Below are positions 1 through 60,437 of a stretch of DNA of 60,437 bases, in pieces. The position numbers and the translations under genes were made by a program. The stretch covers positions 1-60,437 of the forward strand of contig CANRNM010000001.1 in NCBI GenBank assembly GCA_947631975.1, written 5' to 3'. This DNA comes from an uncultured Clostridia bacterium. Its GTDB lineage: Bacteria; Bacillota; Clostridia; Lachnospirales; CAG-274. Below the pieces are notes generated by a model. The model saw only the letters and a program-made list of their open reading frames with translations, searched no databases and was not told where the DNA came from. Numbering within the stretch: the first letter of the stretch is position 1; every line of letters begins with the position of its first letter.

Positions 1-2349
1 GAGCACAATGAAGAATCCATACTCACCTGCGGCGCGGAGGTACAGAAGGGCAACGCGCCTACGGAAAGAAAGATACAGAGACTTTTCAGAAATCACGAGG
101 TCAGCCGTATGATAAAGCGCTGCAACGACTTCGGCGCAGGAGGCGTATCGGTAGCTATAGGCGAGCTTGCCGACGGACTTGAAATAAATCTTGACCTTGT
201 GCCCAAGAAATACGAGGGACTTGACGGCACGGAGCTTGCCATATCCGAATCTCAGGAGAGAATGGCTGTAGTCGTAAAGCCCGAGGACGCGGACAGGTTT
301 ATAGAGCGCGCGAACGAGGAAAATCTCGAAGCAACAGTCGTTGCGGAGGTTACGGACGACAGAAGACTTAAAATGTTCTGGAACGGAAAGGACATAGTTA
401 ATATTTCACGAGATTTCCTCGATACAAACGGCGCTATGCAGTATACCAAGGTAGCTGTGGAGCAGCCTGCCGAGAAATATAAAGAAGGCGGATATACGGG
501 AAGTATAAAAGAACAGTGGCTTGCCGCTCTGTCCGATCTCAATGTGGCTTGTCAGAAGGGTCTTTCGGAACGCTTCGATTCGACCATAGGCGCAGGCACG
601 GTTCTTATGCCCTTCGGAGGCAAGAATCAGCTCACGCCCATAGAGGCTATGGCTGCAAAGGTGCCCGTATACGAGGGCGATACCAAAACGGCTACGCTTA
701 TGAGCTACGGCTATGATCCATCGGCGGCAAAATGGAGCCCGTATCACGGCGCGGTATATGCCGTTGTGGAATCCGTTGCCAAGGTCGTGGCTTCGGGCGG
801 CAATTATGACGGCTGCCGTCTTACCTTCCAGGAGTATTTTGAAAGGTTGGGAGATGCTCCCGAGAGATGGGGCAAGCCCTTCAGCGCTCTTTTGGGCGCT
901 CTTACGGCGCAGATGAAGCTGGGTACAGCCTCCATAGGCGGCAAGGACAGTATGTCGGGCACATTCAAGGATATGGATGTTCCGCCCACGCTGGTTTCGT
1001 TTGCCGTAAATGTTTCTGATACAGACACGGTTATTTCTCCCGAATTAAAGAATACCGACAGCACGCTTGTAAGAATAACCACAAACTATGACGAATACGA
1101 TATTCCCGACTTCGACGAGCTCATAAAGAATTTTGAGCTTGTAAGCGGTCTTATAAAGGCTAAAAAAGCAGTTTCCGCTCATACCGTGGGTATAGGCGGT
1201 ATAGCCGCAGCCTTGAGCAAAATGGCTTTCGGCAACGACATAGGCATAGTTATACATGACGATGACCTGTTCGGAAGCGGTTACGGCTCGTTCGTGCTTG
1301 AGATACCCAAGGGCGTGGATATCGAAAAGGAGCTTAAAGGCTTTGATTATAAGGTAATAGGCAGTACCACGGCGGAAGAAAGCTTCACGGTAAACGGCGA
1401 GACCATTACTATTGACGAGGCAAAAAGGGCTTGGTTCAAGCCTCTTGAAAAGATATTCCCCACAAAGCACTATGACAGCTTCGATAGATCCGATATAACG
1501 CTCAAAAGCTTTGAGGCTGTAACAAAGAAGCACATGGGCAAGGGCATAGCTGCTCCGAGAGTATTTATACCCGTGTTCCCGGGCACCAACTGCGAATACG
1601 ACACAAAGAAAGCCTTTGAAAGAGCGGGCGCAGTCGCAGATACACTTGTCATAGCAAATCTCAAAAAGGACTGGCTCATACAGAGCCTTGACAAAATGGC
1701 TGAAATGATAAGAAACAGCCAGATAATAATGATACCCGGAGGATTTTCCGCAGGCGACGAGCCCGAGGGCTCGGGCAAGTTCATTGCAGCCGTATTCAGA
1801 AATCCTGCCATAAAGGAAGCGACAATGGAGCTTCTCACAAAGCGAGACGGTCTTATGCTCGGCATATGCAACGGCTTCCAGGCTCTTATAAAGCTCGGTC
1901 TTGTGCCTTACGGCGAAATAAGAGACATGTCGGAAAACGCGCCTACGCTTACATTCAACACAATAGGCCGTCATGTGTCCTGCCTTGCGGATACAAAGAT
2001 AATTTCAAACAAATCGCCTTGGCTTTGGAATACCGAGCCGGGACAGATACACAAGGTGGCATTTTCACACGGCGAGGGCAGGTTTGTTGCCGATGAAGCC
2101 ACTATAAAGGCTCTCGAGGCAAACGGACAGATAGCCACGCAGTATGTGGACGCAAACGGCACGCCGAGCTATGATATAAGATATAATATAAACGGCTCCG
2201 TGTACGCCATAGAGGGCATAACAAGTCCCGACGGCAGAGTGTTCGGCAAGATGGGACACTCCGAGAGAATAGGAAACGGCGTATTCAAAAACGTTCCGGG
2301 CGAGAAGGATCAAAAGATATTCCTGTCGGGCGTTGAATATTTCAAGTAA
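1..2349 (+). CDS. purL: Phosphoribosylformylglycinamidine (FGAM) synthase, single-chain PurL type; 5' end lies outside the window
   Basis: Frame 1 is open from nt 1, with no stop before the first ATG at 109. A PurL/AIR-synthase-like body is followed by a class-I glutamine amidotransferase module (PGGFSAGDEP, GICNGFQAL, GHSER). Confidence 0.9.
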   Translation, partial: EHNEESILTCGAEVQKGNAPTERKIQRLFRNHEVSRMIKRCNDFGAGGVSVAIGELADGLEINLDLVPKKYEGLDGTELAISESQERMAVVVKPEDADRFIERANEENLEATVVAEVTDDRRLKMFWNGKDIVNISRDFLDTNGAMQYTKVAVEQPAEKYKEGGYTGSIKEQWLAALSDLNVACQKGLSERFDSTIGAGTVLMPFGGKNQLTPIEAMAAKVPVYEGDTKTATLMSYGYDPSAAKWSPYHGAVYAVVESVAKVVASGGNYDGCRLTFQEYFERLGDAPERWGKPFSALLGALTAQMKLGTASIGGKDSMSGTFKDMDVPPTLVSFAVNVSDTDTVISPELKNTDSTLVRITTNYDEYDIPDFDELIKNFELVSGLIKAKKAVSAHTVGIGGIAAALSKMAFGNDIGIVIHDDDLFGSGYGSFVLEIPKGVDIEKELKGFDYKVIGSTTAEESFTVNGETITIDEAKRAWFKPLEKIFPTKHYDSFDRSDITLKSFEAVTKKHMGKGIAAPRVFIPVFPGTNCEYDTKKAFERAGAVADTLVIANLKKDWLIQSLDKMAEMIRNSQIIMIPGGFSAGDEPEGSGKFIAAVFRNPAIKEATMELLTKRDGLMLGICNGFQALIKLGLVPYGEIRDMSENAPTLTFNTIGRHVSCLADTKIISNKSPWLWNTEPGQIHKVAFSHGEGRFVADEATIKALEANGQIATQYVDANGTPSYDIRYNINGSVYAIEGITSPDGRVFGKMGHSERIGNGVFKNVPGEKDQKIFLSGVEYFK

Positions 2350-2362
2350 GGGGAGGTAAAAT

Positions 2363-5300
2363 ATGATGTTAAAGAGATTTTTAAGCGGTGTTTTGGCAAT
2401 GTCGCTATTATTCGGTTCATTCGGAGGAACAACGGTCATGGCGGATACGGCAGCAAAAAGTGTGTCCATAACGGTCAATAAGGACGGCAGCGGTGATTTC
2501 ACATCCATTCAGGCGGCTGTCGATTCAATAAAGGACACGCCTACGGAAAAATACAGAGCTGTAATAAAGATATACCCCGGAGTATACACCGAGGAAGTAA
2601 CTGTAAATAAGCCCTATGTTACATTTTCAAACGCAAGCAGGAACGGCGAAGTCGCTATAGCCTACGACAAGGCTAACGGACATGCCGACCCCAAGAAAAA
2701 CTACGGCACCGACAAGACCGCCACTGTTACTGTTACTGCGGAGGCTGTGGGTTTTACGGCAGAAAACATTACATTTGTCAATTCCTACAATCTTACGGAA
2801 GGCTACGGAGCAGGCGCAAATAACGGCGAGAGAAATCAGACCCAGGCGGTAGCTCTTGAAACGCTCGCCGATAAGGTCGTGCTTGACAGCTGCAAGATGA
2901 TAGGCAGACAGGATACTCTCTATCTCAAGGGCGCCTCAAAGGGACAGCAGGTCTCGGGCTCTGCCAATCCCGCAAGAGTGTATCTCAAGAATTGTTATGT
3001 AGAAGGAACGGTAGATTTTATTTTTGGCGACGCAACGGCATTTTTCGATAATTGCGAGCTTAATATGGTATATTATAAAAACGGCGGGCATTTTTCTGCG
3101 CCCAACACGACATTATATAATATAGGCTATGTTTTCAGTAATTGTATTTTAAATGTCGATAAGGCTTACACGGCTGATTATGCGGAAAAGATAGACCTCG
3201 GCAGACCTTGGCAGTGCGACAGCGCTTATCCCAATTCGGGCTCCAATTCCGTTTATATCAACTGTACAATGCCCGAGCTGATGAAGGAAGAAGGCTTCAG
3301 CCTTTGGGATTCCTCATCCATGGCAAAGAAAGTCAGATTTATGGAATACGGCTCGAGGTATGCAAACGGCAGAGCTGTCGATCTCAGCAAGAGAGCCGAT
3401 TTTGTGAAGGTGCTCACACAGGAGCAGGCAGACGGCTACACGGCTTATAATGTGCTTAAGGGAAGCGACAACTGGGATCCCTCCGGCTCGAAAACCAATA
3501 CATCCTGCTGTGATGTTACATTAAACAGCTATGATATTTCAATACCCATGGGCGAAGGCTTCAGCCTTAAGGCATATACCGTGCCTATGGAAATAAGCGA
3601 CAAAATAAGCTATCAAAGCGCAGACGCTTCTATAGTCTCAATAGACGCCGACGGCAATATAACGGGTCTCAAAGAGGGCAAAACGGTCATATGCGCCCAA
3701 AATTCAAAGGGACTCAAAACATATGCCGATGTGGAGGTTACCGCCGCAAGAACGGCTGTACCCACTGTTTCGGATATAAAGATAACAAACGAAAGCAATC
3801 TTGTGCCGGGTCAGAACCTTATAGCAAATTACAGCTATGAGCTTGAAAGCGACAACGCAATAGACGCGGCAAAGCTCCGCTGGTGCGCCGTTAATGATGA
3901 CAACTGCATCATACTCAAGGAGGGCGTGGGCGAGTATTACGAAAGCTACACCATAGCTCCCGAGGATATAGGCTACAGCATAAGGCTTGATGTATATCCT
4001 GCCACAAAGACCACATACGGAGTATACGGCGCGGTAAGCTCATACACCACAGCAAACGCTGTGAAGGCGAAAAACGGCGAGAGCGGCGCAATATACAGAA
4101 CAGACTTTGACAATACCGACGGCTGGAGCACTGCGGGCACATGGAATACCGTAAATAAATATGACAACAGATTTGTTGCCGCAGCCTGCGACAGCAACGA
4201 TATGTCCTATATGGAATATTCAAACGGCTATGACTTAGACAACATAGACTTAAAGGGCAGATTCAGATTCAATCCCGAAAGAAAGGGCTTAAGCTCCGAC
4301 GGATATTACAATATCTATTTCAACAGAAGCAAGGATGCAAGCTCTTACTATGTTCTTAAGGTGGGCAGAGGAAGCAACACAAAGAGTCTCATACTCACGC
4401 TCTGTAAGGTCGTAAACGGCGTTGAAACGGAGCTTGCAAAGGATGCCGACAGCCTTAAGAACAATATCCTCCAGAATGCGGGAGAGGAAAATCCCTATTT
4501 CATGATAGAGGTAAGCAAGAACGACAGCGATATAGAAGCCTATTTCTATATCGAGGGCATAAGCAAGCACATGGCTAAGCTCAGCGCAAAGGACAGCGCT
4601 CCCGTAGGCGCGGGCACAATAGCCTTTGAAGCGGGCGGAGACGACGATGTCGTCATGATGGACAGCATAAGTGTGCGCAAAAATGAAGATGTAAGCAATG
4701 AGGACAAAACAAAGATATATATCATGGGCGACTCAACCGCCGTTGCTTATGGCGACGACAACACCATAGGCGGCTGGGGCGAATATCTTGTCAACTATTT
4801 CGACAGCAATGTCGAGATAATAAACAAGGCTGAAGGCGGCAGAAGCGCGCGTTCTTATCTCAATCAAGGCAGATTGAGAGAGGTCTATGAACAGGTAGGC
4901 CCCGGCGACTATGTTTTCATACAGTTCGGCACAAACGACCAGAGAACCGATGAAAACGCCTTTATGGAGCATGCCGTAATGCTCGGCGAGCCCGACAGCA
5001 GCGGAAAATATCCCGTTATACCTGCCATAAAGACAAAGACGCCTCAGTATATATATGATTTCTATAAGAATACCGACTATCCCTACGGCGAGACCTTCTA
5101 TCCCTATGAGAGCGGTACGTTCAAGTGGTATATGCTCCAGCATGTCCGGGAGATAAAGAAGACGGGCGCAACCCCCGTTCTCCTTACGCCCATGTGCAGG
5201 ATATTCTTTGACAGCGAGGGAAAAATAACTCCGCACTTCGGCGAAAAGGACGGATATATTGAAGCCATAAGACAGCTTGCCGAGGAAGAGGACATAGTGT

Positions 5301-6562
5301 GCATAGATATGTACGATATCACAAAGTCGCTCTATGAAAGCTACGGCGTAATGACTACGCAGGGACTTCACAACATAAAGTCCGATGGTACGGTCGACCT
5401 TACGCACTACAATAAATTCGGCGCAAACCTCATAGCAAGCAAAATGGCAGACGCCATTAAAAATTCCGTGCTCACGGTCAGAAAGGATGTAATAGCCTCG
5501 GGCGTAGCGGTAAGCAGAACTGACGCTTTAAAGACGGCAAATCTCTTTGTGCTCGGCTCGACTGCGGCTGCTGGCGCCGACAACTCCGATATGGCTGTCA
5601 GCTCGGGAGGCTACGGCGACTACTTCGGCAAGTATCTTTCGCCCAAGATAACGGTTAAAAATCTTGCCGTTCAGGGCGCTACCACAAGAAGCTATATAGA
5701 CACCGATGAATACAAGTCGTTTATATCGGAACTCAACGAGGGCGATTATGTATTCATAAACTTCGGCGAGACGGACGGAAAGGCGGGCGAGGATTACGCT
5801 TATCCTTCCGACAGCGAGACCGACAAGAGCTCCTACAGCTATTATCTCTATAATTACTATATTAAGCCCGTTGCCGACAAAAAAGCCGTGGCTGTAGTCA
5901 TGACGCCTTATTCGCCCAGAAGGTTTGTAAACGGCGAATATGCTCCCGCAGCCAATCCCTATGTTCAGAATACTATCTCAATGGTACAGAAGTATTACCC
6001 GGCTTATGTAAACCTCAACAGCGTTACTGCCGAGCTTTATAAGACCATGGGCGAGGAGGGCAGCAAGGCGCTCAACGCCTACAGCAGAAAAACAGGCATA
6101 GACAACAATGTTCTAAGCAGCTTCGGCGCAGAGCTTGTTGCCAAAAAGATACTCACAATGATGCAGCAGTCCTCGGCTTCTCTCAAGGATTATATTGATT
6201 CCGAGGCGGTAAAGGCATCGCCCAATATGACAAAGGCAGATTTTGTCAAGATGACGGCAGACGCAATAGCTCTTAAGGAAAATACAGCCAATAACTTCGA
6301 CGATGTGAGCGAAGGCAAGTATTATTCGGGAGCTGTGGGCGCGGCTAAAGCCGCAGGCATAATAAAAGCCGAAACAGGCAACGCTTATAAGCCCGAAACG
6401 CCCATAACGGGAGCGGAAGCGTCCGATATTATAAAGAATACGCTCAAATACCTTGATGCCGATGCGGATATGTCCGATGTATACGAGCTTTTGAAGGGCG
6501 AAACCGTATCTTTTGAAATAGGTGTCTGGGCGATAGACAGACTTTATGAGGAGTTAAACTGA
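2363..6562 (+). CDS. Secreted multidomain pectin-modifying enzyme: signal peptide, CE8 pectin methylesterase, Ig-like region, SGNH/GDSL esterase, a second degenerate SGNH-like module, and a C-terminal SLH-like anchor
   Basis: N-terminal signal peptide [29 protein letters not shown]8 signatures [19 protein letters not shown] and LGRPW. SGNH blocks [19 protein letters not shown] and DLTHYN (about nt 4710-5470). A second copy has altered blocks ([20 protein letters not shown]). The C-terminal segment [25 protein letters not shown]...[12 protein letters not shown] is SLH-like. Confidence 0.8.
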
Positions 6563-6563
6563 A

Positions 6564-7316
6564 ATGAAATTTATATCCTGGAATGTAAACGGTTTAAGAG
6601 CGTGCGTCGGTAAAAACTTCATGGATTTTTTTAAAGATATCGACGCCGATATATTCTCAATACAGGAGACAAAGCTTCAGGAAGGGCAGATAGACATAGC
6701 CCTTGACGGCTATGAACAGTACTGGAATTATGCCGAAAAGAAGGGCTACTCCGGAGTTGCTGTTTTCACAAAGCTAAAGCCCCTTTCCGTAAGCTATGGC
6801 ATAGGCATAGAAAAGCACGACCGCGAGGGCAGGGTAATAACGCTTGAATTTGAGGACTTCTACTATGTGACCTGCTATACTCCCAACTCGCAGAACGAGC
6901 TTGCCCGTCTGGATTACAGAATGGAATGGGAGGACGATTTCAGGGCGTATCTCAAAGCTCTTGACGCCAAAAAGCCCGTTATACTCTGCGGAGACCTCAA
7001 TGTAGCTCACAACGAGATAGACCTTAAAAATCCCAAGACCAACAGAAAAAATGCGGGCTTTACGGATGAGGAAAGAGGCAAGTTCTCGGAGCTTCTCTCG
7101 GCAGGCTTTATAGACAGCTTCAGATATTTCTATCCCGATATGGAAAATATATACAGCTGGTGGAGCTATCGCTTCAGAGCCAGAGAAAAGAATGCGGGCT
7201 GGCGTATTGACTACTATGTCGTAAGCGAAAGATTCAAGGACAGACTCAAGGATGCCAAAATACACACGGAGGTATTCGGCTCCGACCATTGCCCCGTAGA
7301 GCTTGAAATAAGGTGA
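6564..7316 (+). CDS. xth: Exodeoxyribonuclease III (AP endonuclease, EEP fold)
   Basis: 250 aa. [14 protein letters not shown]-terminus, QETK, GDLNVAH and a C-terminal SDHCPV motif are typical of the ExoIII/ExoA family. Confidence 0.9.
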
Positions 7317-7320
7317 TGCC

Positions 7321-7629
7321 ATGCACAGCGTTATAAGCCCCGTAGAGGCTAAAAAAATGATGGATACCAAAAGCGATATAGCCATTATAGATGTGAGAGA
7401 TGAGGACGAGCTTGCGGAGGGCTATATCGAAAATTCCGTTCTCGTGCCTCTTGACAGCCTTGAAGATAATATAACAAGCGTCATAGAGGATAAGGACAAA
7501 ACCATACTCGTATATTGCAGAAGCGGCAGAAGAAGCGCTGCCGCCTGCGATATACTGGACAGTCTGGGCTATACCGATGTGTATGACTTCGGAGGCATCA
7601 TAGACTGGCCTTTTGAAAAAATACTGTGA
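7321..7629 (+). CDS. Single-domain rhodanese-like sulfurtransferase
   Basis: 102 aa with the active-site loop VYCRSGRRS and the IIDVRDEDE pattern of rhodanese domains. Confidence 0.8.
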   Translation: MHSVISPVEAKKMMDTKSDIAIIDVRDEDELAEGYIENSVLVPLDSLEDNITSVIEDKDKTILVYCRSGRRSAAACDILDSLGYTDVYDFGGIIDWPFEKIL

Positions 7630-7635
7630 AAAAGG

Positions 7636-7668
7636 GGAGCAGGGCGCGGACCTTGCTCCTTTTGTTTT
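7636..7668 (+). terminator. Rho-independent terminator after the rhodanese gene
   Basis: A 9-bp GC-rich stem (GGAGCAGGG / CCTTGCTCC, one G:U pair) with a 6-nt loop, followed by TTTTGTTTT. Confidence 0.6.
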
Positions 7669-7786
7669 ATGACTTGTTCAAAAAGCTGTTCTGTATGTTT
7701 TTCATAAATAAAATAAAGTTATATTTGCATATTATATAAAAAATACAGTTATAATTCATAAAAATACACAAAATTGCACTATTTCA

Positions 7787-7816
7787 ATTGACATTATTTA
7801 ATAATAAGAGTAAAAT
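7787..7816 (+). promoter_or_regulatory. Candidate sigma-A type promoter for the pilus operon
   Basis: TTGACA (7787-7792), an 18-nt spacer, then TAAAAT (7811-7816). It sits in the AT-rich gap upstream of pilD. Confidence 0.35.
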
Positions 7817-7883
7817 ATAATAGAGTAATTGTAAAAAATAATGTTCCCGAATTAATTTGAGGTACATGAAACGGAGATATGAT

Positions 7884-8654
7884 ATGATAGTTCTGAGCTT
7901 GGTACTTTTTGCGTTATGTATTTTCCTTATGGGCGGTTCGGTGTATTCGTTTGTAAATCTTGTTGCCGACAGGCTTCCCGAAAACAAGCCCATAGCGCTG
8001 GGAAGAAGTCAATGCGACAACTGCGGCAGAGTGCTCGGTGTCTTGGATATGATACCTGTTTTTTCATATATTTTCCTTAGAGGAAAATGCAGAAGCTGCA
8101 AAAGCCCTCTCTCGCTCAAATATTTTCTCACGGAGCTTGCGGGCGGAATCCTTGCCCTCTATATGACATATATATATTGGGGCAGCTGGCTTCAGCTTGC
8201 GGCAGGCTACATATTTGTGGCAATACTCGCCTGCGTACTGCTTATTGATATGGCAACTATGTCAATACCAGACAGACTTGTCATCGCTATGGCGGTGCTG
8301 AGCGTTATATCCGTCTTTATATTCAGAGATATAGATATTTTATCCAGAATAATAGGCTTTTTCTCCGTCAGTGCGCCCATGCTTATAATAGCGCTTCTTA
8401 TAGACGGAGCCTTCGGCGGAGGAGATATAAAGCTTATGGCATTCACGGGCTTTTTCCTAGGCTGGCAGCTCAATCTTCTGTCGTTCTTCATAGCTATAAT
8501 AACGGCGGGCATATATGCGGTCGTGCTTCTCGCGCGCTATAAAAAGGGCGAGGACAGGCATTTTGCCTTCGGACCTTTTCTTGCGGTCAGCTGTACAATA
8601 GCGTTTTTCTGGGGAAAAGAAATATTGAATTGGTATATAGGTTTATTTATGTAA
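7884..8654 (+). CDS. pilD: Prepilin peptidase (A24 aspartyl peptidase / type IV leader peptidase)
   Basis: Zinc-type CDNCGRVL...CRSCKS pair, multiple TM helices, GGGDIKLM motif. The start at 7884 is preferred because GGAG lies 7 nt upstream; 7857 (TTG) and 7866 (ATG) are possible. Confidence 0.8.
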   Translation: MIVLSLVLFALCIFLMGGSVYSFVNLVADRLPENKPIALGRSQCDNCGRVLGVLDMIPVFSYIFLRGKCRSCKSPLSLKYFLTELAGGILALYMTYIYWGSWLQLAAGYIFVAILACVLLIDMATMSIPDRLVIAMAVLSVISVFIFRDIDILSRIIGFFSVSAPMLIIALLIDGAFGGGDIKLMAFTGFFLGWQLNLLSFFIAIITAGIYAVVLLARYKKGEDRHFAFGPFLAVSCTIAFFWGKEILNWYIGLFM

Positions 8655-8693
8655 GACCTTTAAATATAAAAATCAACTTATGGTGGTGAAACA

Positions 8694-9899
8694 ATGACAA
8701 CTTACAAATATACTGCGCAGGATGAAAACGGCAAAAAAATTAGCCGCAGCGTGGATGTGAACAATCCTACGGAGCTTTATCAGTATGTCCAGCAGAACAA
8801 TCAGATACTTGTGTCATACAAGGAAGTACATAAGAGGACCAGAAGCAGAAGGCTTAGCTTCAGAGATTTGGGCGACTTCTGCCGTCAGCTCGGAACTATG
8901 CAGGCTTCGGGTATTTCGCTCGTGCGTGCGCTCAATATCATTACTCACAGCGAATCTCTAAAGCAATGGCAAAGAGACATATACACAAGGCTTATGAACT
9001 CCGTTATACAGGGCAATTCTCTTTCGACCGCTATGGAGGAGATAAACGGCGCTTTTCCCGAGCTTCTTATCAATATGTATAAGACAGCCGAGATGAGCGG
9101 TAACCTTGAAAAAACATCCATGCAGATGTGCGATTACTATGAAAAGCAATATCTTCTCAACAAGAAGGTAACATCTTCGCTTGTTTATCCCGGCATACTT
9201 ATCGCGCTTGTTATAGTAGTTGTTATTTTCCTTGTTACATTCATCATACCTCAGCTGGAGCCCGTGCTCAGCACTCTTGAATCCATGCCTCTGCCCACGA
9301 GAATACTCCTCGGTTCTTCTCATTTTGTGATCGACCACTGGATAATCATTCTCTTTGTTGTGGCTGTGGCTGCCGTAATATTTGCATATCTTATGAAACA
9401 GCGTTCCTTTAGGATAAAGTTTGACAAAATGCTTGTGCATCTTCCCTATTTCGGCAAGCTTTTCAAGACGGTCTATACTGCCAGATTTGCAAGAACGATA
9501 GCTTCTCTTTATGCATCGGGTCTGCCGATAGTCAGCGCTCTTTCCGTCGGCGGCAGGACCGTAGGCAACAAATATGTTGAAAGTCAGTTTGAGGACGTAG
9601 TAATGAAGGTAAGAGCAGGTCAGTCGCTTTCAAACGTTATAAGCGGCGTGGACGGCTTTGTGAGCAAGCTTGCGGATACCACATTGGTCGGTGAGGAAAC
9701 GGGTAAGCTTGCGGATATGCTTGTTTCAACATCCGACACTCTCGATTACGAGGCGGATATCGCCATCACCAAGCTTGTTACAAGTATGGAGCCCGTGCTT
9801 ATCATCGTAATGGGCTTGCTTGTCGGCTTTGTTATGGTTTCCGTTCTTCTGCCTATCTATCAGTCTTATTCGGCTGTCGGCGCGCAGGGCGGAATTTAA
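8694..9899 (+). CDS. pilC: Type IV pilus / T2SS platform protein (GspF/PilC family)
   Basis: 401 aa with duplicated GspF-type cytoplasmic domains separated by TM helices. It lies inside the pilD...pilB-pilT cluster. Confidence 0.85.
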   Translation: MTTYKYTAQDENGKKISRSVDVNNPTELYQYVQQNNQILVSYKEVHKRTRSRRLSFRDLGDFCRQLGTMQASGISLVRALNIITHSESLKQWQRDIYTRLMNSVIQGNSLSTAMEEINGAFPELLINMYKTAEMSGNLEKTSMQMCDYYEKQYLLNKKVTSSLVYPGILIALVIVVVIFLVTFIIPQLEPVLSTLESMPLPTRILLGSSHFVIDHWIIILFVVAVAAVIFAYLMKQRSFRIKFDKMLVHLPYFGKLFKTVYTARFARTIASLYASGLPIVSALSVGGRTVGNKYVESQFEDVVMKVRAGQSLSNVISGVDGFVSKLADTTLVGEETGKLADMLVSTSDTLDYEADIAITKLVTSMEPVLIIVMGLLVGFVMVSVLLPIYQSYSAVGAQGGI

Positions 9900-9923
9900 C
9901 GACTAAGGAAGGAAGGTATCACA

Positions 9924-11375
9924 ATGATCTCAGTCCATTTGGGTAATGAAGAAATGTACGCTATTTTAGCGTCGGGAAGCGGAAAAAATATAACCGTAAA
10001 TAATATTTATACTATGCCTGTAAGTCAGGGCGCCATAATGAACGGCGTTATTGTCAACGAGGACGCTCTTAAAGCCGATATTTCAAAGTTCTGGGAAGAA
10101 AACAAGCTTCCCCGCAAGGATGTAAACGTAGTGGTAAAGGGCAAGCAGATAACCATGAAAAATGTTGTTCTGCCTCTCGTCAAGGAAAAGAACGCCTTTG
10201 ATCTCGTATCCATGGAGTTTTCAAATGTGGAGAAAAATAACCCCGTATTTGACTATATGGTGCTTGATGAGGACAAGAAAACAAAGAAGATGAATACCCT
10301 TGCCGTAATAACAGAGGCAGATTTCATAAAGAGCTACATAAGCATTTTTTCGGAGCTTAAGATAAAGCTCAGCTGTATTTCAAACGATATCATAAATATA
10401 GTTAAGCTCTTTAATAATATTGATACCGAGCTTAAGGGCGAAACGGCGCTTTTGCAGTTCTTGGACGGCAATAATATTGTGAGCATCATACTGTCGCAGG
10501 GTGAATATAAGTATTCCCAGAGTACCAGAATTTTCAGCGACAGAGACACGGCTGACTTTGTTTCCGAGGTGGTAAACTCCATAAGTACTATAAAGCAGTT
10601 CTATATGTCCACCTACAAGGAGGATATAAACAAGGTCTATCTGGGCGGAATAAGCGCGGAAACTCTCGAAAAGATAGGTTTGTCGCTCTCTATTTACAAT
10701 ACCGAGGCATTTCCCGTGCCCGAATCCGATAATATCAACTTCAAGACGGACGGAAACCTCAGCAGCTACGCCATGGGTATAGGCGCTTTTATAGAGTCCA
10801 AAAAGGATATAAACCTTTTCAAAAGATTCAGCGCCGAGGTCAACGAAAAGAAAACGAGCTTCCTGCCCGACACAAGGCTTATCGCGGGCGCAGGCGTTCT
10901 TGTGGGTTTTATAGTGATTGCAAGCGTTATACTGCTTGTGAGGAATCATTTGCTCACAAAGTCGCTTGAGGAGTGCAATGCTTACATAAACGACGCACAG
11001 AATCAGAAGATGGTGTCCGACTCGGCAAATGTCGTCGCAGAAAACGAAAGGCTTGAAAAGAATATACAGACCCTTGCCGACCAAAAAACGGTAATAAGGA
11101 CATATCCTATGTTCAACACGACTATAAAAAATATGATAATGGCTACGCAGGACAGCATTACAAGCTTTAAAATACTTAGGGTCGATACCGACTCGGGTAC
11201 GGTCAGAATAGAGGCTACCTGCGGCGTTGCCAACTTCAACAGCGCGATAGTGGATAAGCTCAACACAACGGGGCTTTTTGAAAACGTGGATTATACGGGC
11301 TATACATTTGACGAGAACGAGAGCGTTTATAAGGTGAATGTAAACTGTATTCTTAAAGAAAGCATAGGACAGTAA
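9924..11375 (+). CDS. pilM: PilM-like actin-fold assembly protein fused to a TM segment and a PilN-like extracytoplasmic domain
   Basis: 483 aa. The N-terminal ~300 aa resemble PilM. A single TM helix (LIAGAGVLVGFIVIASVILLV) is followed by a coiled-coil and a C-terminal domain. The call relies on position between pilC and pilO/pilB and is motif-poor. Confidence 0.55.
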   Translation: MISVHLGNEEMYAILASGSGKNITVNNIYTMPVSQGAIMNGVIVNEDALKADISKFWEENKLPRKDVNVVVKGKQITMKNVVLPLVKEKNAFDLVSMEFSNVEKNNPVFDYMVLDEDKKTKKMNTLAVITEADFIKSYISIFSELKIKLSCISNDIINIVKLFNNIDTELKGETALLQFLDGNNIVSIILSQGEYKYSQSTRIFSDRDTADFVSEVVNSISTIKQFYMSTYKEDINKVYLGGISAETLEKIGLSLSIYNTEAFPVPESDNINFKTDGNLSSYAMGIGAFIESKKDINLFKRFSAEVNEKKTSFLPDTRLIAGAGVLVGFIVIASVILLVRNHLLTKSLEECNAYINDAQNQKMVSDSANVVAENERLEKNIQTLADQKTVIRTYPMFNTTIKNMIMATQDSITSFKILRVDTDSGTVRIEATCGVANFNSAIVDKLNTTGLFENVDYTGYTFDENESVYKVNVNCILKESIGQ

Positions 11376-11387
11376 GGAGGAAGATGT

Positions 11388-12077
11388 ATGCAGATGAATA
11401 TTTCCGAGAAGGATAAAAAGCTTTTGGTATATCTTGCCATGTTCTGTCTTATAATCATTCCCTTCTGGTTCGTTATGCGTCCCGCCATGGCTAAGGGCAA
11501 CGAAATAAAGGGCGAACTGGAAACGGCTCTTGCGCAGAGGGTGCAGATGGAGACCGAGATCGTAAAGTATCAGGCAAATCTCGCCACGCTTGACGAGAAC
11601 AGAAAGCTTTACGAACAGGAAATGAGCGAGATAAATCCCGTCATGCCCAATAACCGTATTGACAGTATGATCACCGATATGGTTACAAACTGCGGATTGG
11701 AGATAATAAGGCTTTCAATATCCAACAATGCAAATATGCAGAACGAAACTCCCTATGAATACAGCAAAATGGCTATCGAAGCCGAGGCTGACGAAAACAG
11801 CGGTGATGATGAAGCAGAGCCCGTGCTCTATATCACAGGCGTAAATATCACCGTAAGGGGAGCGGAGGACAATATATATAGGCTTATGGATGCCATTTCA
11901 TCCAGAATACCCGCCATAAGAGCAACATCATATTCAACCAGCGTAGACGCAGAATCGGGAGCTGTTACTCTCAATGCGAGCATAAATGTGTATATGGCAG
12001 AAAGCAGCCTTGCCGTTGAAGCGTCGGAGGAGACAACCGAGGAAGCCACATCCTCGGACGAAACAGAAAACAGTTAA
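11388..12077 (+). CDS. pilO: PilO-like bitopic pilus assembly protein with an acidic C-terminal tail
   Basis: 229 aa. An N-terminal TM helix (LLVYLAMFCLIIIPFWFVM) is followed by a coiled coil. The assignment is by position and topology only. Confidence 0.4.
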   Translation: MQMNISEKDKKLLVYLAMFCLIIIPFWFVMRPAMAKGNEIKGELETALAQRVQMETEIVKYQANLATLDENRKLYEQEMSEINPVMPNNRIDSMITDMVTNCGLEIIRLSISNNANMQNETPYEYSKMAIEAEADENSGDDEAEPVLYITGVNITVRGAEDNIYRLMDAISSRIPAIRATSYSTSVDAESGAVTLNASINVYMAESSLAVEASEETTEEATSSDETENS

Positions 12078-12093
12078 TTGCGGAGGTCATTCC

Positions 12094-13776
12094 ATGAGTG
12101 ATAACAGAAATATCAGAATTGGCGATGTGTTAATTGAATATGGCTATATTACGGAAGAACAGCTTATGGCAGCCCTTGCAATACAGAAGGAAGACCGTTC
12201 GCGCAAAATAGGCGAGATACTTCTTGACGAGGGCTTTGTAACGGAAAAACAGGTTGCTAAGGCGCTTGCAAAGCGTCTTAATCTGGAGCTTGTGGAGGAT
12301 GTGGAGGAAGTCAAGGTTGACGCTTCCGTCGCTGCTCTTGTGCCCCAGAACCTTGCCGAAAAATATAAGATAATACCCATAAACGAAAAGGACGGCATTA
12401 TTTCCTGCGTTACAAGCTCGCCTCTTGACTTCTATGCCCAGGAGGACGTAAGACAGCTCACGGGCCATGATATAAGAATAATAGTAGCCGTCGAAAGCGA
12501 TGTAGATTATCTTATAAACAAGTGCTATTCGGAGGTTTCCGTTATAAAGGCGGTCAAGTCGGCAAATATCGAGGTAAGCGCAAACGCTCCTCTTGAGGAA
12601 ATAGATGCCATAGTAGGCGACGACGATACGCCCGTTATTTCGTTCATAAATTCGCTTCTTACAAGAGCCTTTGATATAGGCGTGAGCGATATACATATAG
12701 AGCCTTATGAAGCACAGACGCTTGTGCGTATGAGAATAGACGGCACCATTACCGACTATGTAACGCTTCAGAAATCGCTTCATCAGACGCTCATAGCCAG
12801 GATCAAGATAATGTCAAGCCTTGATATAGCAGAGAGGCGTGTGCCGCAGGACGGACACTTCAAGACCAAAATAAAGGGCAATACGGTCAATGTCAGAGTT
12901 TCTCTCATTCCCACCGTATTCGGCGAAAAGGCCGTTATGAGAATACTTGCCAACAATACGCCCATAACAAACGTAACCTCCTACGGTATGGATCAGGAGA
13001 ACTACCTTAAGTTCAGGGATATACTCAAATCGCCCAACGGCATAATATATATTTCGGGTCCCACGGGTTCGGGTAAAACCACCACGCTTTATATGGTGCT
13101 CGAGGAATTTTCAAAACGCCAGATAAGCATATCCACCATTGAAGACCCCGTTGAGAAGAACCTTCCTCACATGAGCCAGATGCAGGTAAATACGCTTGCG
13201 GGTCTGACCTTTGAGAACGGTCTTAGAGCGCTTTTAAGACAGGACCCCGATGTCATAATGGTTGGTGAGACAAGAGATAACGAAACGGCTTCTATCTCCG
13301 TAAGAGCAGCCATAACGGGACATCTGGTATTCTCCACACTGCATACAAACAGCGCCGTATCCGCCATTGTAAGACTTGCGGACATGGGAGTTGAACCCTA
13401 TCTTATAGCAAACTCTCTTGTGGGCGTTGTGGCACAGCGTCTTATGCGTAAGATATGCCCCGAGTGCGGCAAGCTTGTTGACGCCACCGACGAGGACAGA
13501 AAGATACTCGGCGAGGACATTGACAAGGTAATGTCGCCCGTAGGCTGTGCAAAGTGCAACAACACAGGCTATTCGGGCAGAATTGCCGTTCATGAGATAG
13601 TCGCCATTGACAGAGAGATAAGAAACATGATAGTAAAGGGCGCGGAAATTGACGATATAGAGGACTACGCTATAAAGTATCAGGGTATGAAAACTCTGCA
13701 ATTCAGCGCAAGAGAGCTTGTAAAGCAAAACAAGACCACAATAGAAGAATATCTTAAGATAGCATATAATGTATAA
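12094..13776 (+). CDS. pilB: Type IV pilus assembly ATPase (GspE/PilB family)
   Basis: The ATG at 12094 has GGAGG 8 nt upstream. N-terminal GspE-N/MshEN-like domain (IGDVLIEYGYITEEQL), Walker A GPTGSGKTT, GETRD, STLHTN and a tetracysteine CPECG...CAKCNNTGY. The tracked start at 11986 overlaps pilO and was rejected. Confidence 0.9.
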   Translation: MSDNRNIRIGDVLIEYGYITEEQLMAALAIQKEDRSRKIGEILLDEGFVTEKQVAKALAKRLNLELVEDVEEVKVDASVAALVPQNLAEKYKIIPINEKDGIISCVTSSPLDFYAQEDVRQLTGHDIRIIVAVESDVDYLINKCYSEVSVIKAVKSANIEVSANAPLEEIDAIVGDDDTPVISFINSLLTRAFDIGVSDIHIEPYEAQTLVRMRIDGTITDYVTLQKSLHQTLIARIKIMSSLDIAERRVPQDGHFKTKIKGNTVNVRVSLIPTVFGEKAVMRILANNTPITNVTSYGMDQENYLKFRDILKSPNGIIYISGPTGSGKTTTLYMVLEEFSKRQISISTIEDPVEKNLPHMSQMQVNTLAGLTFENGLRALLRQDPDVIMVGETRDNETASISVRAAITGHLVFSTLHTNSAVSAIVRLADMGVEPYLIANSLVGVVAQRLMRKICPECGKLVDATDEDRKILGEDIDKVMSPVGCAKCNNTGYSGRIAVHEIVAIDREIRNMIVKGAEIDDIEDYAIKYQGMKTLQFSARELVKQNKTTIEEYLKIAYNV

Positions 13777-13794
13777 TTAAGGAGAGGTGTTTTT

Positions 13795-14850
13795 ATGGCA
13801 TTGACAATGGATCAGATAATTCTTAGAGCCAGAGCTATGGGTTGTTCCGATATACATATTTCGGAGGGCTTGCCCTTGAGATTCAGAATACACGGCGCTC
13901 TTATAGATACGGACATAAGTCTTACCGATGACGAGTCGCAGGAGTGTATAAAGGACATAATGAGCAAGGAGCAGATAGAGGAATTTGAAAAGGGCATAGA
14001 TGTGGACTTTGCCTATGAAAGCTCCGACGGAAACAGACAAAGAGTTAATGTTTTCCGCTATATGAAGGGCGCGGCGGCTACAATAAGACTTCTCAACAAT
14101 TCCATACCCGACCTTGAGTCCCTCGGCCTTCCCAAGATACTTGAAAGTCTTGCGGACGAGCCGAGAGGTCTTATACTTGTTACGGGTCCCACGGGCTCGG
14201 GTAAGTCTACCACCCTTGCAGCCATGATAGACTACATAAACAGGAAGGATTCAACGCATATACTTACCATTGAAGACCCCATAGAGTATGTTTATGAAAG
14301 AAAGGTTGCCACCATACACCAGCGCGAGGTGGGCAGGGATGTTCAGAGCTTTGCCGCGGCGTTGAGATCTGCCTTGAGAGAAGACCCCGACATCATACTC
14401 GTAGGTGAGATGAGAGACTATGAGACCATTTCAGCCGCCCTTACAGCAGCCGAAACAGGCCACTTGGTTTTATCCACGCTCCATACCACGGGCGCCGCTC
14501 AGACAATAGACAGAATTATAGACGCCTGTCCCGCAGAGGCGCAGAATCAGGTCAGAATACAGCTTTCGGGCATATTAAAGGGCGTTATAACGCAGTGTCT
14601 TATGCCCAATGCCGAGGGCAACGGAAGAGTTGTAGCTACCGAGATACTTACGGGTACAGACGCCGTTTTGAATATGATAAGAGAGAATAAGTGCCACCAG
14701 CTAAATACCACAATGCAGGCGGGCGCATCCTTCGGTATGCATACCCTCAACGGCGACCTTGTTAGACTTCTCAACTGCGGAAAGATAACACATTCCACCG
14801 CATTGCAGTACACTAACGATAAGAGAGAATTTGAAAACTATCTTACTTAA
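13795..14850 (+). CDS. pilT: Twitching-motility / pilus retraction ATPase
   Basis: 351 aa. Walker A GPTGSGKST, ILVGEMRD and GHLVLSTLHT, with no GspE N-terminal domain. This is typical PilT size and motif content. Confidence 0.9.
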   Translation: MALTMDQIILRARAMGCSDIHISEGLPLRFRIHGALIDTDISLTDDESQECIKDIMSKEQIEEFEKGIDVDFAYESSDGNRQRVNVFRYMKGAAATIRLLNNSIPDLESLGLPKILESLADEPRGLILVTGPTGSGKSTTLAAMIDYINRKDSTHILTIEDPIEYVYERKVATIHQREVGRDVQSFAAALRSALREDPDIILVGEMRDYETISAALTAAETGHLVLSTLHTTGAAQTIDRIIDACPAEAQNQVRIQLSGILKGVITQCLMPNAEGNGRVVATEILTGTDAVLNMIRENKCHQLNTTMQAGASFGMHTLNGDLVRLLNCGKITHSTALQYTNDKREFENYLT

Positions 14851-14856
14851 TAAAAA

Positions 14857-14887
14857 TCCCTTTGACTTTTGTCAAAGGGAAATTTTT
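14857..14887. terminator. Bidirectional intrinsic terminator between convergent pilT and the cotJC-like gene
   Basis: A perfect 10-bp stem TCCCTTTGAC / GTCAAAGGGA with a TTTT loop. It is flanked by an A-run upstream and AATTTTTT downstream. Confidence 0.7.
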
Positions 14888-15474
14888 TATCTGCTCTTAG
14901 GTCTGCACTTCTCACATTTCGGCATCACAAACTGCCTCTTTGCGTCCATATAGTCCTGAACCTTTCTGAGAGCCTCACCGAATCTCTGGAAGTGAACTAT
15001 CTCTCTTTCTCTTAAAAATCTGAGAGGAGCGAGCACATCGGGGTCGTCCGTCATTTCTATGAGATATTCGTATGTCGAGCGAGCCTTCTGTTCTGCTGCC
15101 ATATCCTCGTAAAGATTAGTTATAGGGTCGCCCTTAGACTGTATATATGCCGCCGTAAAGGGCACGCCCGAAGCGCTTGCGGGATATATACCCGTGCCGT
15201 GGTCTACATAGTACTTGTCAAAGCCCGCCTTCTTTATCTCCGCTATGTCGGCGTCCTCGCTCAGCTGAGCGCACATTGCGCCTATCATTTCAAGATGAGC
15301 AAGTTCCTCCGTTGCAATGTCGTTGAGCGTTGCGGTTGCTTCGGGAGTTACCATGTCAAATTTCTGACTGAAATATCTAAGCGAAGCCGCAAGCTCGCCA
15401 TCGGGTCCGCCCGATTGCCTTTTGCTATACTCTGTAATAAAATATAAAACATTGCCTTTCTTTGCTGTAAACAA
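14887..15474 (-). CDS. cotJC: Manganese catalase / spore-coat CotJC family protein, apparently 5'-truncated with a chimeric N-terminus
   Basis: GGPDGELAASLRYFSQ, EELAHLEMIG, GDPITNLYEDMAAEQKARSTY and LRFLREREIVH are ferritin-like Mn-catalase/CotJC motifs. The first ~17 codons (MFTAKKGNVLYFITEYS) overlap the 3' end of the recombinase gene in another frame. Confidence 0.7.
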   Translation of the reverse strand: MFTAKKGNVLYFITEYSKRQSGGPDGELAASLRYFSQKFDMVTPEATATLNDIATEELAHLEMIGAMCAQLSEDADIAEIKKAGFDKYYVDHGTGIYPASASGVPFTAAYIQSKGDPITNLYEDMAAEQKARSTYEYLIEMTDDPDVLAPLRFLREREIVHFQRFGEALRKVQDYMDAKRQFVMPKCEKCRPKSR

Positions 15475-16846
15475 TTTTATAAATAACCCCGCAAAGCGTA
15501 TCCGCTATATATTCATTGTCAAAAATACCGCTTTCGATTATGTCATAAAATGAGTTAACATATATTTTGCCGTTGTTTTTTCGACCATTTATGTCCTCTA
15601 TACGCCTTTTGATATTTTCAAGCTTATTTTCTTCTTCGTTCCTTTTATTCCTGTAGTATTCGGCGTCATATATGCCGCAGAGGTAGGCTTCGTCTGTTCT
15701 TTCCAGCCTTGACTTCTGCTTTTTGAGAGCAGTCATTTCAGCCTTATACTCCGTATTAAAACCGTCATTTCTGCATATAAAGCTCTTGTCCATGAAATTT
15801 ATAAGCCTGTCAAGCTCGTTTATTACAGCGTTTTCGGAAGCGTTCAGCTTTATAAAATGAGACACATTGCATTTTCCGTGAGAATATCCCGCGCACTGCA
15901 GACTTTTGGAATAAGCGCAAACGCACAGGGACGCTCCGCAGCTGCCGCAGCATATAATACCGCTCAGCCAATGCGAAGTCTTAACATATCTGCGCTTTTT
16001 GTGCTCCCGTATATCGCTTTTCGCCTTGTTTTTAGCTTTTTCAAATTCACTTTCGCTTATAATAGCCTCATGTTCTCCCTTTCTTATTATGGTATTTTCA
16101 TCCGGCTTTAGCCTGTAATTCTGCCTTTTATACGGATTCCACCTTGTAAAGCCCGCATATACGGGATTTTTCAATATATAGTCTATAGTCCTTATCTCGA
16201 ATTTGTTTCCCCTGTGAGTAAGTACGCCCATATCGTTAAGATTTTCGGCTATACGCCTCCTTGACATGCCCGAAAGGAAGCTGTCAAATATATATTTAAC
16301 ATATATTTCCTCGTCGTTGTCTTTTACAAGCTCATTGTCAAGCCACTTATATCCGAAGGGAGCGGAGGTCATATAACCGCCTCTTTCAGCCTTTTCGCGC
16401 ATACCCTTTTTTACCTCGTCGGAGAGGTTCAAGGAATAGTATTCAGCCATAGCTTCCAGCATAGCCTCAAGTATTATGCTGAATTTATCCTCCGCTATGG
16501 GCTCCGTTACGGAAACTACATATACTCCGCATTCTCTGCGCAAAAGCGATTTATATACTATGCTTTCCTCTCTGCTTCTGCTGAATCTGTCAAGCTTATG
16601 CACCAGTATCACATCGAAAGGCTTTTCTCCGCTCTTGTGTCTTCTTGCATCCGATATCATCTTCATGAAGGCAGGGCGTTTTTCCGCCCTTCTTCCGCTT
16701 ATACCTTCGTCGCGGTATATATGGTTTTCGCTTAGAAGCATATCGTTGCTTTTGGCATAGCTTTCTATCGCCTTAAGCTGTGCGGCGGGTGAAAACTCCC
16801 TCTGCTCGTCCGTGCTTACTCTTATGTATGCTGCGGCTCTTTTTAT
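15425..16846 (-). CDS. Large serine recombinase (resolvase domain + recombinase domain + zinc ribbon + coiled coil); no canonical start codon
   Basis: The tracked ORF starts at an internal Met (16741). In frame upstream lies (ATA)KRAAAYIRVSTDEQREFSPAAQL, the catalytic-Ser motif. GGGAGG sits 8 nt before the ATA at 16846, and a TAA stop lies 7 codons further up. The C-terminal part has CGSCG...C..C zinc-ribbon cysteines and a coiled coil. Confidence 0.8.
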   Translation of the reverse strand: MKRAAAYIRVSTDEQREFSPAAQLKAIESYAKSNDMLLSENHIYRDEGISGRRAEKRPAFMKMISDARRHKSGEKPFDVILVHKLDRFSRSREESIVYKSLLRRECGVYVVSVTEPIAEDKFSIILEAMLEAMAEYYSLNLSDEVKKGMREKAERGGYMTSAPFGYKWLDNELVKDNDEEIYVKYIFDSFLSGMSRRRIAENLNDMGVLTHRGNKFEIRTIDYILKNPVYAGFTRWNPYKRQNYRLKPDENTIIRKGEHEAIISESEFEKAKNKAKSDIREHKKRRYVKTSHWLSGIICCGSCGASLCVCAYSKSLQCAGYSHGKCNVSHFIKLNASENAVINELDRLINFMDKSFICRNDGFNTEYKAEMTALKKQKSRLERTDEAYLCGIYDAEYYRNKRNEEENKLENIKRRIEDINGRKNNGKIYVNSFYDIIESGIFDNEYIADTLCGVIYKIVYSKERQCFIFYYRV

Positions 16847-16962
16847 TGTTATCGCCTCCCTTGCACTGCTTTATATTTTATGCTCCGTATTTGTCATAAA
16901 GCATTGAAAAAGAAACGGAATTATGTTATTATTTATATATTGAACATCAGCGAGGTGAAACT

Positions 16963-17385
16963 ATGATAAAAGAGGTATACTCTGCCGAACAGACAAGACT
17001 TCTCGGCAAGGAGATAGGCGAAAAAGCCTGCAGAGGAGATATATACTGCCTTAAAGGCGAGCTTGGAGCGGGAAAGACCGTGTTCACAAAGGGCTTTGCG
17101 GAGGGACTCGGCATAAAGGAGCATATCACCAGCCCGACATTCACAATAGTAAACGAATATTCGGACGGCAGGCTCCCATTCTATCATTTCGATGTATACC
17201 GCATAGGTTCTCCCGATGAAATGTACGACATAGGCTGCGACGAGTACTTTTTCGGCGACGGCGTATGCCTTATAGAGTGGGCGGAGCTCATAGAGGAAAT
17301 ACTGCCCGAAAATTCGGTATGGATAGCAATAGAAAGAGATTATTCAAAGGACGACATAAACTACAGACGAATTGAGGTAAAATAA
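16963..17385 (+). CDS. tsaE: tRNA t6A37 biosynthesis ATPase TsaE
   Basis: 140 aa with P-loop GELGAGKTVFTKG, SPTFT and HFDVYR motifs. It is followed by tsaB and rimI. Confidence 0.85.
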   Translation: MIKEVYSAEQTRLLGKEIGEKACRGDIYCLKGELGAGKTVFTKGFAEGLGIKEHITSPTFTIVNEYSDGRLPFYHFDVYRIGSPDEMYDIGCDEYFFGDGVCLIEWAELIEEILPENSVWIAIERDYSKDDINYRRIEVK

Positions 17386-18087
17386 ATGAAAATTCTGGCG
17401 CTGGACACCACGGGACTTGTGGCAAGTGCGGCTATAGTTGACGAAAACAAAACTATTGCTGAGTTTACCACCAATTACAAAAAAACACATTCGCAGACAA
17501 TTATGCCCATGATAGAAACCATAAGGAATATGGCGGAGCTTGATATGCGCGATATAGATTATATAGCGTGCGCAAGCGGTCCCGGAAGCTTCACGGGTTT
17601 AAGGATAGGCGCAGCCACAGCCAAGGGCTTGGCGCACGGTCTTGACAAAAAAATAATACCCGTTCCCACGCTTGACGCTCTGGCTTATAATATTCCCTAT
17701 TGCTCATCTCTTGTAGTCCCCATAATGGATGCAAGGCGCAATCAGGTGTATTCGGCTATCTACAGAAACAACGGCAGGCTTGAAAACTTGAGCGGACACA
17801 TGGCGTGCGATATAAACGAACTCATAGAAAAGGTGCTTGAAATAGACAAAAACGCCGTATTTTTAGGCGACGGAGTACCCGTTTTCAAGGATATCATTTC
17901 AAAGCAGGCAGGCTTTACATTTGCTCCCGTCAGCGCAAATATGCAGAGAGCCTCATGCGTTGGAGCGCTTGCTCTTGAAAGAACGGCGGAGGCTGTGGAG
18001 CCTAACGACTTTGAAATAATATATCTCAGAAAATCACAGGCAGAAAGAGAATTGGAAGAAAAAAATGCACATAGAACCGATGAATGA
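17386..18087 (+). CDS. tsaB: tRNA t6A37 biosynthesis protein TsaB
   Basis: MKILALDTT N-terminus and GPGSFTGLRIG motif, in the conserved tsaE-tsaB-rimI order. Confidence 0.85.
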   Translation: MKILALDTTGLVASAAIVDENKTIAEFTTNYKKTHSQTIMPMIETIRNMAELDMRDIDYIACASGPGSFTGLRIGAATAKGLAHGLDKKIIPVPTLDALAYNIPYCSSLVVPIMDARRNQVYSAIYRNNGRLENLSGHMACDINELIEKVLEIDKNAVFLGDGVPVFKDIISKQAGFTFAPVSANMQRASCVGALALERTAEAVEPNDFEIIYLRKSQAERELEEKNAHRTDE

Positions 18088-18523
18088 AAGCCATATTGAC
18101 GGCATAATGGAAATAGAGAACGAAAGCTTTGCCATTGCGTGGAGCAGGGGAGCTATGAAAAAAGAGATTGAAAACAAGCTGGCATATTATGTTACGGCTC
18201 TCGATAAAGATAAGGTCATAGGCTACGGCGGTATGTGGCATATTGTGAACGAGGGACATATAACAAACATAGCCGTCCGCAGGGAGTACAGGCAAAAGGG
18301 CGTGGGTAGCGCCATTGTTTCGGGTCTTATAAATATAGCCCATGAAAAGGAAATGATAGGGCTCACATTGGAAGTGAGAAAAAGCAACGCCGCCGCGCTT
18401 GCGCTTTATAAAAAATTCGGCTTTAAGCTTGAGGGCGTAAGACCCGAATACTACGAGGACAACAAAGAGGACGCCTATATAATGTGGAAATATTTTATCC
18501 CCGAGGAAATGATAACAGGCTGA
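18065..18523 (+). CDS. rimI: Ribosomal-protein-alanine N-acetyltransferase (GNAT)
   Basis: 152 aa GNAT with the acetyl-CoA motif RRE(Y)RQKGVGSAI. It overlaps the tsaB 3' end by 23 nt, as is common for this operon. Confidence 0.8.
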   Translation: MHIEPMNESHIDGIMEIENESFAIAWSRGAMKKEIENKLAYYVTALDKDKVIGYGGMWHIVNEGHITNIAVRREYRQKGVGSAIVSGLINIAHEKEMIGLTLEVRKSNAAALALYKKFGFKLEGVRPEYYEDNKEDAYIMWKYFIPEEMITG

Positions 18524-18539
18524 GAACGGAGGTGGATAT

Positions 18540-20933
18540 ATGATAAAAGAGTTGAAATACAGCGAACTTAAGAGATTTTGCAGAAATAAGGACATAGCTA
18601 TAGATGAAGGCAAATATAACGGTCATATAATAGGTCAGCCCAGCGGAGCCGAAGCTCTGGAGTTTGGCTTGAGTGTGAAAAGCAAGGGCTATAATATCTA
18701 TCTTGCAGGACTTCCCGCAAGCGGAAAAACCACCTATGCGGAGAAATTTGCAAAGGATATTGCCTCAAAGGAAAAAACTCCCGACGATATGTGCTATGTT
18801 CTGGACTTTGCAAAAACAGGCGCGCCCAAGCTTTTAAGGCTCAAAGCGGGCATGGGCAAAGAATTCAGAAACGATATGGAGGAGCTTGTCAATCAGCTCA
18901 GCATAGAGCTTGCCAGAGCTTTTTCATCCGTGGAATATAACGACGATAAAGACAGGATAATGAAAAACGCCCAGAAGAAAAAGGACGAGGTCGTAAAGGA
19001 GCTTGCCGACGAGGCTAAGAAATATAATTTCGGCGTAAAGACGAGCAGCAACGGCGGCGTTTACTTCCTGCCCATACTCGACGGCAAGACGATAACGGAG
19101 GAAGAATATGACGAACTGTCGGATGAGGACAAGGACAAAATAAACGAAGGCTCTGACGAGGTGCACGAGCTGGCTTCCGATTCCATGAAAAAAATGCGCG
19201 ATATAGACAGATTTGCCAAGACCGAAATGGACAATATGGACTATAACATTTCGCTTTTTATAGTGGGTCATTTTATAGCTCCGCTCCAGGAAAAATATAT
19301 AGACAACAAGGAAGTAAGCGAATATCTTATAAGCGTCAAGGAAGATATACTCAACAACATAGAGCTTTTTACGGACAGCGAGGAGGACACGGGAGACGAT
19401 CCTCTTTCCGCCATGATGCCCTGGGGCTTCAAGCGGAGCAATGCCGATATGCTCAATAAATACGGCGTAAATGTCTTTGTGGACAACAGCTCTCTTAAGG
19501 GCGCGCCCGTCATAGTGGACTATAACCCGACCTATACCAACCTTTTGGGCGAGGTGGAATATGAGAATGAAAACGGCTCGCTCATTACGGATTTTATGAA
19601 AATAAAGGCAGGACTTATGCACAGGGCTAACGGGGGCTATCTCATTTTAAGAGCTTCGGACCTCCTCTCAAACGCCTTTGCGTGGGACACGCTCAAGAGG
19701 ACGCTTATAACGGGCAAAGTTACAATAGAGCCTCTTAAGGAACTGCAGTTCGGCGGTATAACCGTTGCGGGCTTGCAGCCGCAGAGCGCCGAGGTGGATG
19801 TGAAGGTAATAATTGTGGGCACAATGTATTACTATGAGCTTCTGAGCAGATATGACGACGATTTTTCAAAGCTTTTCAAGATATGCGCTCTTTTTGACTA
19901 TGAGATGGATTTTTCCGAGGAAAACATAAACGCCATGCTTGGCTTTGTAAAGAATTACTGCAATGAAAATTCACTTCTTCCCATAGATAACGGCGCCATG
20001 TGCGAGCTTCTGGAATATTCCGTAAGACTGGCGGAAAGACAGGATAAACTGACTACGCGTTTTGGACTCATATGCAATATTATTTCCGAAGCCGACGCCT
20101 GGGCAAGGCTTGACAATGCAGAATGTATAAGCAAAGAATATATAACGAAGGCATCAAACAAAAGCCTTGAAAGAATAAATATATATGCCAAAAAATACGG
20201 AAGAATGATAGCCGACAACGAAATAATGATAGACACTCGGGGCGAGGCTGTAGGTCAGATAAACGGTCTTTGTGTTATGGAAATGGGCGATTACACCTTC
20301 GGTATGCCCACCAGGATAACCGCAAGCACATACACGGGCAAGGCAGGCATAGTAAACATTGAAAAAGAAGCCGAAATGAGCGGTTCCGTGCATGACAAGG
20401 GCATGCAGGTGCTTATAGGCTACTTAGGCGGCAAATATGCCCAGAGATATCCTCTTACATTGAGCTGTCGGGTATGCTTTGAGCAGAGCTATAACAGCGT
20501 GGACGGCGACAGCGCTTCGTCAACAGAGACCTACGCCATAATTTCAAGCCTCAGCGGCTGTCCCATAAATCAACAGCTTGCAGTAACGGGCAGTATGGAT
20601 CAGAGGGGCCGTATCCAGCCCATAGGCGGAGTTACTTACAAGATAGAGGGTTTCTTTGATGTGTGCAATGAAAGGGGTCTTACGGGAGAGCAGGGCTGTA
20701 TAATACCCGCGTCAAACATAAAAGACCTTGTGCTTAAAGATGATGTTATAGATGCCGTCAAGGCGGGCAAATTCCATATTTACGCCATTGACGACATAGA
20801 CGACGGCATAGAGCTTCTTATGGGCAGAAAGGCGGGCAGGGCTCTTTCGGGCGGTGGCTACAGCAAGGACAGCGTGCACTATCTTGCCGAAAATAAGCTC
20901 AAGACCTATTATAAGCGTTCCAAGGAGGAATAG
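18540..20933 (+). CDS. Lon-like ATP-dependent protease (AAA+ module with inserted helical domain, C-terminal S16 protease)
   Basis: Walker A GLPASGKTT near the N-terminus. The C-terminal Lon proteolytic domain carries VDGDSASSTE (catalytic Ser) and a downstream VTGSMDQRGRIQPIGG. Confidence 0.75.
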   Translation: MIKELKYSELKRFCRNKDIAIDEGKYNGHIIGQPSGAEALEFGLSVKSKGYNIYLAGLPASGKTTYAEKFAKDIASKEKTPDDMCYVLDFAKTGAPKLLRLKAGMGKEFRNDMEELVNQLSIELARAFSSVEYNDDKDRIMKNAQKKKDEVVKELADEAKKYNFGVKTSSNGGVYFLPILDGKTITEEEYDELSDEDKDKINEGSDEVHELASDSMKKMRDIDRFAKTEMDNMDYNISLFIVGHFIAPLQEKYIDNKEVSEYLISVKEDILNNIELFTDSEEDTGDDPLSAMMPWGFKRSNADMLNKYGVNVFVDNSSLKGAPVIVDYNPTYTNLLGEVEYENENGSLITDFMKIKAGLMHRANGGYLILRASDLLSNAFAWDTLKRTLITGKVTIEPLKELQFGGITVAGLQPQSAEVDVKVIIVGTMYYYELLSRYDDDFSKLFKICALFDYEMDFSEENINAMLGFVKNYCNENSLLPIDNGAMCELLEYSVRLAERQDKLTTRFGLICNIISEADAWARLDNAECISKEYITKASNKSLERINIYAKKYGRMIADNEIMIDTRGEAVGQINGLCVMEMGDYTFGMPTRITASTYTGKAGIVNIEKEAEMSGSVHDKGMQVLIGYLGGKYAQRYPLTLSCRVCFEQSYNSVDGDSASSTETYAIISSLSGCPINQQLAVTGSMDQRGRIQPIGGVTYKIEGFFDVCNERGLTGEQGCIIPASNIKDLVLKDDVIDAVKAGKFHIYAIDDIDDGIELLMGRKAGRALSGGGYSKDSVHYLAENKLKTYYKRSKEE

Positions 20934-20934
20934 T

Positions 20935-21837
20935 GTGCTATCACTTGATAAATGCCTTCTTTGTCCCAGAAAATGCGGTGTTGACCGCAGGAGTGGGCAG
21001 ACAGGCTTCTGCGGTGTTTCGGGAGATAAAATATATGGCGCAAGAGCCGCTCTGCACTTCTGGGAAGAACCCTGCATATCCGGTAAAAACGGCGCGGGAA
21101 CAGTGTTTTTCAGCGGATGCAATTTAAGATGCGTTTACTGCCAGAACTATAGCATTTCAAATGCCGAGACAGGCAGAGCCGTAACCGTTGAAAGGTTAAG
21201 CGATATATTTATAGAGCTTATGGAAAAGGGCGCGGAAAATATAGACCTCGTTACGCCCACACATTATTCGCTTCATATAGCGGAGGCTTTAAGGCTTGCA
21301 AAGCAAAAGGGCATGAATATTCCCGTTGTGTATAACTGCGGCGGCTACGAAAGCATAGAAACGCTTGAAATGCTGGAAGGACTTATAGATATATATCTTA
21401 CGGATTTCAAGTATATCAAAGCAGAAACAGCGGAAAAATATTCCAAAGCGCCCGACTATCCCGAAGCTGTAAAAAAAGCGCTTGCCGAGATGACAAGACA
21501 GCAGCCCGAGCCCATATTCAATGCCGAGGGCGTTATGCAAAAGGGCGTCATCGTCCGTCATCTTCTTCTGCCGGGACATGTGCGCGAGGGAAAGGATATA
21601 GTAAGCTATGTTTACGATACATATGGGAATAATGTCTATATGAGCCTTATGAATCAGTATACGCCTCTTGAAAATGTATCCGAATACAAGGAAATAAACA
21701 GAAAGGTATCCGAAAGGGAATATGACAGTTTTATAAATCACGCTATAGATATCGGAGTTGAAAATGCCTTCATACAGGAGGGAGAAACGGCAAAGGAGAG
21801 CTTTATTCCCGCGTTTGACTATGAGGGCTGGAAATAA
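20935..21837 (+). CDS. Radical SAM protein, pyruvate-formate-lyase-activase-like
   Basis: GTG start at 20935 with AGGAGG 6 nt upstream. It has an N-terminal Cys cluster (CLLCPRKCGVDR...GFCG) and the CX3CX2C motif CNLRCVYCQN. The tracked start at 20854 lies inside the lon-like gene. Confidence 0.75.
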   Translation: MLSLDKCLLCPRKCGVDRRSGQTGFCGVSGDKIYGARAALHFWEEPCISGKNGAGTVFFSGCNLRCVYCQNYSISNAETGRAVTVERLSDIFIELMEKGAENIDLVTPTHYSLHIAEALRLAKQKGMNIPVVYNCGGYESIETLEMLEGLIDIYLTDFKYIKAETAEKYSKAPDYPEAVKKALAEMTRQQPEPIFNAEGVMQKGVIVRHLLLPGHVREGKDIVSYVYDTYGNNVYMSLMNQYTPLENVSEYKEINRKVSEREYDSFINHAIDIGVENAFIQEGETAKESFIPAFDYEGWK

Positions 21838-21849
21838 GGAGGGGTGAGC

Positions 21850-22833
21850 ATGAATTGTCTTATAGATTTACATCTTCATATAGACGGCTCGCTTTCGCTT
21901 GATACGGTGAAAGCTCTTGCCAAAATTCAGGATATACCGCTGTGCGGTGATGATGAACTTGTAAAAAAATTGAAGGTAAGTCCAAACTGCCGTGATCTGA
22001 ATGAATATCTTGAAAAATTTGATTTTCCGCTTTCTCTCCTTCAGACCGAGGAAGCCTTGGAGTACGGCACAGCCTCTTTACTGCGTGAGCTTTCTCAAAA
22101 GGGCTATATTTATGCGGAGCTGCGCTTTGCGCCTCAGCTCCACACACAAAAGGGCATGACGCAGAGAGACGCCGTTATCGCGGCAATAAAGGGCTTGGAA
22201 TCCTCCGATATTCCCGCAAATTTAATACTCTGCGCAATGCGCTCGGACAATAATTTCAACGAAAATAAAGAAACTATAGACATAGCTTCGGAATTTTTAA
22301 AAAAAGGCGTATGCGCGGCTGACCTTGCGGGAGCGGAAGGGCTTTATCCCACGGACAATTTCAGAGATATATTTGAATATGCCCGCAAAAAAGGCGTGCC
22401 GTTCACTATACATGCGGGCGAGGCGGACGGCGCAGAAAGCGTTTATTCCGCCATAGATATGGGCGCCTTGAGAATAGGGCACGGCATACGCTCATATGAG
22501 GACAAATCGCTTGTCAAAAAGCTTGCGGAAATGAAAATACCTCTGGAGCTATGCCCAACAAGCAACCTCAACACTGGCGTTTTCGGCAGCATAAGCGATT
22601 ATCCCATCATGGAATATATCAAAAGCGGTGTTGTCGTAACGGTAAATTCGGACAATATGACGGTATCCGATACCGATGTTAAAAGAGAACTGGAGCTTTT
22701 AAGAAGGACATTTTTATTAAGCGATGAGGATATTAAAGCCCTGCTACTCAATTCGGCGCGCTCCTCATTTGCCGATGAAAATACAAAAAAGGAGCTTACA
22801 GAAAAAATAAACAGCAATTTTAAAATGCAATAA
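21850..22833 (+). CDS. add: Adenosine deaminase
   Basis: DLHLHIDGS metal-binding N-terminus, HAGE, IGHG and VNSDNMTV motifs of the adenosine/AMP deaminase family. Confidence 0.85.
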   Translation: MNCLIDLHLHIDGSLSLDTVKALAKIQDIPLCGDDELVKKLKVSPNCRDLNEYLEKFDFPLSLLQTEEALEYGTASLLRELSQKGYIYAELRFAPQLHTQKGMTQRDAVIAAIKGLESSDIPANLILCAMRSDNNFNENKETIDIASEFLKKGVCAADLAGAEGLYPTDNFRDIFEYARKKGVPFTIHAGEADGAESVYSAIDMGALRIGHGIRSYEDKSLVKKLAEMKIPLELCPTSNLNTGVFGSISDYPIMEYIKSGVVVTVNSDNMTVSDTDVKRELELLRRTFLLSDEDIKALLLNSARSSFADENTKKELTEKINSNFKMQ

Positions 22834-22836
22834 AAT

Positions 22837-22874
22837 AAGGGACGGTCTTTTATTGACTGTCCCTTATATTTTTT
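22837..22874. terminator. Bidirectional intrinsic terminator between convergent add and prfC
   Basis: An 11-bp stem AAGGGACGGTC / GACTGTCCCTT (one G:U pair) with a 7-nt loop, a T-run downstream and an A-run upstream. Confidence 0.65.
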
Positions 22875-24453
22875 AAAAATCGTCGTCCACGGCAAGAGCC
22901 TCTATAAGCTCTATATCCTCGTTTCTTTCCGCAAAGGTATTCATAGCGTATTCGTTTGCAAAGAGTATTATAGGCCTTTCAAAGTGGTCAAAAACAAGCG
23001 TAGAGCGCGAATTCAGCGCGTCCTTTATCTCGTCCGCCGTTTTTCCCTTTACCCACCTTGCCACGCTGTAATCCATGGGCTCCATGCGTATTTCGGAGTT
23101 ATACTCGTTTTTGAGCCTGTATTCAAACACATCAAACTGCAGAGCGCCGACTGCGCCCAGCACAACGTCGTTGTATTCTGTCTTGTATATCTGTATGGCA
23201 CCCTCCTGCGCAAGCTGATCCACACCCTTCTGGAACTGCTTTGCCTTCATAGTGTCCACGGGTCTCACCTTCATAAAAAGCTCCGGCGGGAATGTGGGCA
23301 AAGGCTCAAAGAAAATCTTATCCCTGCAGTCGGTGAGTGTGTCGCCTATCTGATAGTTTCCCGTGTCATATATGCCTATTATATCGCCTGCCATAGCCGT
23401 TTCCACATTTTCTCTCTCGTTTGCCATAAGCTGTGTGGATTGATTGAGCTTCATTTTTTTGCCGTTTCGGGAGAGTGTAACCTCCATGCCCCTTTCAAAT
23501 GTTCCGGAGCATATCCTGAAAAACGCAAGTCTGTCTCTGTGCGCGGGGTTCATGTTTGCCTGTATTTTGAATATAAAGCCCGAAAAGAAGTCGTCAGTCG
23601 GCTTAACAACGCCATCCGTTGTCTTTCTTTCGCCGGGAGCGGGCGACATTTCAAGGAAATGCTCAAGGAAGTTAGTAACCCCGAAGTCCACAAGAGCAGA
23701 GCCGAAGAACACGGGCGAAAGCTTGCCCGAGGATATTTTGTCAATGTCAAATTCGTTTCCCGCTCCGTCCAGAAGTCCTATTTCATCTCTAAGATTTTGA
23801 AGATTCTCATCGAATATGATGCCGTCGAGCCTTTCGTCATACACTCCGTTTTCGCCAAGCTCTATTGTTTTCTTTTCCTTGTAAAGATAAATTTTGTTTT
23901 CAAGTCTGTCATATACGCCCTCAAAATAAGCACCGTTTCCTATGGGCCATGTAACTGCCACGGAGGGCAAGCCCAAGGCGTTTTCAAGCTCCTCCAAAAG
24001 CGCGAGGGGCTCCATTGCCTCCCTGTCCAGCTTGTTCATAAATGTAAATATGGGTATGCCTCTCATGCTGCACACCTTGAAAAGCTTCCTTGTCTGCGCC
24101 TCCACGCCCTTTGCCGCGTCGATCACCATCACCGCAGAGTCAACGGAGGTAAGTATTCTGTAGGTATCCTCTCCGAAGTCGTTGTGTCCCGGGGTGTCCA
24201 TTATGGACACTATTTTGTCATTGTATTCAAACTGCATTACGGATGATGTTACGGATATACCTCTCTGCCTTTCTATCTCCATCCAGTCCGATTTTGCAAA
24301 ACGGCCTCTCCTGGCTTTCACCGCGCCCGCCTCATGTATGGCGCCTCCGTGGAGGAGAAGCTTTTCGGTAAGCGTCGTTTTGCCTGCGTCGGGGTGAGAA
24401 ATTATGCCGAATATCCTTCTTTTGTTTATAAGGTTAATATCTGGTGAACTCAT
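22873..24453 (-). CDS. prfC: Peptide chain release factor 3 (translational GTPase)
   Basis: 526 aa with IISHPDAGKTTLTEKLL, DTPGHNDF and NKLD GTPase motifs and typical RF3 length. Confidence 0.95.
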   Translation of the reverse strand: MSSPDINLINKRRIFGIISHPDAGKTTLTEKLLLHGGAIHEAGAVKARRGRFAKSDWMEIERQRGISVTSSVMQFEYNDKIVSIMDTPGHNDFGEDTYRILTSVDSAVMVIDAAKGVEAQTRKLFKVCSMRGIPIFTFMNKLDREAMEPLALLEELENALGLPSVAVTWPIGNGAYFEGVYDRLENKIYLYKEKKTIELGENGVYDERLDGIIFDENLQNLRDEIGLLDGAGNEFDIDKISSGKLSPVFFGSALVDFGVTNFLEHFLEMSPAPGERKTTDGVVKPTDDFFSGFIFKIQANMNPAHRDRLAFFRICSGTFERGMEVTLSRNGKKMKLNQSTQLMANERENVETAMAGDIIGIYDTGNYQIGDTLTDCRDKIFFEPLPTFPPELFMKVRPVDTMKAKQFQKGVDQLAQEGAIQIYKTEYNDVVLGAVGALQFDVFEYRLKNEYNSEIRMEPMDYSVARWVKGKTADEIKDALNSRSTLVFDHFERPIILFANEYAMNTFAERNEDIELIEALAVDDDF

Positions 24454-24625
24454 TTAAAATTTTCCTTTCCGAATATATTGCTGTCATCTTTACTATTTTA
24501 TAGGAATTCAGCCTTATTTGCAAGTATTTTTTAACACATATTCCATATATTTTGCATTTTATTGTTACAAATATTACATTATAATTAAATCAGGCGCCGA
24601 TAAAAAGTAAAGGAGAGAAATATGT

Positions 24626-25549
24626 ATGAAAAAATTTATAATTTTAACATCCGCTGCCGTTATTGCAATGGGAGCAAGCGTATATGCTTCGGATACATAT
24701 GCGGGCAGATGTTCGAATATTCCGTCCACGGCTAAAAAAATAAATTTTTGCACCGATATTGACATAAATGAAATAAATGATACATATAATAATATTTGTA
24801 AAATAATAGACGATGTTCAGTCGGGCAGAATAGATCAAGACACCATAATAAAGGAGATATTAAGAAGAAACTGTAAAAATTACACGGGGGATATTACGGA
24901 GTGCACCACAAGGGCAAAACCGTCCGTTGAGCCTTCCACGGAAGCCACAACGCAAAAAATAACGGAAAAGCCTGTACAGCGACCTGCTAAACCACAGCCC
25001 ACAACGGAAAAACCGACGCAGCCGCCTACAAGACCACAGCCAACAACGGAAAAACCGACGCAGCCACCCACAAAGCCTCAACCCGCAACGGAAAAGCCGA
25101 CGCAGCCGACAACAAAGCGGCAGCCTGCATACGAGAGCTCAACGGAAACAACGACCTCGGCTCCCGTCGTAAACGGCTCCGAAGCAAACGCTCTGCTCGC
25201 GCTTGTAAACCGCGCAAGAGCGGAAAACGGACTTTCTCCGTTGAGCCTTGACAGCAGACTTTCCGCAGTGGCTCAGAAAAAGGCGGAGGACATGAAAAGC
25301 AATAATTATTTTTCACACACATCGCCTACATACGGCACGCCGTTCAATATGATAAAGAATGCGGGCATAAGCTACAAAACGGCGGGAGAAAACATAGCCA
25401 AGGGACAGAAGGACGCGCAGGCGGTATTTAACGCTTGGATGAATTCTTCGGGTCATAAGGCAAACATACTCAATAAAAATTATACCCATATGGGACTTGG
25501 TGTAACCTCGGGCTCGGGCAGATATTGGAGCCAGATGTTCATAGGATAA
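24626..25549 (+). CDS. Secreted CAP/SCP (YkwD-like) domain protein with a Pro/Thr-rich repeat linker
   Basis: Signal peptide MKKFIILTSAAVIAMGASVYA, PQPTTEKPTQPPT(R/K) repeats, and a C-terminal CAP domain (FSHTSPTYG, GENIA, WMNSSGHKANIL, HMGLG). Confidence 0.75.
   Translation: MKKFIILTSAAVIAMGASVYASDTYAGRCSNIPSTAKKINFCTDIDINEINDTYNNICKIIDDVQSGRIDQDTIIKEILRRNCKNYTGDITECTTRAKPSVEPSTEATTQKITEKPVQRPAKPQPTTEKPTQPPTRPQPTTEKPTQPPTKPQPATEKPTQPTTKRQPAYESSTETTTSAPVVNGSEANALLALVNRARAENGLSPLSLDSRLSAVAQKKAEDMKSNNYFSHTSPTYGTPFNMIKNAGISYKTAGENIAKGQKDAQAVFNAWMNSSGHKANILNKNYTHMGLGVTSGSGRYWSQMFIG
24992..25117 (+). repeat. Three tandem 42-nt coding repeats (PQPTTEKPTQPPTR unit)
   Basis: CCACAGCC(C/A)ACAACGGAAAAACCGACGCAGCC(G/A)CC(T/C)ACAA(G/A)... 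is repeated head to tail, in frame, inside the CAP-domain ORF. Confidence 0.85.
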
Positions 25550-25558
25550 TACATATTA

Positions 25559-25591
25559 AAATCGCCTGTGTTTATTCATAGGCGATTTTTG
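25559..25591 (+). terminator. Intrinsic terminator after the CAP-domain gene
   Basis: Stem AAATCGCCT / AGGCGATTT with a 12-nt loop, followed by a T-run. Confidence 0.6.
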
Positions 25592-25721
25592 ATGTTATGT
25601 CTTATGCGCAGAAATATTAATATTTACTTAAAATTCATTTTAAATACACATTTTTTAAGTTTTTTCTTGCAATACTATCTAAAATATATTAAAATATTAT
25701 AGTACAAATGGGAGAATAGCT

Positions 25722-27263
25722 ATGATCACGGTTACGGATAACGATAACAACACAAAAACAAAAAGCCAAAAAGCCCTTAAAGTCATAATTATAGCTCTTG
25801 CCGCTGCGGTAATTTTATATGCGGGCATAGGAGCTGTAAAATATCACGGCAGATTTCTGCCCAACACCGTCATTGACGGCACGGATTTTTCGGGCATGAG
25901 CGTTGACGAAGTGTGTTCATATTATGACAATAAGCTTAAAAATTATAAGCTTAATATATACAACAAGGGCTATATTATAGATATATACGAACCCAATGAA
26001 ATTGCTCTGGAGCTTAGCTATAAAGCAAAGTGGTACTTTGCGGGGCTTGTAAAAAAGCAGTCTAATTTTCTTTGGCTACCCGCTCTTTTGGGCAAAAAAG
26101 ATGTGCATGAGCTTAATTATATGGATATAATGTGTTACAATATCCATAAGCTCAACAATACCATAGCTCATTCCGTGGGCTATAATCTGCGCGCCACAAA
26201 GCAGCGCAGACAGGGCTCTATATTCTATAACGGCAGCGAATTTATAATAGTTCCTCCCGTAGCGTCAGACCAGATAGAGCCTGCGACCTATATACAGTGC
26301 ATATATAAAGCAGTCCAAAGCCTCTCGCCCGATATGGTGATAGAAGAATCCGACTGCTATGTCAGAAACGATATGACGCCCGAAATTGAAAATAAGCTGA
26401 ATGAAGCATGCATGACGGCAAAGAGCTTCTTTGATTCTGCCGATATGAATATAAGGCTCAAGGACTATGACTATGATTTCAACAGAGAGCTTATAAACGC
26501 AGTTTATAACATTGACGGAAGCTATAATTTCATATGCAATGACGACACCATAGAAAGAGGGATAGACGCCATAGGCAAAAGATACAATACTATGGGCATT
26601 GAAAGAAGTTTCAGCACATCTCACGGCACGACCGTAAGCGTCAGAGGCGGAGATTACGGCTGTTATATTGATACCGATACTCTCAAAAGAGCCGTAAAGT
26701 CGGCGCTTCTTGACAATGAAAAGGTAGATAAGGAGATTTATTTCAGAAAAAATATTCTAAATGACAATGTAAAGGACATAGGCGATACATATATTGAGAT
26801 AGATTTGACAAATCAGTATCTTTATATGTATCTGAACGGAAAGCTCGTAAAGGATTGCCCCGTCGTTACAGGGCTTCCCGGGAGCAGGGCAACGCCGCAG
26901 GGGGTTTATATGCTCAAGGCCAAGGCTATGGATGTTCCTCTTGTGGGCGAAAACTATGTTACTCCCGTCAAGTACTGGATGCCCTTTAACAGAGGCATAG
27001 GACTGCACGATGCGGTATGGCAGAGCTATTTCGGCGGAGATACCTATAAGCGCAAAGGCTCTCACGGCTGCGTAAATCTTTCTATGTCAAGCGCAAAGGA
27101 AATTTACGGACTGGCTCTTGTGAATATGCCGGTTGTATGCTATTATCACAGCAGGATAGACGCGTTTAAACCGCTCAAGTCACCCGATCCCGTCATGGGA
27201 CAGTACAGAGCGCTCACGGCAAGCGAAAGAGCTACCCGAAGCAGAATATTAAAAAGAAGATAG
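25722..27263 (+). CDS. L,D-transpeptidase (YkuD domain) with N-terminal membrane anchor
   Basis: TM helix ALKVIIIALAAAVILYAGIGAV. The C-terminal YkuD domain has GLHDAVW and the catalytic GSHGCVNL. Confidence 0.8.
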   Translation: MITVTDNDNNTKTKSQKALKVIIIALAAAVILYAGIGAVKYHGRFLPNTVIDGTDFSGMSVDEVCSYYDNKLKNYKLNIYNKGYIIDIYEPNEIALELSYKAKWYFAGLVKKQSNFLWLPALLGKKDVHELNYMDIMCYNIHKLNNTIAHSVGYNLRATKQRRQGSIFYNGSEFIIVPPVASDQIEPATYIQCIYKAVQSLSPDMVIEESDCYVRNDMTPEIENKLNEACMTAKSFFDSADMNIRLKDYDYDFNRELINAVYNIDGSYNFICNDDTIERGIDAIGKRYNTMGIERSFSTSHGTTVSVRGGDYGCYIDTDTLKRAVKSALLDNEKVDKEIYFRKNILNDNVKDIGDTYIEIDLTNQYLYMYLNGKLVKDCPVVTGLPGSRATPQGVYMLKAKAMDVPLVGENYVTPVKYWMPFNRGIGLHDAVWQSYFGGDTYKRKGSHGCVNLSMSSAKEIYGLALVNMPVVCYYHSRIDAFKPLKSPDPVMGQYRALTASERATRSRILKRR

Positions 27264-27279
27264 CAGAGGAGTTTTTTAT

Positions 27280-29262
27280 ATGAATGATAAGCAGGAGGAT
27301 GTCAAAGCCGATATAACCGAGGAGGAAACCGGCAAGATAAACTATACCGATTTCCTCAGAGATACGGAAGAAATTGAAGCCGAGATACGCAAGGAAGAGG
27401 AATTAAAGAGGCAGAAAAGAAAAGAAATGATGAAAATCCTGCCAAAACCCAATAAAAATGACAACAACGGTACAGAGGAAAGCAAAATAGCCGAAGCGGA
27501 GGTCGATCCCGATGCCGAGGCAATAAAAAGAGCAGATATTATAAAATACAGAGCTATCGCCGTATTTGCCGTATTTGCAGTTATTATATTCATTTATTTT
27601 GGAGTGGCATACGGTGTTTACGGCAGCAAATTTCTGCCCTCAACCGTCATAAACGATGTGGACTGCTCGGGCAAGACGGTTGACGAGGTTTCCGACATAA
27701 TGGCTGAAAAGGTGCTTGACTATCACCTAAGCATTATGTATAACGACATCATGGTAGACGAGCTTTACGGCAAGGACATAGACCTTGAATTCGGCGAGCT
27801 TGACAAGGCGCTGGAGGATATATGCGCTCATCAGAAAAAGCTTTCATGGCTTAAAGGCGTGTTTTTTGATTCCGAGCCCATATACACAACAAAGGGTCTT
27901 ACATACGACACTCTCACGCTCAGCAGATTTATAGACAGCTCCCTTGTGCTCGGTATGACAGGCACGATAGAGAGCGAGGACGCCAAGCTTGAATATATAG
28001 ACGATAAATATGAAATAGTCCCCGAGATACAGGGCGACAGCATAGACAAGACTGTTTTTTCCGCAAAGGTTACAAGCGCTGTTCTGGGTCTTGACCCCGA
28101 TGTGGATATAAACAGGGACGGTCTTTTCATAAAGCCTGCGCTCACAGCGGATAACAAAAATCTTATACATGCCTGCAAAACAGCCAATAAGCTTATAAAG
28201 GACAAGCTGGAGCTCAACATAACGGACGATGTGTTTGAAATACCCATCGACATCAAAAAGGATTGGTTCTGCGCGGACAAAGAAGGCAATCTTGCTTTGA
28301 ATGAAGCAGAGCTTTCAAAATATATGGATAGGCTTGACAATAGCTACAGCGCAAATACCGAGGTAAGGACATTCAAGACATTTTATGGCGACGAGGTAAC
28401 CGTTACGGGCGGAGACTTCGGCACGGGCATAGACAGAGACAAGCTTAAAAATGATATAAACGAGGCTATGTTCAGCGGAAATGACAGCAGAGTTGTGGCT
28501 GAATTTGCCGTATTCCAAAAGGATATAGGCAAGAGCTATATCGAAGTCGACCTTTCAAATCAGATGCTCTGGATGTATAAGGAAGGCGAGCTTATACTTT
28601 CAACTCCCGTCATAACAGGCAGGGATTTTGAGGGAAGCAGAACGCCCGAAGGCGTATACAGACTTAAATCCAAGACAGAAAATGCCGTTATAACGGAAAA
28701 GGACGAAGAGCATATCGTCAATTACTTTATGAGCGTTAACGGCGGATACGGCATATGCGATGCAGGGTGGAAAAACCTTTTCGGCGGTCAGGTATATAAA
28801 GAGGACGGCTCCGACGGCTCCGTATATGTGCTTGAGGATGCGTCAAAGACGATATACGAAAACTGCTATGAGAATATGCCCGTTATATATTATACGCATG
28901 AAATAATGGACGGCTTCTATTTCGAAAATTCGTACATGGGCGAATTGATGAACCTTATAGCAAACCGTCCCGAGATACCCGAATATAACGGCGAAGCCGA
29001 AACGGAAGCGTCTTCCGAGGAAACAACGGAGAGCGCCGGAAAGGATGATTCCTCCGACGAAAACTCTCATGAGCAGACTGCCGCGCCTCTTGTGGACAGC
29101 ATAATGGAGCAGGCCGAGCCCGAACGCTCCGAAGAGGGCAGGGACGAGCCCGATATAGAAGCTCCCGCGGACGAGCCCAAGGAAGAACCCGCAGAAAACC
29201 CGCCGCAGGAACAACCCGAAGGCAAAAACGCTGATGATTTGGCAGAAGAAGCTTTGCAGTAA
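27280..29262 (+). CDS. L,D-transpeptidase-like paralogue lacking the catalytic His/Cys, with an acidic disordered C-terminal tail
   Basis: It has the same architecture and is collinear with the upstream gene. The equivalent motifs read GICDAGW and GSDGSVYV. The tail is rich in E/P/A/D. Confidence 0.7.
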   Translation: MNDKQEDVKADITEEETGKINYTDFLRDTEEIEAEIRKEEELKRQKRKEMMKILPKPNKNDNNGTEESKIAEAEVDPDAEAIKRADIIKYRAIAVFAVFAVIIFIYFGVAYGVYGSKFLPSTVINDVDCSGKTVDEVSDIMAEKVLDYHLSIMYNDIMVDELYGKDIDLEFGELDKALEDICAHQKKLSWLKGVFFDSEPIYTTKGLTYDTLTLSRFIDSSLVLGMTGTIESEDAKLEYIDDKYEIVPEIQGDSIDKTVFSAKVTSAVLGLDPDVDINRDGLFIKPALTADNKNLIHACKTANKLIKDKLELNITDDVFEIPIDIKKDWFCADKEGNLALNEAELSKYMDRLDNSYSANTEVRTFKTFYGDEVTVTGGDFGTGIDRDKLKNDINEAMFSGNDSRVVAEFAVFQKDIGKSYIEVDLSNQMLWMYKEGELILSTPVITGRDFEGSRTPEGVYRLKSKTENAVITEKDEEHIVNYFMSVNGGYGICDAGWKNLFGGQVYKEDGSDGSVYVLEDASKTIYENCYENMPVIYYTHEIMDGFYFENSYMGELMNLIANRPEIPEYNGEAETEASSEETTESAGKDDSSDENSHEQTAAPLVDSIMEQAEPERSEEGRDEPDIEAPADEPKEEPAENPPQEQPEGKNADDLAEEALQ

Positions 29263-29301
29263 CTACAATATAAAAAAATTAAAATATAGGAGGTAATTTT
29301 T

Positions 29302-30615
29302 ATGGAGTATTTCAGCAATATCAAAAAAATAAACTATGAGGGAAGCAAGAGCACGAATCCCCTATCTTTCAAGTTTTACAATCCCGACGAGGTCGTAATG
29401 GGAAAGACCATGAAGGAGCATCTCAGGTTTTCAATGGCTTATTGGCATACCTTCACTTACATGGGAGCCGACCAGTTCGGAGGCGCCAGCAAGTCGCATC
29501 ACTGGGACGGCGACGAGCCTATGAAGCAGGCTGAAAACAGAGTTTACGCCGCATTTGAGTTTATGGAGAAAATGCAGATACCCTATTTCTGCTTCCACGA
29601 TGTGGACATTGCTCCCAGAGGAAAAACTCTTGCGGAAACAAACGCCAATCTGGACAAGATAGCGGCTGTTATAAAGTCCGAAATGCAGAGGACGGGCATT
29701 AAATGCCTTTGGGGCACCACAAACGCCTTTGGCGACGCCAAGTTTGTACACGGCGCTTCCACATCGTGCAACAGCACCGTATTTGCCTACACTGCCGCAC
29801 AGATAAAGAAGGCCATGGACATCACCATGGAGCTTGGCGGTGAAAATTATGTGTTCTGGGGTGGCAGAGAGGGCTATGAAACACTTCTCAATACGGACAC
29901 AAAGGCAGAGCTTGACCACCTTGCAATGCTCCTTAAAATGGCTGCGGACTATAAGAAGAAAATAGGCTTCAAGGGTACTCTGCTCATAGAGCCCAAGCCA
30001 AAGGAGCCTACAAAGCATCAGTATGACTTTGATGCGGCGACCGTTATGGGATTTTTGAGAAAATACGGTCTTGAAAACGACTTCAAGCTCAACATAGAGG
30101 CAAACCACGCCACTCTTGCACAGCATACCTTTCAGCATGAGCTCAATATGTGCAGAATAAACGGCATGCTCGGCAGTGTGGATGCCAACATAGGCGATCC
30201 CATGCTTGGCTGGGACACAGACCAGTTCCCGACAAATATATATGACACCACGCTCGCTATGTATGAGATACTTCAAAACGGCGGACTCGGTACGGGCGGA
30301 CTCAACTTCGACGCTAAGGTAAGGAGAGGCTCCATAGACGAGGCAGACCTTTTCTATGCGCATATTGCGGGCATGGATACATTTGCATGGGGTCTTAAGG
30401 TTGCCGCAAAGCTCATCGAAGACAAGGTATTCACAGAATTTATAGAAAAGAAATACTCAAGCTGGAAGACAGAGCTCGGTCAGAGCATAGAAAAGGGAAG
30501 TATTGACTTTGAGGGACTTGAAAAATATGCCCTTGAAAACGGCACAACCGAAAACATTTCGGGCAGACAGGAATATCTTGAAAGCGTATTGAACCAGTAC
30601 ATCTACAATATCTGA
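29302..30615 (+). CDS. xylA: Xylose isomerase
   Basis: 437 aa with [33 protein letters not shown] and WDTDQF signatures. Confidence 0.95.
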
Positions 30616-30625
30616 GGACAAAATA

Positions 30626-32077
30626 ATGTATTACATAGGCATAGATCTGGGCACCTCCTCCGTAAAGCTTCTGCTTCTCGGAGATGAGGGCGTCCAAAAT
30701 ATAGTTACAAGAGAATATGCCGTCAGCTACCCCAAAGCAGGCTGGTCGGAGCAGTCTCCCGAGGATTGGCTGAGGGAGACATTGTCGGGCATAAAGGAGC
30801 TCACAAGGGATATCGACAAAAAGCTTGTGAAGGGTATAGGCATAGGCGGACAGATGCACGGGCTTGTCATGCTCGATGAAAATGATGATGTCATACGCCC
30901 TGCCATACTGTGGAACGATACCAGAACGCAGAAGGAGACGGATCATCTCAACAATGTAATAGGCAAGAAAAGGCTTGTGGATCTAACGGGCAATATTGCC
31001 TTTGCGGGCTTCACGGCGCCTAAAATAATGTGGGTGAGGGATAACGAGCCCGAAAATTTCGGAAGGATAAGCAAAATCATGCTCCCCAAGGACTATATTG
31101 TCTATAAGCTCACGGGCAAGCACTGCACCGATGTTTCCGATGCCTCGGGTATGCTCCTTCTGGATGTACACAGCAGGCGTTGGTCGGAGGAAATGCTCAA
31201 AATAACGGGAATAAAAGAATCACAGCTTCCTAAGCTTTATGAAAGCTATGAAGTTGTGGGACAGCTTACCGAAGAAACAGCCAAGGAGCTGGGCTTCGGC
31301 GAAGTAAACGTTGCTGCGGGAGCAGGGGATAACGCCGCAGCCGCAATAGGCACGGGCACAGTCAAAAACGGCGACTGCAATATATCTCTCGGCACATCCG
31401 GCACGGTGTTCGTAGCCTGCGCCAATTACAAAGCGGATTACGAAAACGCCATACACAATTTCTGCCATGCAAACGGAGCTTATCACTATATGGCTTGTAT
31501 GCTTTCCGCCGCAAGCTGCAATAAGTGGTGGCTTGAGGATATCATAGGCACGGACGACTATACCGAGGCATATGCCGATTATGATATCTATAAAGACAAC
31601 GGCTTGATTTTTCTCCCTTACATGATGGGGGAGCGCTCGCCTCATAACGATTCCGAAATAAGAGGTATGTTCTACGGTCTCGGCATGTCGACAACAAGGA
31701 AGGATATGTCCGTTGCCGTGCTTGAAGGCGTAGCCTTTGCTCTTAGACAGAATATTGATATTATTAAAAAAATGGGTATTGATATAAAAAAGAGCAGGAT
31801 ATGCGGCGGCGGCACCAAAAATAAGCTCTGGCTCAAAATCATTGCAAGTGTACTGAATATAGAGCTTGAGGTCCCCGAAAATCAAGAGGGAGCTTCATTC
31901 GGCGCAGCGCTTCTGGCAGCAAAGGGCAGCAGCGAAGCTGACTATAAAAAAGCAATGGATGATATTAAAATAAAAGAGGTCATAAAGCCCGACAGCAGGC
32001 TTGCGGAAAAGTACAACGGCAAATATGAGCTGTTTGTAAAGCTCTATCCTGCGGTAAAGGGCGCAATAAGCAAATAA
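30626..32077 (+). CDS. xylB: Xylulokinase (FGGY carbohydrate kinase)
   Basis: MYYIGIDLGTSSVK N-terminus, GGQMHGLV and GGGTKN motifs. It lies immediately downstream of xylA. Confidence 0.9.
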   Translation: MYYIGIDLGTSSVKLLLLGDEGVQNIVTREYAVSYPKAGWSEQSPEDWLRETLSGIKELTRDIDKKLVKGIGIGGQMHGLVMLDENDDVIRPAILWNDTRTQKETDHLNNVIGKKRLVDLTGNIAFAGFTAPKIMWVRDNEPENFGRISKIMLPKDYIVYKLTGKHCTDVSDASGMLLLDVHSRRWSEEMLKITGIKESQLPKLYESYEVVGQLTEETAKELGFGEVNVAAGAGDNAAAAIGTGTVKNGDCNISLGTSGTVFVACANYKADYENAIHNFCHANGAYHYMACMLSAASCNKWWLEDIIGTDDYTEAYADYDIYKDNGLIFLPYMMGERSPHNDSEIRGMFYGLGMSTTRKDMSVAVLEGVAFALRQNIDIIKKMGIDIKKSRICGGGTKNKLWLKIIASVLNIELEVPENQEGASFGAALLAAKGSSEADYKKAMDDIKIKEVIKPDSRLAEKYNGKYELFVKLYPAVKGAISK

Positions 32078-32082
32078 ATAAA

Positions 32083-32124
32083 AACGGCTCTATAGGGCAT
32101 ATTCCTATAAAGCCGTTATTTTTA
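32083..32124. terminator. Bidirectional intrinsic terminator between convergent xylB and the aldo/keto reductase gene
   Basis: A 13-bp stem AACGGCT(C)TATAGG / CCTATA(A)AGCCGTT with one mismatch, followed by ATTTTTA. Confidence 0.6.
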
Positions 32125-33147
32125 TACCTTCACCTTGCCCGCAAGCACCTGCTTGTAGTCCTCATAATTGACCTTCAGAAGCTCGGGTGTATTCAGCTCA
32201 TACGGGCATTTGGATTTGCACTGTCCGCAGTTTATACATTTTTCTATCTGCTTCATGTTTTCCTGCCATGTTTCATTGAGCCATGCTTTTGATGGCGCTC
32301 TCCTTAGCATAAGCGACATTCTGGCGCAGTTGTTTATCTGTATGTTCATTGGACAGGGCATGCAGTATCCGCAGCCACGGCAGAAATTACCGCTGAGCTC
32401 CGCCTTGTCTTTGTTTATAGCCTCCATTATTTCCTCGGTCATTACGGGAGTGTCATCCATGTACGAAAGCCACTCCTCAAGCTCATTTTCGCGCTGTATT
32501 CCCCATATGGGCATTACATTGTCATATTGACCTATAAAGGCGTAAGCCATGCGCGAATTTGTTATTATACCTCCCGCAAGAGCCTTCATGGCTATAAAGC
32601 CCATATTCTTTTCTTTGCACTTAGCGGCAAGCGCAAGCTCTCTTTCGCCGGAAAGATAGCTGAAGGGAAACTGCAGGGTCTCATACAAGCCGGATCTGAT
32701 TATTTCCTCCGCTATGCCTATCTTATGAGCGGTTATGCCTATGTGCCTTATAAGCCCCTGACGCTTGAAGTCCTCCATAAGCTCATACATTCCTGTTCCG
32801 TCGCCGGGAGCATAACAGCAGTCAACGCAGTGGAACTGATAAATGTCTATATAGTCGGTCTTAAGCAGCTTGAGAGACTCCTCAAGCTGTTTTTTCATGT
32901 CCTCTGTGTTTTTAGCCATTGTCTTTGTGGCAATAAATATATTTTTTCTCACATCGGACAGTGCAAGACCTACCTTTTCCTCGCTGTCGGAATAAGCCCT
33001 TGCGGTATCAAAGAAAGTTATTCCGCCTTCATAGGCTCTTTGCAGTATCCTGACAGCGGTATCAATATCGTCGCGCTGTAAGGGCAAAGCGCCAAAGCCG
33101 TTTTGAGCGGAGCTTATGCCCGTGCTTCCCAGAATAATTTTTTTCAT
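32122..33147 (-). CDS. Aldo/keto reductase fused to a C-terminal 4Fe-4S-type cysteine-cluster domain
   Basis: The AKR N-terminal body (GFGALPLQR, FFDTARAYSDSE, ITAHK) is followed by CRGCGYCMPCP and CINCGQCKSKCP. The ATG at 33147 is preferred, with GGAG 8 nt upstream. Confidence 0.8.
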   Translation of the reverse strand: MKKIILGSTGISSAQNGFGALPLQRDDIDTAVRILQRAYEGGITFFDTARAYSDSEEKVGLALSDVRKNIFIATKTMAKNTEDMKKQLEESLKLLKTDYIDIYQFHCVDCCYAPGDGTGMYELMEDFKRQGLIRHIGITAHKIGIAEEIIRSGLYETLQFPFSYLSGERELALAAKCKEKNMGFIAMKALAGGIITNSRMAYAFIGQYDNVMPIWGIQRENELEEWLSYMDDTPVMTEEIMEAINKDKAELSGNFCRGCGYCMPCPMNIQINNCARMSLMLRRAPSKAWLNETWQENMKQIEKCINCGQCKSKCPYELNTPELLKVNYEDYKQVLAGKVKV

Positions 33148-33219
33148 ATGTATCACTCCTTAAATATAGACCTTATTAATATAATTATACATTCTGTCCG
33201 TTGTTTTGGCAATATATTT

Positions 33220-33846
33220 TTATTCTTGAGTGATAGTTGTTTCGCTGTTTGTATGCTGCCTTCCTTCGTGGTCTATGTAATAGTTTTCTCTCAAAATAAG
33301 CTCGCTTACGGGCACTATTTCATAGCCCTTCTCCTTAAGACCCTTTATTATGGTATCAAGCACATCCGGAGTATATTTTGCGTCATTGTGAAAAAGTATT
33401 ATAGAGCCGTCTCCCAGATGCTTGTGATTGAGCACCTGATTTGTCTCATGCTCCGCTCCCAGCTCTTTCCAGTCTAAGCTGTCGATATCCCATTGTATCG
33501 GATAATATCCACATTCTTCCGCAGCCGTAAGCACCGTGTCATTGTATTCGCCGAACGGCGGACGGTATAATATGGGCTCCTCATTTATAAGCTCCTTTAT
33601 CTTATTGTGGCATTCCATAATATTCTTTTTGTTGTCCTCAAGGCTCAGCTGTGAACTGTGCGGGTGAGTGTTGCTGTGATTCCCCACATCGTGCCCGCTT
33701 TCGTATATCTTTTTGACCTCCTCGGGATATTTGTCCACCCAGTAACCGCAGAGGAAAAATGTCGCCTTGACATCATTCTTGTCTAAAATATCAAGTAATG
33801 TGTCCGTGTCCTCCGCTCCCCAAGGAGCAGGTAATATAAGAAGCAA
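33220..33846 (-). pseudogene. 3' fragment of a NodB-type polysaccharide deacetylase gene, cut by the island insertion
   Basis: Homology begins at ...WGAEDTDTLLDILDKNDVKATFF and includes HDVGNHSNTHPH, RPPFGEY and ILFHND. It has no signal/TM region, no NodB motif 1 and no ATG; the tracked start is a TTG inside the element arm. Confidence 0.8.
33813..33843. repeat. Left island junction: shared core CCGCTCCCCA plus a 20-bp terminal inverted-repeat arm
   Basis: The core at 33813-33822 is identical to 50480-50489 and 54793-54802. The arm GGAGCAGGTAATATAAGAAG (33824-33843) is the 18/20 reverse complement of CTTCTCATATTACCCGCTCC at the right junctions. Confidence 0.75.
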
Positions 33847-33860
33847 TTCATTAAAACGCC

Positions 33861-33904
33861 GAAAGCTATGGATTTATGCGGGCTTGCATAGAGCCATAGC
33901 TTTC
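33861..33904 (-). terminator. Hairpin terminating the six-gene minus-strand operon, just inside the island's left end
   Basis: A perfect 11-bp stem GAAAGCTATGG / CCATAGCTTTC with a 22-nt loop. The downstream T content on the minus strand is weak. Confidence 0.45.
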
Positions 33905-33958
33905 TTTGGATTTAATGTAATACAGGATGAAAAATCAATATTTTAGTATTATGAAAAA

Positions 33959-34339
33959 TTAATAATAACCTTCTGCGCCGAAAAGTATACTTTCAACATT
34001 ATTGTTGGGTGCGTAAATACCCACAGATGATTTTACGCTGATGTAGCTGTCATCTTTCTTTTCCAAATCCTTAAACATTTTTTTGGCATTTTCAATATTG
34101 GAAGGAAATACAAGAATATTGTCGACAACTACCTCTGCATCAAATATTTCTATTGCTTCGCATTTGTCATTTTCATCATAGAATACATGGCAGAAGCCAA
34201 AATCATCAGTTGTGTTTACGCTGTACTTTGACTTTTTAAACTCCTTTGCTTCGCCGAGTATCTGTCTTACTTCGGCTCTGTTCATTCCAAATTTTACGCC
34301 GTTGACTTCTTTTAATGGTATTGCTGTTATCTTATACAT
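33959..34339 (-). CDS. Putative immunity protein for the upstream toxin
   Basis: 126 aa, small and acidic. Its start overlaps the toxin stop (ATGTATAA) and GGAGGG lies upstream, the usual arrangement for toxin-immunity pairs. No family was recognised. Confidence 0.5.
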   Translation of the reverse strand: MYKITAIPLKEVNGVKFGMNRAEVRQILGEAKEFKKSKYSVNTTDDFGFCHVFYDENDKCEAIEIFDAEVVVDNILVFPSNIENAKKMFKDLEKKDDSYISVKSSVGIYAPNNNVESILFGAEGYY

Positions 34340-35270
34340 TTAATTTGCCCTCCGTTTCAATTTTATCAATGTATTCATTCATTTCATTTATTGCATCATC
34401 ATACTTGCTGCCAAATTTGTCATGTATATCGTCTATATCCATCTGAACGGCATCTCGGAACTTTCCCTGCTCTATAAGCTTCTTTTGCTCCGCCCTATAA
34501 TCACAGGCCTCTTTGGAACTGCCGCAGCTTGCAGTTTGTCTGTGGTCTTCTTTTTCCATTTTTATGGAAGGTCCGTCATTTTTTTCAAGAGGCGATATGC
34601 TGTCAGCGGGAATATGATGTACTTCATACTTATCGCCTTCACCTTCTTTGTATACATCACCGTAGCTTCCGCCGATTTTTTCAACATTCTCGGTAACCTT
34701 TGTATTTTCAAAAGCCTTTGTTGTTTTATCAATTGCATCAGATGTTTTCAAATCCTCCTGTGTTGGGGCTAATTCTCTGTTATCGCCCAAAAGTATGTTT
34801 TCAACATCTTTTGAAAAATCTCCTCGCTGAGGCATACTGCTGTTTTCCGGATTATTGATTATATCCTCCGGATTCAGCAGGTCTTTTACGGTATTAGCTA
34901 TTCCCCCTACAACATTAAGTGCAATAGCGTTTTCGGGATCATCCTTTGCCACATCTTCTTTAATTTCCTGCGCTGCGGCTCTTTCAATACCATCTGTAAG
35001 ATTTTTTATGTTATCACCTAAATCAGAATGGGAGTTTTCTATTCCTATAGTCTTTTTCAGAATCTCTTCCATAACGTTGGTTACAGAAACATTTTCAGGA
35101 TCATACTTAGCCATTTCATTTGTTATTCTCTGACCTCCTGTTTTAGCTATTTCTTTTACTCCTTTTTGTGCACATTCCTTTACACCTTCCTTTATAGCTT
35201 CATTAGTGCCTATTTCCGCCGTTATTTTAAGACCGGTAGCTATTATTGCATCATCAATTCCAAAAGCCAT
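34332..35270 (-). CDS. Putative toxin/effector: helical N-terminal region plus a C-terminal xHH (HNH/EndoVII-like) module
   Basis: The C-terminal ~110 aa contain YEVHHIPADS...KEDHRQTAS...YRAEQKKLIEQGKF, resembling the AHH/LHH/SHH nuclease toxin domains of polymorphic toxins. The ATG at 35270 is preferred over the tracked TTG at 35282. Confidence 0.5.
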   Translation of the reverse strand: MAFGIDDAIIATGLKITAEIGTNEAIKEGVKECAQKGVKEIAKTGGQRITNEMAKYDPENVSVTNVMEEILKKTIGIENSHSDLGDNIKNLTDGIERAAAQEIKEDVAKDDPENAIALNVVGGIANTVKDLLNPEDIINNPENSSMPQRGDFSKDVENILLGDNRELAPTQEDLKTSDAIDKTTKAFENTKVTENVEKIGGSYGDVYKEGEGDKYEVHHIPADSISPLEKNDGPSIKMEKEDHRQTASCGSSKEACDYRAEQKKLIEQGKFRDAVQMDIDDIHDKFGSKYDDAINEMNEYIDKIETEGKLNV

Positions 35271-35272
35271 AA

Positions 35273-38200
35273 TTAATGCCAACCTCCTTTTATATTATAG
35301 AAAAATTGCTCGCAGTTTTCAAGTCTTTTATTATCCAGACTTACCAGATTGCTGATAATTATTGCCAGAATAGCAGGACTTAAGCTATCTGTTTCATCTG
35401 TTTTTTCAATATTTGTATATAAGGCATCTTGCCACTTTTTATAGAAACTTGTATTTTCAGATTTTATTTTCAGTTTTTCCTTGTTATTTTCTATATCGGC
35501 CAATATTTCACCCATTTTATCATTAAAGCAAAGCTTGTATATCAGTTTTCCTTTCTGATTGATTGTAAGCTCAGCTTTATTGATTTTATAGGTTTCAAGC
35601 ATAAGCTTATAATTTATAGGAATATGCAGATTCATAATTTTTTCAGTTTCAAGCTCATCAATTTTTTCATAGTTATTTCTGAGCAATGCAAGAACTATAT
35701 CAGCAGAAGTCCTCTTGATATCTCCCATTTCATTTATAAGCTTGTCCCTGTAATTTGACATATTGGTATTGTCATTCGGTGTATCAGCCTTTTTTTCTGC
35801 CATTTTTACTTTACACAATACAGGGGATATCCATTCATTCTGATATATAACACCTACACCCTGACCGAGCCTTGGTATTTCATCAATCTGCTCATCGCTC
35901 AGATTTACGGATTTACCTACAAGCTCCCTGTCAGAATAATCGGGAAGGCTCATAATAATTTTTGTGTTTGTATTTCGTATAACAGACAGATCCAGCTTGC
36001 CCGGAGATTGGTCTGCTATTATAAAGCCTTCTCCGTATGTACGCATTTCGGCTATAGCGTTGGATATCATTTCAACAGATTTGCCGATAAGGTTTGAGCC
36101 TTCTGTATTCTGCTCATCGGATGTTCTCTTCAGCAGATTGTGGGCCTCCTCCAGCACTGTAATATGCTTAAGTTCCTTCTCTCCATTCTGACCGAAATAA
36201 TTTTCCTGAATTTTCATAACTATTACACCCATAATAAGAGCCTTAGTTTCTGCAGAGCCAACCTTACTGAGGTCAATTATGGTCGGGGCTTTTATTATCT
36301 CGTTGAAATCAATTTCTTTGTTTGAAAATACTACACCGTTGATTCCGTTTGTCAACGACCTTACTCTTGTAACCAAAGCTCCCTTATAGTTGCTCTTGTT
36401 TTCATCAGAGTAATCGGAACTGTCCATAACGATATGAAGCTGATTCAAAAGCTCCTGAAAGTCCGGGAATATATTACCATACCTGTTTTCGGAAAGCACT
36501 AGATCCCAACCTGCAGCCTCATAGGCTTTTTCCATAGCATCCTTCAGGACAGCAGGCATAGCGGCATACATAGGCCAACAAGCATTGAAGATTTCAACAA
36601 GTCTGTCTATATGCTCATTTACAAGAATTTTATCTGCAGGAAAGCTGAAAGGATTGATTTTTAACAGCTCAGCATCTCTGTAATTTGTACTGTATGTCTT
36701 TATATTTCCAATATCGCCGAATTCCTTTCTGTATTCTCCCTTTGCAGGTTCAACAACAAGAAATGGGATTCCTTTATTGTTTGCTTCTCTTAATATCTTA
36801 TATATGGTTGTAGATTTACCGGAGCCTGTAGAACCGGTAATAAATGTATGCCTTGTCAGGCTGTCGGCATTCAGATATACTTCTGTATTTTCCTCCTTGT
36901 GCATATGGTAAATGCTGCCAAGATTTAGTTTTTTGTTGTTCTCTTTTGTCAGATTGTCCTTCTCATATATATTTCGTTCAAAGGCTGCGCACTTCATACA
37001 GGTCAGACCTGCAACTGAGCTGTAGGGAAAAGCCATCATACTGGCAAGGTCGATAGATGACACATATGTTGTGGGAGTGATACACTCTATATCTGTGAGC
37101 TCGACTTTATCCTTATCCTTTTCATCAAATCTATTAACATCATCAGTATTAAAAAAAACAGGATGGGTAAAATGGCTTACAAAATCCCTTATATGTCTGA
37201 ATGTATTTTCTTTTGAGGCATTATCTCCGGTATCTGCCCATGTATTTATGACAGCAGCTTCGGTATAGGATTCATCTCCCTGCATAAGTCCCATATAATA
37301 ACCCGCAACCTTATTAGCGGTAAGGGAATTGTGAGCGAATATATATGACGCTTCTCTCCATGCGCCTACAGCCTCACATTCATTAAGCTTTTTAATATGC
37401 TCGTCTATTCTTTCCATAAGGTTTTTGACAGGGTATGAGGTGTATGTACGGGTCTCTCCTGTTGAGTTTTCTGTACCGATGCAATGATTTGAGCTATATC
37501 CTATGGACTTGCTGTTGCTTTCGCCCTCTACCTTTGTTTTGCTGTGTTGAAATCCGGCAGACAGACCGATAGAGCCCTGCTTACTCTTTGTTTTAACTAT
37601 GTCTTTTTTTATGGGATTAATAAGAGTTTTTATAAAAGCCCTAGCCCAACCCATACCGGTTGTTCCTCCGATAGGTGTAGATATTGAGTTTCCACTTGTA
37701 TAATTTGATCCGATAGAAAAACCGTTTGTCCTTGCAATAGAACTGTTTGTGCCATGGGTGTTTGTAAGAGAAGAACCATCTCCCCAGTTTTCACTTTTCC
37801 CCTTGGTTTCCGTGACCTGCCATTCCTTAAATTCTGAAACATTGGAGGCTATTTCCTCATAGCCGTTTCGTATATCCATAAGAGCTTCGTAGCTTATGGA
37901 CTCAGCCAATATCACAATAGTATATTCATTTTCTTCTTTTTCAGGCACAATACCATTCAATAATTTTTCTATTCCTTGACTCTTAAATTTTTCGGATTTT
38001 TCCGATGCAATATTGGTTATTACAGATACAACTTTTTTATCATTCAGTCCTGCAATATCCGAAGGGTCATCATGAAATTTTTCTGTTACTGTGCCCGGAA
38101 AATTTCCTTTTATTGTCGCTTCAAGCTTATTTATACCTTCTTCTGCTGCTTTGTGTCCACCGCCTGAATACATAGAATCATTTTTAAACACAAAATAAAA

Positions 38201-38533
38201 TTCTGCACCGGTGCAAAGCCTTTTTATTACCATAGCAATACTTTCACCGCTATTCATAAAAGAATTGTAAATGTTTTTAAATCTTTCTACAATATCCTCT
38301 TTTTCATCATATACCCAGCTTTTTATTCTTATTGCGCCTATATTATTATTACAGGTTACTCTTTTAAATTTTTTTATTTTATTCTCTTCCTTTTTTTCAT
38401 AGGTATTATAGGTGTTAAAATCAGCCACAGTATAACTATTCTCTAAATTATGAATGTTAAATTTGTAAACAGAGCTGCGTATTACATCCAAATTACTGTT
38501 TATTTTTGCAAGATTTGTATTTTTATCTGCCAT
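35273..38533 (-). CDS. 1086-aa protein: unrecognised ~550-aa N-terminal half plus a HerA/FtsK-superfamily (DUF87-like) P-loop ATPase
   Basis: Walker A FITGSTGSGKSTT, Walker B HITVLEEAHNLL, and FIIADQSPGKLDLSVIRNTNTKIIMSLPDYSDRE, a HerA-type motif set. The N-terminal half includes a G/S/T/N-rich stretch and no motif I recognise. Confidence 0.7.
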   Translation of the reverse strand: MADKNTNLAKINSNLDVIRSSVYKFNIHNLENSYTVADFNTYNTYEKKEENKIKKFKRVTCNNNIGAIRIKSWVYDEKEDIVERFKNIYNSFMNSGESIAMVIKRLCTGAEFYFVFKNDSMYSGGGHKAAEEGINKLEATIKGNFPGTVTEKFHDDPSDIAGLNDKKVVSVITNIASEKSEKFKSQGIEKLLNGIVPEKEENEYTIVILAESISYEALMDIRNGYEEIASNVSEFKEWQVTETKGKSENWGDGSSLTNTHGTNSSIARTNGFSIGSNYTSGNSISTPIGGTTGMGWARAFIKTLINPIKKDIVKTKSKQGSIGLSAGFQHSKTKVEGESNSKSIGYSSNHCIGTENSTGETRTYTSYPVKNLMERIDEHIKKLNECEAVGAWREASYIFAHNSLTANKVAGYYMGLMQGDESYTEAAVINTWADTGDNASKENTFRHIRDFVSHFTHPVFFNTDDVNRFDEKDKDKVELTDIECITPTTYVSSIDLASMMAFPYSSVAGLTCMKCAAFERNIYEKDNLTKENNKKLNLGSIYHMHKEENTEVYLNADSLTRHTFITGSTGSGKSTTIYKILREANNKGIPFLVVEPAKGEYRKEFGDIGNIKTYSTNYRDAELLKINPFSFPADKILVNEHIDRLVEIFNACWPMYAAMPAVLKDAMEKAYEAAGWDLVLSENRYGNIFPDFQELLNQLHIVMDSSDYSDENKSNYKGALVTRVRSLTNGINGVVFSNKEIDFNEIIKAPTIIDLSKVGSAETKALIMGVIVMKIQENYFGQNGEKELKHITVLEEAHNLLKRTSDEQNTEGSNLIGKSVEMISNAIAEMRTYGEGFIIADQSPGKLDLSVIRNTNTKIIMSLPDYSDRELVGKSVNLSDEQIDEIPRLGQGVGVIYQNEWISPVLCKVKMAEKKADTPNDNTNMSNYRDKLINEMGDIKRTSADIVLALLRNNYEKIDELETEKIMNLHIPINYKLMLETYKINKAELTINQKGKLIYKLCFNDKMGEILADIENNKEKLKIKSENTSFYKKWQDALYTNIEKTDETDSLSPAILAIIISNLVSLDNKRLENCEQFFYNIKGGWH

Positions 38534-38557
38534 AACTGTATTCTCCTTGTTTATTGT

Positions 38558-38929
38558 TTATAATCTTAAGAATAATAAAATAATCAGTATGAGCATAAAA
38601 ACAGCTATTATTATCTTATAAATCGAACTGACAATTTTTTTGTTCCTTAATTTATTACATACTAAATATAAATGTTTGATATAATCGGCGCTTATATCTC
38701 CCAGAGCAATTCCGTTTAAAATATGATTTACATATTGCTTGTCCCATTCGTTTTCGGATTTGACCTTAATATTAGAGTCTCTTTGTATTTTGTTTTGTTT
38801 TACCAGAAGATCTAAAAGACCGCAGAGCTCTTCATAGGAAATTTCACCGTTGCTGATGTCGTGGCATAGATCCAATATACCCTCGCTTAAAGTTACATCA
38901 TTAAAATACTTTTTATATAGATCTGTCAT
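38558..38929 (-). CDS. Small tail-anchored membrane protein
   Basis: 123 aa, soluble and helical at the N-terminus, with a single C-terminal hydrophobic helix IYKIIIAVFMLILIILLFL. It lies between the GTPase and ATPase genes. Confidence 0.6.
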   Translation of the reverse strand: MTDLYKKYFNDVTLSEGILDLCHDISNGEISYEELCGLLDLLVKQNKIQRDSNIKVKSENEWDKQYVNHILNGIALGDISADYIKHLYLVCNKLRNKKIVSSIYKIIIAVFMLILIILLFLRL

Positions 38930-38977
38930 AGTGCATTCCTCCTATATAAATATGTGTTGTTAAAAAGATAAAAATAT

Positions 38978-41395
38978 TTATTCAGATACAGAGATCCCCC
39001 ATATTTTGTTATTTAGTTCCTCGGATTTCTTATCAATTTCAGTAAGTATATTTTCATACATTTGAATATCTTTTTGAAGTTTATCTTTATTTTCTGCGTA
39101 TTGTTTTAATTCTCCGGAAAATGTTTTTAAATCTTCTTTAGATTGTTCATGTATTTTGTTCAAAGCATCCAGGTATATATCATTTATATTGTTTTTAAAT
39201 GCAGAAAAATATCTATCCATTAGTTTCCTGTATCCTTTTAAAACATTATTTTTGTATTTTTTTCTGTCTACAAAAATAAACCATTTTCTGACATCTTGCA
39301 AATCAGGATATGATATTTGTTCAGGATATTGTGGATTATAATAAGTAATCAATTTGCCCCAATGATCTTCAGATATGTTAGCTCTAATTATATTATGAAT
39401 TTTATTATTTATATTACTTATTTTATCATCAATAATGTCTTTCCTTGTTTCATTATACTTTTCATTAATCTCATCAACATATTTTTCTATTTTCTTTAAT
39501 ATTTTCTCTGAATTTTTTTCATATCCTATTGCTATACGCGGTATTTTTTTGTCTAAAAATTTATCAAATTCTTCTGTCTTTGAGTCAAAAAATAAATGTA
39601 AACCATCTAAATCAATAATATATTTGTCAGAATTGTTTATTTTCTTTTCTTTTTCAAATAATGAGTCTAATTCACCAATTAGTTTATTTTCTACATAATT
39701 GGCCATTCTTTCTATGTTTGACTTATCTTCTGTGCTTATACTTTTTTTACTTTCATACTCGTTTTTAGCCAATTCTATAATTTTATTGGCACTGTCATAA
39801 ATAATATTTGCCTTTACGGAAAGTGCATATTTTACAGCGTAGTTTTTAATTTCATCTTCTAAGGCAAACATACCGGAATTGATAAAAGTTTCCCTATGGA
39901 TATCATTTTCTCTATGGGCACTTTCAGCTTCTTCTTCGCATTTGTTTTTAAGTTTGATGGTCGCATTTTCTGCTTCGGCAAGTTTATTAAATCTATAATA
40001 TTTTCCGCTGCCGTCATTATGCTCATTATTGACAGTCGGATAGAGCCTGTTCTTGTTTCTCTCATCGTTTTGGGTATTTAGTCCCTTTTTCATGATACGG
40101 CTTGTATATGCCGCAAGAGCAGACACAAACAACAGCCTTTCTTTTGAAAGATCTATTGTTGTTTTGTTGCCTGTTGTTGGTTCTTTAAACTCTATTTGTC
40201 TGTTTTTTAGTTCTTTAATATCTTCATCTATGTTATTTATCTCATCTGTCCTGTTTATAACATGGATAGATCTTGAGATATCAATAGAGGTGTTGTTTTC
40301 ATCTTTGTTGTTTTTAAAATTTGTTATAATATTATATAATAAATTATTTCCGGAGCCTTCTGTTTTTGTTGGGTGATAAACTACAACAAGTATGGAATGA
40401 GTTTGCTTTTTCAGAGCGTTTTCAAGTATCTCGGAATGTTCATCCGAATTGCTGTCGGTACCTGGAGTGTCATATATAACAAAATTGTATTTATCATTAC
40501 ATATATCCATAGGGTAAAAAACGGTTACTACATTATCAATGTATTCGTCATTATTTTGGTCAAGTTTATTTGGCATATCATTAATATATTTTAATATATG
40601 ACATACATGCTGATAACGATACTTACTGTGAAAATTATTTGTTGCTTCGGTAATATGGCTGAGTAATTTAGAGTTTTTTAACTGACTTTCAATTATAAAT
40701 TTATTGTTTTTTCCTGACCATATAAGCTTAACACTGTTTTTTGTCAAATCTTTTCTGATATCAAAACATATACGGACTTCTTTTTTTGAATTTATTATTT
40801 TTGTAATCTTGCCTGTTTCAGATATGGTCGATTCCGGCAAAATAGCCTCTCCTATTAAAGTATTTATGAGTGTGGATTTTCCGGAACTATATACTCCAAC
40901 GAAGCATATATTTACATCATTTTCAGAAAACTCACCGATCATTTTATTAAGCCTATTCTTTGTTCTGTCATATTTTGTGCCTTTTTTATTAAGATCGAAG
41001 TCATCAAAATATTTTATGATATCGCCATAAAAATGACGTATGTCTTGATATATATTCTCAACATCAGGCAATTTTATAAAATCTTCTTTAAGATTTATAA
41101 GGTTTTGATGTTTACTGTCGTTATAAAATTTTACCATGTTTTTAAAATCCTCATAGTCTGCCGCAGTTCCTCTATATGTAATATCCATCGGATTTCCGTT
41201 ATTATAATTAATTATTGCTTGAAAAAAATCATTTCCTTCATTTTGAAGCAAAAAATCGCCTGTTTTGTTTATATATTCTTCCAGTTCACCGCTGTACTTT
41301 GAACGTATCTCTTGCCAGTTTTCGTTGTTCTTTTCAGAAAAAATCACCTGTTTTTTTACCGGATGATAGGTAACTAAAATTTCATTGGATGACAT
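38978..41395 (-). CDS. Dynamin-like large GTPase (bacterial dynamin-like protein family)
   Basis: G1 GVYSSGKSTLIN, G3 VIYDTPGTD and G4-like INRTDE, preceded by a ~150-aa N-terminal domain and followed by a ~400-aa K/E/N-rich helical stalk. Confidence 0.7.
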   Translation of the reverse strand: MSSNEILVTYHPVKKQVIFSEKNNENWQEIRSKYSGELEEYINKTGDFLLQNEGNDFFQAIINYNNGNPMDITYRGTAADYEDFKNMVKFYNDSKHQNLINLKEDFIKLPDVENIYQDIRHFYGDIIKYFDDFDLNKKGTKYDRTKNRLNKMIGEFSENDVNICFVGVYSSGKSTLINTLIGEAILPESTISETGKITKIINSKKEVRICFDIRKDLTKNSVKLIWSGKNNKFIIESQLKNSKLLSHITEATNNFHSKYRYQHVCHILKYINDMPNKLDQNNDEYIDNVVTVFYPMDICNDKYNFVIYDTPGTDSNSDEHSEILENALKKQTHSILVVVYHPTKTEGSGNNLLYNIITNFKNNKDENNTSIDISRSIHVINRTDEINNIDEDIKELKNRQIEFKEPTTGNKTTIDLSKERLLFVSALAAYTSRIMKKGLNTQNDERNKNRLYPTVNNEHNDGSGKYYRFNKLAEAENATIKLKNKCEEEAESAHRENDIHRETFINSGMFALEDEIKNYAVKYALSVKANIIYDSANKIIELAKNEYESKKSISTEDKSNIERMANYVENKLIGELDSLFEKEKKINNSDKYIIDLDGLHLFFDSKTEEFDKFLDKKIPRIAIGYEKNSEKILKKIEKYVDEINEKYNETRKDIIDDKISNINNKIHNIIRANISEDHWGKLITYYNPQYPEQISYPDLQDVRKWFIFVDRKKYKNNVLKGYRKLMDRYFSAFKNNINDIYLDALNKIHEQSKEDLKTFSGELKQYAENKDKLQKDIQMYENILTEIDKKSEELNNKIWGISVSE

Positions 41396-41450
41396 AAAGA
41401 TCCCTCCTATATATTGATATAATTAATTATTTGTATCTTCCACATGAAAA

Positions 41451-42401
41451 TTACAATATTTTAACATAATCTCCCTGGCTTTTCAACCACATATCTACAC
41501 CCTTGCCAAATACCTCGGCTCTTATTGTATACACGCCGTTATCCTCCTTTTCTATTATGGCTGTGGGCAGTCTGTCCATAACAGCCTCGACTGAGGGTCC
41601 GCTGAATTCAAAGCGCACGGTCCTGAGCCTTCCGCCATACATAAACTGAACTCTCTTCCTGAACTCGCCCTCCTGAAATCTTTTGGCATAAGGCATGCTG
41701 AAGTGTTCATCGGTTATTCTGTAGTTCAGTATCCTGTCTATGCGGTAAATTGTGGGGTAGGGGTCTTCACTGTTTTCAAAGTGAGTCTTCTTGTCTATGT
41801 CCTCTATATAAGCAGGCATATAGAAATAGAACTCTGAAAACATAACGCCTGCGGGAAGCACTTTTCTTTTTGATACCTTTCCGTCAAGGCGCTTATAGCT
41901 TATCTCAAGCTTTTTCTTTTCATTCAAAGCACGGGTGATATCCCATATTTTCTCAATAAGCTTCTGTTTGTGAGAAAGCTCGGCGTAATAAAATTTTTCA
42001 TTGGCGATAAGCTTCTCTATTGTATTTATATCCGAAGGCGGTACGCAGTTTTGTATTACCTTATCCAGAATTGACGAAAGCTCTTCTTTGGTAAACGCTC
42101 TGCTTTCCAGTAATATCTTGCTAAGAGCATATACCTCACTGCTTGACATCTGCTTGCTGTTCTCGTAATAGAGATAATAGCCGTTTATTTTTCTGTCATA
42201 TATAAGCTCCTGTCTGTTGCCCGTTCTTGTTCCTCTTCCTTCAAAGAACGCCCTGAGGTCCTCAATATCTCTCTGTACGGACCTTTCGTTTATTCCGTAG
42301 CGCTGAGCCTCTGTTCTTTTATTTATGACCTCTCCGTCTGTAAGACGCATGCACATATCCAATATTCTGTTGTGTTTCGCCGAGCTTTCAGCAGTATTCA
42401 T
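41451..42401 (-). CDS. HTH + WYL domain transcriptional regulator
   Basis: An N-terminal DeoR/YafY-like HTH (ILDMCMRL...INERSVQRDIEDLRAFF) and a C-terminal WYL-type half (TIYRIDRILNYRITDEHF..., then VRFEFSGPSVEAVMDR). Confidence 0.75.
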   Translation of the reverse strand: MNTAESSAKHNRILDMCMRLTDGEVINKRTEAQRYGINERSVQRDIEDLRAFFEGRGTRTGNRQELIYDRKINGYYLYYENSKQMSSSEVYALSKILLESRAFTKEELSSILDKVIQNCVPPSDINTIEKLIANEKFYYAELSHKQKLIEKIWDITRALNEKKKLEISYKRLDGKVSKRKVLPAGVMFSEFYFYMPAYIEDIDKKTHFENSEDPYPTIYRIDRILNYRITDEHFSMPYAKRFQEGEFRKRVQFMYGGRLRTVRFEFSGPSVEAVMDRLPTAIIEKEDNGVYTIRAEVFGKGVDMWLKSQGDYVKIL

Positions 42402-42681
42402 ATATATTTCTCCTTTTTGCAGTATTATCTTTTGAATTAATTATAGCAAAAGTCCATAGACACCCCGTGTCGTTACTGCAAAAAAATTTGTTAAATTATA
42501 AATTATTATTAAAGTATACTTTATCGGGATATGTAATAATACACATAATTCTGGTACAAGTATACTCTTTTTTTGTAAAAAAGTCAACAAAAAAAGGGTG
42601 TTTACCGATGGTTATGTACAGTTGTCAAAAAGTATATTTATTTTTATATAACAGTAATAATAAATAGAAAGGTGTGATATT

Positions 42682-43761
42682 ATGAATAGTTTTATTCATA
42701 CATTCAGTTTCAGAAAAAATATAACTTATGATGAAAACTGTAAAATTATGGAAAGATATAATAGCAGCATTATAAGGAAAGACAGTATTTATTATATAAA
42801 TCAATATAGTAATAATGGAGTTCGACTTTATATAACAGACAGAAGTAAAAATGAAGTAAAGTATGATAAAAATCATTTTATAAAAAGGATGGAGATAATT
42901 ATAACACCATATAAGCTATGTCATGCCGGTGAAGCAATGGGATGTGTTAAAGACTATAAAGAAATGACAGCTGCCATCAAAAAGCTTTATTATATATTGG
43001 ACAGTATGAGTATGGAAACAGGAGTGGATTTTAATAATAATATAACTCTGTCAAGAATAGATATTACTCACGATGTGTTTACCCCTAATGCGTTTTATTC
43101 GGATGAAATAATAAGAATAGCAAAACTATCTAAACTTAAACACGGTTATAAATTTTGGATAAAACCGGATAAAGGTCATTATAAAAATATATTTGAAGAT
43201 AAATACATAACTTCATATGCAAATAATCATCAAGGTATAGCGGTTAAGATATATAACAAAAGCTATGAGCTTGAATCAAAAGGTATATCTAACAAGTGTG
43301 AAAATTCAAATATAGTTAGATTTGAGGTTACACTCAAAAAGAAATTCCTTAAAAACAATAAATATCTTCAACGCCTAGAAAAGGGCATCCCATTAGAGCA
43401 TATGCTGTGGTATATAACGCAAAATGCAGATGATTTCTTGCAGAAATATATATCCGATGTTATGCCGGATGGTCATATGCTCTCCCATGAGAAACTGACG
43501 GAATATATTTTTAATGTATGTGGTAAAAAGATAAAAAAGGCAAAAAAGATGTTGTGTTATTCTATGCTGTTCACCAATAAAAAAGCCCTTGACAGTTATG
43601 GCAGCAAAAAAATGCTTGCAAAGGTTAAGTTATATTTTGAAAAAATAGGGGTATCTCCTATTTATCTTAATAATGGCTGTGATTTCATACCTTCTTTTAA
43701 GGCTATGCTCACAGATGATTACATTTATGACGATAAAGGATATAATAATACTCTGAAATGA
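42682..43761 (+). CDS. Rep_trans-like rolling-circle initiator / MOB_T-type relaxase candidate
   Basis: 359 aa with LSRIDITHDV, AVKIYNKSYELE and IVRFEVTLKK, reminiscent of the RxDxaxD / YxK / RxE blocks of the replication-initiation-factor family. This rests on motif resemblance only. Confidence 0.4.
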   Translation: MNSFIHTFSFRKNITYDENCKIMERYNSSIIRKDSIYYINQYSNNGVRLYITDRSKNEVKYDKNHFIKRMEIIITPYKLCHAGEAMGCVKDYKEMTAAIKKLYYILDSMSMETGVDFNNNITLSRIDITHDVFTPNAFYSDEIIRIAKLSKLKHGYKFWIKPDKGHYKNIFEDKYITSYANNHQGIAVKIYNKSYELESKGISNKCENSNIVRFEVTLKKKFLKNNKYLQRLEKGIPLEHMLWYITQNADDFLQKYISDVMPDGHMLSHEKLTEYIFNVCGKKIKKAKKMLCYSMLFTNKKALDSYGSKKMLAKVKLYFEKIGVSPIYLNNGCDFIPSFKAMLTDDYIYDDKGYNNTLK

Positions 43762-43800
43762 AGCAGCCGGATATTAGTTATCCGGCTGTGTGGCTTCATT
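43757..43800. terminator. Long hairpin at the 3' end of the Rep-like gene
   Basis: AATGAAGCAGCCGGAT / ATCCGGCTG..GCTTCATT forms a two-part stem. No clear T-run follows on either strand, so terminator function is uncertain. Confidence 0.35.
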
Positions 43801-44055
43801 AGGAAATAGAGCCATTTTATATCGGTATCCAGAAGATTTATAAGAGCATTTGTGTCATCTTCAAGTTTTTTGGATTCGTAATCTTTTTTAAGATAATCAT
43901 ATTTATCATTGTTAAAAATATCGGTATTACTGAAACCACGATACGCATCGTCATTAGTTATGCCACATAATCAAAGCAATTATTATCTTCGTTGTATTGC
44001 CAGCCGGATATTCCTTCAATATTTTTTTGTTGAATCTTTTCTTTTTCATATTGAA

Positions 44056-44529
44056 TTAAATATATTTTTGAAGACATTCTTTAAGTGCTGTTTCGCTATA
44101 TATCTTTGCTCCTTCATCCTTGAAACTAGTTAAAACATCACTATAATTGCTAATACGAGCTTCTCCCTTTGTTGTTATTTTGAATTTACAAGGCTTCCAT
44201 ACATGGTTTTCTTCATGTATATATCGAGTTGCTCTGTTAATAATTTGCCATATTTCATATTCATCAATATTACCATTTGTTTTTATTATATCATAATAGG
44301 CTATGTATGATGATTTGTTCTCTTTTTAAAAATCGTGCGATATGTGTTTAATATACATAAAAGCATCAGATACTTTTTTCGTAGATATAATATTAATTTT
44401 TTGAATACTTCTTTTTTTACTTATGCATTCTATTTTTCTATTAATGTTATATTGGGATTCGTTCTTATCTAACCATTTATTAAATTTATGGTACTCTTTT
44501 TTTACTTTATCAATTTGTATTTCTGTCAA
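44056..44529 (-). pseudogene. Hypothetical gene interrupted by one in-frame TAA
   Basis: The tracked ORF 44326-44529 ends in TAA (44326-44328). The same frame stays open for a further 89 codons (KENKSSYIAYYDIIKTNGNIDEYEIWQ...ECLQKYI) with no internal Met. Confidence 0.5.
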
Positions 44530-44589
44530 ATTAATATACCTCCTCCTTTTTTTGTTATATTATAGACATAATTGGCATTAAAGTCAACA

Positions 44590-44611
44590 GTTGGGAGTTG
44601 GGAAGTTGGGA
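44590..44611 (+). repeat. Three tandem GTTGGGA(A) heptamers
   Basis: GTTGGGA GTTGGGAA GTTGGGA lies in the long non-coding gap upstream of the second recombinase gene. Confidence 0.6.
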
Positions 44612-44860
44612 AAAACTATGATATATAAATATAACTCATATTTATATACACATTTAATAATATTCAAAAGTGACATGATTTTATATATAAACTCAGATTA
44701 TATTACCTCATTATTAACAATTATATAAAAAAACATATTAAAACACCTACATATAAATAATTAATTGTCATATTTCATAAAATTTTATAACACACAAAAC
44801 AAGTAAAGTAAAGATAGTTATTTGTATACTATCCTCTTATAAAAAATGTGAGGTGATATT

Positions 44861-44971
44861 ATGACAGATAAAAAATCCAACTTCAGAGTAAAGACCAACT
44901 ATGGAAACAAACTCTTTGCCGACTGTCTGCTCAATGCTATAAAAGCAAGCTCAGACAAAATAGCAGGATAA
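44861..44971 (+). CDS. 36-aa ORF immediately upstream of the serine recombinase
   Basis: MTDKKSNFRVKTNYGNKLFADCLLNAIKASSDKIAG has GAGGTG 6 nt upstream of its ATG and ends 33 nt before the recombinase start. Function is unknown; a small recombination accessory factor is possible. Confidence 0.35.
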   Translation: MTDKKSNFRVKTNYGNKLFADCLLNAIKASSDKIAG

Positions 44972-45004
44972 TCAAAAATCAATATAGGAAAGGAGGCGGC
45001 TCTG

Positions 45005-46597
45005 ATGGAGAAATTAAAAACGGCAATATACTGCCGTATATCACACGACGATGACAACCAACAGTCGGAGAGCATTGACAACCAACAGCTCATAATCAGA
45101 AATTATGTGAACAGTCATAGGGACGAGTTTGAAATTGTTGATACATACATTGACGACGGTATTTCGGGAATGACTTATGACAGAGCTGCCTACTCCCGTA
45201 TGATGGAGGCAATAAACGAGGGCAGAATAAATGCTATAATAGTAAAAGATCTTTCCCGAATAGGAAGAGAACAGATAGAAACACTTAATCTTATAAAAAA
45301 GGAGTTTATATTAAAAAACATACGCTTTATAGCAATAACAGACGATTATGACAGCTTTGACACATCAAAAAGCGATGGGCTGAGTACATCGGTAAAGCTG
45401 CTCCTCAATGACTACTACTGTGCAGATATTTCACGCAAGGTCAGAAGTGCGCAGAATGCTAAAAGGGCAAGAGGGGACTTTATAGGCTCCCATGCGCCCT
45501 ATGGATATATAAAGTCTGATAATAACAAAAACAAGCTGGTTATAGACGAACAGGCAGCCGAGGTGGTGCGCAAAATATTTAGCTTGTATATGCAAGGCTA
45601 CGGCAAGCTGACAATAGCCAGAATGCTCAACGCCTGTGAAGTGCCTAATCCCACTACATATAAGAGAAGGGTGTTGAAGCAAAATTACGTCAATTCCAAC
45701 AAGCTGAACAGCACTACATACTGGACATACTCCACAGTCAGCAAGATATTGACAAATCCCGTATATATAGGCTGTATGGTACAGCATAAGTCGGAAATAA
45801 AGGCTTACAACATACATAAAAAGGTCATTGTGCCGGAAAAGGACTGGTGCATTGTGGAGAATACCCATGAGGCTATTATAAACAGATGTGATTTTGAAGC
45901 TGTGCATAATATGCTCAATACCAGAAGGCAAAATGTTGTGCTTACAGAAAATATGTCCAAGTATACAGGATTGTTTTTCTGTAAGGAATGCGGCAGAGCC
46001 ATGAATAAGTTTCTGAGCAAACCTAAAAAGAACGGTGAACGCTATATTACATTCAAATGCGGCTCATATTCAAGGTTTGGCAAGGATATTTGTACTATAC
46101 ATTCTATACGGGAGAATGACTTGGATGAACTTGTGCTTAACGAGATAAGGCGTAATATAAGCATTGCCCTCGACAGCGAGACCTGTGAATACATAAAGAG
46201 CAAGGGCTTGCACGAAATGAGATCAAAGCAGAATGACAGACTTATAAAGCTGAGAGAAGGCCTTGATAACTGCAAACAGAAAAGAAAGAATATGCTGGAG
46301 CATCTTGCGGAAAATATAATAGATATTGAGGATTTTAAACAATTCGATGCGAACAATAAGGCTGAAATCGAAAGCATAAAAGAAAACATCAAGCTCATAG
46401 AAAAAAGACTTGCAGACGAAAATAAGGAAATGGAAGCGTATAATATCTGGCTCAGAAATATATTGCAGTACAAGGATATTTCCGAGATTACCAGAGAGAT
46501 ACTTGCAAATCTCATAGACAGCATATACATATCCGAAAAGGATGATGTAAAGGAAATAGAAATTAATTTTAAATTCAAAAATCCCCTTGATAAGTAG
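45005..46597 (+). CDS. Large serine recombinase
   Basis: 530 aa. It has a resolvase catalytic domain (AIYCRISHDDD...SIDNQ, VKDLSRIGRE), a recombinase domain, zinc-ribbon cysteines (CKECGRAM...FKCGSY...C) and a long C-terminal coiled coil. GGAGG lies upstream. Confidence 0.9.
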   Translation: MEKLKTAIYCRISHDDDNQQSESIDNQQLIIRNYVNSHRDEFEIVDTYIDDGISGMTYDRAAYSRMMEAINEGRINAIIVKDLSRIGREQIETLNLIKKEFILKNIRFIAITDDYDSFDTSKSDGLSTSVKLLLNDYYCADISRKVRSAQNAKRARGDFIGSHAPYGYIKSDNNKNKLVIDEQAAEVVRKIFSLYMQGYGKLTIARMLNACEVPNPTTYKRRVLKQNYVNSNKLNSTTYWTYSTVSKILTNPVYIGCMVQHKSEIKAYNIHKKVIVPEKDWCIVENTHEAIINRCDFEAVHNMLNTRRQNVVLTENMSKYTGLFFCKECGRAMNKFLSKPKKNGERYITFKCGSYSRFGKDICTIHSIRENDLDELVLNEIRRNISIALDSETCEYIKSKGLHEMRSKQNDRLIKLREGLDNCKQKRKNMLEHLAENIIDIEDFKQFDANNKAEIESIKENIKLIEKRLADENKEMEAYNIWLRNILQYKDISEITREILANLIDSIYISEKDDVKEIEINFKFKNPLDK

Positions 46598-46818
46598 ATG
46601 TCAGGGGGATTTGTGCTATATGGATATACATAAAAAGAGGGTTATATCTGACTGTTCGGCAGGTTATAAATATTTAATTCCTTAATGTATATCATATGAT
46701 GAAAATGCTGTCGATAAATGTGATTTGTTGACTTTCTACTCTGAATATGATACAGTAAATACGATACAAAACAAATGGTATTTATTTAGTATAATTTAAT
46801 TACGAAAGGATATAGTCT

Positions 46819-47940
46819 ATGAATATTTTTGTACTTGGTAATGGTTTTGATATTGCTCATGGTTTGCCTACAACATATATTGATTTTATGAAATTTATAG
46901 ATATGGCAGAGGAAATAATTAGTAAAAGCTATGTGGATGATATGAATTTTACAGATATCTTGAATCCAAGTGCTATAGATGATAAATTAATGGAGCATTT
47001 AAAAGGAGGTGGAATAAATTATTTGTTATCAATAAAAGAAGATTTTATGAATTATTATAATAATAATTTTTGGATAAATTATTTTAAAAATAGATTAAAA
47101 AATACTGAAAACAAATTAGGCGAGACTTGGATAGATTTTGAAAGTATAATATCATATGTTATTAAAGGCTTTGATTACAGTGGAGAGAGGGGCTTTATAT
47201 CATTAAGGGAATATGACCCTGATTTATATAACTTCGTAAATTTAAATATTCCGATAAAAAAAGTTAAATTTAAAGGTGTTAAAGCAATTCTTATCAAGGA
47301 TTTAGAAAATTTAATTAATTTGTTGGAAATTTATTTACATGATTTTATTGGTGAACTTAAAGTGGAAGTTATTTCTCCTGATATTAAGGAATTACAAATC
47401 GGAGGCGTATTGTCATTTAACTACACTGAAACATACAAAAAATTATATGACAGTAGGAATGATATAGAATATAGCTACATTCATGGTAAAGTCAGAGAAA
47501 ACAGTTTAACCGATAATAACATGGTTTTAGGAATAGATGAATATTTGAATGATGCTGAAAGAAATATCAATATTGATTATATGGAGTTCAAAAAATATTT
47601 TCAAAGAATATATAAAAAAACAGGTTCATCATATAAAGATTGGTTAGAACCAGTGGTGATGGATGGGAATTGTTATATGTATTTTTGGGGACATTCTTTA
47701 GATATTACAGATAAAGACATTATACGAGAATTAATTTTAAATAAATGGCATAAAAAAATAATATTTTATCATAACAAAGAAACCCTAAAAAAACTAATAG
47801 GAAATTTAATTAAAGTTATTGGACAGGATAACCTTATTAAATTGACGGGAGATCCTGATCCAAATATAGAGTTTAGATTGCAAAAAGCAATGGAAAAAAA
47901 CACTAAACATACAAGTTCGTGTTCTTCTGTTTGTTCCTGA
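46819..47940 (+). CDS. AbiH-family abortive-infection protein
   Basis: The N-terminus MNIFVLGNGFDIAHGLPTTYIDF matches the characteristic GNGFDlahGl.T.Y.dF start of the AbiH family. Length is 373 aa. Confidence 0.65.
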   Translation: MNIFVLGNGFDIAHGLPTTYIDFMKFIDMAEEIISKSYVDDMNFTDILNPSAIDDKLMEHLKGGGINYLLSIKEDFMNYYNNNFWINYFKNRLKNTENKLGETWIDFESIISYVIKGFDYSGERGFISLREYDPDLYNFVNLNIPIKKVKFKGVKAILIKDLENLINLLEIYLHDFIGELKVEVISPDIKELQIGGVLSFNYTETYKKLYDSRNDIEYSYIHGKVRENSLTDNNMVLGIDEYLNDAERNINIDYMEFKKYFQRIYKKTGSSYKDWLEPVVMDGNCYMYFWGHSLDITDKDIIRELILNKWHKKIIFYHNKETLKKLIGNLIKVIGQDNLIKLTGDPDPNIEFRLQKAMEKNTKHTSSCSSVCS

Positions 47941-47982
47941 TAATATGAATAATAAAATTTATATGTCTACAAAAAAAATTAA

Positions 47983-48028
47983 AATCAGGATTATTTGGTA
48001 TATTTAAGCCGAATAATCCTGATTTATA
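47983..48028 (+). terminator. Intrinsic terminator after the AbiH gene
   Basis: A 13-bp stem AATCAGGATTATT / AATAATCCTGATT with a 16-nt loop, followed by TTATATT. Confidence 0.5.
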
Positions 48029-48132
48029 TTGTCTTTCATATAAGTTTTGCCAAATTATAGCAGATAATATTTTCATTTTTTATTGACAATACATCGGCAA
48101 ACCGATATAATAATATTATGGAGGTGAAAACT

Positions 48133-48717
48133 ATGTATCTGAATGATTTGATATACGAAAGAGGAATTACAAAATACAGATTATCAAAAGAAAGCGGAGT
48201 TCCCCAAACCACCATTATTGACATATGTAGTGAAAAATCCAAAATTAAAAATTGCGCTGCCGGTACTCTTTATAAAATAGCAAAAGCCTTAAATATATCA
48301 ATGGAAAGTCTTATAGCCAAAGAAGTCAATAAAAACGATATTCCTCACAGAAGTTCCTTTGAGGTTTTTAAAAGTAATGTTTGTCATCTTGTAAAAGACA
48401 AGGGCGATGTTGAATTTATTATAGATACGCTTTCTTCCGACGAAATAAGGACGCTGTATAACAGAAGGTGGTATGCAGAGGCATTTTATATGCTTGCCAT
48501 GATAGATTATCTTTCAAGAGAAAACAGTATTCCTATTTGCACTAATTACAATGACATTCGCTCTCAAAAACTAAAGGATATGATATATCCATCAAGCGCT
48601 GTGATCTCTGACGCGGCAATGAATACAACAAAACATTGCGAAGAATGTCTTAAAAATGCTATACCAGAATTTTTGAGATTTAATATAGTGGAAGGTGAGA
48701 TAAGAAATGTCTGCTGA
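48133..48717 (+). CDS. XRE-family HTH protein with an uncharacterised C-terminal domain (antitoxin-like)
   Basis: The ATG at 48133 has GGAGGTG 6 nt upstream. The N-terminal HTH reads ITKYRLSKESGVPQTTIIDICSEKSKIKNCAAGTLYKIAKALNISMESL. Its stop overlaps a truncated downstream ORF. Confidence 0.6.
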   Translation: MYLNDLIYERGITKYRLSKESGVPQTTIIDICSEKSKIKNCAAGTLYKIAKALNISMESLIAKEVNKNDIPHRSSFEVFKSNVCHLVKDKGDVEFIIDTLSSDEIRTLYNRRWYAEAFYMLAMIDYLSRENSIPICTNYNDIRSQKLKDMIYPSSAVISDAAMNTTKHCEECLKNAIPEFLRFNIVEGEIRNVC

Positions 48718-48761
48718 TACGATATTTACGAAAGACGATCTGAATATGTGTCTAAGAAAGC

Positions 48762-48989
48762 TTGCAGAGAAATTTTGCTAGCGCAATGGGACAACTAATA
48801 GATAAAATGCCTACCCTAAAATCGGGAGAATGCTTATTAATAGGGGATGCAGTTATTATCCTATCTATAGTTAAAATCGAAGAGTGTAATCCTAAACCAT
48901 CTTCCAATGATATTCCATATTTAGAGCTTTGGGAAAAAGAATGGTATGATCTTGATATTCAAGCAATAGTGGATAATTGGAGACAATAG
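48762..48989 (+). pseudogene. C-terminal remnant of a HerA/DUF87-type ATPase gene
   Basis: MPTLKSGECLLIGDAVIILSIVKIEECNPKPSSNDIPYLELW resembles the extreme C-terminus of HerA-like defence ATPases (L..GEali.G.av..P..v.i......P.S.D). No P-loop part is present upstream. Confidence 0.45.
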
Positions 48990-49012
48990 TAATAGCAAAA
49001 AGGAGTGTTAAT

Positions 49013-49765
49013 TTGGATATTGAAAGAACAAAACAAATAAAGTATCTTTTGTTAAGGTGTAAATCGTTAAAAGAAAACATGATTAGGACGCTTAAAGATA
49101 GCTCCACAAACGAAATAGGAAGATACTCTTCTTTTAGAACGTACGCTGAGGAACATGGTTTTTTAGCTTGTGAAGTCTGCAAGGCTTTAGAATTAAACAA
49201 CGAAAGAATTCTATATTATGATACAAGGAAAATGAAAGGATGGGCTGATACAGTTTGGGCTCAGCAAAAAGAAATTATTGATAGTTTGGTTGTATACACA
49301 GATACATTGATTGCTCTTTTAGAAAAGGAAATTGATTTTATAGACGATGAGTATACTAATTTGGAAAACTTCATAAAGAACAAATTAAGAAGCACCATCT
49401 TTACTATTCCAGAAAAAGAGAAAGAAGTACAAAATGCTATTGAAACTCTATTTGTTGGTAAAGGCTGGAATAAAGGAATAGATTATGATAGAGAAACTGG
49501 TAAGTTCGAGTTTTCAGGCAAGGAGTATATTCCTGATTTTATAGTACCTAAATTAAACTTATGTATTGAAGTGAAGCTATTGAAAGAAGGAAGAAAATCA
49601 AAAATTATTGAAGAAATCAATGCCGATATAACAGCTTATGATAAAGAATATAAGCGTCAGCTTTTCGTTGTATATGATCTTGGTGGTATACGAGATGAAA
49701 TTGAATTCAAACGAGATATAGAAAATGCTAAAGATGATATCAAAGTAATAATAGTAAAACATTAA
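49013..49765 (+). CDS. PD-(D/E)xK-like nuclease-fold protein
   Basis: The C-terminal part has YIPDFIVPKLNLCIEVKLLKEG (a D...E.K arrangement) and FVVYDLGG. The TTG start at 49013 has AAGGAG 7 nt upstream; the tracked start is 48977. Confidence 0.4.
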   Translation: MDIERTKQIKYLLLRCKSLKENMIRTLKDSSTNEIGRYSSFRTYAEEHGFLACEVCKALELNNERILYYDTRKMKGWADTVWAQQKEIIDSLVVYTDTLIALLEKEIDFIDDEYTNLENFIKNKLRSTIFTIPEKEKEVQNAIETLFVGKGWNKGIDYDRETGKFEFSGKEYIPDFIVPKLNLCIEVKLLKEGRKSKIIEEINADITAYDKEYKRQLFVVYDLGGIRDEIEFKRDIENAKDDIKVIIVKH

Positions 49766-50426
49766 TAGTTTCTGTATGTTTGGGATATAAATAACTGGCT
49801 GCACCCGAAAGCACAGCCGTAAATACTCAAATATAAACCATACACTTAACACTGCTTCTGCCTTGACTAGCCTATCAAGGGCGGCTCTGTATGCTCTGTC
49901 TGTGTTCTCAATCTCGGTCAGGTGGAACAGATCATAGGCATAAAGTTTATTGAGAATATTTCTTCTTATAATAGATTATATCCATTTGGCAGTGGGAGGG
50001 GAATCACCTCTCCTCACTACAATCATTATATTTTTTATTATCTGAATACCGACGAGATTGTCAAGTCCGCTGGATTAACAGCTTTTCAACAAAGTTGAGA
50101 CAAGTTACGCTAAAACTTGAAATTCACAGCAAGAACATTTGCTCTGAATTGCAGATTTTATTGCATTTTCGACGTTTTTGAAAAAATGGTAAAAATAAGC
50201 GAAACGATATTGCTTAGATCTGTACGAAAATTATCGAAATAGTGAAATTGCAGCAAAAGATACTTTAATCGATTTTGAAGCCAAGTACCCCGATGTTACA
50301 AATATAGACAACGTCAATGACATTATTAACAGTTTAAAGAAAAGACAAAAAAATTAAAGAAAAATTTTTTAAAAGTTAAATAGCTTTAATACAAATACCA
50401 ATATCAATATCCGCAAATAGGCTTAT

Positions 50427-50687
50427 TCATCGTATCTCTACTGAATAAGCCTGTTTAAAATTATTCCTTCTCATATTACCCGCTCCCCATTCTGCGTCAA
50501 AGCTTATAGCCACCTGTGGTTTTCCCTGTGTGTCCACGCAGTATATTGGCAGTTTTTTCTTAGCGGCGGACGTTTCTATGCTTTGAGTATCTCTTATAGT
50601 CTTTATCCCGCCGACAGTAAAAGCAAAAACCGTAATAATAACTAAAGCCAATAACGTGGGCTTTTTTCTTTTAAGGAAATTTTTCAT
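50427..50687 (-). pseudogene. 5' fragment of a polysaccharide deacetylase gene, copy 1, reading into an element arm
   Basis: MKNFLKRKKPTLLALVIITVFAFTVGG...PQVAISFDAEWGA is followed by out-of-gene sequence. It differs from copy 2 at 15 of 75 residues. Confidence 0.75.
50467..50489. repeat. Inner right junction: terminal arm CTTCTCATATTACCCGCTCC plus core CCGCTCCCCA
   Basis: It is identical over 23 nt to 54780-54802. The arm is the inverted partner of 33824-33843. Confidence 0.75.
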
Positions 50688-50923
50688 TAAAACACCTCCT
50701 TATAAAGGATATGACTTTAGCAGAAAATTTATAAATTTTTGTTCTGTTATATTTGAGATGTAAGCCGGAGAATAATATCGCTGAATCGTTTGTATATGCA
50801 CAAAATAAGTTGTTTATTTTAGCCAAGTCAAATGTAAAAATTGAATTATATATGGAAATATGCTATGATTTGTTTAAAACAATAAAAGTCGGATATGCTT
50901 TGACATTTTTACAGAGGTATTTT

Positions 50924-53773
50924 ATGGTGAATGAAATTGAAAAGCTTAAAGCAGAAATAACGAAATTAAAAAACGAAATTGAACGGCTGCGCAAAATACT
51001 TGACAATGCCGGTATTGAATATGATATTAAAAACGACAATAAAATATCAAGTGAAGTTATAACAAAAGAGCATATTTTTCTTTTTTATTCCTATTTCAAG
51101 GGAAGGAAGGATGTTTACAGCAGGCGAACGGTACGAAAAGACGGTAAAGCGGCTTATTACCCCGTATGCGATAATTTTTGGAAATACGGGATATGTCCCA
51201 GATGTGAGCAGAGGAAAACGAAATGTTCAGAGTGTGAACACAGGAAATGGACTCCGCTGACGCAAAGTGCAATATATGGTCATCTTATGGGGCGAAAGGC
51301 AAATTGCAGCGATGTGATAGGCATATATCCTATGCTTGAAGGAGATAAATGTAATTTCCTTGTTTTTGATTTTGATGATCACAGCGATGTAGATACAGGG
51401 ACAGAATGGGCAGAAGAAGTAAATACAATGAGAAAAATATGCGAAGATAACGACGTAGATATTCTTGTGGAAAGATCACGGTCGAGCAAGGGTGCGCATA
51501 TATGGATGTTTTTCGAAGAGCCCATAAGTGCGGCAAAGGCAAGAAAATTTGGTACTGCATTACTGACAAAAGGCGCAGAAACCGTAAATATGAAAAGCTT
51601 TACATATTACGATCGTATGATACCTGCTCAGGATCATCTGACCGAGGGCGGACTGGGAAATCTTATTGCTCTGCCTTTACAGGGACAGGCTCTTAAGAAA
51701 GGCAACAGCGCCTTTGTAGATGAAAACTGGGAGGTTTATGAGGATCAATGGGAAATTTTGAAAAATACCAAAAAATTATCATTAGATTTTGTGGAAGAAA
51801 AAATTTCTCTATGGAGTGAAAAAGCTGTATCGGATAATTCAGACGGTAAGCCGTGGGATATTAAAATAGATAAAAGGGATGCCGAGGGCTGTGTTGAAAT
51901 CACTCTTGCCGATAAGATATATATAAACAAAACTAATTTAAAACCAAGACTTCAGAACAGTATAAGAAGGCTTGCTGCTTTTGGCAATCCCGAATTTTAT
52001 AAAAATCAAGCCATGGGCTTTTCCGTGTTCAATTGTCCAAGGATCATATATTGCGGAGAGGATATAGACAATTATATTGCAATACCAAGAGGTTGTTTTG
52101 AAGAAATAAAGGCGTTGTTAAATAAAGCGGATATTGAAATAAAAATAGCAGATGAAAGGAATACAGGAAATAACATAAATGTAAAATTTAAAGGCAAGCT
52201 TTATTCCGAACAGCAAAAAGCGGCAGAAACTATGCTTAAATATGACTGCGGAATTTTAGGCGCGGCGACAGCCTTTGGAAAAACCGTAGTCGGCACATAT
52301 ATAATAGCGCAGAAAAAAGTCAACACGCTTATTTTGGTGCACAACAGGGAAATTATGAACAATTGGACAGAGGACATCAATAATTTCCTCGCAATCAATG
52401 AAAAGCTGCCTGAATATAAGACCAAAACAGGTCGTATAAGAAAAAGAAAGAGCCTTATAGGGAAAATATATGCGGGTCATAATTCTTTGACGGGTATAAT
52501 TGATGTTGCGATGATATCATCTCTGGGGAAACCCGAGGCAATAAGTGATATAGTCAAAAATTATGGTATGGTCATAATGGATGAATGTCATCATGGCGGC
52601 GCGGTAACGGCAGAGGCTGTTTTAAGGGAAGTAAATGCAAAATATGTTTATGGAATGACTGCTACTCCAAAGCGAAATGACGGTCATGAAAAGAGAGTCT
52701 ATATGCAGCTGGGGAATGTCAGATATAAATTTACGGCTCAGGAAAAAGCAGAGCTTCAGAATATTGATCATTATATATATCCGCGTTTTACAAGCCTTGT
52801 CAATATGGGGAAGGAATGGAATATAAATGAAGCCTACAAGGCAGTTATTACAAATGAGATAAGAAACAAAATGATTATTAATGACGCTGCTAAATGTATT
52901 GAGAATAAAAGAACACCATTGATAATCACAAAATTTAGAGAACATGCAGAACTTTTGAAAAATATACTTGAAGGCACAGCCGATAATATTTTTTTGCTGC
53001 AGGGAGGAAGAGGAAATAAGGAAAGAGAAAACATAAGGACAATGCTTCGGAATGTTCCCAAGACTGAAACGCTTATCGTAGTGGCAACAGGGCAATATAT
53101 AGGCGAGGGCTTTAATTTGCCAAGACTCGATACTATGCTTTTGGCAACACCTATAGCATGGTCGGGAAATGTTGAGCAATATGCAGGACGTCTCCACAGA
53201 GACTATGAAGGCAAGAAAGACGTTATCATTTATGACTATATCGACAATCATGTCCGCGTCCTTGAAAGAATGTATTATAAAAGGCTGAAGACCTATAAAA
53301 ATATGGGATATGAAATATATAATAATACATATGCCGAAAAACAAAAAGTCGGTTCTATATTTGACAGTAAAAGTTACGGTGAAATATTTGAAAGAGATAT
53401 TTACGAGTCAAATAAGGAAATAATAATATCAAGTCCGGGCATTAACAGTAAAAAGGTCGATAATTTTTGCAAAATAGTTGCCGAAAAGCAGAAAGACGGT
53501 ATACAAATTTGCGTTTTAACATTGTCCCCTGAAATCTATCCCGAAAAAATAAAGGATATTACAACGAATTTAATAAATAAACTGGAAGAAAAGGGCATAA
53601 GCGTAATATGTAAAGACAGCCTCCATGAGCATTTTGCTGTTATCGACAAAGAGATTGTATGGTATGGCAGCATGAACTTTCTGTCGAGAGAAAAGGAGGA
53701 AGACAATATAATGCGAGTTGTGAATAAGGAGATAGCAGAAGAACTTATGCTTATAACATATAATTGCAAGTGA
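50924..53773 (+). CDS. Fusion protein: archaeo-eukaryotic primase-polymerase (AEP) domain + SF2 (ResIII/DExH) helicase + C-terminal PLD-like domain
   Basis: The ATG at 50924 has AGAGG upstream. AEP domain: GRKDVY, Cys cluster CDNFWKYGICPRC...CSEC, VFDFDDH, SRSSKGAHIWMFF and GNLIALPLQG. Helicase: AATAFGKTVVG, MDECHH, MTATPKR and QYAGRLHR. PLD-like domain: HEHFAVIDKEIVWYGSMN. Confidence 0.75.
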   Translation: MVNEIEKLKAEITKLKNEIERLRKILDNAGIEYDIKNDNKISSEVITKEHIFLFYSYFKGRKDVYSRRTVRKDGKAAYYPVCDNFWKYGICPRCEQRKTKCSECEHRKWTPLTQSAIYGHLMGRKANCSDVIGIYPMLEGDKCNFLVFDFDDHSDVDTGTEWAEEVNTMRKICEDNDVDILVERSRSSKGAHIWMFFEEPISAAKARKFGTALLTKGAETVNMKSFTYYDRMIPAQDHLTEGGLGNLIALPLQGQALKKGNSAFVDENWEVYEDQWEILKNTKKLSLDFVEEKISLWSEKAVSDNSDGKPWDIKIDKRDAEGCVEITLADKIYINKTNLKPRLQNSIRRLAAFGNPEFYKNQAMGFSVFNCPRIIYCGEDIDNYIAIPRGCFEEIKALLNKADIEIKIADERNTGNNINVKFKGKLYSEQQKAAETMLKYDCGILGAATAFGKTVVGTYIIAQKKVNTLILVHNREIMNNWTEDINNFLAINEKLPEYKTKTGRIRKRKSLIGKIYAGHNSLTGIIDVAMISSLGKPEAISDIVKNYGMVIMDECHHGGAVTAEAVLREVNAKYVYGMTATPKRNDGHEKRVYMQLGNVRYKFTAQEKAELQNIDHYIYPRFTSLVNMGKEWNINEAYKAVITNEIRNKMIINDAAKCIENKRTPLIITKFREHAELLKNILEGTADNIFLLQGGRGNKERENIRTMLRNVPKTETLIVVATGQYIGEGFNLPRLDTMLLATPIAWSGNVEQYAGRLHRDYEGKKDVIIYDYIDNHVRVLERMYYKRLKTYKNMGYEIYNNTYAEKQKVGSIFDSKSYGEIFERDIYESNKEIIISSPGINSKKVDNFCKIVAEKQKDGIQICVLTLSPEIYPEKIKDITTNLINKLEEKGISVICKDSLHEHFAVIDKEIVWYGSMNFLSREKEEDNIMRVVNKEIAEELMLITYNCK

Positions 53774-53967
53774 GATAAAATTTATGAAAAAGCAATAGTT
53801 GTTTTAGAAAAAATTTTATCTATTCGTATAATCATATAATGTGAAGGGATAGTACCTGCAAATTGCGGCATTGAGAAACGATAATTTTGTGGTGTAATAA
53901 TTTATTTGAATTTTATGCAGCAGCGTAATATAATTATTTTAAAAAATATGAAAGGGTGTAATTTGAC

Positions 53968-54240
53968 ATGACAAACGAAGCTATATTGAGCAGCGAAAAA
54001 GACTATACAATATTCAGGTTCAATAACCATGTGATTCGTTTTAAATCTCCTTATTCTCTTGAAAAATATACTGAAATAAAAGAATGGGATGCAGGATATA
54101 TTGTAGTCATGGCAAAATATTTACACAACTCCGAAGAAGAGGAAGAGTATATAGATCTAGTGCTGATCCTGAGAAAATTGTATTATGATGTTGAAAGATT
54201 TTTAAAGCCTATAAAGAAGGTGAGGATATCTTATGATTGA
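53968..54240 (+). CDS. Hypothetical 90-aa protein
   Basis: It is an intact ORF with an A/G-rich region upstream (GAAAGGG). No motif was recognised. Confidence 0.35.
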   Translation: MTNEAILSSEKDYTIFRFNNHVIRFKSPYSLEKYTEIKEWDAGYIVVMAKYLHNSEEEEEYIDLVLILRKLYYDVERFLKPIKKVRISYD

Positions 54241-54772
54241 TATAGAAAAAACAGCCGACAATGCCGATATGATAATCAATGGCTATGCATATACTCAAAA
54301 CGGTGACGAAATTCAGGTTTTGAATCTGAATAATCAGTTGTACTTAATAAGACAGGTGAGGTTATGGAAACCAATATGGAAGATATAGAGATTGATATTG
54401 TCAAATCATATTTTGACAATAACCGTGATCTTATGGAGAATTAGTATGCCTAAATATTACGAATACAAAATTGCAGGATATTGTCCTGTATTTTACATCT
54501 CATTGTATTATTGAATGTATGCGTGTTCATGCCAATGACAGGAAGCTTACGGAAGCAGGTTCTGCAAAATTTTTTTGTCAAAGCAAATGATGATACGATA
54601 TTACAAAATCGTGGTATACTCAATGACAGGGAAATTGCTAAAAAACAAGCATTTATAAAGAAAAATTACAAAGAAATGTATCTTAAATGGCTTGAATACA
54701 GTAAAAATGCTTTTTATGAAGATAACTAGATCATATTGAAGTTTTGCTGCAAGATACCAGTTGATATTTAAA

Positions 54773-55000
54773 TCAATTCCTTCTCATATTACCCGCTCCC
54801 CATGCCGCGTCAAAGCTTATAGCCACCTGCGGTTTTCCCTGTGTGTCCACACAGTATATCGGCAGTTTTTTCTTTGCTGCGGAAGTCGCAACGCTTTGAG
54901 TATCCCTTATCGTACTTATCCCACCAACCGTAAGAGCAAATACGGCAATTGCAAAAACAGCCCATAGGGTTTGTTTTTTGCGTTTAAATATTTTGTGCAT
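54773..55000 (-). pseudogene. 5' fragment of the polysaccharide deacetylase gene, copy 2 (outer junction)
   Basis: MHKIFKRKKQTLWAVFAIAVFALTVGG...PQVAISFDAAWGA joins in frame with the 3' fragment at 33822 across the shared core. An RBS (AGGAGG) lies upstream at about 55010. Confidence 0.8.
54780..54802. repeat. Outer right junction: terminal arm plus core CCGCTCCCCA
   Basis: CTTCTCATATTACCCGCTCC (54780-54799) and core (54793-54802). See the left junction at 33813-33843. Confidence 0.75.
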
Positions 55001-55119
55001 TAAAACACCTCCTTATAAAGAATATGTTTTTGTTGGGGTGTTTATAAATTTTTATTTGATAATACGGTATAAAACAGCAGATAAACATAGGCTTGATGAC
55101 AGGCGAGCGGTACGACACT

Positions 55120-55935
55120 ATGTCAAAGAACATAAACGAGGCTTGGGATACAGTAATGAATAACATAGATAGTCTTACAGGCAGTCAAAAGGAGCTTGCA
55201 TTAATATATAAAAATGCAGGCAGATAGCTTGTCGACAATAGCTTACAGGGAGCGATAACTCACGAGGTCGGACATCATGTTCAATGGCAGGTACTGGACA
55301 CTAAGCTCAATAACTCCATTGGCAAGGATATGTCAAAGTATGCACCTAAAATATCGGGCTATGCAAACGCAAGCAAAAGTGAATACCTTGCTGAGAGTTT
55401 CAGCGCTTATATAAAAGGCGAAATTGATAAACTTGACAAAGATTATGTGGGCTTTTTGGATAAAAAATTGCTTGAAAAGTCTACAGAAAGTGGTATAATA
55501 AAATCAGAAGCTATAAGTGGAGCTTTAAATCCAATAAGTGATGAAGCTGAAAAACATGCTAAAACATATTATCAAGCTATTAGAAAAATGACACCATATT
55601 GTAAGCGTATTGCAGAAAACACAGGATATACAGAAGAGCAAATTAAAGAAATAAAAGATTTTATATTTATGTGTAAGCATGACTTGGGACAAGGCAAATT
55701 GGAATATTTTGTACCGAATTACGAAATGGCACAATCATGGCAAAGACTTATTGAAGGTAAAAATATTCAACCTCATGATTTAACACTTTTAAGACATGAA
55801 ATAATGGAAAAAGAACTTATGCTAAAAGGCATGACTCAAGATGAAGCACATATAGCAACTTCAAAAGTATATAACTATAAGAAGGAGTGTGAAGAGTATT
55901 ATGCTGAGATTGAAAAACATAAAAAGAACGGATAA
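55120..55935 (+). pseudogene. 3' portion of a larger HExxH-motif protein gene with an in-frame TAG
   Basis: The frame is open from about 55063 with no plausible start. A TAG at 55225-55227 is followed in frame by LVDNSLQGAITHEVGHHVQW...SGYANASKSEYLAESFSAYIKG, a zincin-like HExxH. The left end coincides with the end of the duplicated deacetylase-upstream segment. Confidence 0.5.
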
Positions 55936-56140
55936 TTTTATCGAGGCATATTACATTCCCGAAAATAAAGATGAACAGGGATATGTAAAGATTGATATTA
56001 GCACTAATGCCGTAGTAGAGAAACATTTGACCGACTCTGATTCTGTAGTAGCTACTTATTTTGCAATGGCAAGGAGCAAATTAAGGGATATAAAAAATGA
56101 TAAGGATTTACCAAGTAACTTATTATTAATGTGGCATTAA
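55901..56140 (+). CDS. Hypothetical 79-aa protein overlapping the end of the HExxH gene (immunity-like position)
   Basis: The ATG at 55901 overlaps the upstream ORF by 35 nt. No motif was recognised. Confidence 0.35.
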   Translation: MLRLKNIKRTDNFIEAYYIPENKDEQGYVKIDISTNAVVEKHLTDSDSVVATYFAMARSKLRDIKNDKDLPSNLLLMWH

Positions 56141-56223
56141 AGCACTTTTGGAAGATCAAGAGTGCTTTTTTAGTGGAGGTGCCGAGTAATGCTCGGTACC
56201 TACGGACAGAAGGAGGAAACACA

Positions 56224-56451
56224 ATGATAATGAATAAAAAAATATGTCCTAAATGCCATAGACAATATACGGAAATTGAAAATTACTGTACTAAATGTGG
56301 CATAGCTCTAGAAAAGCTGCCAAACATATGTTCAGAAAAGAAGACTGATATGTGTATACACAGAGTTTATGATAAAGATGATATATACTGTGCATATTGT
56401 GGCTCTTTGACTACATATGCGAAGGAACAGCTTGAAACACAGTCGAAGTAA
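56224..56451 (+). CDS. Small double zinc-ribbon protein
   Basis: The ATG at 56224 has GAAGGAGG 7 nt upstream. CPKCHRQY...YCTKCG is followed by CIH...YCAYCG. Confidence 0.55.
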   Translation: MIMNKKICPKCHRQYTEIENYCTKCGIALEKLPNICSEKKTDMCIHRVYDKDDIYCAYCGSLTTYAKEQLETQSK

Positions 56452-56527
56452 TAATAATACAAATGCTTCAATATGGAAAGAGGCAGTTATTCGGAATTTC
56501 CGAATAACCCAAAGGGGTGATTTTGAT

Positions 56528-56809
56528 ATGAAATCCGGAATAGTGGAATATGGCAATATTATAGCGATCCCTCCGGGAGAAACGATAAAAGAGCTTTTGA
56601 AAAACAAAGAGTGGACACAAGCGGAGCTTGCGAGGAGGACAGGCTAAAGCGAAAAGCATATAAGCAAAGTCGTAAACGGCAAAAACAGAATAAGCGTTGA
56701 AGCGGCAATAAGGCTTGAAAGGGCGTTGGGAATGACGGCAGAATTTTGGCTGAAATTAGAAAACAATTATAGTCTTGCTTTGGCAAGGATAGAACAAGAG
56801 AAGCAATAA
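56528..56809 (+). pseudogene. higA: HigA-family (XRE HTH) antitoxin gene with an in-frame TAA
   Basis: MKSGIVEYGNIIAIPPGETIKELLKNKEWTQAELARRTG-TAA-SEKHISKVVNGKNRISVEAAIRLERALGMTAEFWLKLENNY. The stop at 56645-56647 lies inside the HTH. No partner toxin gene is adjacent. Confidence 0.7.
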
Positions 56810-57105
56810 ATTCAATATTATATTTATAAAATGTGTAAGCACTTGAATAAGGTGTTTTTTTGTTTTAACACTGCATTTAACACGCCTTTAACGCGCGCGT
56901 GTTAAAAATATATTTATTAAAAAGGAGAACAAACCATGAAGAAATTTACACAGGTAAAAAAGATTATCAACGGCACTTTTTGATAAGCCGCTGACTGAAA
57001 AAAATAAGCCTTGAGGAATTTTTTATCACAATTTTATTGAAAAATTTTGCATTGCAGTTTATAATTAAAATAATAGACATATTAAAAGAGACTGAGGATA
57101 TTTTT

Positions 57106-58080
57106 ATGTACAGGCCACCATTTGAAATCACAAACAAGATAATTGCGGACATTGCCGAAATTGCAGAAATGACAGGGAAGATGACTGAGACATCACAACT
57201 TGGCAGAGACCTAATGCTGCGCAGAAAAAACCGTATCAGTACGGTTTACAGCTCACTGGCTATAGAAAATAATGTTCTTACACCGGAACAGGTAACGGTA
57301 GTGCTTAACGGAAAGCACATTATTGCGCCACCCAAGGACATTATGGAAGTAAAAAATGCTTATGAAATATATGAGCATATGGATACTCTTGACCCTTATT
57401 CCATTGATGCCCTTTTGAAGGCTCACGCGGTAATGATGCGGGGTTTAAATGATGAAACAGGCAATTTCAGAACAAGACCTGTGGGTGTGGTTGACAGCAA
57501 AACAGGCGAAATAATACATTTTGGCACATTGCCCAAATATATTTATACGGCTGTTACCGACCTTCTGAACTGGGCAAAAACTACGGATGTTCATATGCTC
57601 GTCAAAAGTAGCGTTTTTCATTATGAATTTGAACTTATACATCCTTTTGCCGACGGAAACGGACGAATGGGAAGATTATGGCACACTCTTATGCTGTCGA
57701 AATGGAATCCGCTGTTTGCATGGCTGCCCATAGAATCTATGATCCATAACAGACAAGCAGAATATTACGGCGTAATTAACAACTGTAACCATGCAGGTAG
57801 CTCTACGGAATTTATTGTTTTTATGCTCGATGTCATTAAAAATGTGCTAAATGAAAATGCAATGTCGGAAAAAGCGTCGGAAATAATGTCGGAATTGGAA
57901 AAGAGCAGACTTGATGTTATCAATAAATTTTTGTCCGAAAATAACAGCATTACATCAAAAGAAGCTGTCAGACTTCTTGACACAAGCGAGCGAACAGCCC
58001 AAAGACTTCTGAAAAAGGCAAAAGAAATGGGACTTGTTAAGAGTAAAGGTTCTACAAAAAATAAGTGTTATTATATTTAG
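57106..58080 (+). CDS. Fic/DOC family protein with a C-terminal winged-helix-like domain
   Basis: It carries the canonical Fic motif HPFADGNGRMGR. The start at 57106 (MYRPPFEIT) is preferred over the tracked 57037. The C-terminal ~60 aa look like a wHTH (ITSKEAVRLLDTSERTAQRLLKKAKEMGLV). Confidence 0.85.
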   Translation: MYRPPFEITNKIIADIAEIAEMTGKMTETSQLGRDLMLRRKNRISTVYSSLAIENNVLTPEQVTVVLNGKHIIAPPKDIMEVKNAYEIYEHMDTLDPYSIDALLKAHAVMMRGLNDETGNFRTRPVGVVDSKTGEIIHFGTLPKYIYTAVTDLLNWAKTTDVHMLVKSSVFHYEFELIHPFADGNGRMGRLWHTLMLSKWNPLFAWLPIESMIHNRQAEYYGVINNCNHAGSSTEFIVFMLDVIKNVLNENAMSEKASEIMSELEKSRLDVINKFLSENNSITSKEAVRLLDTSERTAQRLLKKAKEMGLVKSKGSTKNKCYYI

Positions 58081-58088
58081 TATTTTAA

Positions 58089-58128
58089 AACAGACTTATT
58101 CAATATTATCGTTGAATAGGCCTGTTTT
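58089..58128 (+). terminator. Intrinsic terminator after the Fic gene
   Basis: A ~14-bp stem AACAG(A)CTTATTCAA / TTGAATAGG(C)CTGTT with one mismatch, followed by TTTT. Confidence 0.55.
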
Positions 58129-58197
58129 AATATCAAAGTATACAGATGTTTATGGTTTATGTGAATAGCAATAATAATAAAGAATATTTTGAGTTTA

Positions 58198-59493
58198 TCA
58201 GTTTTTTAGTGCAGTTATTGGCACTACAAATACCCCGTCGGGTCTTATATATGCCGCATTTGACATTCCGCATATCACGCATAGAACAGACGGTGCAATA
58301 CCACCGTTTTTAAGGATATTATTTTTCAATTCTATAAGAGATTCAGCGGCTTTGTCTATCTGATTTGCGCCAAGCTTTATCTCAAATGCACACCACCTGC
58401 CGTCAGAAAGCTCAATGACTGCATCAATCTCCTTGTTGTTATAGTCCTGATAGTGAAAAAGATTAGCCCCAAATGACTCGGCATAAACCTTCAAGTCACG
58501 CTCTACCAATGCTTCAAACATGAATCCAAAGGTATTCAAATCTCCGATAAGTCTGTCGGGTGTTGCCTTTAACAATGCACAGGCAAGCGAAGGATCACAA
58601 AAATGCCTCTTTTCAGCTTGTTTTACTCTGACAGATGAACGAATATTGGTTGAAAACGGCGGTTGGTTGTCTATTAGGAACAGTCGGTTGAAAACGTCAA
58701 GATAGGTAGTTATTGTATCGTCATCAATAGTTTCATCATCGTTTTCTTTAATGTCGTTGAGCAGTTTTTTCTTTGTTGCGGTAGTACTTTCATTCCGAGC
58801 AAGAGAACGCAGTAGAAGACGCATTTTATTTGTGTCGTATTTTTTATTGTCAATGCGCTGCGAATCATCATCAAGAATAGCGTCAAGATAAGACTGCAGC
58901 AACAGGAATGCGTCTTCCGGAGCAGCATTCAGATTTCCGGGGAAGCCACCGCGTACTGTATAATATGCAAGGTCACGCAGATCTACTTCTCCTGTAAGTA
59001 CACTTTTTAGCTTCCCATTGCATAAATCCTCAAGAGATACTTCTCCGCTTGATTCTCCCGATTCATAAAGCGACATAGTACGCATACGCAGCTTTTCTAC
59101 ACGACCTGCACCGCTGTGGAGAATGCCTTTTCGCTTCGGTGTGGATGAACCAGTCAGAATAAACTGACCTTTATCCGCTCTTTGGTCAACTGTGTAACGA
59201 ACAGCATCCCAGATAGCAGGGACTTCCTGCCATTCGTCAAGCAGACGAGGTGTTTCTCCTTCTAATACCAGAGATGGCGACATTTCTGCAAGGGAACGGT
59301 TCTGAAAATTATTTGATGGATCGCCTATAAGAAACTCGCTATTGCTGTGAAATGAGGAAGTCCACGTTTTACCACACCATTTAGGTCCCTCAATACATAC
59401 GGCGCCAAAAGCGGAAAGATATTTTTTTACCGTAGCGTCTATAACACGGGGCTTATATTTTGATTTATCAGCTATTTTCTTCAAAATAAACAC
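58198..59493 (-). CDS. AAA_14-type ATPase with a DUF4143-like C-terminal domain
   Basis: Walker A GPKWCGKTW, LLDEWQEVP (the DE.Q motif of this family) and ILTGSS. The C-terminal region has a nuclease-fold-like EIDAVIE...FEIK pattern. Confidence 0.7.
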   Translation of the reverse strand: MFILKKIADKSKYKPRVIDATVKKYLSAFGAVCIEGPKWCGKTWTSSFHSNSEFLIGDPSNNFQNRSLAEMSPSLVLEGETPRLLDEWQEVPAIWDAVRYTVDQRADKGQFILTGSSTPKRKGILHSGAGRVEKLRMRTMSLYESGESSGEVSLEDLCNGKLKSVLTGEVDLRDLAYYTVRGGFPGNLNAAPEDAFLLLQSYLDAILDDDSQRIDNKKYDTNKMRLLLRSLARNESTTATKKKLLNDIKENDDETIDDDTITTYLDVFNRLFLIDNQPPFSTNIRSSVRVKQAEKRHFCDPSLACALLKATPDRLIGDLNTFGFMFEALVERDLKVYAESFGANLFHYQDYNNKEIDAVIELSDGRWCAFEIKLGANQIDKAAESLIELKNNILKNGGIAPSVLCVICGMSNAAYIRPDGVFVVPITALKN

Positions 59494-59526
59494 CTCTAAA
59501 TTTATATTATAAATATAGTATAGCTC

Positions 59527-59585
59527 ATTCGGATAAATTATTCAAGTATATTCGGATAAATTTTAAATTTTTGTTCGGTGAAATT
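59527..59585. repeat. Three direct repeats of (A)TTCGG(A/T)(T/G)AAATT upstream of the AAA_14 ATPase gene
   Basis: ATTCGGATAAATT occurs at 59527-59539 and 59550-59562, and TTCGGTGAAATT at 59574-59585. The spacing is 23-24 nt. Confidence 0.6.
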
Positions 59586-60330
59586 TGCATGATGCGGTGT
59601 TTTTGTTATAAAAATCATTTATAACATATGTAAATGGGATTGTTTTTATAAATTGTTGATATTTTTACAAAAATTTGATATAATGTTATATGTTGAATTA
59701 TACAAAAATACCGGAAAAAGATATCATGGAGTGAATAATTATGAGTGAAACATATAGTGCCGGACTTGTGTCGTCGCCTTGGTAGCCGTTTGTGTCGGTT
59801 TCGACAGACAGAATGTTTGAGTTGATGATTTCACGCCCCATGTTTCCATGTACGCACCATTTACTTTTGTTATTCTGTATATGGATGGCCCGAAAGCACA
59901 GCACTGTTCCTATTGCGGTTCGGTTATTGAACGCTCCAAGATGTACAGCAATATGTTTGAGAGGATAAGGGCTCAAAGCGAATTTGCTGATGACAATGAC
60001 GATGTATATATTGTGACAAATACTGCAATGTTAGCGGAAGTAATAAAATCCGAAAGAGAAAATGTGCTGTCTTATTTGAAGGAGACATATGGCATATAAC
60101 AAATGTGAAGGCTCTCCGGAATGTGGCACTTTGGAAATGTCATTGATTTTAATGTACATAAAAATGTCGGCAATACTCGCTATTGCGAATATTGCGGAAA
60201 ACCGACAATGCTTCTTAATGAAAAACTGTTGAAACTATATACAAAAATGCAAGCGAAGCAGGAAGATTCATTTCCTTTTGATGAGGCGTTTCCGTTTAAT
60301 TGATAAAGGCAAAAATTGAGGTGAACATAC

Positions 60331-60437
60331 ATGGCAAAAAAGAACGATGACTTTTTTGTAGAAAAGAAACCGTGGTCTAAGGTAAAAGACGAGTTGCTTG
60401 GATGCTATTTGAAGCCCTATGTGGCTAAGATTTTGTA
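60331..60437 (+). CDS. N-terminal part of a TcmP-like (three-Cys-motif partner) protein; 3' end outside the window
   Basis: The ATG at 60331 has GAGGTG 7 nt upstream. MAKKNDDFFVEKKPWSKVKDELLGCYLKPYVAKIL resembles the K..S..K...L..YL..y start of TcmP proteins. Only 35 codons are visible. Confidence 0.4.
   Translation, partial: MAKKNDDFFVEKKPWSKVKDELLGCYLKPYVAKIL

Follow-up and report, generated by a model that had tools for sequence, protein, structure and literature searches.

Several serine-recombinase elements are known that interrupt a sporulation gene and, by excising precisely, make it whole again: skin in sigK (SpoIVCA with Skr, and CD1231 with CD1234), SPbeta in spsM (SprA with SprB), and yin in yabG (PMC4191935, PMC5025042, PMC10747680). 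These are prophages or prophage relics, and their directionality factors, of 53-72 aa, are under sporulation sigma factors. A non-phage element, gin, interrupts the mother-cell sporulation gene gerE of Bacillus cereus, and its excision in sporulation by the large serine recombinase GirC and the very small, motif-less protein GirX (42 aa) has been shown experimentally (PMC5595907). The convergence of several recombinases on such genes is a pattern typical of sporulation genes (PMC10747680). The locus described here, an island within a window of 60,437 nucleotides (the whole stretch of DNA that was analysed), resembles these elements in silico; its novelty lies in the target gene and the element family, gene-interrupting elements in spore genes being already known. 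We give a probability of roughly 55% to the reading that it is a site-specific island of an undescribed gut-Clostridia family, reversible in the manner of skin and gin, carrying defence cargo, and probably excised in the mother cell.

The interrupted gene encodes a PdaB-like, NodB-family polysaccharide deacetylase. Its 3' fragment lies at 33220..33822 on the minus strand (residues 67-266 and the stop), and its 5' fragment, with the upstream region, at 54803..55076 on the same strand (residues 1-66, with a TM anchor and the ATG at 55000; the 5' piece of the gene itself is 54803-55000, 198 nt). The mechanical ORF 33220-33846 comprises the 3' fragment and eight element-encoded residues (LLLILPAP). 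Deletion of 33823-54802 (20,980 bp) results in a 266-codon minus-strand ORF, so that the in-frame joint ...ISFDAAWGA|EDTDTLL... predicted by an earlier sequence-only reading (for a product of about 267 aa) is borne out. The rebuilt protein is 72-79% identical to intact proteins of 261-281 aa, with no gap at the joint, and the motif FDAAWGA on which the joint falls is invariant (FDAAWG in 118/118 intact homologues). The fragments are two halves of one gene, as had been proposed, and not pieces of different paralogues: intact orthologues align seamlessly, and the site is unoccupied at two related loci, L002 and L095.

Among NCBIfam models, the rebuilt protein matches TIGR02764, PdaB, best (217.4 bits), 20 bits short of the equivalog cut-off of 237.4, and we call the protein PdaB-like because of this shortfall; the scores for PdaA and YlxY are 136 and 149 bits. 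Homologues carry the name PdaB at JGI. In Bacillus subtilis, pdaB (spoVIE) belongs to the sigma-E regulon, and a pdaB transposon mutant sporulates at 5% (PMC4703394). By likeness to that gene, the target is a sporulation-type PdaB-like polysaccharide deacetylase with a putative mother-cell role. Upstream of the 5' fragment is the pair TTTATAAA-14 nt-CATATTCT, which is found upstream of a second 5' fragment inside the island (N', below) as well. This arrangement, TTTATAAA-14-CATATyCT, is presumably sigma-E-like, as judged by its match to the consensus; conservation of the target-gene promoter across species was not convincing beyond near relatives of the window.

Both junctions contain the shared core CCGCTCCCCA (33813-33822 and 54793-54802), and the inverted arms beside it, GGAGCAGGTAATATAAGAAG (33824-33843) and CTTCTCATATTACCCGCTCC (54780-54799), are reverse complements at 18 of 20 positions, as the sequence-only reading had stated. 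Outward from the centre, the P and P' half-sites match at 22 of 26 positions around TG, and the host half-sites share 8/8 and 4/8 proximal bases. The proposal that the island ends derive from an attP holds in that they would together form a dyad-symmetric, attP-like site around a non-palindromic dinucleotide inside the core; crossover is predicted at the coding-strand TG of codon Trp67 (CA at 33821-22 and 54801-02 on the plus strand). The attL site accordingly spans 33797..33848 (host half-site 33797-33820, CA 33821-33822, element P' half-site 33823-33848), and the outer attR 54775..54828 (P half-site 54775-54800, CA 54801-54802, host half-site 54803-54828). Chance is excluded for the junction repeats: the 23-mer CTTCTCATATTACCCGCTCCCCA occurs twice against 0.00 expected, and the 20-nt half-site motif three times against 0.01 expected. 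The attL junction, with its fusion MLLILPAPWGA..., recurs at loci L001 and L003, and the P/P' symmetry is preserved with altered sequence in two other lineages. The predicted empty site is GCTTTGACGCGGCATGGGGAGCGGAGGACACGGAC, the excised circle CTTCTTATATTACCTGCTCCTTGGGGAGCGGGTAATATGAGAAG, and the product of excision at an inner site ...GACGCAGAATGGGGAGCGGAGGAC...; the circle-junction pattern ACCYGCTCCTTGGGGAGYGGGTAAT had 0 matches in metagenome_contigs and 0 in viral_contigs, zeros that are uninformative because the search demands an exact match and covers window-like and L005-like elements only.

The recombinase that the earlier reading had recognised inside the island (45005..46597, plus strand; 530 aa) is a large serine recombinase with Resolvase, Recombinase, Zn_ribbon_recom, and DUF4368 domains. 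Residues 7-158 match PF00239 at 83 bits, and the matches to PF07508 (86 bits) and PF13408 (49.5 bits) are both over their cut-offs. R11 and S13 (YCRLS) are invariant across 28 members of the clade, and the nearest solved structure is the catalytic domain of TnpX (2mhc, E 3e-17). Upstream is a conserved, unannotated ORF of 36 aa (44861..44971, plus strand; MTDKKSNFRVKTNYGNKLFADCLLNAIKASSDKIAG), which has a Shine-Dalgarno sequence of its own and stops 33 nt short of the recombinase ATG. This ORF surfaced only when the regions upstream of the recombinase were lined up; a search of ORFs of at least 40 aa for a conserved directionality factor found nothing common to the elements except the recombinase. 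An HMM built from 10 of the peptides matches all 31 family loci that have sequence upstream of the recombinase (30 of them scoring 56-72 bits, and one that a contig end truncates scoring 26.7 bits); it had no match at any distant-recombinase locus. The recombinase and the 36-aa ORF are the only genes common to all elements. Scanned against Pfam and NCBIfam, the peptides matched no family and had no TnpW match, and among 1.84 billion representatives there are three called proteins of 34-38 aa that match. The ORF may encode a recombination directionality factor or an accessory protein, for which GirX, at 42 aa, provides a precedent as a tiny directionality factor (PMC5595907).

The control of this pair of genes was also considered. 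Promoter reading found no sigma-70-type site upstream of the 36-aa ORF. A CATA-type -10 element lies upstream of the 36-aa ORF and recombinase in six of nine lineages and is absent from the window copy, too weak a pattern to carry weight, and the CAG:274 lineage carries a TTGACA box there instead; across the nine lineages, the upstream regions gave no convincing conserved sporulation-type promoter. The recombinase of the window is antiparallel to the target gene. At locus L022, the recombinase and the 36-aa ORF are co-oriented with the 5' fragment, all within 60 nt, and the target gene's own promoter could therefore drive both.

Inside the island, at 50467-50489, the core occurs a third time together with a perfect P-type arm, and a second 5' gene fragment follows; the perfect 23-nt arm and the 265-nt homologous fragment rule out a chance match. 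The inner element E_A (33823..50489; 16,667 bp; GC 0.327) is complete, with P' arm, recombination module, and P arm, and ends at an internal attR' (50462..50515: P half-site 50462-50487, CA 50488-50489, and a host-type half-site with two changes beside the crossover, TTCTGC and not TGCCGC). The second 5' fragment, N' (50490..50763, minus strand; repeat D1), encodes residues 1-66 from an ATG at 50687, retains a Shine-Dalgarno sequence plus some 75 nt of upstream region, and shares about 82-85% identity with 54803-55076. As it encodes FDAEWG in place of the FDAAWG of the intact homologues, it is probably a relic. Identity to the nearest relative, L002, is 77.5% for N', 82.3% for the outer 5' fragment (N), and 83.6% for the 3' fragment; N' is thus farther from L002 than either of the other two, which makes these the apparent native pair. 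The segment E_B (50753..54729, plus strand; about 4 kb) has no recombinase and no P' arm, and terminates in the second P arm. The island is a composite of a complete 16.7-kb element, a relic attR with a foreign, degenerate 5' fragment, and a 4-kb recombinase-less remnant.

The composite could have arisen in three ways. A block of donor chromosome may have been imported; a cassette with a 5' gene fragment of its own may have integrated in the Campbell manner, the 16.7-kb element then entering the regenerated attB; or imprecise excision may have been followed by deletion. The cassette route takes the fewest steps and agrees with the native look of N and the 3' fragment and the foreign look of N'; no second example of such a cassette was found. 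The drop in GC content noted earlier stands at the left edge (0.45 over 1-33219, 0.33 inside the island); at the right junction there is no recovery, and the DNA of 55077-60437 is still AT-rich at 0.37. A Fic and ATPase module of this right flank (55-60.4 kb) lies inside a related element at L004. Because of this module and the AT-rich flank, the true right end of the foreign DNA, and the native status of the 5' fragment, are not fully certain. Neither the 431-aa nor the 428-aa ATPase of the window had an exact match on record that would extend the contig past 60,437. The repeats D4 and D10 (58761-58785 and 59555-59587) were judged chance matches in AT-rich DNA.

The left cargo of E_A is a minus-strand module (33959..42401) that encodes, by Pfam and PADLOC, two hypothetical ORFs (33959-34339 and 34332-35282), a HerA/DUF87-type ATPase (35273-38533; 1086 aa) and a dynamin/LeoA-like GTPase (38978-41395; 805 aa), a hypothetical 123-aa ORF between them (38558-38929), and a WYL-domain regulator (41451-42401). 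At L001, the same junction is adjoined by a related module (WYL, GTPases, DUF87 ATPase). On the plus strand, a hypothetical 359-aa ORF (42682..43761) is 94% identical to an ORF at L004, and the right cargo of E_A (46819..49765) comprises AbiH (46819-47940; 131.7 bits), an HTH protein (48118-48717), and a protein with a DpnII/MboI-like REase domain (48977-49765). E_B encodes a fusion of a TOTE-type AEP primase, a helicase, and a PLD nuclease (50753-53773, plus strand; 1006 aa; AEP-TOTE 285.8 bits), DUF7724 (53968-54240, plus strand), and small ORFs. Defence-family genes (AbiH, AEP-TOTE, HerA-type ATPase, LeoA-like dynamin, WYL, REase-like) therefore cluster in the island by Pfam and PADLOC, and the cargo of relatives includes Cas9, DUF6079, and Fic, among others. 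In CAG:274-type strains the core module is 98-99.9% identical and the right-hand cargo is unrelated. No capsid, tail, terminase, or lysis genes were found by Pfam in 16 island ORFs (all those of at least 120 aa and several shorter ones, down to about 75 aa), ten of which were also run through PADLOC. A phage origin is rejected, the nearest phage integrases being at most 34% identical and structural genes being absent from the ORFs scanned; the cargo is a variable set of predicted anti-phage defence genes, not of phage genes.

The same site is interrupted widely. In about 30 gut-Clostridia contigs with recombinases 59-97% identical, the deacetylase gene is broken at residues 65-69 in every case (counting recombinases of at least 59% identity with enough flanking sequence), and none of about 57 loci with recombinases of at most 46% identity lies beside this gene broken there. 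Relatives of the recombinase adjoining fragments of the same gene in about 30 independent contigs support, by association, its earlier designation as the agent of insertion. The family elements range from 6 to over 20 kb, and their junction sequences recur in independent assemblies (rabbit gut, human gut, Logan runs). Empty sites, which the sequence-only reading had suggested looking for, are present at L002 and L095; the latter encodes protein P0028, 98.9% identical to the rebuilt gene of L027, with 97.6% nucleotide identity on the 5' side, so that occupied and empty alleles occur within one species. In nearly every one of the about 30 interrupted copies, each of the two fragments is an intact ORF. 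The interrupted copy at L032 has a frameshift just past the junction, on a contig with 2.8x coverage. Within one lineage, the interrupted alleles differ by a dS of 0.06-0.23 and a dN of no more than 0.007, for a dN/dS of 0.00-0.08 (up to 22 synonymous against 0-3 non-synonymous differences), and the element core in the same alleles has diverged by 0.1-1.7%. Selection on the interrupted copies need not be the cause of this low dN/dS, which could instead come from recombination with uninterrupted alleles or from repeated recent insertion.

Other recombinases also lie at putative spore genes. A second site in the same deacetylase gene, WDVD|S, is used by an unrelated serine integrase with prophage genes at L026 and L035, and the gene is broken at WDVD|S at L002 and L013 too, where a tape-measure-like ORF and a reverse-transcriptase ORF lie beside the break. 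The window holds another serine recombinase, which abuts a truncated cotJC-like spore-coat gene.

In the mechanism that we favour, the serine recombinase would recombine the dyad-symmetric attP with an attB in the FDAAWGA codons, cutting the target gene in two. The same recombinase, probably with the 36-aa protein, would recombine attL with the outer attR, and this excision should restore the 266-aa gene exactly, most likely in the sporulating mother cell, by analogy with skin, SPbeta, gin, and yin. The spore gene would stay usable and the island would persist in the germ line. Reversibility and continued function are supported by the intact fragments, the low dN/dS, and the contrast between the outer FDAAWG and the inner FDAEWG motifs, and the link to sporulation by the PdaB match, the role of B. 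subtilis pdaB, the second integrase site, the cotJC-like gene, and the layout at L022. The zero circle-junction matches count against reversible excision, and the lack of a conserved sporulation promoter and the antiparallel recombinase of the window count against excision in the mother cell. A directionality factor co-transcribed with its integrase further raises the problem of how integration wins after transfer, which we also count against the mechanism. TnpX/TndX-type relatives are said to need no directionality factor, and this, with the sub-cut-off PdaB score, likewise counts against it.

The lack of a demonstrable sporulation promoter and of any attP junction would also be expected if the gene were a plain landing pad, a reading that we regard as quite possible, at less than even odds. 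The deacetylase would then be knocked out, its motif codons being merely conserved DNA that gives a wide host range, and any excision would serve only horizontal transfer, with no role in development; the host would cope through paralogous deacetylases or would not depend on the gene. Large serine integrases commonly use sites inside conserved genes, and occupied and empty alleles in one species are what a polymorphic mobile element would produce; the frameshift at L032 fits as well, albeit on that thinly covered contig. What speaks for a gene still in use is that dN/dS in the interrupted alleles is near zero and the element core diverges alongside them, that the fragments are intact nearly throughout, and that the outer motif is kept and the unused inner one lost. 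Moreover, two unrelated integrase families converge on this gene, and a third recombinase on the cotJC-like gene.

It is improbable that the inner pair of sites is the active one, such that only the 16.7-kb element (33823-50489) moves, via attL and attR', leaving a chimeric gene (N' and the 3' fragment) with an imported promoter, and the TOTE segment and outer 5' fragment as dead remnants. The P arm and core at 50467-50489 are identical to the outer copy over 27 nt, the recombination module is complete inside the inner element, and the joined pieces read as an open 266-codon frame that has its own Shine-Dalgarno sequence and a promoter-like region; nevertheless, N' departs from the motif of all 118 intact homologues, the attR' host-type half-site differs at two positions beside the crossover, and N' is the fragment farthest from L002. 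Least credible, and close to negligible, is an artefact, either an assembly chimera or fragments from different paralogues. The window is probably a metagenome-type assembly, and an exact look-up of its proteins gave no match, but the same junctions are found in the independent rabbit-gut, human-gut, and Logan assemblies, intact homologues present in single copy align with the rebuilt protein over its whole length, and the half-sites are statistically unique.

If the favoured mechanism is correct, a PdaB-like deacetylase joins the rearranged sporulation genes sigK, spsM, spoVFB, spoVR, gerE, and yabG, and such rearrangement, known from Bacillus and pathogenic clostridia, also reaches uncultured gut Lachnospirales and Eubacteriaceae. 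Intervening elements, rather than being phage relics, could in that case carry defence systems, and genes annotated as "truncated deacetylase" or "truncated Mn-catalase" in gut MAGs may be split genes and not pseudogenes. One recombinase, a 36-aa partner, and natural attB/attP/attL/attR variants of several lineages, with covarying half-sites, would also constitute a compact, well-delimited serine-integrase system for genome engineering. A broader proposal, which we consider doubtful, is that gut Clostridia park exchangeable defence islands, including a complete Cas9 system, in mother-cell sporulation genes; that excision confined to the terminal mother cell, by the recombinase and a directionality factor that at 36 aa would be the smallest on record, restores the gene as the spore inherits the island; and that the independent use of a second catalytic-motif site of the same gene by prophages, and the split cotJC in the same genome, point to a general developmental DNA-rearrangement network.

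Among described systems, gin is similar to this island in several respects: it is a non-phage element in a mother-cell sporulation gene, it pairs a large serine recombinase with a very small motif-less protein, it has a short shared core between inverted repeats, and it has been described as a composite of mobile elements (PMC5595907). It differs in its target, gerE and not a PdaB-like deacetylase, and in that its excision is known from experiment whereas that of the island is predicted from sequence; the island family, in turn, carries defence cargo and is spread over many Clostridia lineages at various lengths. In the literature on intervening elements, we found no deacetylase gene named as a target. 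As in skin and yin, the recombinase at L022 follows closely on the 5' gene fragment and reads in the same direction; unlike skin, SPbeta, and yin, the island has no phage genes, and its candidate directionality factor is shorter than theirs.

The composite architecture is reminiscent of SCCmec, inserted by Ccr at rlmH/orfX, in its tandem accretion at one recombinase site, its repeated att copies, its att-bounded sub-elements of which some lack a recombinase, and its possible alternative excision units. The SCC site, however, is at the 3' end of a gene that stays intact, with a repeat of only about 18 bp, whereas the repeat unit of the island is a 198-nt 5' gene fragment with its promoter, apparently imported from another host. 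The recombinase is also not a Ccr, since its matches to the NCBIfam models CcrB (111.9 bits against a cut-off of 900) and CcrC (98.6 against 900) are weak. It shares clostridial origin and the DUF4368 C-terminal domain with TnpX and TndX, although Tn4451 and Tn5397 insert at many GA-centred sites and the island clade keeps to one position in one gene and has attP-type half-sites that differ from its attB-type ones. Finally, pipolins (PMC11551731) resemble the island in having a conserved integration module and fast-exchanged defence cargo, but they rely on a tyrosine recombinase or PolB module at tRNA genes, where the island has a serine recombinase at a sporulation gene.

An earlier sequence-only reading held that an island at 33813-54802 splits a NodB-type polysaccharide deacetylase gene and holds a large serine recombinase gene at 45005-46597. 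The junctions bear this out: the core CCGCTCCCCA lies at both ends (33813-33822 and 54793-54802), the arms at 33824-33843 and 54780-54799 are reverse complements at 18 of 20 positions, and deletion of 33823-54802 (20,980 bp) fuses ORF 54773-55000 in frame to ORF 33220-33846, giving a product of 266 aa that reads ...VAISFDAAWGA/EDTDTLLDIL... across the joint. GC content is 0.455 over 1-33219 vs 0.327-0.349 within the island. The two fragments belong to one gene, and intact homologues align across the joint without a gap or additional residue; among the 7,929 homologues of the rebuilt protein, the best intact ones are 261-281 aa long (identity 72-79%, query coverage 93-100%). The joint falls in NodB catalytic motif 1, where FDAAWG occurs in all 118 of 118 intact homologues and A65, W67, G68, A69, D71, T72, and D73 are invariant in the alignment. 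Among NCBIfam models, the rebuilt protein scores best against the sporulation deacetylase PdaB (TIGR02764; 217.4 bits, compared with 136 for PdaA and 149 for YlxY), and because this score is under the cut-off of 237.4, the gene is termed PdaB-like here. In Bacillus subtilis, pdaB (spoVIE) is under the control of the mother-cell factor sigma-E, and its disruption by a transposon left sporulation at 5% (PMC4703394).

On the coding strand, the empty host site (attB) is GCTTTGACGCGGCA-TG-GGGAGCGGAGGACACGGAC, and the rebuilt site of the excised element (attP) is TATATTACCTGCTCCT-TG-GGGAGCGGGTAATATGAG. The proposed attP dyad is also present, with the element half-sites agreeing at 22 of 26 positions reading outward from the center. 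Because TG, with which the 10-bp shared core begins, is the non-palindromic center of this dyad, we take it as the likely crossover; on the forward strand the dinucleotide appears as CA at 33821-22, 50488-89, and 54801-02. The window contains three copies of the half-site motif GGAGCRGGTAATATRAGAAG, where chance alone would give 0.01. Arm sequences differ among three element lineages (GGAGCnGGTAATATnAGAAG, GGAGCAGGTAGnTGGnGAA, and GGGnGCGGGCAnA..GAAGCA), and the arms inside each lineage match at 17-22 of 26 positions; on sequence comparison, such symmetry kept while the arm sequence changes is a signature of functional half-sites. The anticipated empty site was found in contig locus L002, which carries the closest relative of the window's gene and has the sequence GACGCCGCCTGGGGAGCGGAGGACACGGAC there. 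It is also unoccupied in L095, where the encoded protein (P0028) shares 98.9% identity with the rejoined product of the interrupted L027 allele, and the 5′ side and flank share 97.6% nucleotide identity with L027; both allele types thus coexist in one species.

The recombinase has the predicted 530 aa, with Resolvase, Recombinase, zinc-ribbon, and DUF4368 domains, and its relatives form a clade of 50-97% identity. Scanning of one-genome-per-species and metagenome contigs yielded 33 loci with recombinases 59-97% identical to it, from rabbit and human gut Clostridia, Lachnospirales, Eubacteriaceae, and Eubacterium sp. CAG:274. When searched with the rebuilt deacetylase (tblastn), virtually all of these loci with sufficient flank proved to have, next to the recombinase, a gene fragment with one end at residues 58-69; ∼57 loci with recombinases of 46% identity or less had none. 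Two database proteins, P0020 and P0046, have the N-terminus MLLILPAPWGADDTD, an element-to-gene fusion identical to that of the window, in hosts with 93% and 84% identity in this gene. Where both ends lie on one contig, elements span 5.9 kb (L013), ∼9-10.7 kb (L021, L027, L028, and L030), or 17.6 kb (L029). The nearest solved relative of the recombinase is the TnpX catalytic domain, identity to phage integrases is at most 34%, and Ccr model scores are far under their cut-offs. Mechanistically this is a large-serine-integrase system, and we place the probability that this recombinase integrates at this deacetylase codon at about 0.95.

Aligning the regions upstream of the recombinases revealed a small ORF preceded by a Shine-Dalgarno sequence of its own and stopping 24-40 nt ahead of the recombinase start in most loci; among ORFs of at least 40 aa, only the recombinase is common to the elements. 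In the window it spans 44861-44971 and encodes the 36-aa product MTDKKSNFRVKTNYGNKLFADCLLNAIKASSDKIAG. A hidden Markov model built from ten such peptides matched 31 of 31 family loci with sequence upstream of the recombinase (56-72 bits in 30; 26.7 bits in L012, whose ORF is truncated by the end of the contig) and none of the distant-recombinase loci. Neither Pfam nor NCBIfam has a family for the peptide, and a search of 1.84 billion representatives turned up just three matching proteins, of 34-38 aa. We regard the peptide as a candidate for a directionality factor or an accessory protein, comparable as a tiny putative partner to GirX, the 42-aa accessory protein of the gin element (PMC5595907).

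A third junction was overlooked in the initial reading: 50467-50489 is identical to 54780-54802 and is followed by a second 5′ fragment, N′ (50490-50763; ATG 50687), with a Shine-Dalgarno sequence and ∼75 nt of upstream DNA, 82-85% identical to 54803-55076. From left to right, the window holds the 3′ fragment, attL (33822/33823), a complete 16,667-bp element, attR′ (50489/50490), N′ with its promoter, a 4-kb segment, attR (54802/54803), and the outer 5′ fragment N (54803-55076); the 4-kb segment has the TOTE gene and lacks a recombinase and a P′ arm. The island is therefore composite, having two attR copies, and excision using either would leave an open 266-codon frame. We read N′ as a probable foreign relic and the outer pair, the one originally chosen, as the likely native, functional pair, because N′ encodes FDAEWG, its half-site has two changes beside the crossover, and it is more distant from the nearest relative, L002 (77.5% identity, compared with 82.3% for N and 83.6% for the 3′ fragment). 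In the origin requiring fewest steps, a recombinase-less cassette with its own 5′ gene copy would have integrated first, regenerating an attB that the 16.7-kb element would then have occupied; no further cassette of that type occurs among the related loci compared.

The left flank (1-14850) is ordinary chromosome, with the 3′ part of purL (109-2349), a 1399-aa pectinesterase-like protein, and type IV pilus genes (PilC/GspF, 8694-9899; PilB/GspE, 11986-13776; PilT-like, 13795-14850). To the right, GC is 0.37 from 55077 to the window end, over a 201-aa ORF without assignment, a Fic gene (57037-58080), and an AAA_14/DUF4143 ATPase gene (58198-59484), with no additional half-site between attR and 60,437. 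Because the Fic/ATPase block (57033-59620) shares 92% identity with DNA 0.8 kb downstream of the L004 recombinase, itself 97% identical to the window's, the right boundary is uncertain and foreign DNA may extend past the window end. In L010, a Fic homologue lies between the recombinase and attR. L004 and L001 come from one rabbit-gut MAG, and their contig ends meet at window positions 42439-42639, between the WYL gene and a 359-aa ORF; L001 matches this stretch in both orientations, so it may be an inverted repeat or a point where the assembly breaks. Between its 359-aa ORF and its recombinase module, L004 has a 642-aa ORF that is absent from the window.

Among 16 island ORFs scanned with Pfam (all of at least 120 aa and several shorter), there were no capsid, tail, terminase, or lysis genes. 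The cargo includes a HerA/DUF87 ATPase, a dynamin/LeoA-like GTPase, a WYL regulator, AbiH, an HTH protein, a DpnII/MboI-like REase-domain protein, and a TOTE-type AEP primase, helicase, and PLD fusion adjoining DUF7724. Relatives carry DUF6079, DUF4160/DUF2442, Fic, an HD-domain protein, LtrA, and, in L011, Cas9-cas1-cas2-csn2. This last is a complete type II CRISPR-Cas locus (11907-17936 of Eubacterium sp. CAG:274 scaffold FR888508.1; Cas9 of 1356 aa, then ORFs of cas1, cas2, and csn2 size) directly after the family recombinase, within the deacetylase-splitting element. In CAG:274-type strains, the module adjoining attL and the recombinase is 98.3-99.9% identical and DNA across the recombinase from it is unrelated between strains, so the family acts as an exchangeable defense island on a fixed integration module.

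Nearly every interrupted copy keeps both fragments as intact ORFs; the exception is L032, where a single-T deletion in a T run just past the junction (∼8250-8273; contig coverage 2.8×) gives WGAEDTDTCWIY and a stop and may be a sequencing error or a genuine pseudogene. Six interrupted CAG:274-type alleles differ pairwise by dS of 0.06-0.23 and dN of at most 0.007 (dN/dS 0.00-0.08), with 18 synonymous changes and one non-synonymous change between L011 and L027, and the element core beside them diverges by 0.1-1.7%, so these are not fresh, identical insertions. The pattern favors ongoing selection on the interrupted gene, which would require precise excision; recombination with uninterrupted alleles could yield the same pattern, and it is thus supportive rather than decisive. 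On balance, a still reversible insertion and a gene still in use seem somewhat probable. Excision specific to the mother cell is a more tentative proposal, and no convincing conserved sporulation promoter was found upstream of the target gene or of the 36-aa ORF and recombinase.

The PdaB-like gene has a second break site in NodB motif 4 (TGGGATGTNGA, WDVD/S, residues ∼181-182), seen in four loci: L002 (590-720), L013 (13980-14110), L026 (7855-7985), and L035 (3371-3500). In L026 and L035 it adjoins a distinct 491-aa serine integrase with HTH, ImmA, RecT, and DUF1351 prophage genes; a tape-measure-like ORF lies beside it in L002 and a reverse-transcriptase ORF in L013. Both sites are occupied in L026, and its deacetylase gene is thus in three pieces. 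The window has a second large serine recombinase on the minus strand (∼15425-16880, containing AAAYIRVSTDEQ), open from ∼16880 without a canonical start codon and possibly initiating at an ATA after AGGGAGG. Its frame shares 50 nt with a cotJC-like Mn-catalase ORF (14887-15474, minus strand) whose first ∼27 residues are replaced by ..FITEYSKRQS; full-length homologues begin MFIYEKKLEFPVKI...TQFGGPDGE and belong to cotJA-cotJB-cotJC operons, which are intact in relatives, and the lost 5′ part is not within the window. The same junction recurs, again beside tsaE and tsaB, in L096, from the sample of L002.

In the literature searched, no deacetylase or pdaB gene is described as a target of integration or of an intervening element. 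Several integrases converging on spore genes have been described for sigK, spsM, spoVFB, gerE, and yabG (PMC10747680), and the integrases at the PdaB-like and cotJC-like genes follow the same pattern. In L022, the 5′ fragment, 36-aa ORF, and recombinase are consecutive on one strand within 60 nt, the arrangement noted for spoIVCA and the yin recombinase; the window's recombinase and deacetylase genes run in opposite directions. The element would belong to a known type, a serine-recombinase element interrupting a sporulation gene, and is unusual in its defense cargo, 36-aa partner ORF, two-site target gene, and internal relic junction.

Follow-up and report, generated by a model that had tools for sequence, protein, structure and literature searches.

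Gene content of the locus

The locus occupies positions 33959–42401 of the window, by which we mean the whole stretch of DNA that was analysed (60,437 nt). It consists of six ORFs, all on the minus strand, which an earlier reading made from the sequence alone (here called the sequence-only reading) had described as a six-gene conflict system at the left end of an integrated island. The coordinates, spacing and overlaps given there all proved correct. The features are listed below in the order of transcription, with the basis for each assignment in parentheses.

42559..42587, minus strand: promoter-like site TTGACT-17-TATACT, intergenic, upstream of the WYL gene (consensus match only)
41451..42401, minus strand: gene 1, HTH + WYL transcriptional regulator, 316 aa, first gene of the cluster (Pfam and PADLOC profiles)
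38978..41395, minus strand: gene 2, dynamin-like GTPase, 805 aa (Dynamin_N profile and G motifs)
38558..38929, minus strand: gene 3, tail-anchored small membrane protein, 123 aa (hydropathy and HMM of positional homologues)
35273..38533, minus strand: gene 4, giant HerA/VirB4-type P-loop ATPase, 1086 aa (DUF87/HerA profiles, AF2 and Foldseek)
36914..38533, minus strand: N-terminal half of the ATPase, residues 1–540, the family signature (phmmer)
37463..37798, minus strand: insertion in the ATPase, residues 246–357, candidate membrane-interacting element (AF2 and composition)
35804..36916, minus strand: DUF87/HerA-VirB4 ATPase domain, residues ~540–910 (profiles, invariant residues, Foldseek)
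34332..35270, minus strand: gene 5, polymorphic toxin, 312 aa from the ATG at 35270 (SD and start; position and co-variation in relatives)
34335–34709, minus strand: C-terminal toxin domain, 125 aa (invariant E-x-H-H-x-P and D-H-x-x-T)
33959..34339, minus strand: gene 6, cognate immunity protein, 126 aa (start overlaps toxin stop; co-variation with toxin)

The gaps between genes 1 to 4 are 55, 48 and 24 nt, in that order. The stop codon of the ATPase (TAA, 35275–35273) is followed 2 nt further on by the toxin ATG at 35270, before which stands AAAGGAGG as an SD sequence, and we infer that the toxin gene is translationally coupled to the ATPase gene. The toxin ORF extends over 34332–35282, giving 316 aa if read from a TTG and 312 aa from the ATG, and its stop overlaps the start of the immunity gene in ATGTATAA (34339–34332). 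GC content falls from 0.41–0.49 left of 34 kb to 0.25–0.39 within the module and stays low until the end of the window, in agreement with the proposed left end of the island, which also carries a large serine recombinase, AbiH, a TOTE-type AEP-helicase-PLD gene and a Fic gene. The promoter-like site at 42559..42587 is a suggestion only: such sites number 43 in the region as a whole, against 39.9 ± 5.9 in shuffled sequences, which is no excess.

Profile searches bore out the HTH+WYL, dynamin and HerA/DUF87 assignments of the sequence-only reading, and the motifs that it quoted for the GTPase, the ATPase and the toxin are all present in the translations. The regulator matches Pfam WYL (1.5e-7) and, weakly, HTH_11, as well as the PADLOC WYL models (1.6e-19 and 3.2e-16), and is 39% identical to the equally placed WYL gene of a related locus, L001. 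In the GTPase, Pfam Dynamin_N matches residues 163–341 (2.7e-17; 63.7 bits against a cut-off of 27), leaving flanking regions of approximately 160 aa N-terminal and 460 aa C-terminal to it. This profile, with the motifs G1 GVYSSGKST, G3 DTPG and G4-like NRTD, identifies gene 2 as a bacterial dynamin-like protein (DLP). Gene 3 is tail-anchored, as had been proposed: it has a single C-terminal hydrophobic segment (residues 103–121, mean Kyte-Doolittle 3.09) and a cytoplasmic domain with a conserved EW-x3-Y motif. No family in Pfam, NCBIfam or PADLOC matched it; 39 positional homologues were used to build an HMM, which finds the family in about 41 loci and recognises the window protein with E 4.8e-29.

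The ATPase combines a single DUF87 domain with an N-terminal half peculiar to the family, an insertion rich in Ser, Gly, Thr and Asn, and a helical C-terminal domain that varies. Its motifs GSTGSGKST (Walker A), VLEEAH (Walker B) and IIADQSPGKLD...NTNTKIIMSLPD are confined to residues ~560–865; the domain also carries an IRNTNTKI motif, and its invariant residues are G567, T569, G572, K573, E795, E796 and R853–K858. The ATPase matches Pfam DUF87 (5e-17); its matches to PADLOC HerA (1e-23) and mad8 (1e-20) cover residues 521–917 only, and a match to FtsK_SpoIIIE (0.0098) covers only the P-loop. The AF2 model has a mean pLDDT of 81.8 and a pTM of 0.76. Foldseek matches it to HerA (4d2i, E 4e-16), to SIR2-HerA and DUF4297-HerA, and to the C-terminal domain of VirB4 (4ag5, TM 0.78 on target), and the predicted fold thus belongs to the HerA/VirB4 clade. 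The N-terminal half matches nothing in Pfam or PADLOC. In a phmmer search of 1.84 billion representatives it gave 591 matches with E<=1e-3 and 396 with E<=1e-10, and most of the full-length matches are 1000–1250 aa long. The ATPase homologues form 309 clusters.

Hydropathy reveals no hydrophobic or transmembrane helix in the window ATPase. The insertion is modelled by AF2 with a pLDDT <50, with strands at 257–271, 329–343 and 357–365 and a helix at 295–308. It is predicted to form long β-hairpin arms tipped by an amphipathic helix (GMGWARAFIKTLINPIKKD), which makes it a candidate for interaction with the membrane. Across the family the insertion is rich in S (16%), G (13%), T (13%) and N (7%). 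Its tip is a hydrophobic, glycine-zipper-like 17-mer (KD>=1.2) in 45 of 116 ATPase homologues, 19 of which reach >=1.6; the tip in the window ATPase is amphipathic, not hydrophobic.

The toxin has an N-terminal amphipathic helix, a low-complexity region of about 190 aa with repeated (D/N)PE(N/D), and the 125-aa C-terminal domain. Its C-terminal 119 aa are 70% identical to those of the L001 toxin, while the N-termini are unrelated. The toxin-domain family comprises 281 clusters of 65–77% identity, the matches listed all being short proteins. The AF2 model of the domain (pLDDT 89.8) has a strand-strand-helix that bears EVHH and DHRQT. No HNH-family or other Pfam profile matched the toxin, even at E<=10, nor did any NCBIfam or PADLOC family, and a PDB sequence search was likewise without a match. 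Foldseek gave nothing significant (best E 3.7), the weak matches including HNH-bearing Cas9, TasH and PtuB entries. By its sequence relatives, the toxin domain belongs to a conserved family outside Pfam. The motif YEVHHIPAD...DHRQT is present as the sequence-only reading described it; the HNH class that it had been taken to indicate found neither a profile match nor a significant fold match, and the label ‘HNH-like’ is plausible but unproven.

The immunity protein is 47% identical to the product of the gene following the L001 toxin, and has only a weak, sub-threshold match to DUF7738 (3.7e-4). Its homologues form 262 clusters, close to the number for the toxin domain, and there are contigs common to both. 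Neither protein matches a curated toxin or immunity family in Pfam, NCBIfam or PADLOC; their roles in the window are assigned because of their position, their co-variation, and their replacement by known families in close relatives.

The module in other genomes and its variable payload

At least 502 species carry relatives of the ATPase, distributed over Bacillota (including Streptococcus sanguinis, salivarius and suis), Coriobacteriia, Bifidobacterium, Treponema, Brachyspira and Elusimicrobia. The gene order is nearly constant in loci from Bacillota, Actinomycetota, Spirochaetota and Elusimicrobiota: a dynamin-like GTPase, optionally a tail-anchored protein, the ATPase, a protein of 170–330 aa and one of 90–150 aa. 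Searches seeded with the toxin or the immunity gene recover the same picture. In 68 of the 82 non-duplicate loci the three genes preceding the ATPase include one for a DLP of at least 700 aa, and the similarities of ATPase and GTPase are correlated (Spearman rho 0.66, 2278 locus pairs), indicating at the sequence level that the two co-diversify. Brachyspira relatives have three tandem dynamin genes, and hydrophobic segments are found in the Brachyspira DLP and in small-GTPase variants. A survey of GTPase-ATPase co-occurrence had been suggested by the sequence-only reading as a check on chance juxtaposition. This is now excluded, because the order is kept in about 80 other loci, and the module is conserved and co-inherited. 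The idea of a fixed set of six genes did not hold: an upstream WYL gene is present in only about a quarter of the related loci (~19/84), and the tail-anchored protein in about half, being missing from the ‘long ATPase’ group, for example in Streptococcus. These two are accessory parts, and the conserved core is the GTPase (or GTPases), ATPase, toxin and immunity genes.

The families found at the last two positions support the assignment of genes 5 and 6 as toxin and immunity. The 75 proteins at the gene-5 position include Colicin-DNase and WHH (25), LHH (15), Endonuclea_NS_2 (12) and Ntox15 (2); the 69 at the gene-6 position include SUKH-1 (21), SUKH_6 (20), SUKH_5 (18), DUF6985 (12), YezG (6), Tdi1 (2) and PoNi (1). 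The toxin domains fall into ten clusters, which correspond almost 1:1 to clusters of immunity proteins. The toxin N-terminal regions form one linked cluster (69/77), combined with every toxin type, and their motif type tracks the type of apparatus (33/42 versus 5/35), whereas ATPase and toxin-domain similarities are uncorrelated across loci (rho 0.04). Exchange can be seen directly in pairs of close relatives. L012 and L013 have ATPases 92.7% identical and toxins that are 85% identical over the first 60 aa and 22% over the last 110 aa, with immunity proteins at 16%; in L052 and L053 the ATPases are 98.5% identical and the toxin and immunity proteins unrelated; in L003 and L066 the corresponding figures are 86% for the ATPase, 72% for the toxin N-terminus and 37% for its C-terminus. 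Several loci have a second toxin-immunity pair.

These sequence comparisons show that the variable payload of the module consists of genes 5 and 6, for a nuclease-type polymorphic toxin and its cognate immunity protein; that genes 2–4 (with the tail-anchored protein where present) are a conserved, co-evolving apparatus; that the toxin C-terminal domain is exchanged by recombination jointly with the immunity gene; and that the short disordered toxin N-terminal region goes with the apparatus type. The pair had been described as ‘embedded’ in the system, and instead is a payload that the conserved genes appear to serve.

Possible functions of the module

A GTPase and an ATPase adjoining a swappable nuclease toxin and its antidote are therefore probably a toxin-delivery route rather than phage defence. 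The reading that we favour, by a modest degree, is an ATPase- and GTPase-dependent apparatus for export or delivery of interbacterial nuclease toxins, in a widespread polymorphic toxin system. The ATPase would form a ring at the cytoplasmic membrane and engage the toxin via its N-terminal helix and short repeated motifs. It would then strip off or leave behind the immunity protein and drive the toxin from the producer, with the Ser/Gly/Thr-rich β-hairpin insertion and its amphipathic or glycine-zipper tip giving membrane contact or passage. The tail-anchored protein may recruit the GTPase, which in other variants may instead attach through a hydrophobic segment of its own, and the GTPase may remodel or fuse the membrane where the ATPase sits. 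The toxin would enter neighbouring bacteria that have no immunity gene and degrade nucleic acid there. Where present, the WYL protein would repress the operon until a stress signal. Also in favour are the toxins' lack of an evident Sec signal, the absence of T7SS or T4SS genes nearby, and flanks made up mostly of housekeeping genes. There is a precedent in the HerA-FtsK-superfamily pumps of Gram-positive bacteria, which export nuclease toxins that have SUKH immunity proteins (PMC3113570). Links to the membrane are seen in the tail-anchored protein, the glycine-zipper insertion tips and the hydrophobic segments of some GTPases. Indirect support for killing of non-immune neighbours may be seen in an orphan immunity gene (L102) that is 60% identical to that of the window. 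It adjoins the last 37 codons of a toxin gene, has no ATPase or GTPase within 8 kb, and is listed in 75 collection blocks.

Some observations count against export. The role proposed for the insertion rests on a part of the model that has low confidence. The toxin and immunity proteins of the window match no curated family. About half of the systems, for example those of Streptococcus, have no protein with a clear transmembrane helix, and no channel is evident. Monoderm and diderm carriers share the gene set without outer-membrane parts, which is odd for a classical secretion machine.

The main rival, which we consider unlikely, is abortive infection or defence against mobile elements. The GTPase would sense membrane or infection stress, and the ATPase would load DNA or free the nuclease from the immunity protein, so that invading and/or host DNA is destroyed inside the producer, the pair being an interchangeable effector cassette. 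Dynamin-like GTPases (Eleos) and HerA ATPases (SIR2-HerA, DUF4297-HerA) are components of known defence systems, and the HerA proteins of the latter two complexes are structural neighbours of the ATPase here. Nearly all payloads are nucleases, which counts against export and fits the degradation of DNA by HerA plus nuclease, as in HerA-NurA and DUF4297-HerA. The same may be said of the WYL regulator, a class typical of defence operons, and of the AbiH, TOTE-type and Fic genes in the window island and GmrSD adjoining L001; defence also fits the half of systems that have no integral membrane protein. However, to our knowledge a dedicated immunity protein is absent from the known HerA and dynamin defence systems, whereas SUKH, YezG, Tdi1 and PoNi families pair 1:1 with the toxins here. 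The C-terminal displacement and the swapping of cassettes between apparatuses 92–98% identical are a signature of antagonism between strains, as are the tandem second pairs and the orphan immunity gene. The flanking genes in other genomes are mostly housekeeping, only a few of the 141 flanking proteins match defence models, and the PADLOC matches of the module itself are restricted to generic NTPase cores. A search of 2.9 million viral contigs yielded only 14 loci. The phage-defence framing of the sequence-only reading (BrxR/CapW, Eleos, SIR2-HerA) is thus the weaker one, and the pair behaves as a classical polymorphic toxin and immunity protein.

The missing channel and the indifference to envelope type would also be accounted for by sacrificial release as for colicins, although we think this improbable. 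Here a stressed subpopulation would express the operon, the ATPase insertion and the GTPase would permeabilise or vesiculate the cell's own membrane, and toxin-immunity complexes would leave by leakage, vesicles or lysis, with no dedicated channel. Glycine zippers, as at the insertion tips of 45/116 ATPases, are typical of membrane-depolarising toxins such as T7SS toxins (PMC10434224); WYL regulators often respond to DNA damage, as do colicin operons; and LeoABC dynamins have been linked to vesicle-associated toxin release in E. coli. On the other hand, a large P-loop motor coupled to the toxin gene, and toxin N-terminal motifs matched to the apparatus, suggest specific handling of the substrate and not bulk release. 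The module also has no lysis gene, and the amphipathic tip in the window argues in the same direction.

It is very hard to credit that the module serves maintenance or transfer of the island, with addiction as the task of the toxin-immunity pair and DNA transfer or partition as that of the ATPase and GTPase. The island around the module is indeed low in GC and encodes a large serine recombinase; some relatives belong to mobilisable elements that carry MobA/MobL, RepA_N and resolvase genes; and the ATPase resembles VirB4 and FtsK-type DNA pumps. Most loci nevertheless have housekeeping genes around them and neither a relaxase nor a recombinase close by (2 relaxases among 141 neighbours), and the remaining T4SS parts are absent. 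Addiction would leave unexplained both the constant-N/variable-C toxin and the chromosomal linkage to the ATPase.

If export is correct, the module may represent a new class of protein-export or toxin-delivery machine. We propose only tentatively that this comprises a HerA/VirB4-type ring motor, bound to the membrane via its own β-hairpin/glycine-zipper insertion, and a GTPase that remodels or fuses membrane, recognising short toxin N-terminal motifs and operating in both monoderms and diderms without Sec, T4SS, T6SS or T7SS parts.

Comparison with known systems

Among the closest known systems is T7SSb, in which LXG/WXG toxins are served by the EssC/YueA pump, a HerA-FtsK ATPase, with SUKH/YezG immunity and a role in competition (PMC3113570, PMC3482391). 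In both, nuclease toxins encoded beside a HerA-FtsK-superfamily ATPase have a targeting region at the N-terminus and a toxin domain that varies at the C-terminus, the immunity genes downstream are of SUKH or YezG type, the carriers include Gram-positive bacteria, and the role, which for the module is a probable one, is interbacterial competition. The module ATPase differs in having one DUF87/HerA-VirB4 domain, without FHA or transmembrane helices; the toxins have no LXG but a short disordered N-terminus with repeated short motifs; the constant partner is a dynamin-like GTPase; and spirochaetes and Elusimicrobia are also carriers. No WXG100/EsxA, EssA/B or EsaA was found in or near the loci. 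WXG100 and LXG are absent from the Pfam matches of the six module proteins, from the 14 families listed for the 75 toxins, and from the top 25 for the 141 neighbours. Identity with T7SSb is therefore rejected, given the absence of EssC-type FHA and multiple FtsK/SpoIIIE domains and of WXG100/LXG substrates.

T4SSs can deliver antibacterial toxins, and VirB3 is encoded immediately upstream of VirB4, much as the small membrane protein here is directly upstream of the ATPase, whose domain superposes best on the VirB4 C-terminal domain. The N-terminal half of the ATPase is, however, a separate family with no VirB4 profile match, and no T4SS is known to include a GTPase partner of this kind. The module contains no VirD4, VirB6, VirB8 or pilin genes, and most loci lack a relaxase. 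We reject this identity too, since there is only the VirB4-like fold, the other parts being absent from the module and most flanks.

Eleos and B. subtilis DynA are similar in placing a dynamin-like GTPase in a conflict locus, and the three tandem Brachyspira dynamins resemble LeoABC. Eleos itself is not known to include a HerA-type ATPase, toxin or immunity gene, and is rejected because the GTPase matches PADLOC LeoA only in the P-loop region, over residues 136–191 (4e-12), and LeoBC at 2.8e-4, with no full-length match. SIR2-HerA, DUF4297-HerA and HerA-NurA likewise couple a HerA-fold ring ATPase to an effector that degrades nucleic acid or NAD. The module ATPase is about twice as long, with its own N-terminal half and Ser/Gly-rich insertion, and the effector is a polymorphic toxin, a separate protein accompanied by a dedicated immunity protein; the HerA fold is present and there is no SIR2, DUF4297 or NurA partner in the module, so these systems are also rejected. 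Colicin and pyocin operons likewise encode an HNH or DNase toxin followed by an overlapping immunity gene, the domain in many relatives being Pfam Colicin-DNase, and by analogy a similar stress-type regulation is possible. Unlike colicins, the module toxins are short (170–330 aa), lack domains for receptor binding or translocation, are not accompanied by a lysis gene, and are linked to two large NTPases.

The toxins do conform to polymorphic toxins in the sense of Zhang/Aravind: the N-terminal region is kept while C-terminal domains are exchanged between related loci, and the immunity gene immediately downstream co-varies with the toxin domain. As the sequence-only reading had supposed, the combination is new in that no PADLOC, Pfam or NCBIfam model covers it and no paper describing it was found in the literature searched. 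The module is a widespread, apparently undescribed bacterial weapon locus.

The GTPase–ATPase core of the module

An ORF listing recovered all six minus-strand genes of the module (33959–42401) exactly where the sequence-only reading had placed them. Profile searches bore out its naming of gene 1 as a WYL regulator (Pfam 1.5e-7, PADLOC 1.6e-19), of gene 2 as a dynamin-type GTPase (Pfam Dynamin_N 2.7e-17, which exceeds the Pfam cut-off) and of gene 4 as a 1086-aa ATPase with HerA/DUF87 similarity only in its C-terminal half (Pfam 5e-17, PADLOC HerA 1e-23); all its DUF87/HerA matches in Pfam and PADLOC fall inside residues 521–917. Gene 3 (123 aa) has one hydrophobic helix, which is C-terminal, consistent with the tail-anchored protein it was said to be. 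Genes 3, 5 and 6 matched none of the curated families in Pfam, NCBIfam and PADLOC, with gene 6 showing no more than a sub-threshold match to DUF7738.

The intergenic gaps in the module are 55, 48 and 24 nt. After the ATPase stop (TAA, 35275–35273), the toxin ATG follows 2 nt on at 35270, preceded by AAAGGAGG, and ATGTATAA is common to the toxin stop and the immunity start. Stops and starts that lie so close together, or overlap, hint at translational coupling. The ORF lister begins gene 5 at a TTG (35282), giving a longer form than the ATG at 35270; relatives of gene 5 start like the ATG form (MAFG.., MEFG.., MAIEIAG..). A promoter and terminator scan of the region returned as many sites as in shuffled sequence, and we therefore claim no operon boundaries from it. 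Two strong matches could be candidate internal promoters, such sites being no commoner than in shuffles:

35294–35322, minus: sigma-70-like TTGAAA-17-TATAAT (11/12 consensus), in the ATPase 3' end, just 5' of the toxin
41458–41486, minus: sigma-70-like TTGAAA-17-TAAAAT, extended by TG, where the WYL gene ends, 5' of the GTPase

We also note an inverted repeat 3' of gene 6, spotted by eye, whose loop exceeds the length range of the scanner.

The ATPase has 309 homologue clusters in a set of 5.8 billion proteins; among the matches listed, most are near full length and the closest is 49% identical. A pattern scan of one genome per species confirmed relatives in at least 502 species. The hosts comprise Lachnospiraceae, Oscillospiraceae, Erysipelotrichaceae, Paenibacillus and Pelosinus; many species of Streptococcus, among them S. 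sanguinis, S. salivarius, S. suis, S. parasanguinis and S. rubneri; and Olsenella, Slackia, Coriobacteriaceae, Bifidobacterium ruminantium, Treponema, Brachyspira and Elusimicrobium.

Gene neighbourhoods were drawn from ORFs in 84 loci using a crude home-made caller, to which at least one apparent gene absence is due. The adjacency of GTPase and ATPase seen in the window proved to be real and is kept across loci: in 68 of the 82 non-duplicate loci, the three genes preceding the ATPase include a dynamin-like one of at least 700 aa. After the ATPase comes a gene of 170–330 aa (77 of the 84 loci), and then one of 90–150 aa (71 loci). The similarity of GTPases tracks that of ATPases over 2278 locus pairs (Spearman 0.66), and this co-diversification, with the conserved neighbourhood, rules out a chance juxtaposition. 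A WYL gene is present in just 19 or so of the 84 loci and the tail-anchored protein family in about half, and the core therefore consists of the GTPase, the ATPase and the two small genes. Of the six-gene module as first proposed, these four genes are conserved, but the WYL regulator and the tail-anchored protein are accessory.

Among 1.84 billion representatives, 591 are related to the N-terminal half of the ATPase, mostly as part of 1000–1250-aa fusions with the ATPase, and we regard this half as a signature of the family. The AlphaFold model of the protein is good overall, with a pLDDT of 81.8 and a pTM of 0.76. Foldseek placed the ATPase domain in the HerA/VirB4 clade (HerA 4d2i, E 4e-16; VirB4 C-domain 4ag5, TM 0.78 on target), with the HerA subunits of SIR2-HerA and DUF4297-HerA as further neighbours. 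The ATPase domain dominates the Foldseek result for the whole model, and the long alignments to full-length TrwK/VirB4 (rmsd 17–18 Å) were not counted as evidence on the N-terminal half. Residues 246–357 form an insertion, with a family composition of 16% S, 13% G, 13% T and 7% N, which is modelled at low confidence as long β-hairpin arms with a helix at the tip. The tip is hydrophobic and glycine-zipper-like in 45 of 116 homologues (for example IGGALGAVIGGAVGSVI) and amphipathic in the window's ATPase. Setting aside these tips and a paddle-like segment in Brachyspira, no clear transmembrane helix is seen in the ATPase or the large GTPase, and about half of the systems encode no protein with one. 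In systems without the tail-anchored family, a search for it as a fusion to some other gene gave just a weak match, to the C-termini of some Streptococcus dynamins (E 4.6e-7, 1.1e-6). Neither the GTPase nor the WYL protein had a useful match by sequence in the PDB.

ATPase residues 241–884 match NCBIfam NF033849 ('ser_rich_anae_1', 1163 positions) at 1.2e-17 and 62.7 bits, against a cut-off of 650. This partial match, far below threshold, suggests a second, related family of Ser-rich giant ATPases.

The apparatus (GTPase, tail-anchored protein where present, and ATPase) also occurs in variant forms, in the following loci from other genomes:

L086, 3618–11039; L105, 820–8387; also L106, L107, L064, L065 and L079: small-GTPase variant
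L087, 2532–10907: WYL gene; genes for 543-, 518- and 365-aa proteins; 727-aa DUF87 ATPase; window-type toxin and immunity genes
L003 (Brachyspira innocens), 3704–9370; also L066 and L077 (Brachyspira): three dynamin-family genes in tandem before the ATPase

In the first, two or three small P-loop GTPases (~340, 355 and 395 aa) take the place of the ~800-aa GTPase. They have weak Dynamin_N, AIG1 and septin-like matches, and one has a hydrophobic segment near residues 240–304. In L105–L107 the module is part of a mobilisable element that also encodes MobA/MobL, RepA_N, Toprim and resolvase, and the immunity protein of this variant is found in 332 blocks of the collection. No dynamin was recognised in L087, where the ATPase may have its N-terminal half encoded by a separate gene and the 518-aa protein has Sel1 repeats and one hydrophobic segment. 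In Brachyspira, the large dynamin carries the hydrophobic paddle-like segment, and the small membrane protein and the ATPase are separated by an additional ORF of 58 aa. Over its first 480 residues, the product of the 536-aa gene has 84% identity to that of the 798-aa gene, indicative of a recent duplication.

A variable toxin–immunity payload

Genes 5 and 6 had been read as a toxin and its immunity protein, and they are indeed a true pair, as judged by the replacement of families at both positions and by the pairing of toxin C-terminal clusters with immunity clusters. The 75 proteins at the gene-5 position include Colicin-DNase (25), WHH (25), LHH (15), Endonuclea_NS_2 (12) and Ntox15 (2) domains, with one NERD and one metallopeptidase-like domain. 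The 69 at the gene-6 position include SUKH-1 (21), SUKH_6 (20), SUKH_5 (18) and DUF6985 (12), and more rarely YezG-like (6), Tdi1 (2) and PoNi (1). Both sets are standard families for the toxins and immunity proteins of polymorphic toxin systems (PMC3113570, PMC3482391). Clustering gave ten C-terminal toxin clusters, each nearly 1:1 with an immunity cluster; the toxin N-termini form one linked cluster (69 of 77), joined to every toxin type.

This exchange can be followed between individual loci. Gene 5 of the window and that of the related locus L001 have only their last 119 residues in common (70% identity). Ruminococcus and Brachyspira have another last-119 stretch in common (66%), with ATPases just 42% identical, and gene 6 shows the same sharing pattern among these loci. 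In the pair L012/L013 the ATPases are 92.7% identical and the first 60 toxin residues 85%, but the last 110 are 22% and the immunity proteins 16% identical; the L012 toxin belongs to the window's family. L052 (S. sanguinis) and L053 have ATPases 98.5% identical and unrelated payloads, LHH vs Colicin-DNase. The Brachyspira loci L003 and L066 have ATPases 86% identical, with toxin N-termini at 72% and C-termini at 37%. Overall, how similar two ATPases are says nothing about how similar their toxin domains are (rho 0.04).

Tandem second pairs of toxin and immunity genes occur in several loci. In L026, L037, L043, L049 and L067 the second pair lies 3' of the first and encodes a ~225-aa toxin followed by a ~97-aa gene; the toxin has a DUF6782-type metallopeptidase-like domain (HELRHAWQ in L037) and is a non-nuclease, unlike nearly all first-position toxins. 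On an Oscillospiraceae chromosome (L102, 7888–8387; also L103 and L104) lies an orphan immunity gene with 60% identity to gene 6 of the window; related metagenome contigs carry it too, and it is listed in 75 blocks of the collection. Upstream of it are only the last 37 codons of the toxin and an rve integrase fragment, with housekeeping genes around, and there is no ATPase or GTPase within 8 kb. Judged from these comparisons, the payload varies in all the ways expected of toxins that strains use against one another.

In the window's gene 5, the last 125 residues fall in a tightly conserved family of 281 clusters, 65–77% identical, which contains no Pfam domain. Its relatives are short (105–220 aa in all matches listed), and the alignment has the invariant features E-x-H-H-x-P, G-P-x-I-x-M-x-K-x-D-H-x-x-T and MDIDD. 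With three toxin homologues as starting points, a DUF87 ATPase was found directly upstream of each. Gene 6 has 262 homologue clusters, near the count for the toxin, and largely on the same contigs. The AlphaFold model of the toxin domain is confident (pLDDT 89.8) and has two strands and a short helix carrying EVHH and DHRQT, followed by three helices. A profile search of the PDB found no significant neighbour, and neither did Foldseek (best E 3.7); no fold, HNH or other, can therefore be assigned. The weak Foldseek matches are mostly to HNH-domain-containing proteins, so that the description of gene 5 as HNH-like stands as no more than a reasonable guess.

Toxin N-termini are short, hydrophilic and of low complexity, with short motifs in tandem, and none has an evident signal-peptide-like hydrophobic N-terminus; those of the window's clade start with an amphipathic helix. 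The motifs are:

FDPDKR(I/V), in one to three copies
F-K-x-I-K-P-E, followed by EAKxFW
SKPLDFSNDG, in three copies
YDPENV, DDPENA, NPEDI and NPENS, in the window's toxin

Several toxin domains are joined to each motif type. Motifs of the FDPDKR and IKPE types are found in 33 of the 42 systems that lack the tail-anchored protein vs 5 of the 35 that have it, and this tracking of apparatus type is what an apparatus-specific targeting region would look like. What comparison of the loci shows is a GTPase–ATPase pair, conserved and co-evolving, tied to a variable toxin–immunity payload.

Genomic setting and possible modes of action

We lean, with a little better than even confidence, towards interbacterial toxin delivery by the GTPase–ATPase apparatus. 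The ring ATPase would handle the toxin via the toxin's N-terminal region, and the Ser/Gly-rich insertion would form a membrane contact or a path through the membrane. The GTPase would work on the membrane at the site of the ATPase, anchored by the small protein where present, and the toxin would then get to cells without immunity. The sequence-only reading is supported in part: it was apt in proposing an undescribed conflict system, but the evidence points to interbacterial delivery rather than to its phage-defence framing. Release by self-permeabilisation of the producer, as with colicins, would account for the indifference to envelope type; we consider it improbable.

In the window, the module is located at the left edge of a low-GC island. 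GC is 0.41–0.49 left of 34 kb, 0.25–0.39 within the module, and low up to the window end; the boundary lies between 33846 and 33959, and the right end past the end of the window. The remainder of the island (45005–59493) looks like a defence or mobile island, judging from its genes, and the left flank is ordinary chromosome:

29302–33846, left flank: xylose isomerase-like and xylulokinase-like ORFs (named by reading translations); aldo/keto-reductase-like ORF with a 4Fe-4S-type Cys motif; polysaccharide deacetylase (Pfam 4.5e-32)
45005–46597: large serine recombinase
46819–47940: AbiH
48118–48717: HTH gene
48977–49765: DpnII/MboI-like REase domain gene
50753–53773: TOTE-type AEP, helicase and PLD protein, 1006 aa
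57037–58080: Fic gene
58198–59493, minus: AAA_14/DUF4143 ATPase

A 359-aa ORF (42682–43761, plus) is divergent from the WYL gene and has no Pfam match at E ≤ 1e-3; between it and the recombinase gene there is a short AT-rich stretch.

This island context is one of several points in favour of the main rival reading, defence inside the producer cell, whereby a HerA-type motor and a nuclease would act on DNA with the immunity protein as a safety catch. The payloads are near-exclusively nucleases, the structural neighbours of the ATPase include HerA, a WYL regulator is present, and the system has no channel protein. Against it, defence-model matches are few among 141 proteins flanking other loci (AbiEi, type I REase, PtuA, PDC-S01/S02, mad3), which in the absence of a control set is just weak evidence. 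We hold this reading to be unlikely, although a good deal less so than release by self-permeabilisation. GmrSD adjoins the module in L001. The most recurrent Pfam families among the 141 proteins are mainly housekeeping (ABC transporters, ribosomal protein L10, MatE, V-ATPase, mannose-6-phosphate isomerase) and include no T7SS genes; two of the proteins are relaxases. A role in maintenance or transfer of the island is very improbable, as few loci fit it. A phage origin as the general case was rejected, there being only 14 relatives in 2.9 million viral contigs. With the 8.6-kb module as query, megablast found no match among PLSDB plasmids or INPHARED phages.

If the apparatus does export or deliver toxins, it would be a secretion route not recognised before, and bacterial dynamins would gain a first clear molecular role in warfare between bacteria. 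Among the carriers, which number at least 502 species, are bacteria that abound in the gut, rumen and mouth, and streptococci amenable to genetics (S. sanguinis, S. salivarius, S. suis and S. parasanguinis). Delivery would also enlarge the catalogue of competition factors that shape microbiomes by many so far unannotated nuclease toxins and immunity proteins, the 281-cluster Pfam-less family among them. Were the module to act in intracellular defence, it would be a new type that borrows toxin–immunity cassettes as effectors. On either reading, annotations such as 'hypothetical' and 'DUF87 domain-containing' become a testable system.

Relation to known systems

Full-text searches of 8 million open-access papers and 0.35 million preprints found nothing that links dynamin to DUF87; the papers that bring dynamin together with HerA, toxin and immunity, or with polymorphic toxins, were all unrelated. 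The claim that the system is undescribed agrees with this open-access literature, in which no account of dynamin, HerA/DUF87 and a toxin–immunity pair was found. On present comparisons the module is an undescribed, conserved conflict system with a true toxin–immunity pair.

By the comparative-genomic definition, the module counts as a polymorphic toxin system. The trafficking genes catalogued so far for such systems do not include those found here, and dynamin goes unmentioned in the 2012 survey (PMC3482391). There is a precedent for export in SUKH-guarded nuclease toxins exported by HerA-FtsK pumps in T7SS (PMC3113570). Every named system that was considered differs from the module in a defining feature. 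The module has none of the EssC architecture, WXG100 and LXG of T7SSb, and the ATPase fold is the sole feature that it has in common with T4SS. Its GTPase resembles Eleos in the P-loop region only, and the partner effector of SIR2-HerA, DUF4297-HerA and HerA-NurA is absent. Toxin export is the function that we infer for the apparatus.

Follow-up and report, generated by a model that had tools for sequence, protein, structure and literature searches.

We describe here a gene for a 949-aa protein that joins a primase-polymerase, an XPB-like helicase and a PLD-fold tail in one polypeptide. By profile, motif and locus comparison, the identity of these domains and the stand-alone inheritance of the gene can be regarded as established, and the protein joins a known, widespread and computationally predicted family. 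The gene forms a single-gene cassette within a defence island, and in our judgement the chances are about even that it encodes a stand-alone DNA-targeting immunity (conflict) protein.

Domain architecture of the 949-aa protein

The open reading frame extends from its first TTG over 50753-53773 (1006 aa) on the plus strand of the window, that is, the whole stretch of 60,437 nucleotides that was analysed. Alignment with homologues beginning MDVDREIDKLK agrees with a start at the ATG at 50924, which is preceded by an AGAGG 8 nt upstream, giving a coding sequence at 50924..53773 (+, stop codon included) and a protein of 949 aa. A sequence-only reading of this DNA had proposed a 949-aa AEP/SF2/PLD fusion, and both the reading frame and every motif that it quoted were found in place. 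Its three domain assignments were supported by the Pfam profiles for AEP, ResIII/Helicase_C and PLDc, and a search with NCBIfam profiles brought no model to its cut-off. Structure prediction, also proposed by that reading, gave an AF2 monomer model with a mean pLDDT of 85.5 and a pTM of 0.70. Consensus scans point to a probable promoter and operator region in front of the gene (50841..50928, +), with the sigma-70-like matches TTGAAT-17-TATGAT and TTGACA-17-TATGGT and a 19-nt direct repeat (50858-50876 and 50893-50911). An AT-rich inverted repeat with 23-nt arms that are 78% complementary adjoins the stop codon (53773..53821, +); this hairpin is possibly a terminator. The protein begins with a long helix in the AF2 model (aa 2-28, 50927..51007, +), which has weak coiled-coil matches in Pfam and probably serves as a coiled-coil dimerisation element.

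The N-terminal third carries the AEP hallmarks that had been proposed for it. The domain (aa 49-291, 51068..51796, +) matches the AEP-TOTE profile PF22548 with an E-value of 3e-85 (285.9 bits against a cut-off of 27) over 228 of 230 profile positions, and motifs I, II and III are intact. Among PADLOC profiles, the Cas-associated PrimPol profile matches best (8e-75). The CAPP Prim-Pol is found by phmmer in the PDB (7nqd/7nqf, 1.9e-11), with the DxD, the motif II His and GGLGNLI aligned, and by Foldseek (TM 0.82 on the target, 24% identity), while NCBIfam PrimPol_Msp reaches 90 bits against a cut-off of 200. On these sequence and structure matches, we assign the domain to the CAPP / AEP-TOTE clade of the AEP superfamily. 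The CAPP domain is a proven DNA primase-polymerase, with activities shown for MpCAPP and DbCAPP, and its D177A+D179A mutant is inactive (PMC8211822). Motif I, VFDFDDH (aa 147-153, 51362..51382, +), aligns to the CAPP DxD and contains the catalytic D149 and D151, kept in 44 of 44 relatives. Motif II, SRSxxGxH192xW, and motif III, YD230R..PxQD237..GGxGNLIALPLQ, together occupy 51476..51682 (+) and are conserved as well (H192 in 43/44 relatives; D230, Q236 and D237 in 45/45); SRSSKGAHIWMFF corresponds to aa 185-197 and GNLIALPLQG to aa 245-254. Four cysteines within the domain, C82, C91, C101 and C104 (C-x8-C-x9-C-x2-C; 51167..51235, +), are kept in 38-39 of 42 relatives, are invariant in an alignment of a 68-sequence clade and probably form a zinc site. 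The Cys cluster noticed earlier as CPRC...CSEC thus stands as a conserved set of four, but C94, the second Cys of CPRC, varies among relatives.

A linker domain of mixed alpha/beta structure follows (aa 311-420, 51854..52183, +; pLDDT mostly 80-96 in AF2), for which Pfam gave no match. The sequence match to XPB in the PDB starts at aa 420, opposite chain residue 64, and at a guess the linker might equal the N-terminal damage-recognition domain of XPB. The SF2 DNA helicase/translocase core (aa 425-795, 52196..53308, +) is XPB/UvsW-like in Pfam, PDB and Foldseek searches. It carries, as predicted, a full DExH motif set on the plus strand: motif I AFGKT (aa 450-454, 52271-52285), motif II DECHH (aa 553-557, 52580-52594), motif III TATP (aa 579-582), which is continued by a RED-like motif in TATPKRNDG (52658-52684), and motif VI QYAGRLHR (aa 752-759, 53177-53200). 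All four are present in 45 of 45 relatives, which are 36-72% identical to the 949-aa protein, and in the RED-like R-(N/D)-D-G on the 3' side of motif III the residues R584, D586 and G587 are invariant in the clade. Pfam matches are ResIII (3e-18), Helicase_C (2.5e-5, 24.9 bits against a cut-off of 23.5) and DEAD. The PDB returns XPBII (4e-11), UvsW and Rad25 by sequence, and the best Foldseek matches are UvsW and XPB/TFIIH with E-values of 1e-18 to 1e-20. Judged by its motifs and two RecA-like lobes, the motor is an SF2 helicase of the XPB/Rad25-UvsW group. It is not an XPB orthologue, because the NCBIfam XPB model NF045503 scores 47.6 bits against a cut-off of 610; RadD scores 28.2 against 720. 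On the conservation of these residues, the catalytic motifs of both AEP and helicase are taken as intact.

The C-terminal PLD-fold domain (aa 812-946, 53357..53761, +) is recognised by PLDc_2 over aa 825-941 (3.7e-9, 36.9 bits against a cut-off of 27), which places it in the superfamily that includes the HKD nucleases Nuc and BfiI. It contains a single HKD-type motif, HEHFAVIDKEIVWYGSMN (aa 901-918, 53624-53677, +), in which the signature HxK(x)4D(x)6GSxN is kept exactly in its spacing but is incomplete, with a His (H903) at the Lys position; this replacement had been read correctly from the start. Within the 68-sequence clade, position 901 is His in 59, Tyr in 8 and Ser in 1 and position 903 is His in 64 and Arg in 4, while D908, G915 and N918 are found in all 68. 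The canonical HxK occurs in Desulfobacterota orthologues, and the alignments mark the His at the Lys position as a trait of the Firmicutes clade. Across the family the C-terminus is found as a PLD with HxK, a PLD with HxH, an eroded PLD, swapped, or absent. The eroded motif reads HxH, YxH, CxH, HxR, HxT or SxC in many lineages, and the swapped tails are of two PD-(D/E)xK types, a Vsr/DUF559-like 'IEIDGAQH' module or a PD-(D/E)xK 'IEVKG' module. From these comparisons the C-terminal module is exchangeable or dispensable and swaps like an effector, and since the tail varies across the family, the conserved core is the primase plus the helicase. The nucleophile His itself is lost in some relatives, which makes nuclease activity doubtful, and with the motif eroded in many lineages a cut-based mechanism cannot be general. 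With HxH instead of HxK, the tail may have altered or no catalysis, and may mainly dimerise or bind DNA.

Genomic context and distribution

The gene lies, as had been described, between duplicated junctions, which are two 82% identical copies of a 265-nt direct repeat at a spacing of 4313 nt. The left copy (50454..50718) holds a 25-nt element-end motif (50462-50486) and also codons 1 to ~75 of a minus-strand polysaccharide-deacetylase gene, its RBS and ~25 nt upstream; the right copy (54767..55031) has the 25-nt motif at 54775-54799. The cassette is placed at a deacetylase gene that is split, within a composite defence island. The junction copies may have arisen by successive integrations, by donor-junction capture or by inter-island recombination at one site. 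AbiH, a HerA-like ATPase, a LeoA-like GTPase, WYL, an REase-fold protein, Fic and AAA_14/DUF4143 are encoded in the same window. The cassette-like placement suggests that the gene moves on its own. The small ORFs downstream were rejected as partners: they are not conserved and two of the three are broken, DUF7723 being truncated and a DUF4160-like gene carrying two frameshifts.

At E <= 1e-10 the full-length protein has matches in at least 7,942 clusters (90% identity); for the AEP domain by itself, 5,415 representatives (50% identity) match. The family ranges over Firmicutes, Desulfobacterota, Proteobacteria, Acidobacteriota and Synergistota. NCBI names the relatives 'TOTE conflict system archaeo-eukaryotic primase domain-containing protein', in agreement with the annotation given in the sequence-only reading. 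All-against-all clustering of the ORFs at 64 genome loci yielded no conserved partner gene, and the DUF7724 of the window has no counterpart beside any relative. Relatives at ~71% DNA identity have the coding sequence alone in common, in unrelated contexts. The gene thus stands alone, as had been read from this one locus and as now holds across the 64 genome loci.

The 147 neighbouring proteins of the relatives include Fic (8), HATPase_c_4 (5), ResIII (5), HepT/MNT, AbiEii and BsuBI/PstI, and among them PADLOC detects SoFic, pAgo with Aga partners, MADS, a type II MTase and several PDC candidates. Around the relatives, defence and toxin-antitoxin genes abound.

Function of the protein

The defence role is inferred, with guilt by association as the only functional evidence, and so are the order of events, the dimerisation and the trigger of the enzyme. 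A subset of distant relatives lies in integrase-bearing elements, and for this reason the defence role is not taken as given. The protein would dimerise via its N-terminal coiled coil and the single-HKD PLD-fold tail. Its XPB/UvsW-type, ATP-driven motor would bind and open or remodel foreign or replicating duplex DNA, and the zinc-bearing, CAPP-like Prim-Pol would then prime and extend DNA on the exposed strand. Such unscheduled synthesis could derail the replication or packaging of the invader, or could make a substrate for cutting; a C-terminal module that is a competent nuclease would then cut.

A more specific version of this idea is tentative. The AEP plus XPB-like core may represent a new kind of single-protein immunity, a 'priming-based interference' in which the motor opens the invader duplex and the Prim-Pol lays unscheduled primers or DNA. 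Cutting would then be optional, and the Firmicutes HxH fold would be a non-catalytic dimerisation or DNA-clamp module, or use an altered His chemistry. The family had been described as predicted without experimental characterisation, and we likewise found no experimental study of the AEP-helicase-nuclease fusion architecture in the full-text literature. PADLOC contains no system built on an AEP-helicase-tail architecture, and matches in the viral structure library cover the helicase part, with none shown to share the whole architecture.

The protein could instead initiate the replication of an integrative mobile element or satellite after its excision, with the motor melting an origin, the Prim-Pol priming there and the tail processing ends. 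We consider this unlikely, although mobile-element replicases classically combine a primase with a helicase and AEP-plus-helicase fusions, for example pRN1 ORF904, are typical replicases of mobile genetic elements (MGEs). Relatives are found on 79 plasmid records and 29 IMG/VR contigs, and an integrase or recombinase lies near 18 of 30 IMG/VR loci. At one locus (L083) the gene comes last in a tight co-directional cluster with an excisionase-like regulator, just upstream of two opposite-strand tyrosine integrase genes, and the island of the window has a serine recombinase. In line with such a role, non-CRISPR homologues of CAPP are typically placed in MGEs and transposable elements (PMC8211822). 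However, the motor is an XPB/UvsW-like SF2 enzyme and not a ring-forming SF3, DnaB or MCM helicase. The 4-kb cassette comes without integrase, regulator or iterons (scanning of the flanks gave no iteron array, only short two-copy matches). Its position is outside the element that the inner pair of inverted ends delimits, and a version of the locus lacking the cassette is suggested by metagenome contigs. An integrase or recombinase is found within 10 kb at only 6 of the 64 genome loci, and the plasmid copies lie in accessory regions with IS, Tn3 and toxin-antitoxin cargo, not adjoining rep genes. A full-length homologue occurs in none of 50,697 phage records. Orthologues are thus not consistently embedded in replication modules, the pattern that the sequence-only reading had named as speaking against defence. 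A replicase would also leave the exchangeable nuclease tails unexplained.

Somewhat less probable still is an accessory enzyme of repair or damage tolerance, in which an XPB-Bax1-like helicase-nuclease and a translesion or repriming Prim-Pol act at stalled forks or breaks. The best structural matches of the motor, XPB in nucleotide excision repair and UvsW in fork remodelling, fit such a role, and archaeal XPB acts together with the nuclease Bax1 (PDB 6p4o and others). MGE-borne Prim-Pols, moreover, can influence repair besides carrying out translesion synthesis and MMEJ (PMC11724360; PMC9751324). Yet the family is distributed patchily and has been shuffled horizontally, and one MAG holds several divergent copies (loci L017, L056 and L061). 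The neighbours belong to defence and toxin-antitoxin systems, and no repair family is among the commonest neighbour families. The XPB and RadD models remain far below their cut-offs, and the nuclease module is dispensable. A CAPP-like helper of CRISPR adaptation, making double-stranded prespacers in trans for Cas1-Cas2 encoded elsewhere, is most improbable: its AEP is homologous to CAPP, its best PADLOC profile is a Cas-associated PrimPol and 'CAPP-helicase' is a class-A architecture, but the annotated ORFs of the 60-kb window contain no cas gene and the window no CRISPR array, cas families are missing from the commonest neighbour families of the 64 relatives, and most homologues of this architecture are not CRISPR-linked (PMC8211822).

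If the protein is an immune protein, it would extend the known bacterial attacks on invading DNA by a priming of DNA that is coupled to an XPB-type motor, and would also explain why CRISPR adaptation modules recruited the same Prim-Pol clade. The natural series of C-termini (HxK, HxH, dead, swapped, absent) offers a ready-made test of the need for cutting. The 949-aa copy itself adds little beyond an intact, well-delimited example in a defence island.

Comparison with known systems

The closest characterised relatives are the CAPPs (Zabrady et al., 2021, PMC8211822; structures 7NQD, 7NQE, 7NQF and 7P9J). 'CAPP-helicase' is the third of three class-A CAPP architectures and the commonest one among non-CRISPR homologues (PMC8211822). 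The 949-aa protein shares with CAPP the homologous Prim-Pol catalytic domain and, with the third type, the helicase that follows it. It differs by the lack of a CRISPR array and cas genes in the window, and by the added N-terminal coiled coil, Cys4 cluster and PLD-fold tail. The studied Marinitoga CAPPs are of the TPR-fused type, whereas Pfam detects no TPR in the 949-aa protein; a biochemical study of the helicase-fused type was not found in the literature.

TOTE stands for TPR, OB, TBP and Effector (Aravind, Iyer and Burroughs, 2022, as summarised in PMC12458937). Likeness to this system lies in the AEP domain, which matches the profile named after TOTE (PF22548), and in the nuclease-type effector domain of the same polypeptide. 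However, the components that define TOTE in that summary, TPR-CSD(OB) and TBP, are missing around the gene. ORFs within ~15 kb have no TPR or CSD match and no CSD motif occurs anywhere in the window; the scanned ORFs of the window have no TBP match in Pfam, although a very divergent TBP could escape this search. The 25 commonest neighbour families around the 64 relatives likewise include none of TPR, OB and TBP. With neither a TPR-OB nor a TBP partner, the domain name does not make the locus a TOTE system.

With XPB-Bax1 and T4 UvsW the protein has in common an SF2 core closest to XPB and UvsW, the RED-like motif and the pairing of a motor with a nuclease-fold partner. Here, in contrast, the nuclease fold is a PLD fused in cis and an AEP is added, while Bax1 is a separate protein and, to our knowledge, unrelated to PLD. 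The combination of a single-HKD PLD with an SF2 motor recalls Mokosh (MkoB/MkoC), DISARM (DrmC/DrmD) and the Dnd-associated PbeA / TIGR04095. PADLOC matches at the level of domains are PbeA for the helicase (4.5e-21) and MkoC (8e-10) and DrmC (3.7e-5) for the PLD. These systems work without a primase-polymerase, and here the matches are partial and the catalytic Lys is His; neither a full-length match in PADLOC nor partner genes of Mokosh, DISARM, Pbe or a type IV REase among the nearby genes were found. The MGE replicases pRN1 ORF904 and AgaPP with its PriCT-DUF3987 helicase (PMC11724360) also combine an AEP Prim-Pol with a helicase on mobile DNA, but they use SF3/D5-type or other ring helicases and have no nuclease tails, unlike the XPB/UvsW-like SF2 protein described here. 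Finally, DRT7 combines a reverse transcriptase (RT) and a Prim-Pol in a single multi-domain, dimeric protein, and its Prim-Pol contributes DNA synthesis to anti-phage immunity by abortive infection (bioRxiv 10.64898/2026.04.18.719102). DRT7 contains an RT domain and neither helicase nor nuclease. It is an experimental precedent for a Prim-Pol in single-protein defence.

Results

The gene at 50924-53773 (+), hereafter the main gene, lies in the one long open reading frame that the window has at 50753-53773 (+). The ATG at 50924 coincides with the aligned start of the homologues and is preceded 8 nt upstream by AGAGG; the product is therefore 949 aa long, in line with the sequence-only reading. 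The motifs quoted in that reading were all found at the expected residues, and its assignment of AEP primase-polymerase, helicase and PLD parts is supported by Pfam: AEP-TOTE PF22548 matches aa 49-291 (3e-85, 228 of 230 profile positions), ResIII aa 425-584 (3e-18) and PLDc_2 aa 825-941 (3.7e-9), while Helicase_C reaches 2.5e-5, the last two exceeding their own cut-offs. In PADLOC the top profile for the AEP part is Cas-associated PrimPol (8e-75), with partial matches of the helicase to PbeA and of the PLD part to MkoC and DrmC; an NCBIfam scan of the protein gave no model reaching its cut-off. A confident AlphaFold2 model (alignment of 68 homologues; mean pLDDT 85.5, pTM 0.70) begins with a long helix at the N-terminus (aa 2-28). 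The AEP domain comes next and is joined by a disordered hinge (aa 300-310) to an alpha/beta linker domain, also folded, at aa 311-420; after this come two RecA-like lobes and, beyond a second hinge (aa 802-809), the PLD-fold domain.

In sequence searches with the AEP part, the sole solved match was the Prim-Pol domain of the CRISPR-associated primase-polymerase (CAPP) of Marinitoga (7nqd/7nqf, 1.9e-11). The DxD motif, the motif II histidine (GxHIW) and GGLGNLI..PL align in register, and structural superposition on the CAPP Prim-Pol gave a TM of 0.82 on the target. Marinitoga CAPP is a DNA-dependent DNA primase-polymerase that is inactivated by exchange of DxD for AxA (PMC8211822). The nearest kin of the motor, by sequence and structure searches, are archaeal XPB, TFIIH XPB/Ssl2 and T4 UvsW. 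Downstream of helicase motif III stands R-N-D-G, with R584, D586 and G587 invariant in the clade, which resembles the RED motif of XPB. Among 45 full-length relatives (36-72% identity to the main protein) D149, D151, H192, D230, Q236, D237, GKT, DECHH, TAT and QxxGRxxR are essentially invariant. The proposed cysteine cluster holds in part: C82, C91, C101 and C104 are conserved among the relatives, but the second cysteine of 'CPRC' is not.

The C-terminal tail is variable. The spacing of the PLD signature and its Lys-to-His exchange are exactly as first described (H901-x-H903-(x)4-D908-(x)6-G-S-x-N918). Where HKD nucleases have their catalytic Lys, the main protein departs from the signature. 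Orthologues from Desulfobacterota carry the canonical IHQKFALID...YGSINLL, and the tail therefore started out as an ordinary HKD nuclease. Of the 68 sequences in the Firmicutes clade, 64 have His and 4 have Arg in place of the Lys; at the nucleophile position only 59 keep His, eight having Tyr and one Ser. Further lineages have CxH or HxR, a B. cereus plasmid relative has HxT and has lost GSxN, and one IMG/VR lineage has SxC. In some relatives a module of Vsr/DUF559-like ('IEIDGAQH') or PD-(D/E)xK ('IEVKG') type takes the place of the PLD part, and about one third end directly after the helicase. Such replacement, erosion and loss point to primase plus motor as the invariant unit of the family. 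The tail behaves like an interchangeable, often decaying effector, and its HxH form may have lost nuclease activity.

The family is large: at least 7,942 of the 8,000 candidates scored match the main protein at E <= 1e-10, almost all of the best 120 matches have the same architecture, and a search with just the AEP domain gives 5,415 representatives at 50% identity. No neighbour gene is conserved across 64 genome loci, which come from Firmicutes, Desulfobacterota, Proteobacteria, Acidobacteriota, Synergistota and other groups, and relatives at about 71% DNA identity have nothing beyond the coding sequence in common with the window, their surroundings being unrelated. The 147 flanking proteins are led by the Pfam families Fic (8), HATPase_c_4 (5) and ResIII (5), with HepT/MNT, AbiEii, BsuBI/PstI, RhuM and AAA_14 also common; PADLOC recognized SoFic (5), pAgo with partners, MADS components, type II methyltransferases and several PDC candidates. 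In the window itself, a Fic gene (57037-58080, +) lies 3.3 kb downstream of the main gene and adjoins an AAA_14/DUF4143 ATPase gene (58198-59493, -). The presence of Fic near the main gene and its relatives may be a defence-island coincidence or reflect a looser link in function. In one Deltaproteobacteria MAG the family is present three times, as divergent copies or fragments (L017, L056, L061), and therefore paralogous diversification occurs.

The left 33 kb of the window are ordinary chromosome (a purL-like gene, type IV pilus genes, Lon, RF3, L,D-transpeptidase) with 42-48% GC, and from about 33.9 kb on GC falls to 25-39%. A polysaccharide-deacetylase gene (-) is split: its 3' part, containing WGAEDTDTLLDIL, lies at 33220-33830, and its first about 75 codons occur in two diverged copies at 50427-50687 and 54773-55000. 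Every break of the gene has in common the 25-nt motif AATTSCTTCTYATATTACCYGCTCC, inverted at the left end (33824-33848, -) and direct at both right ends (50462-50486, +; 54775-54799, +), after each of which comes one of the diverged copies; by chance no such matches are expected. The duplicated junctions noted from the sequence were recovered as a 265-nt repeat (50454-50718 and 54767-55031), 82% identical and with a period of 4313 nt, and the main gene fills the 4.05 kb separating the copies. The deacetylase site resembles a hotspot of site-specific insertion where islands lie in tandem or have recombined. Short contigs from two gut metagenomes, which are independent and of which one is labelled rabbit gut, have the joints 50689->55002 and 50708->55022, a jump of precisely one period of the repeat (4312-4313 nt); with a single contig in each run, they tentatively suggest an allele with one repeat copy and without the primase-helicase cassette. 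Another joint, 55057->46507, was seen in metagenome runs X3 and X5; via 24 extra bases (TGGCATATATGATATATAAGATAT) it connects DNA lying upstream of the outer fragment of the deacetylase gene with the 3' end of the serine-recombinase gene, and may represent an alternative arrangement or part of the island in circular or excised form.

Two groups of genes occupy the DNA between the left end and the first right end. A co-directional block of five products (34332-42401, -) comprises a 316-aa protein without Pfam match, a 123-aa protein, a WYL regulator, a 1086-aa HerA-like ATPase that also matches MADS mad8, and an 805-aa dynamin/LeoA-like GTPase; the block may constitute a defence module that has yet to be characterised. 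The stretch at 45005-49765 (+) starts with the gene of a large serine recombinase (Resolvase, Recombinase, Zn_ribbon_recom, DUF4368). After it come AbiH, an HTH protein, a 75-aa ORF and a protein of 262 aa, whose REase fold is DpnII/MboI-like and which also matches pAgo-associated 'Aga_Helical-REase' profiles. The recombinase gene sits mid-region between the inverted ends, not terminally. Downstream of the main gene follow an intact DUF7724 gene (53968-54240), a DUF7723 gene (54233-54388) truncated to profile positions 1-35 of 71, and a DUF4160-like gene (54446-54729) readable only across two frameshifts; metagenome contigs have 10 additional bases (CCCAACAAGG) after 54334 in DUF7723. Counterparts of these three genes were found beside none of the relatives whose loci were compared. 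Profile and motif searches of the window ORFs scanned found no TPR, cold-shock/OB or TBP proteins.

Discussion

The best-supported reading, to which we give about an even chance, is that the main protein is a stand-alone DNA-targeting immunity enzyme, because its catalytic centres are intact and under selection, because it has no partner gene and is inherited as a bare coding sequence, because its tail varies in an effector-like manner, and because defence genes are abundant around it and its relatives. Judging from the known activities of homologous domains, the XPB-type motor would open or remodel foreign DNA, the CAPP-type Prim-Pol would prime and then extend on the exposed strand, and competent tails would cut DNA.

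The main rival, that the protein is a mobile-element replicase, appears unlikely to us. It draws on the general logic of primase-helicase fusions, on a statement about non-CRISPR homologues in the CAPP paper (PMC8211822) and on the integrase-linked subset of IMG/VR relatives: an integrase or recombinase gene lies within about 8 kb at 18 of 30 viral loci (29 IMG/VR contigs and one further locus), and in L083, an IMG/VR locus, the gene is the last of a tight co-directional cluster followed by two integrases. However, the motor is an XPB-like SF2 enzyme, no iterons were found around the main gene, the cassette is devoid of any mobile-element gene, and recombinases are rare near the genome loci (6 of 64 within 10 kb). 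Orthologues are also not consistently embedded in plasmid or phage replication modules. A full-length homologue was found in none of 50,697 phage genomes and in 79 plasmid records, and in the three inspected plasmids the gene lies amid IS elements, Tn3, TniQ and toxin-antitoxin genes, with replication genes not adjacent. The protein is matched by 56 Sinorhizobium plasmid records; on the S. meliloti plasmid pMl1 (L070, 7751-11388), a TniQ-family gene stands directly upstream of a tail-less relative, a hint that Tn7/Tn5053-like transposition modules carry some of the relatives with them. A role as repair enzyme seems somewhat less probable still. That the protein helps CRISPR adaptation in trans is very improbable; neither a CRISPR array nor cas genes were found in the window.

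The sequence-only reading of the main gene is thus confirmed as an observation and, with the qualifications made here, supported as an interpretation. The main protein belongs to a known family that has been predicted computationally; we found no experimental characterisation. Our analysis adds the CAPP homology, the XPB-like motor, the modularity and decay of the tail, and an exact description of the insertion site. Priming-based immunity, if shown, would raise the significance of the finding.

Compared with known systems, the main protein resembles XPB in its motor, yet it is no XPB orthologue (NCBIfam below cut-off). TOTE conflict systems are defined by TPR, OB, TBP and Effector (as summarised in PMC12458937); two of the defining components were searched for and not found, and therefore this is no TOTE system in the defining sense. 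The protein belongs to the CAPP/AEP-TOTE Prim-Pol clade, and its 'Prim-Pol + helicase' architecture is, according to Zabrady et al. (PMC8211822), the commonest one outside CRISPR.
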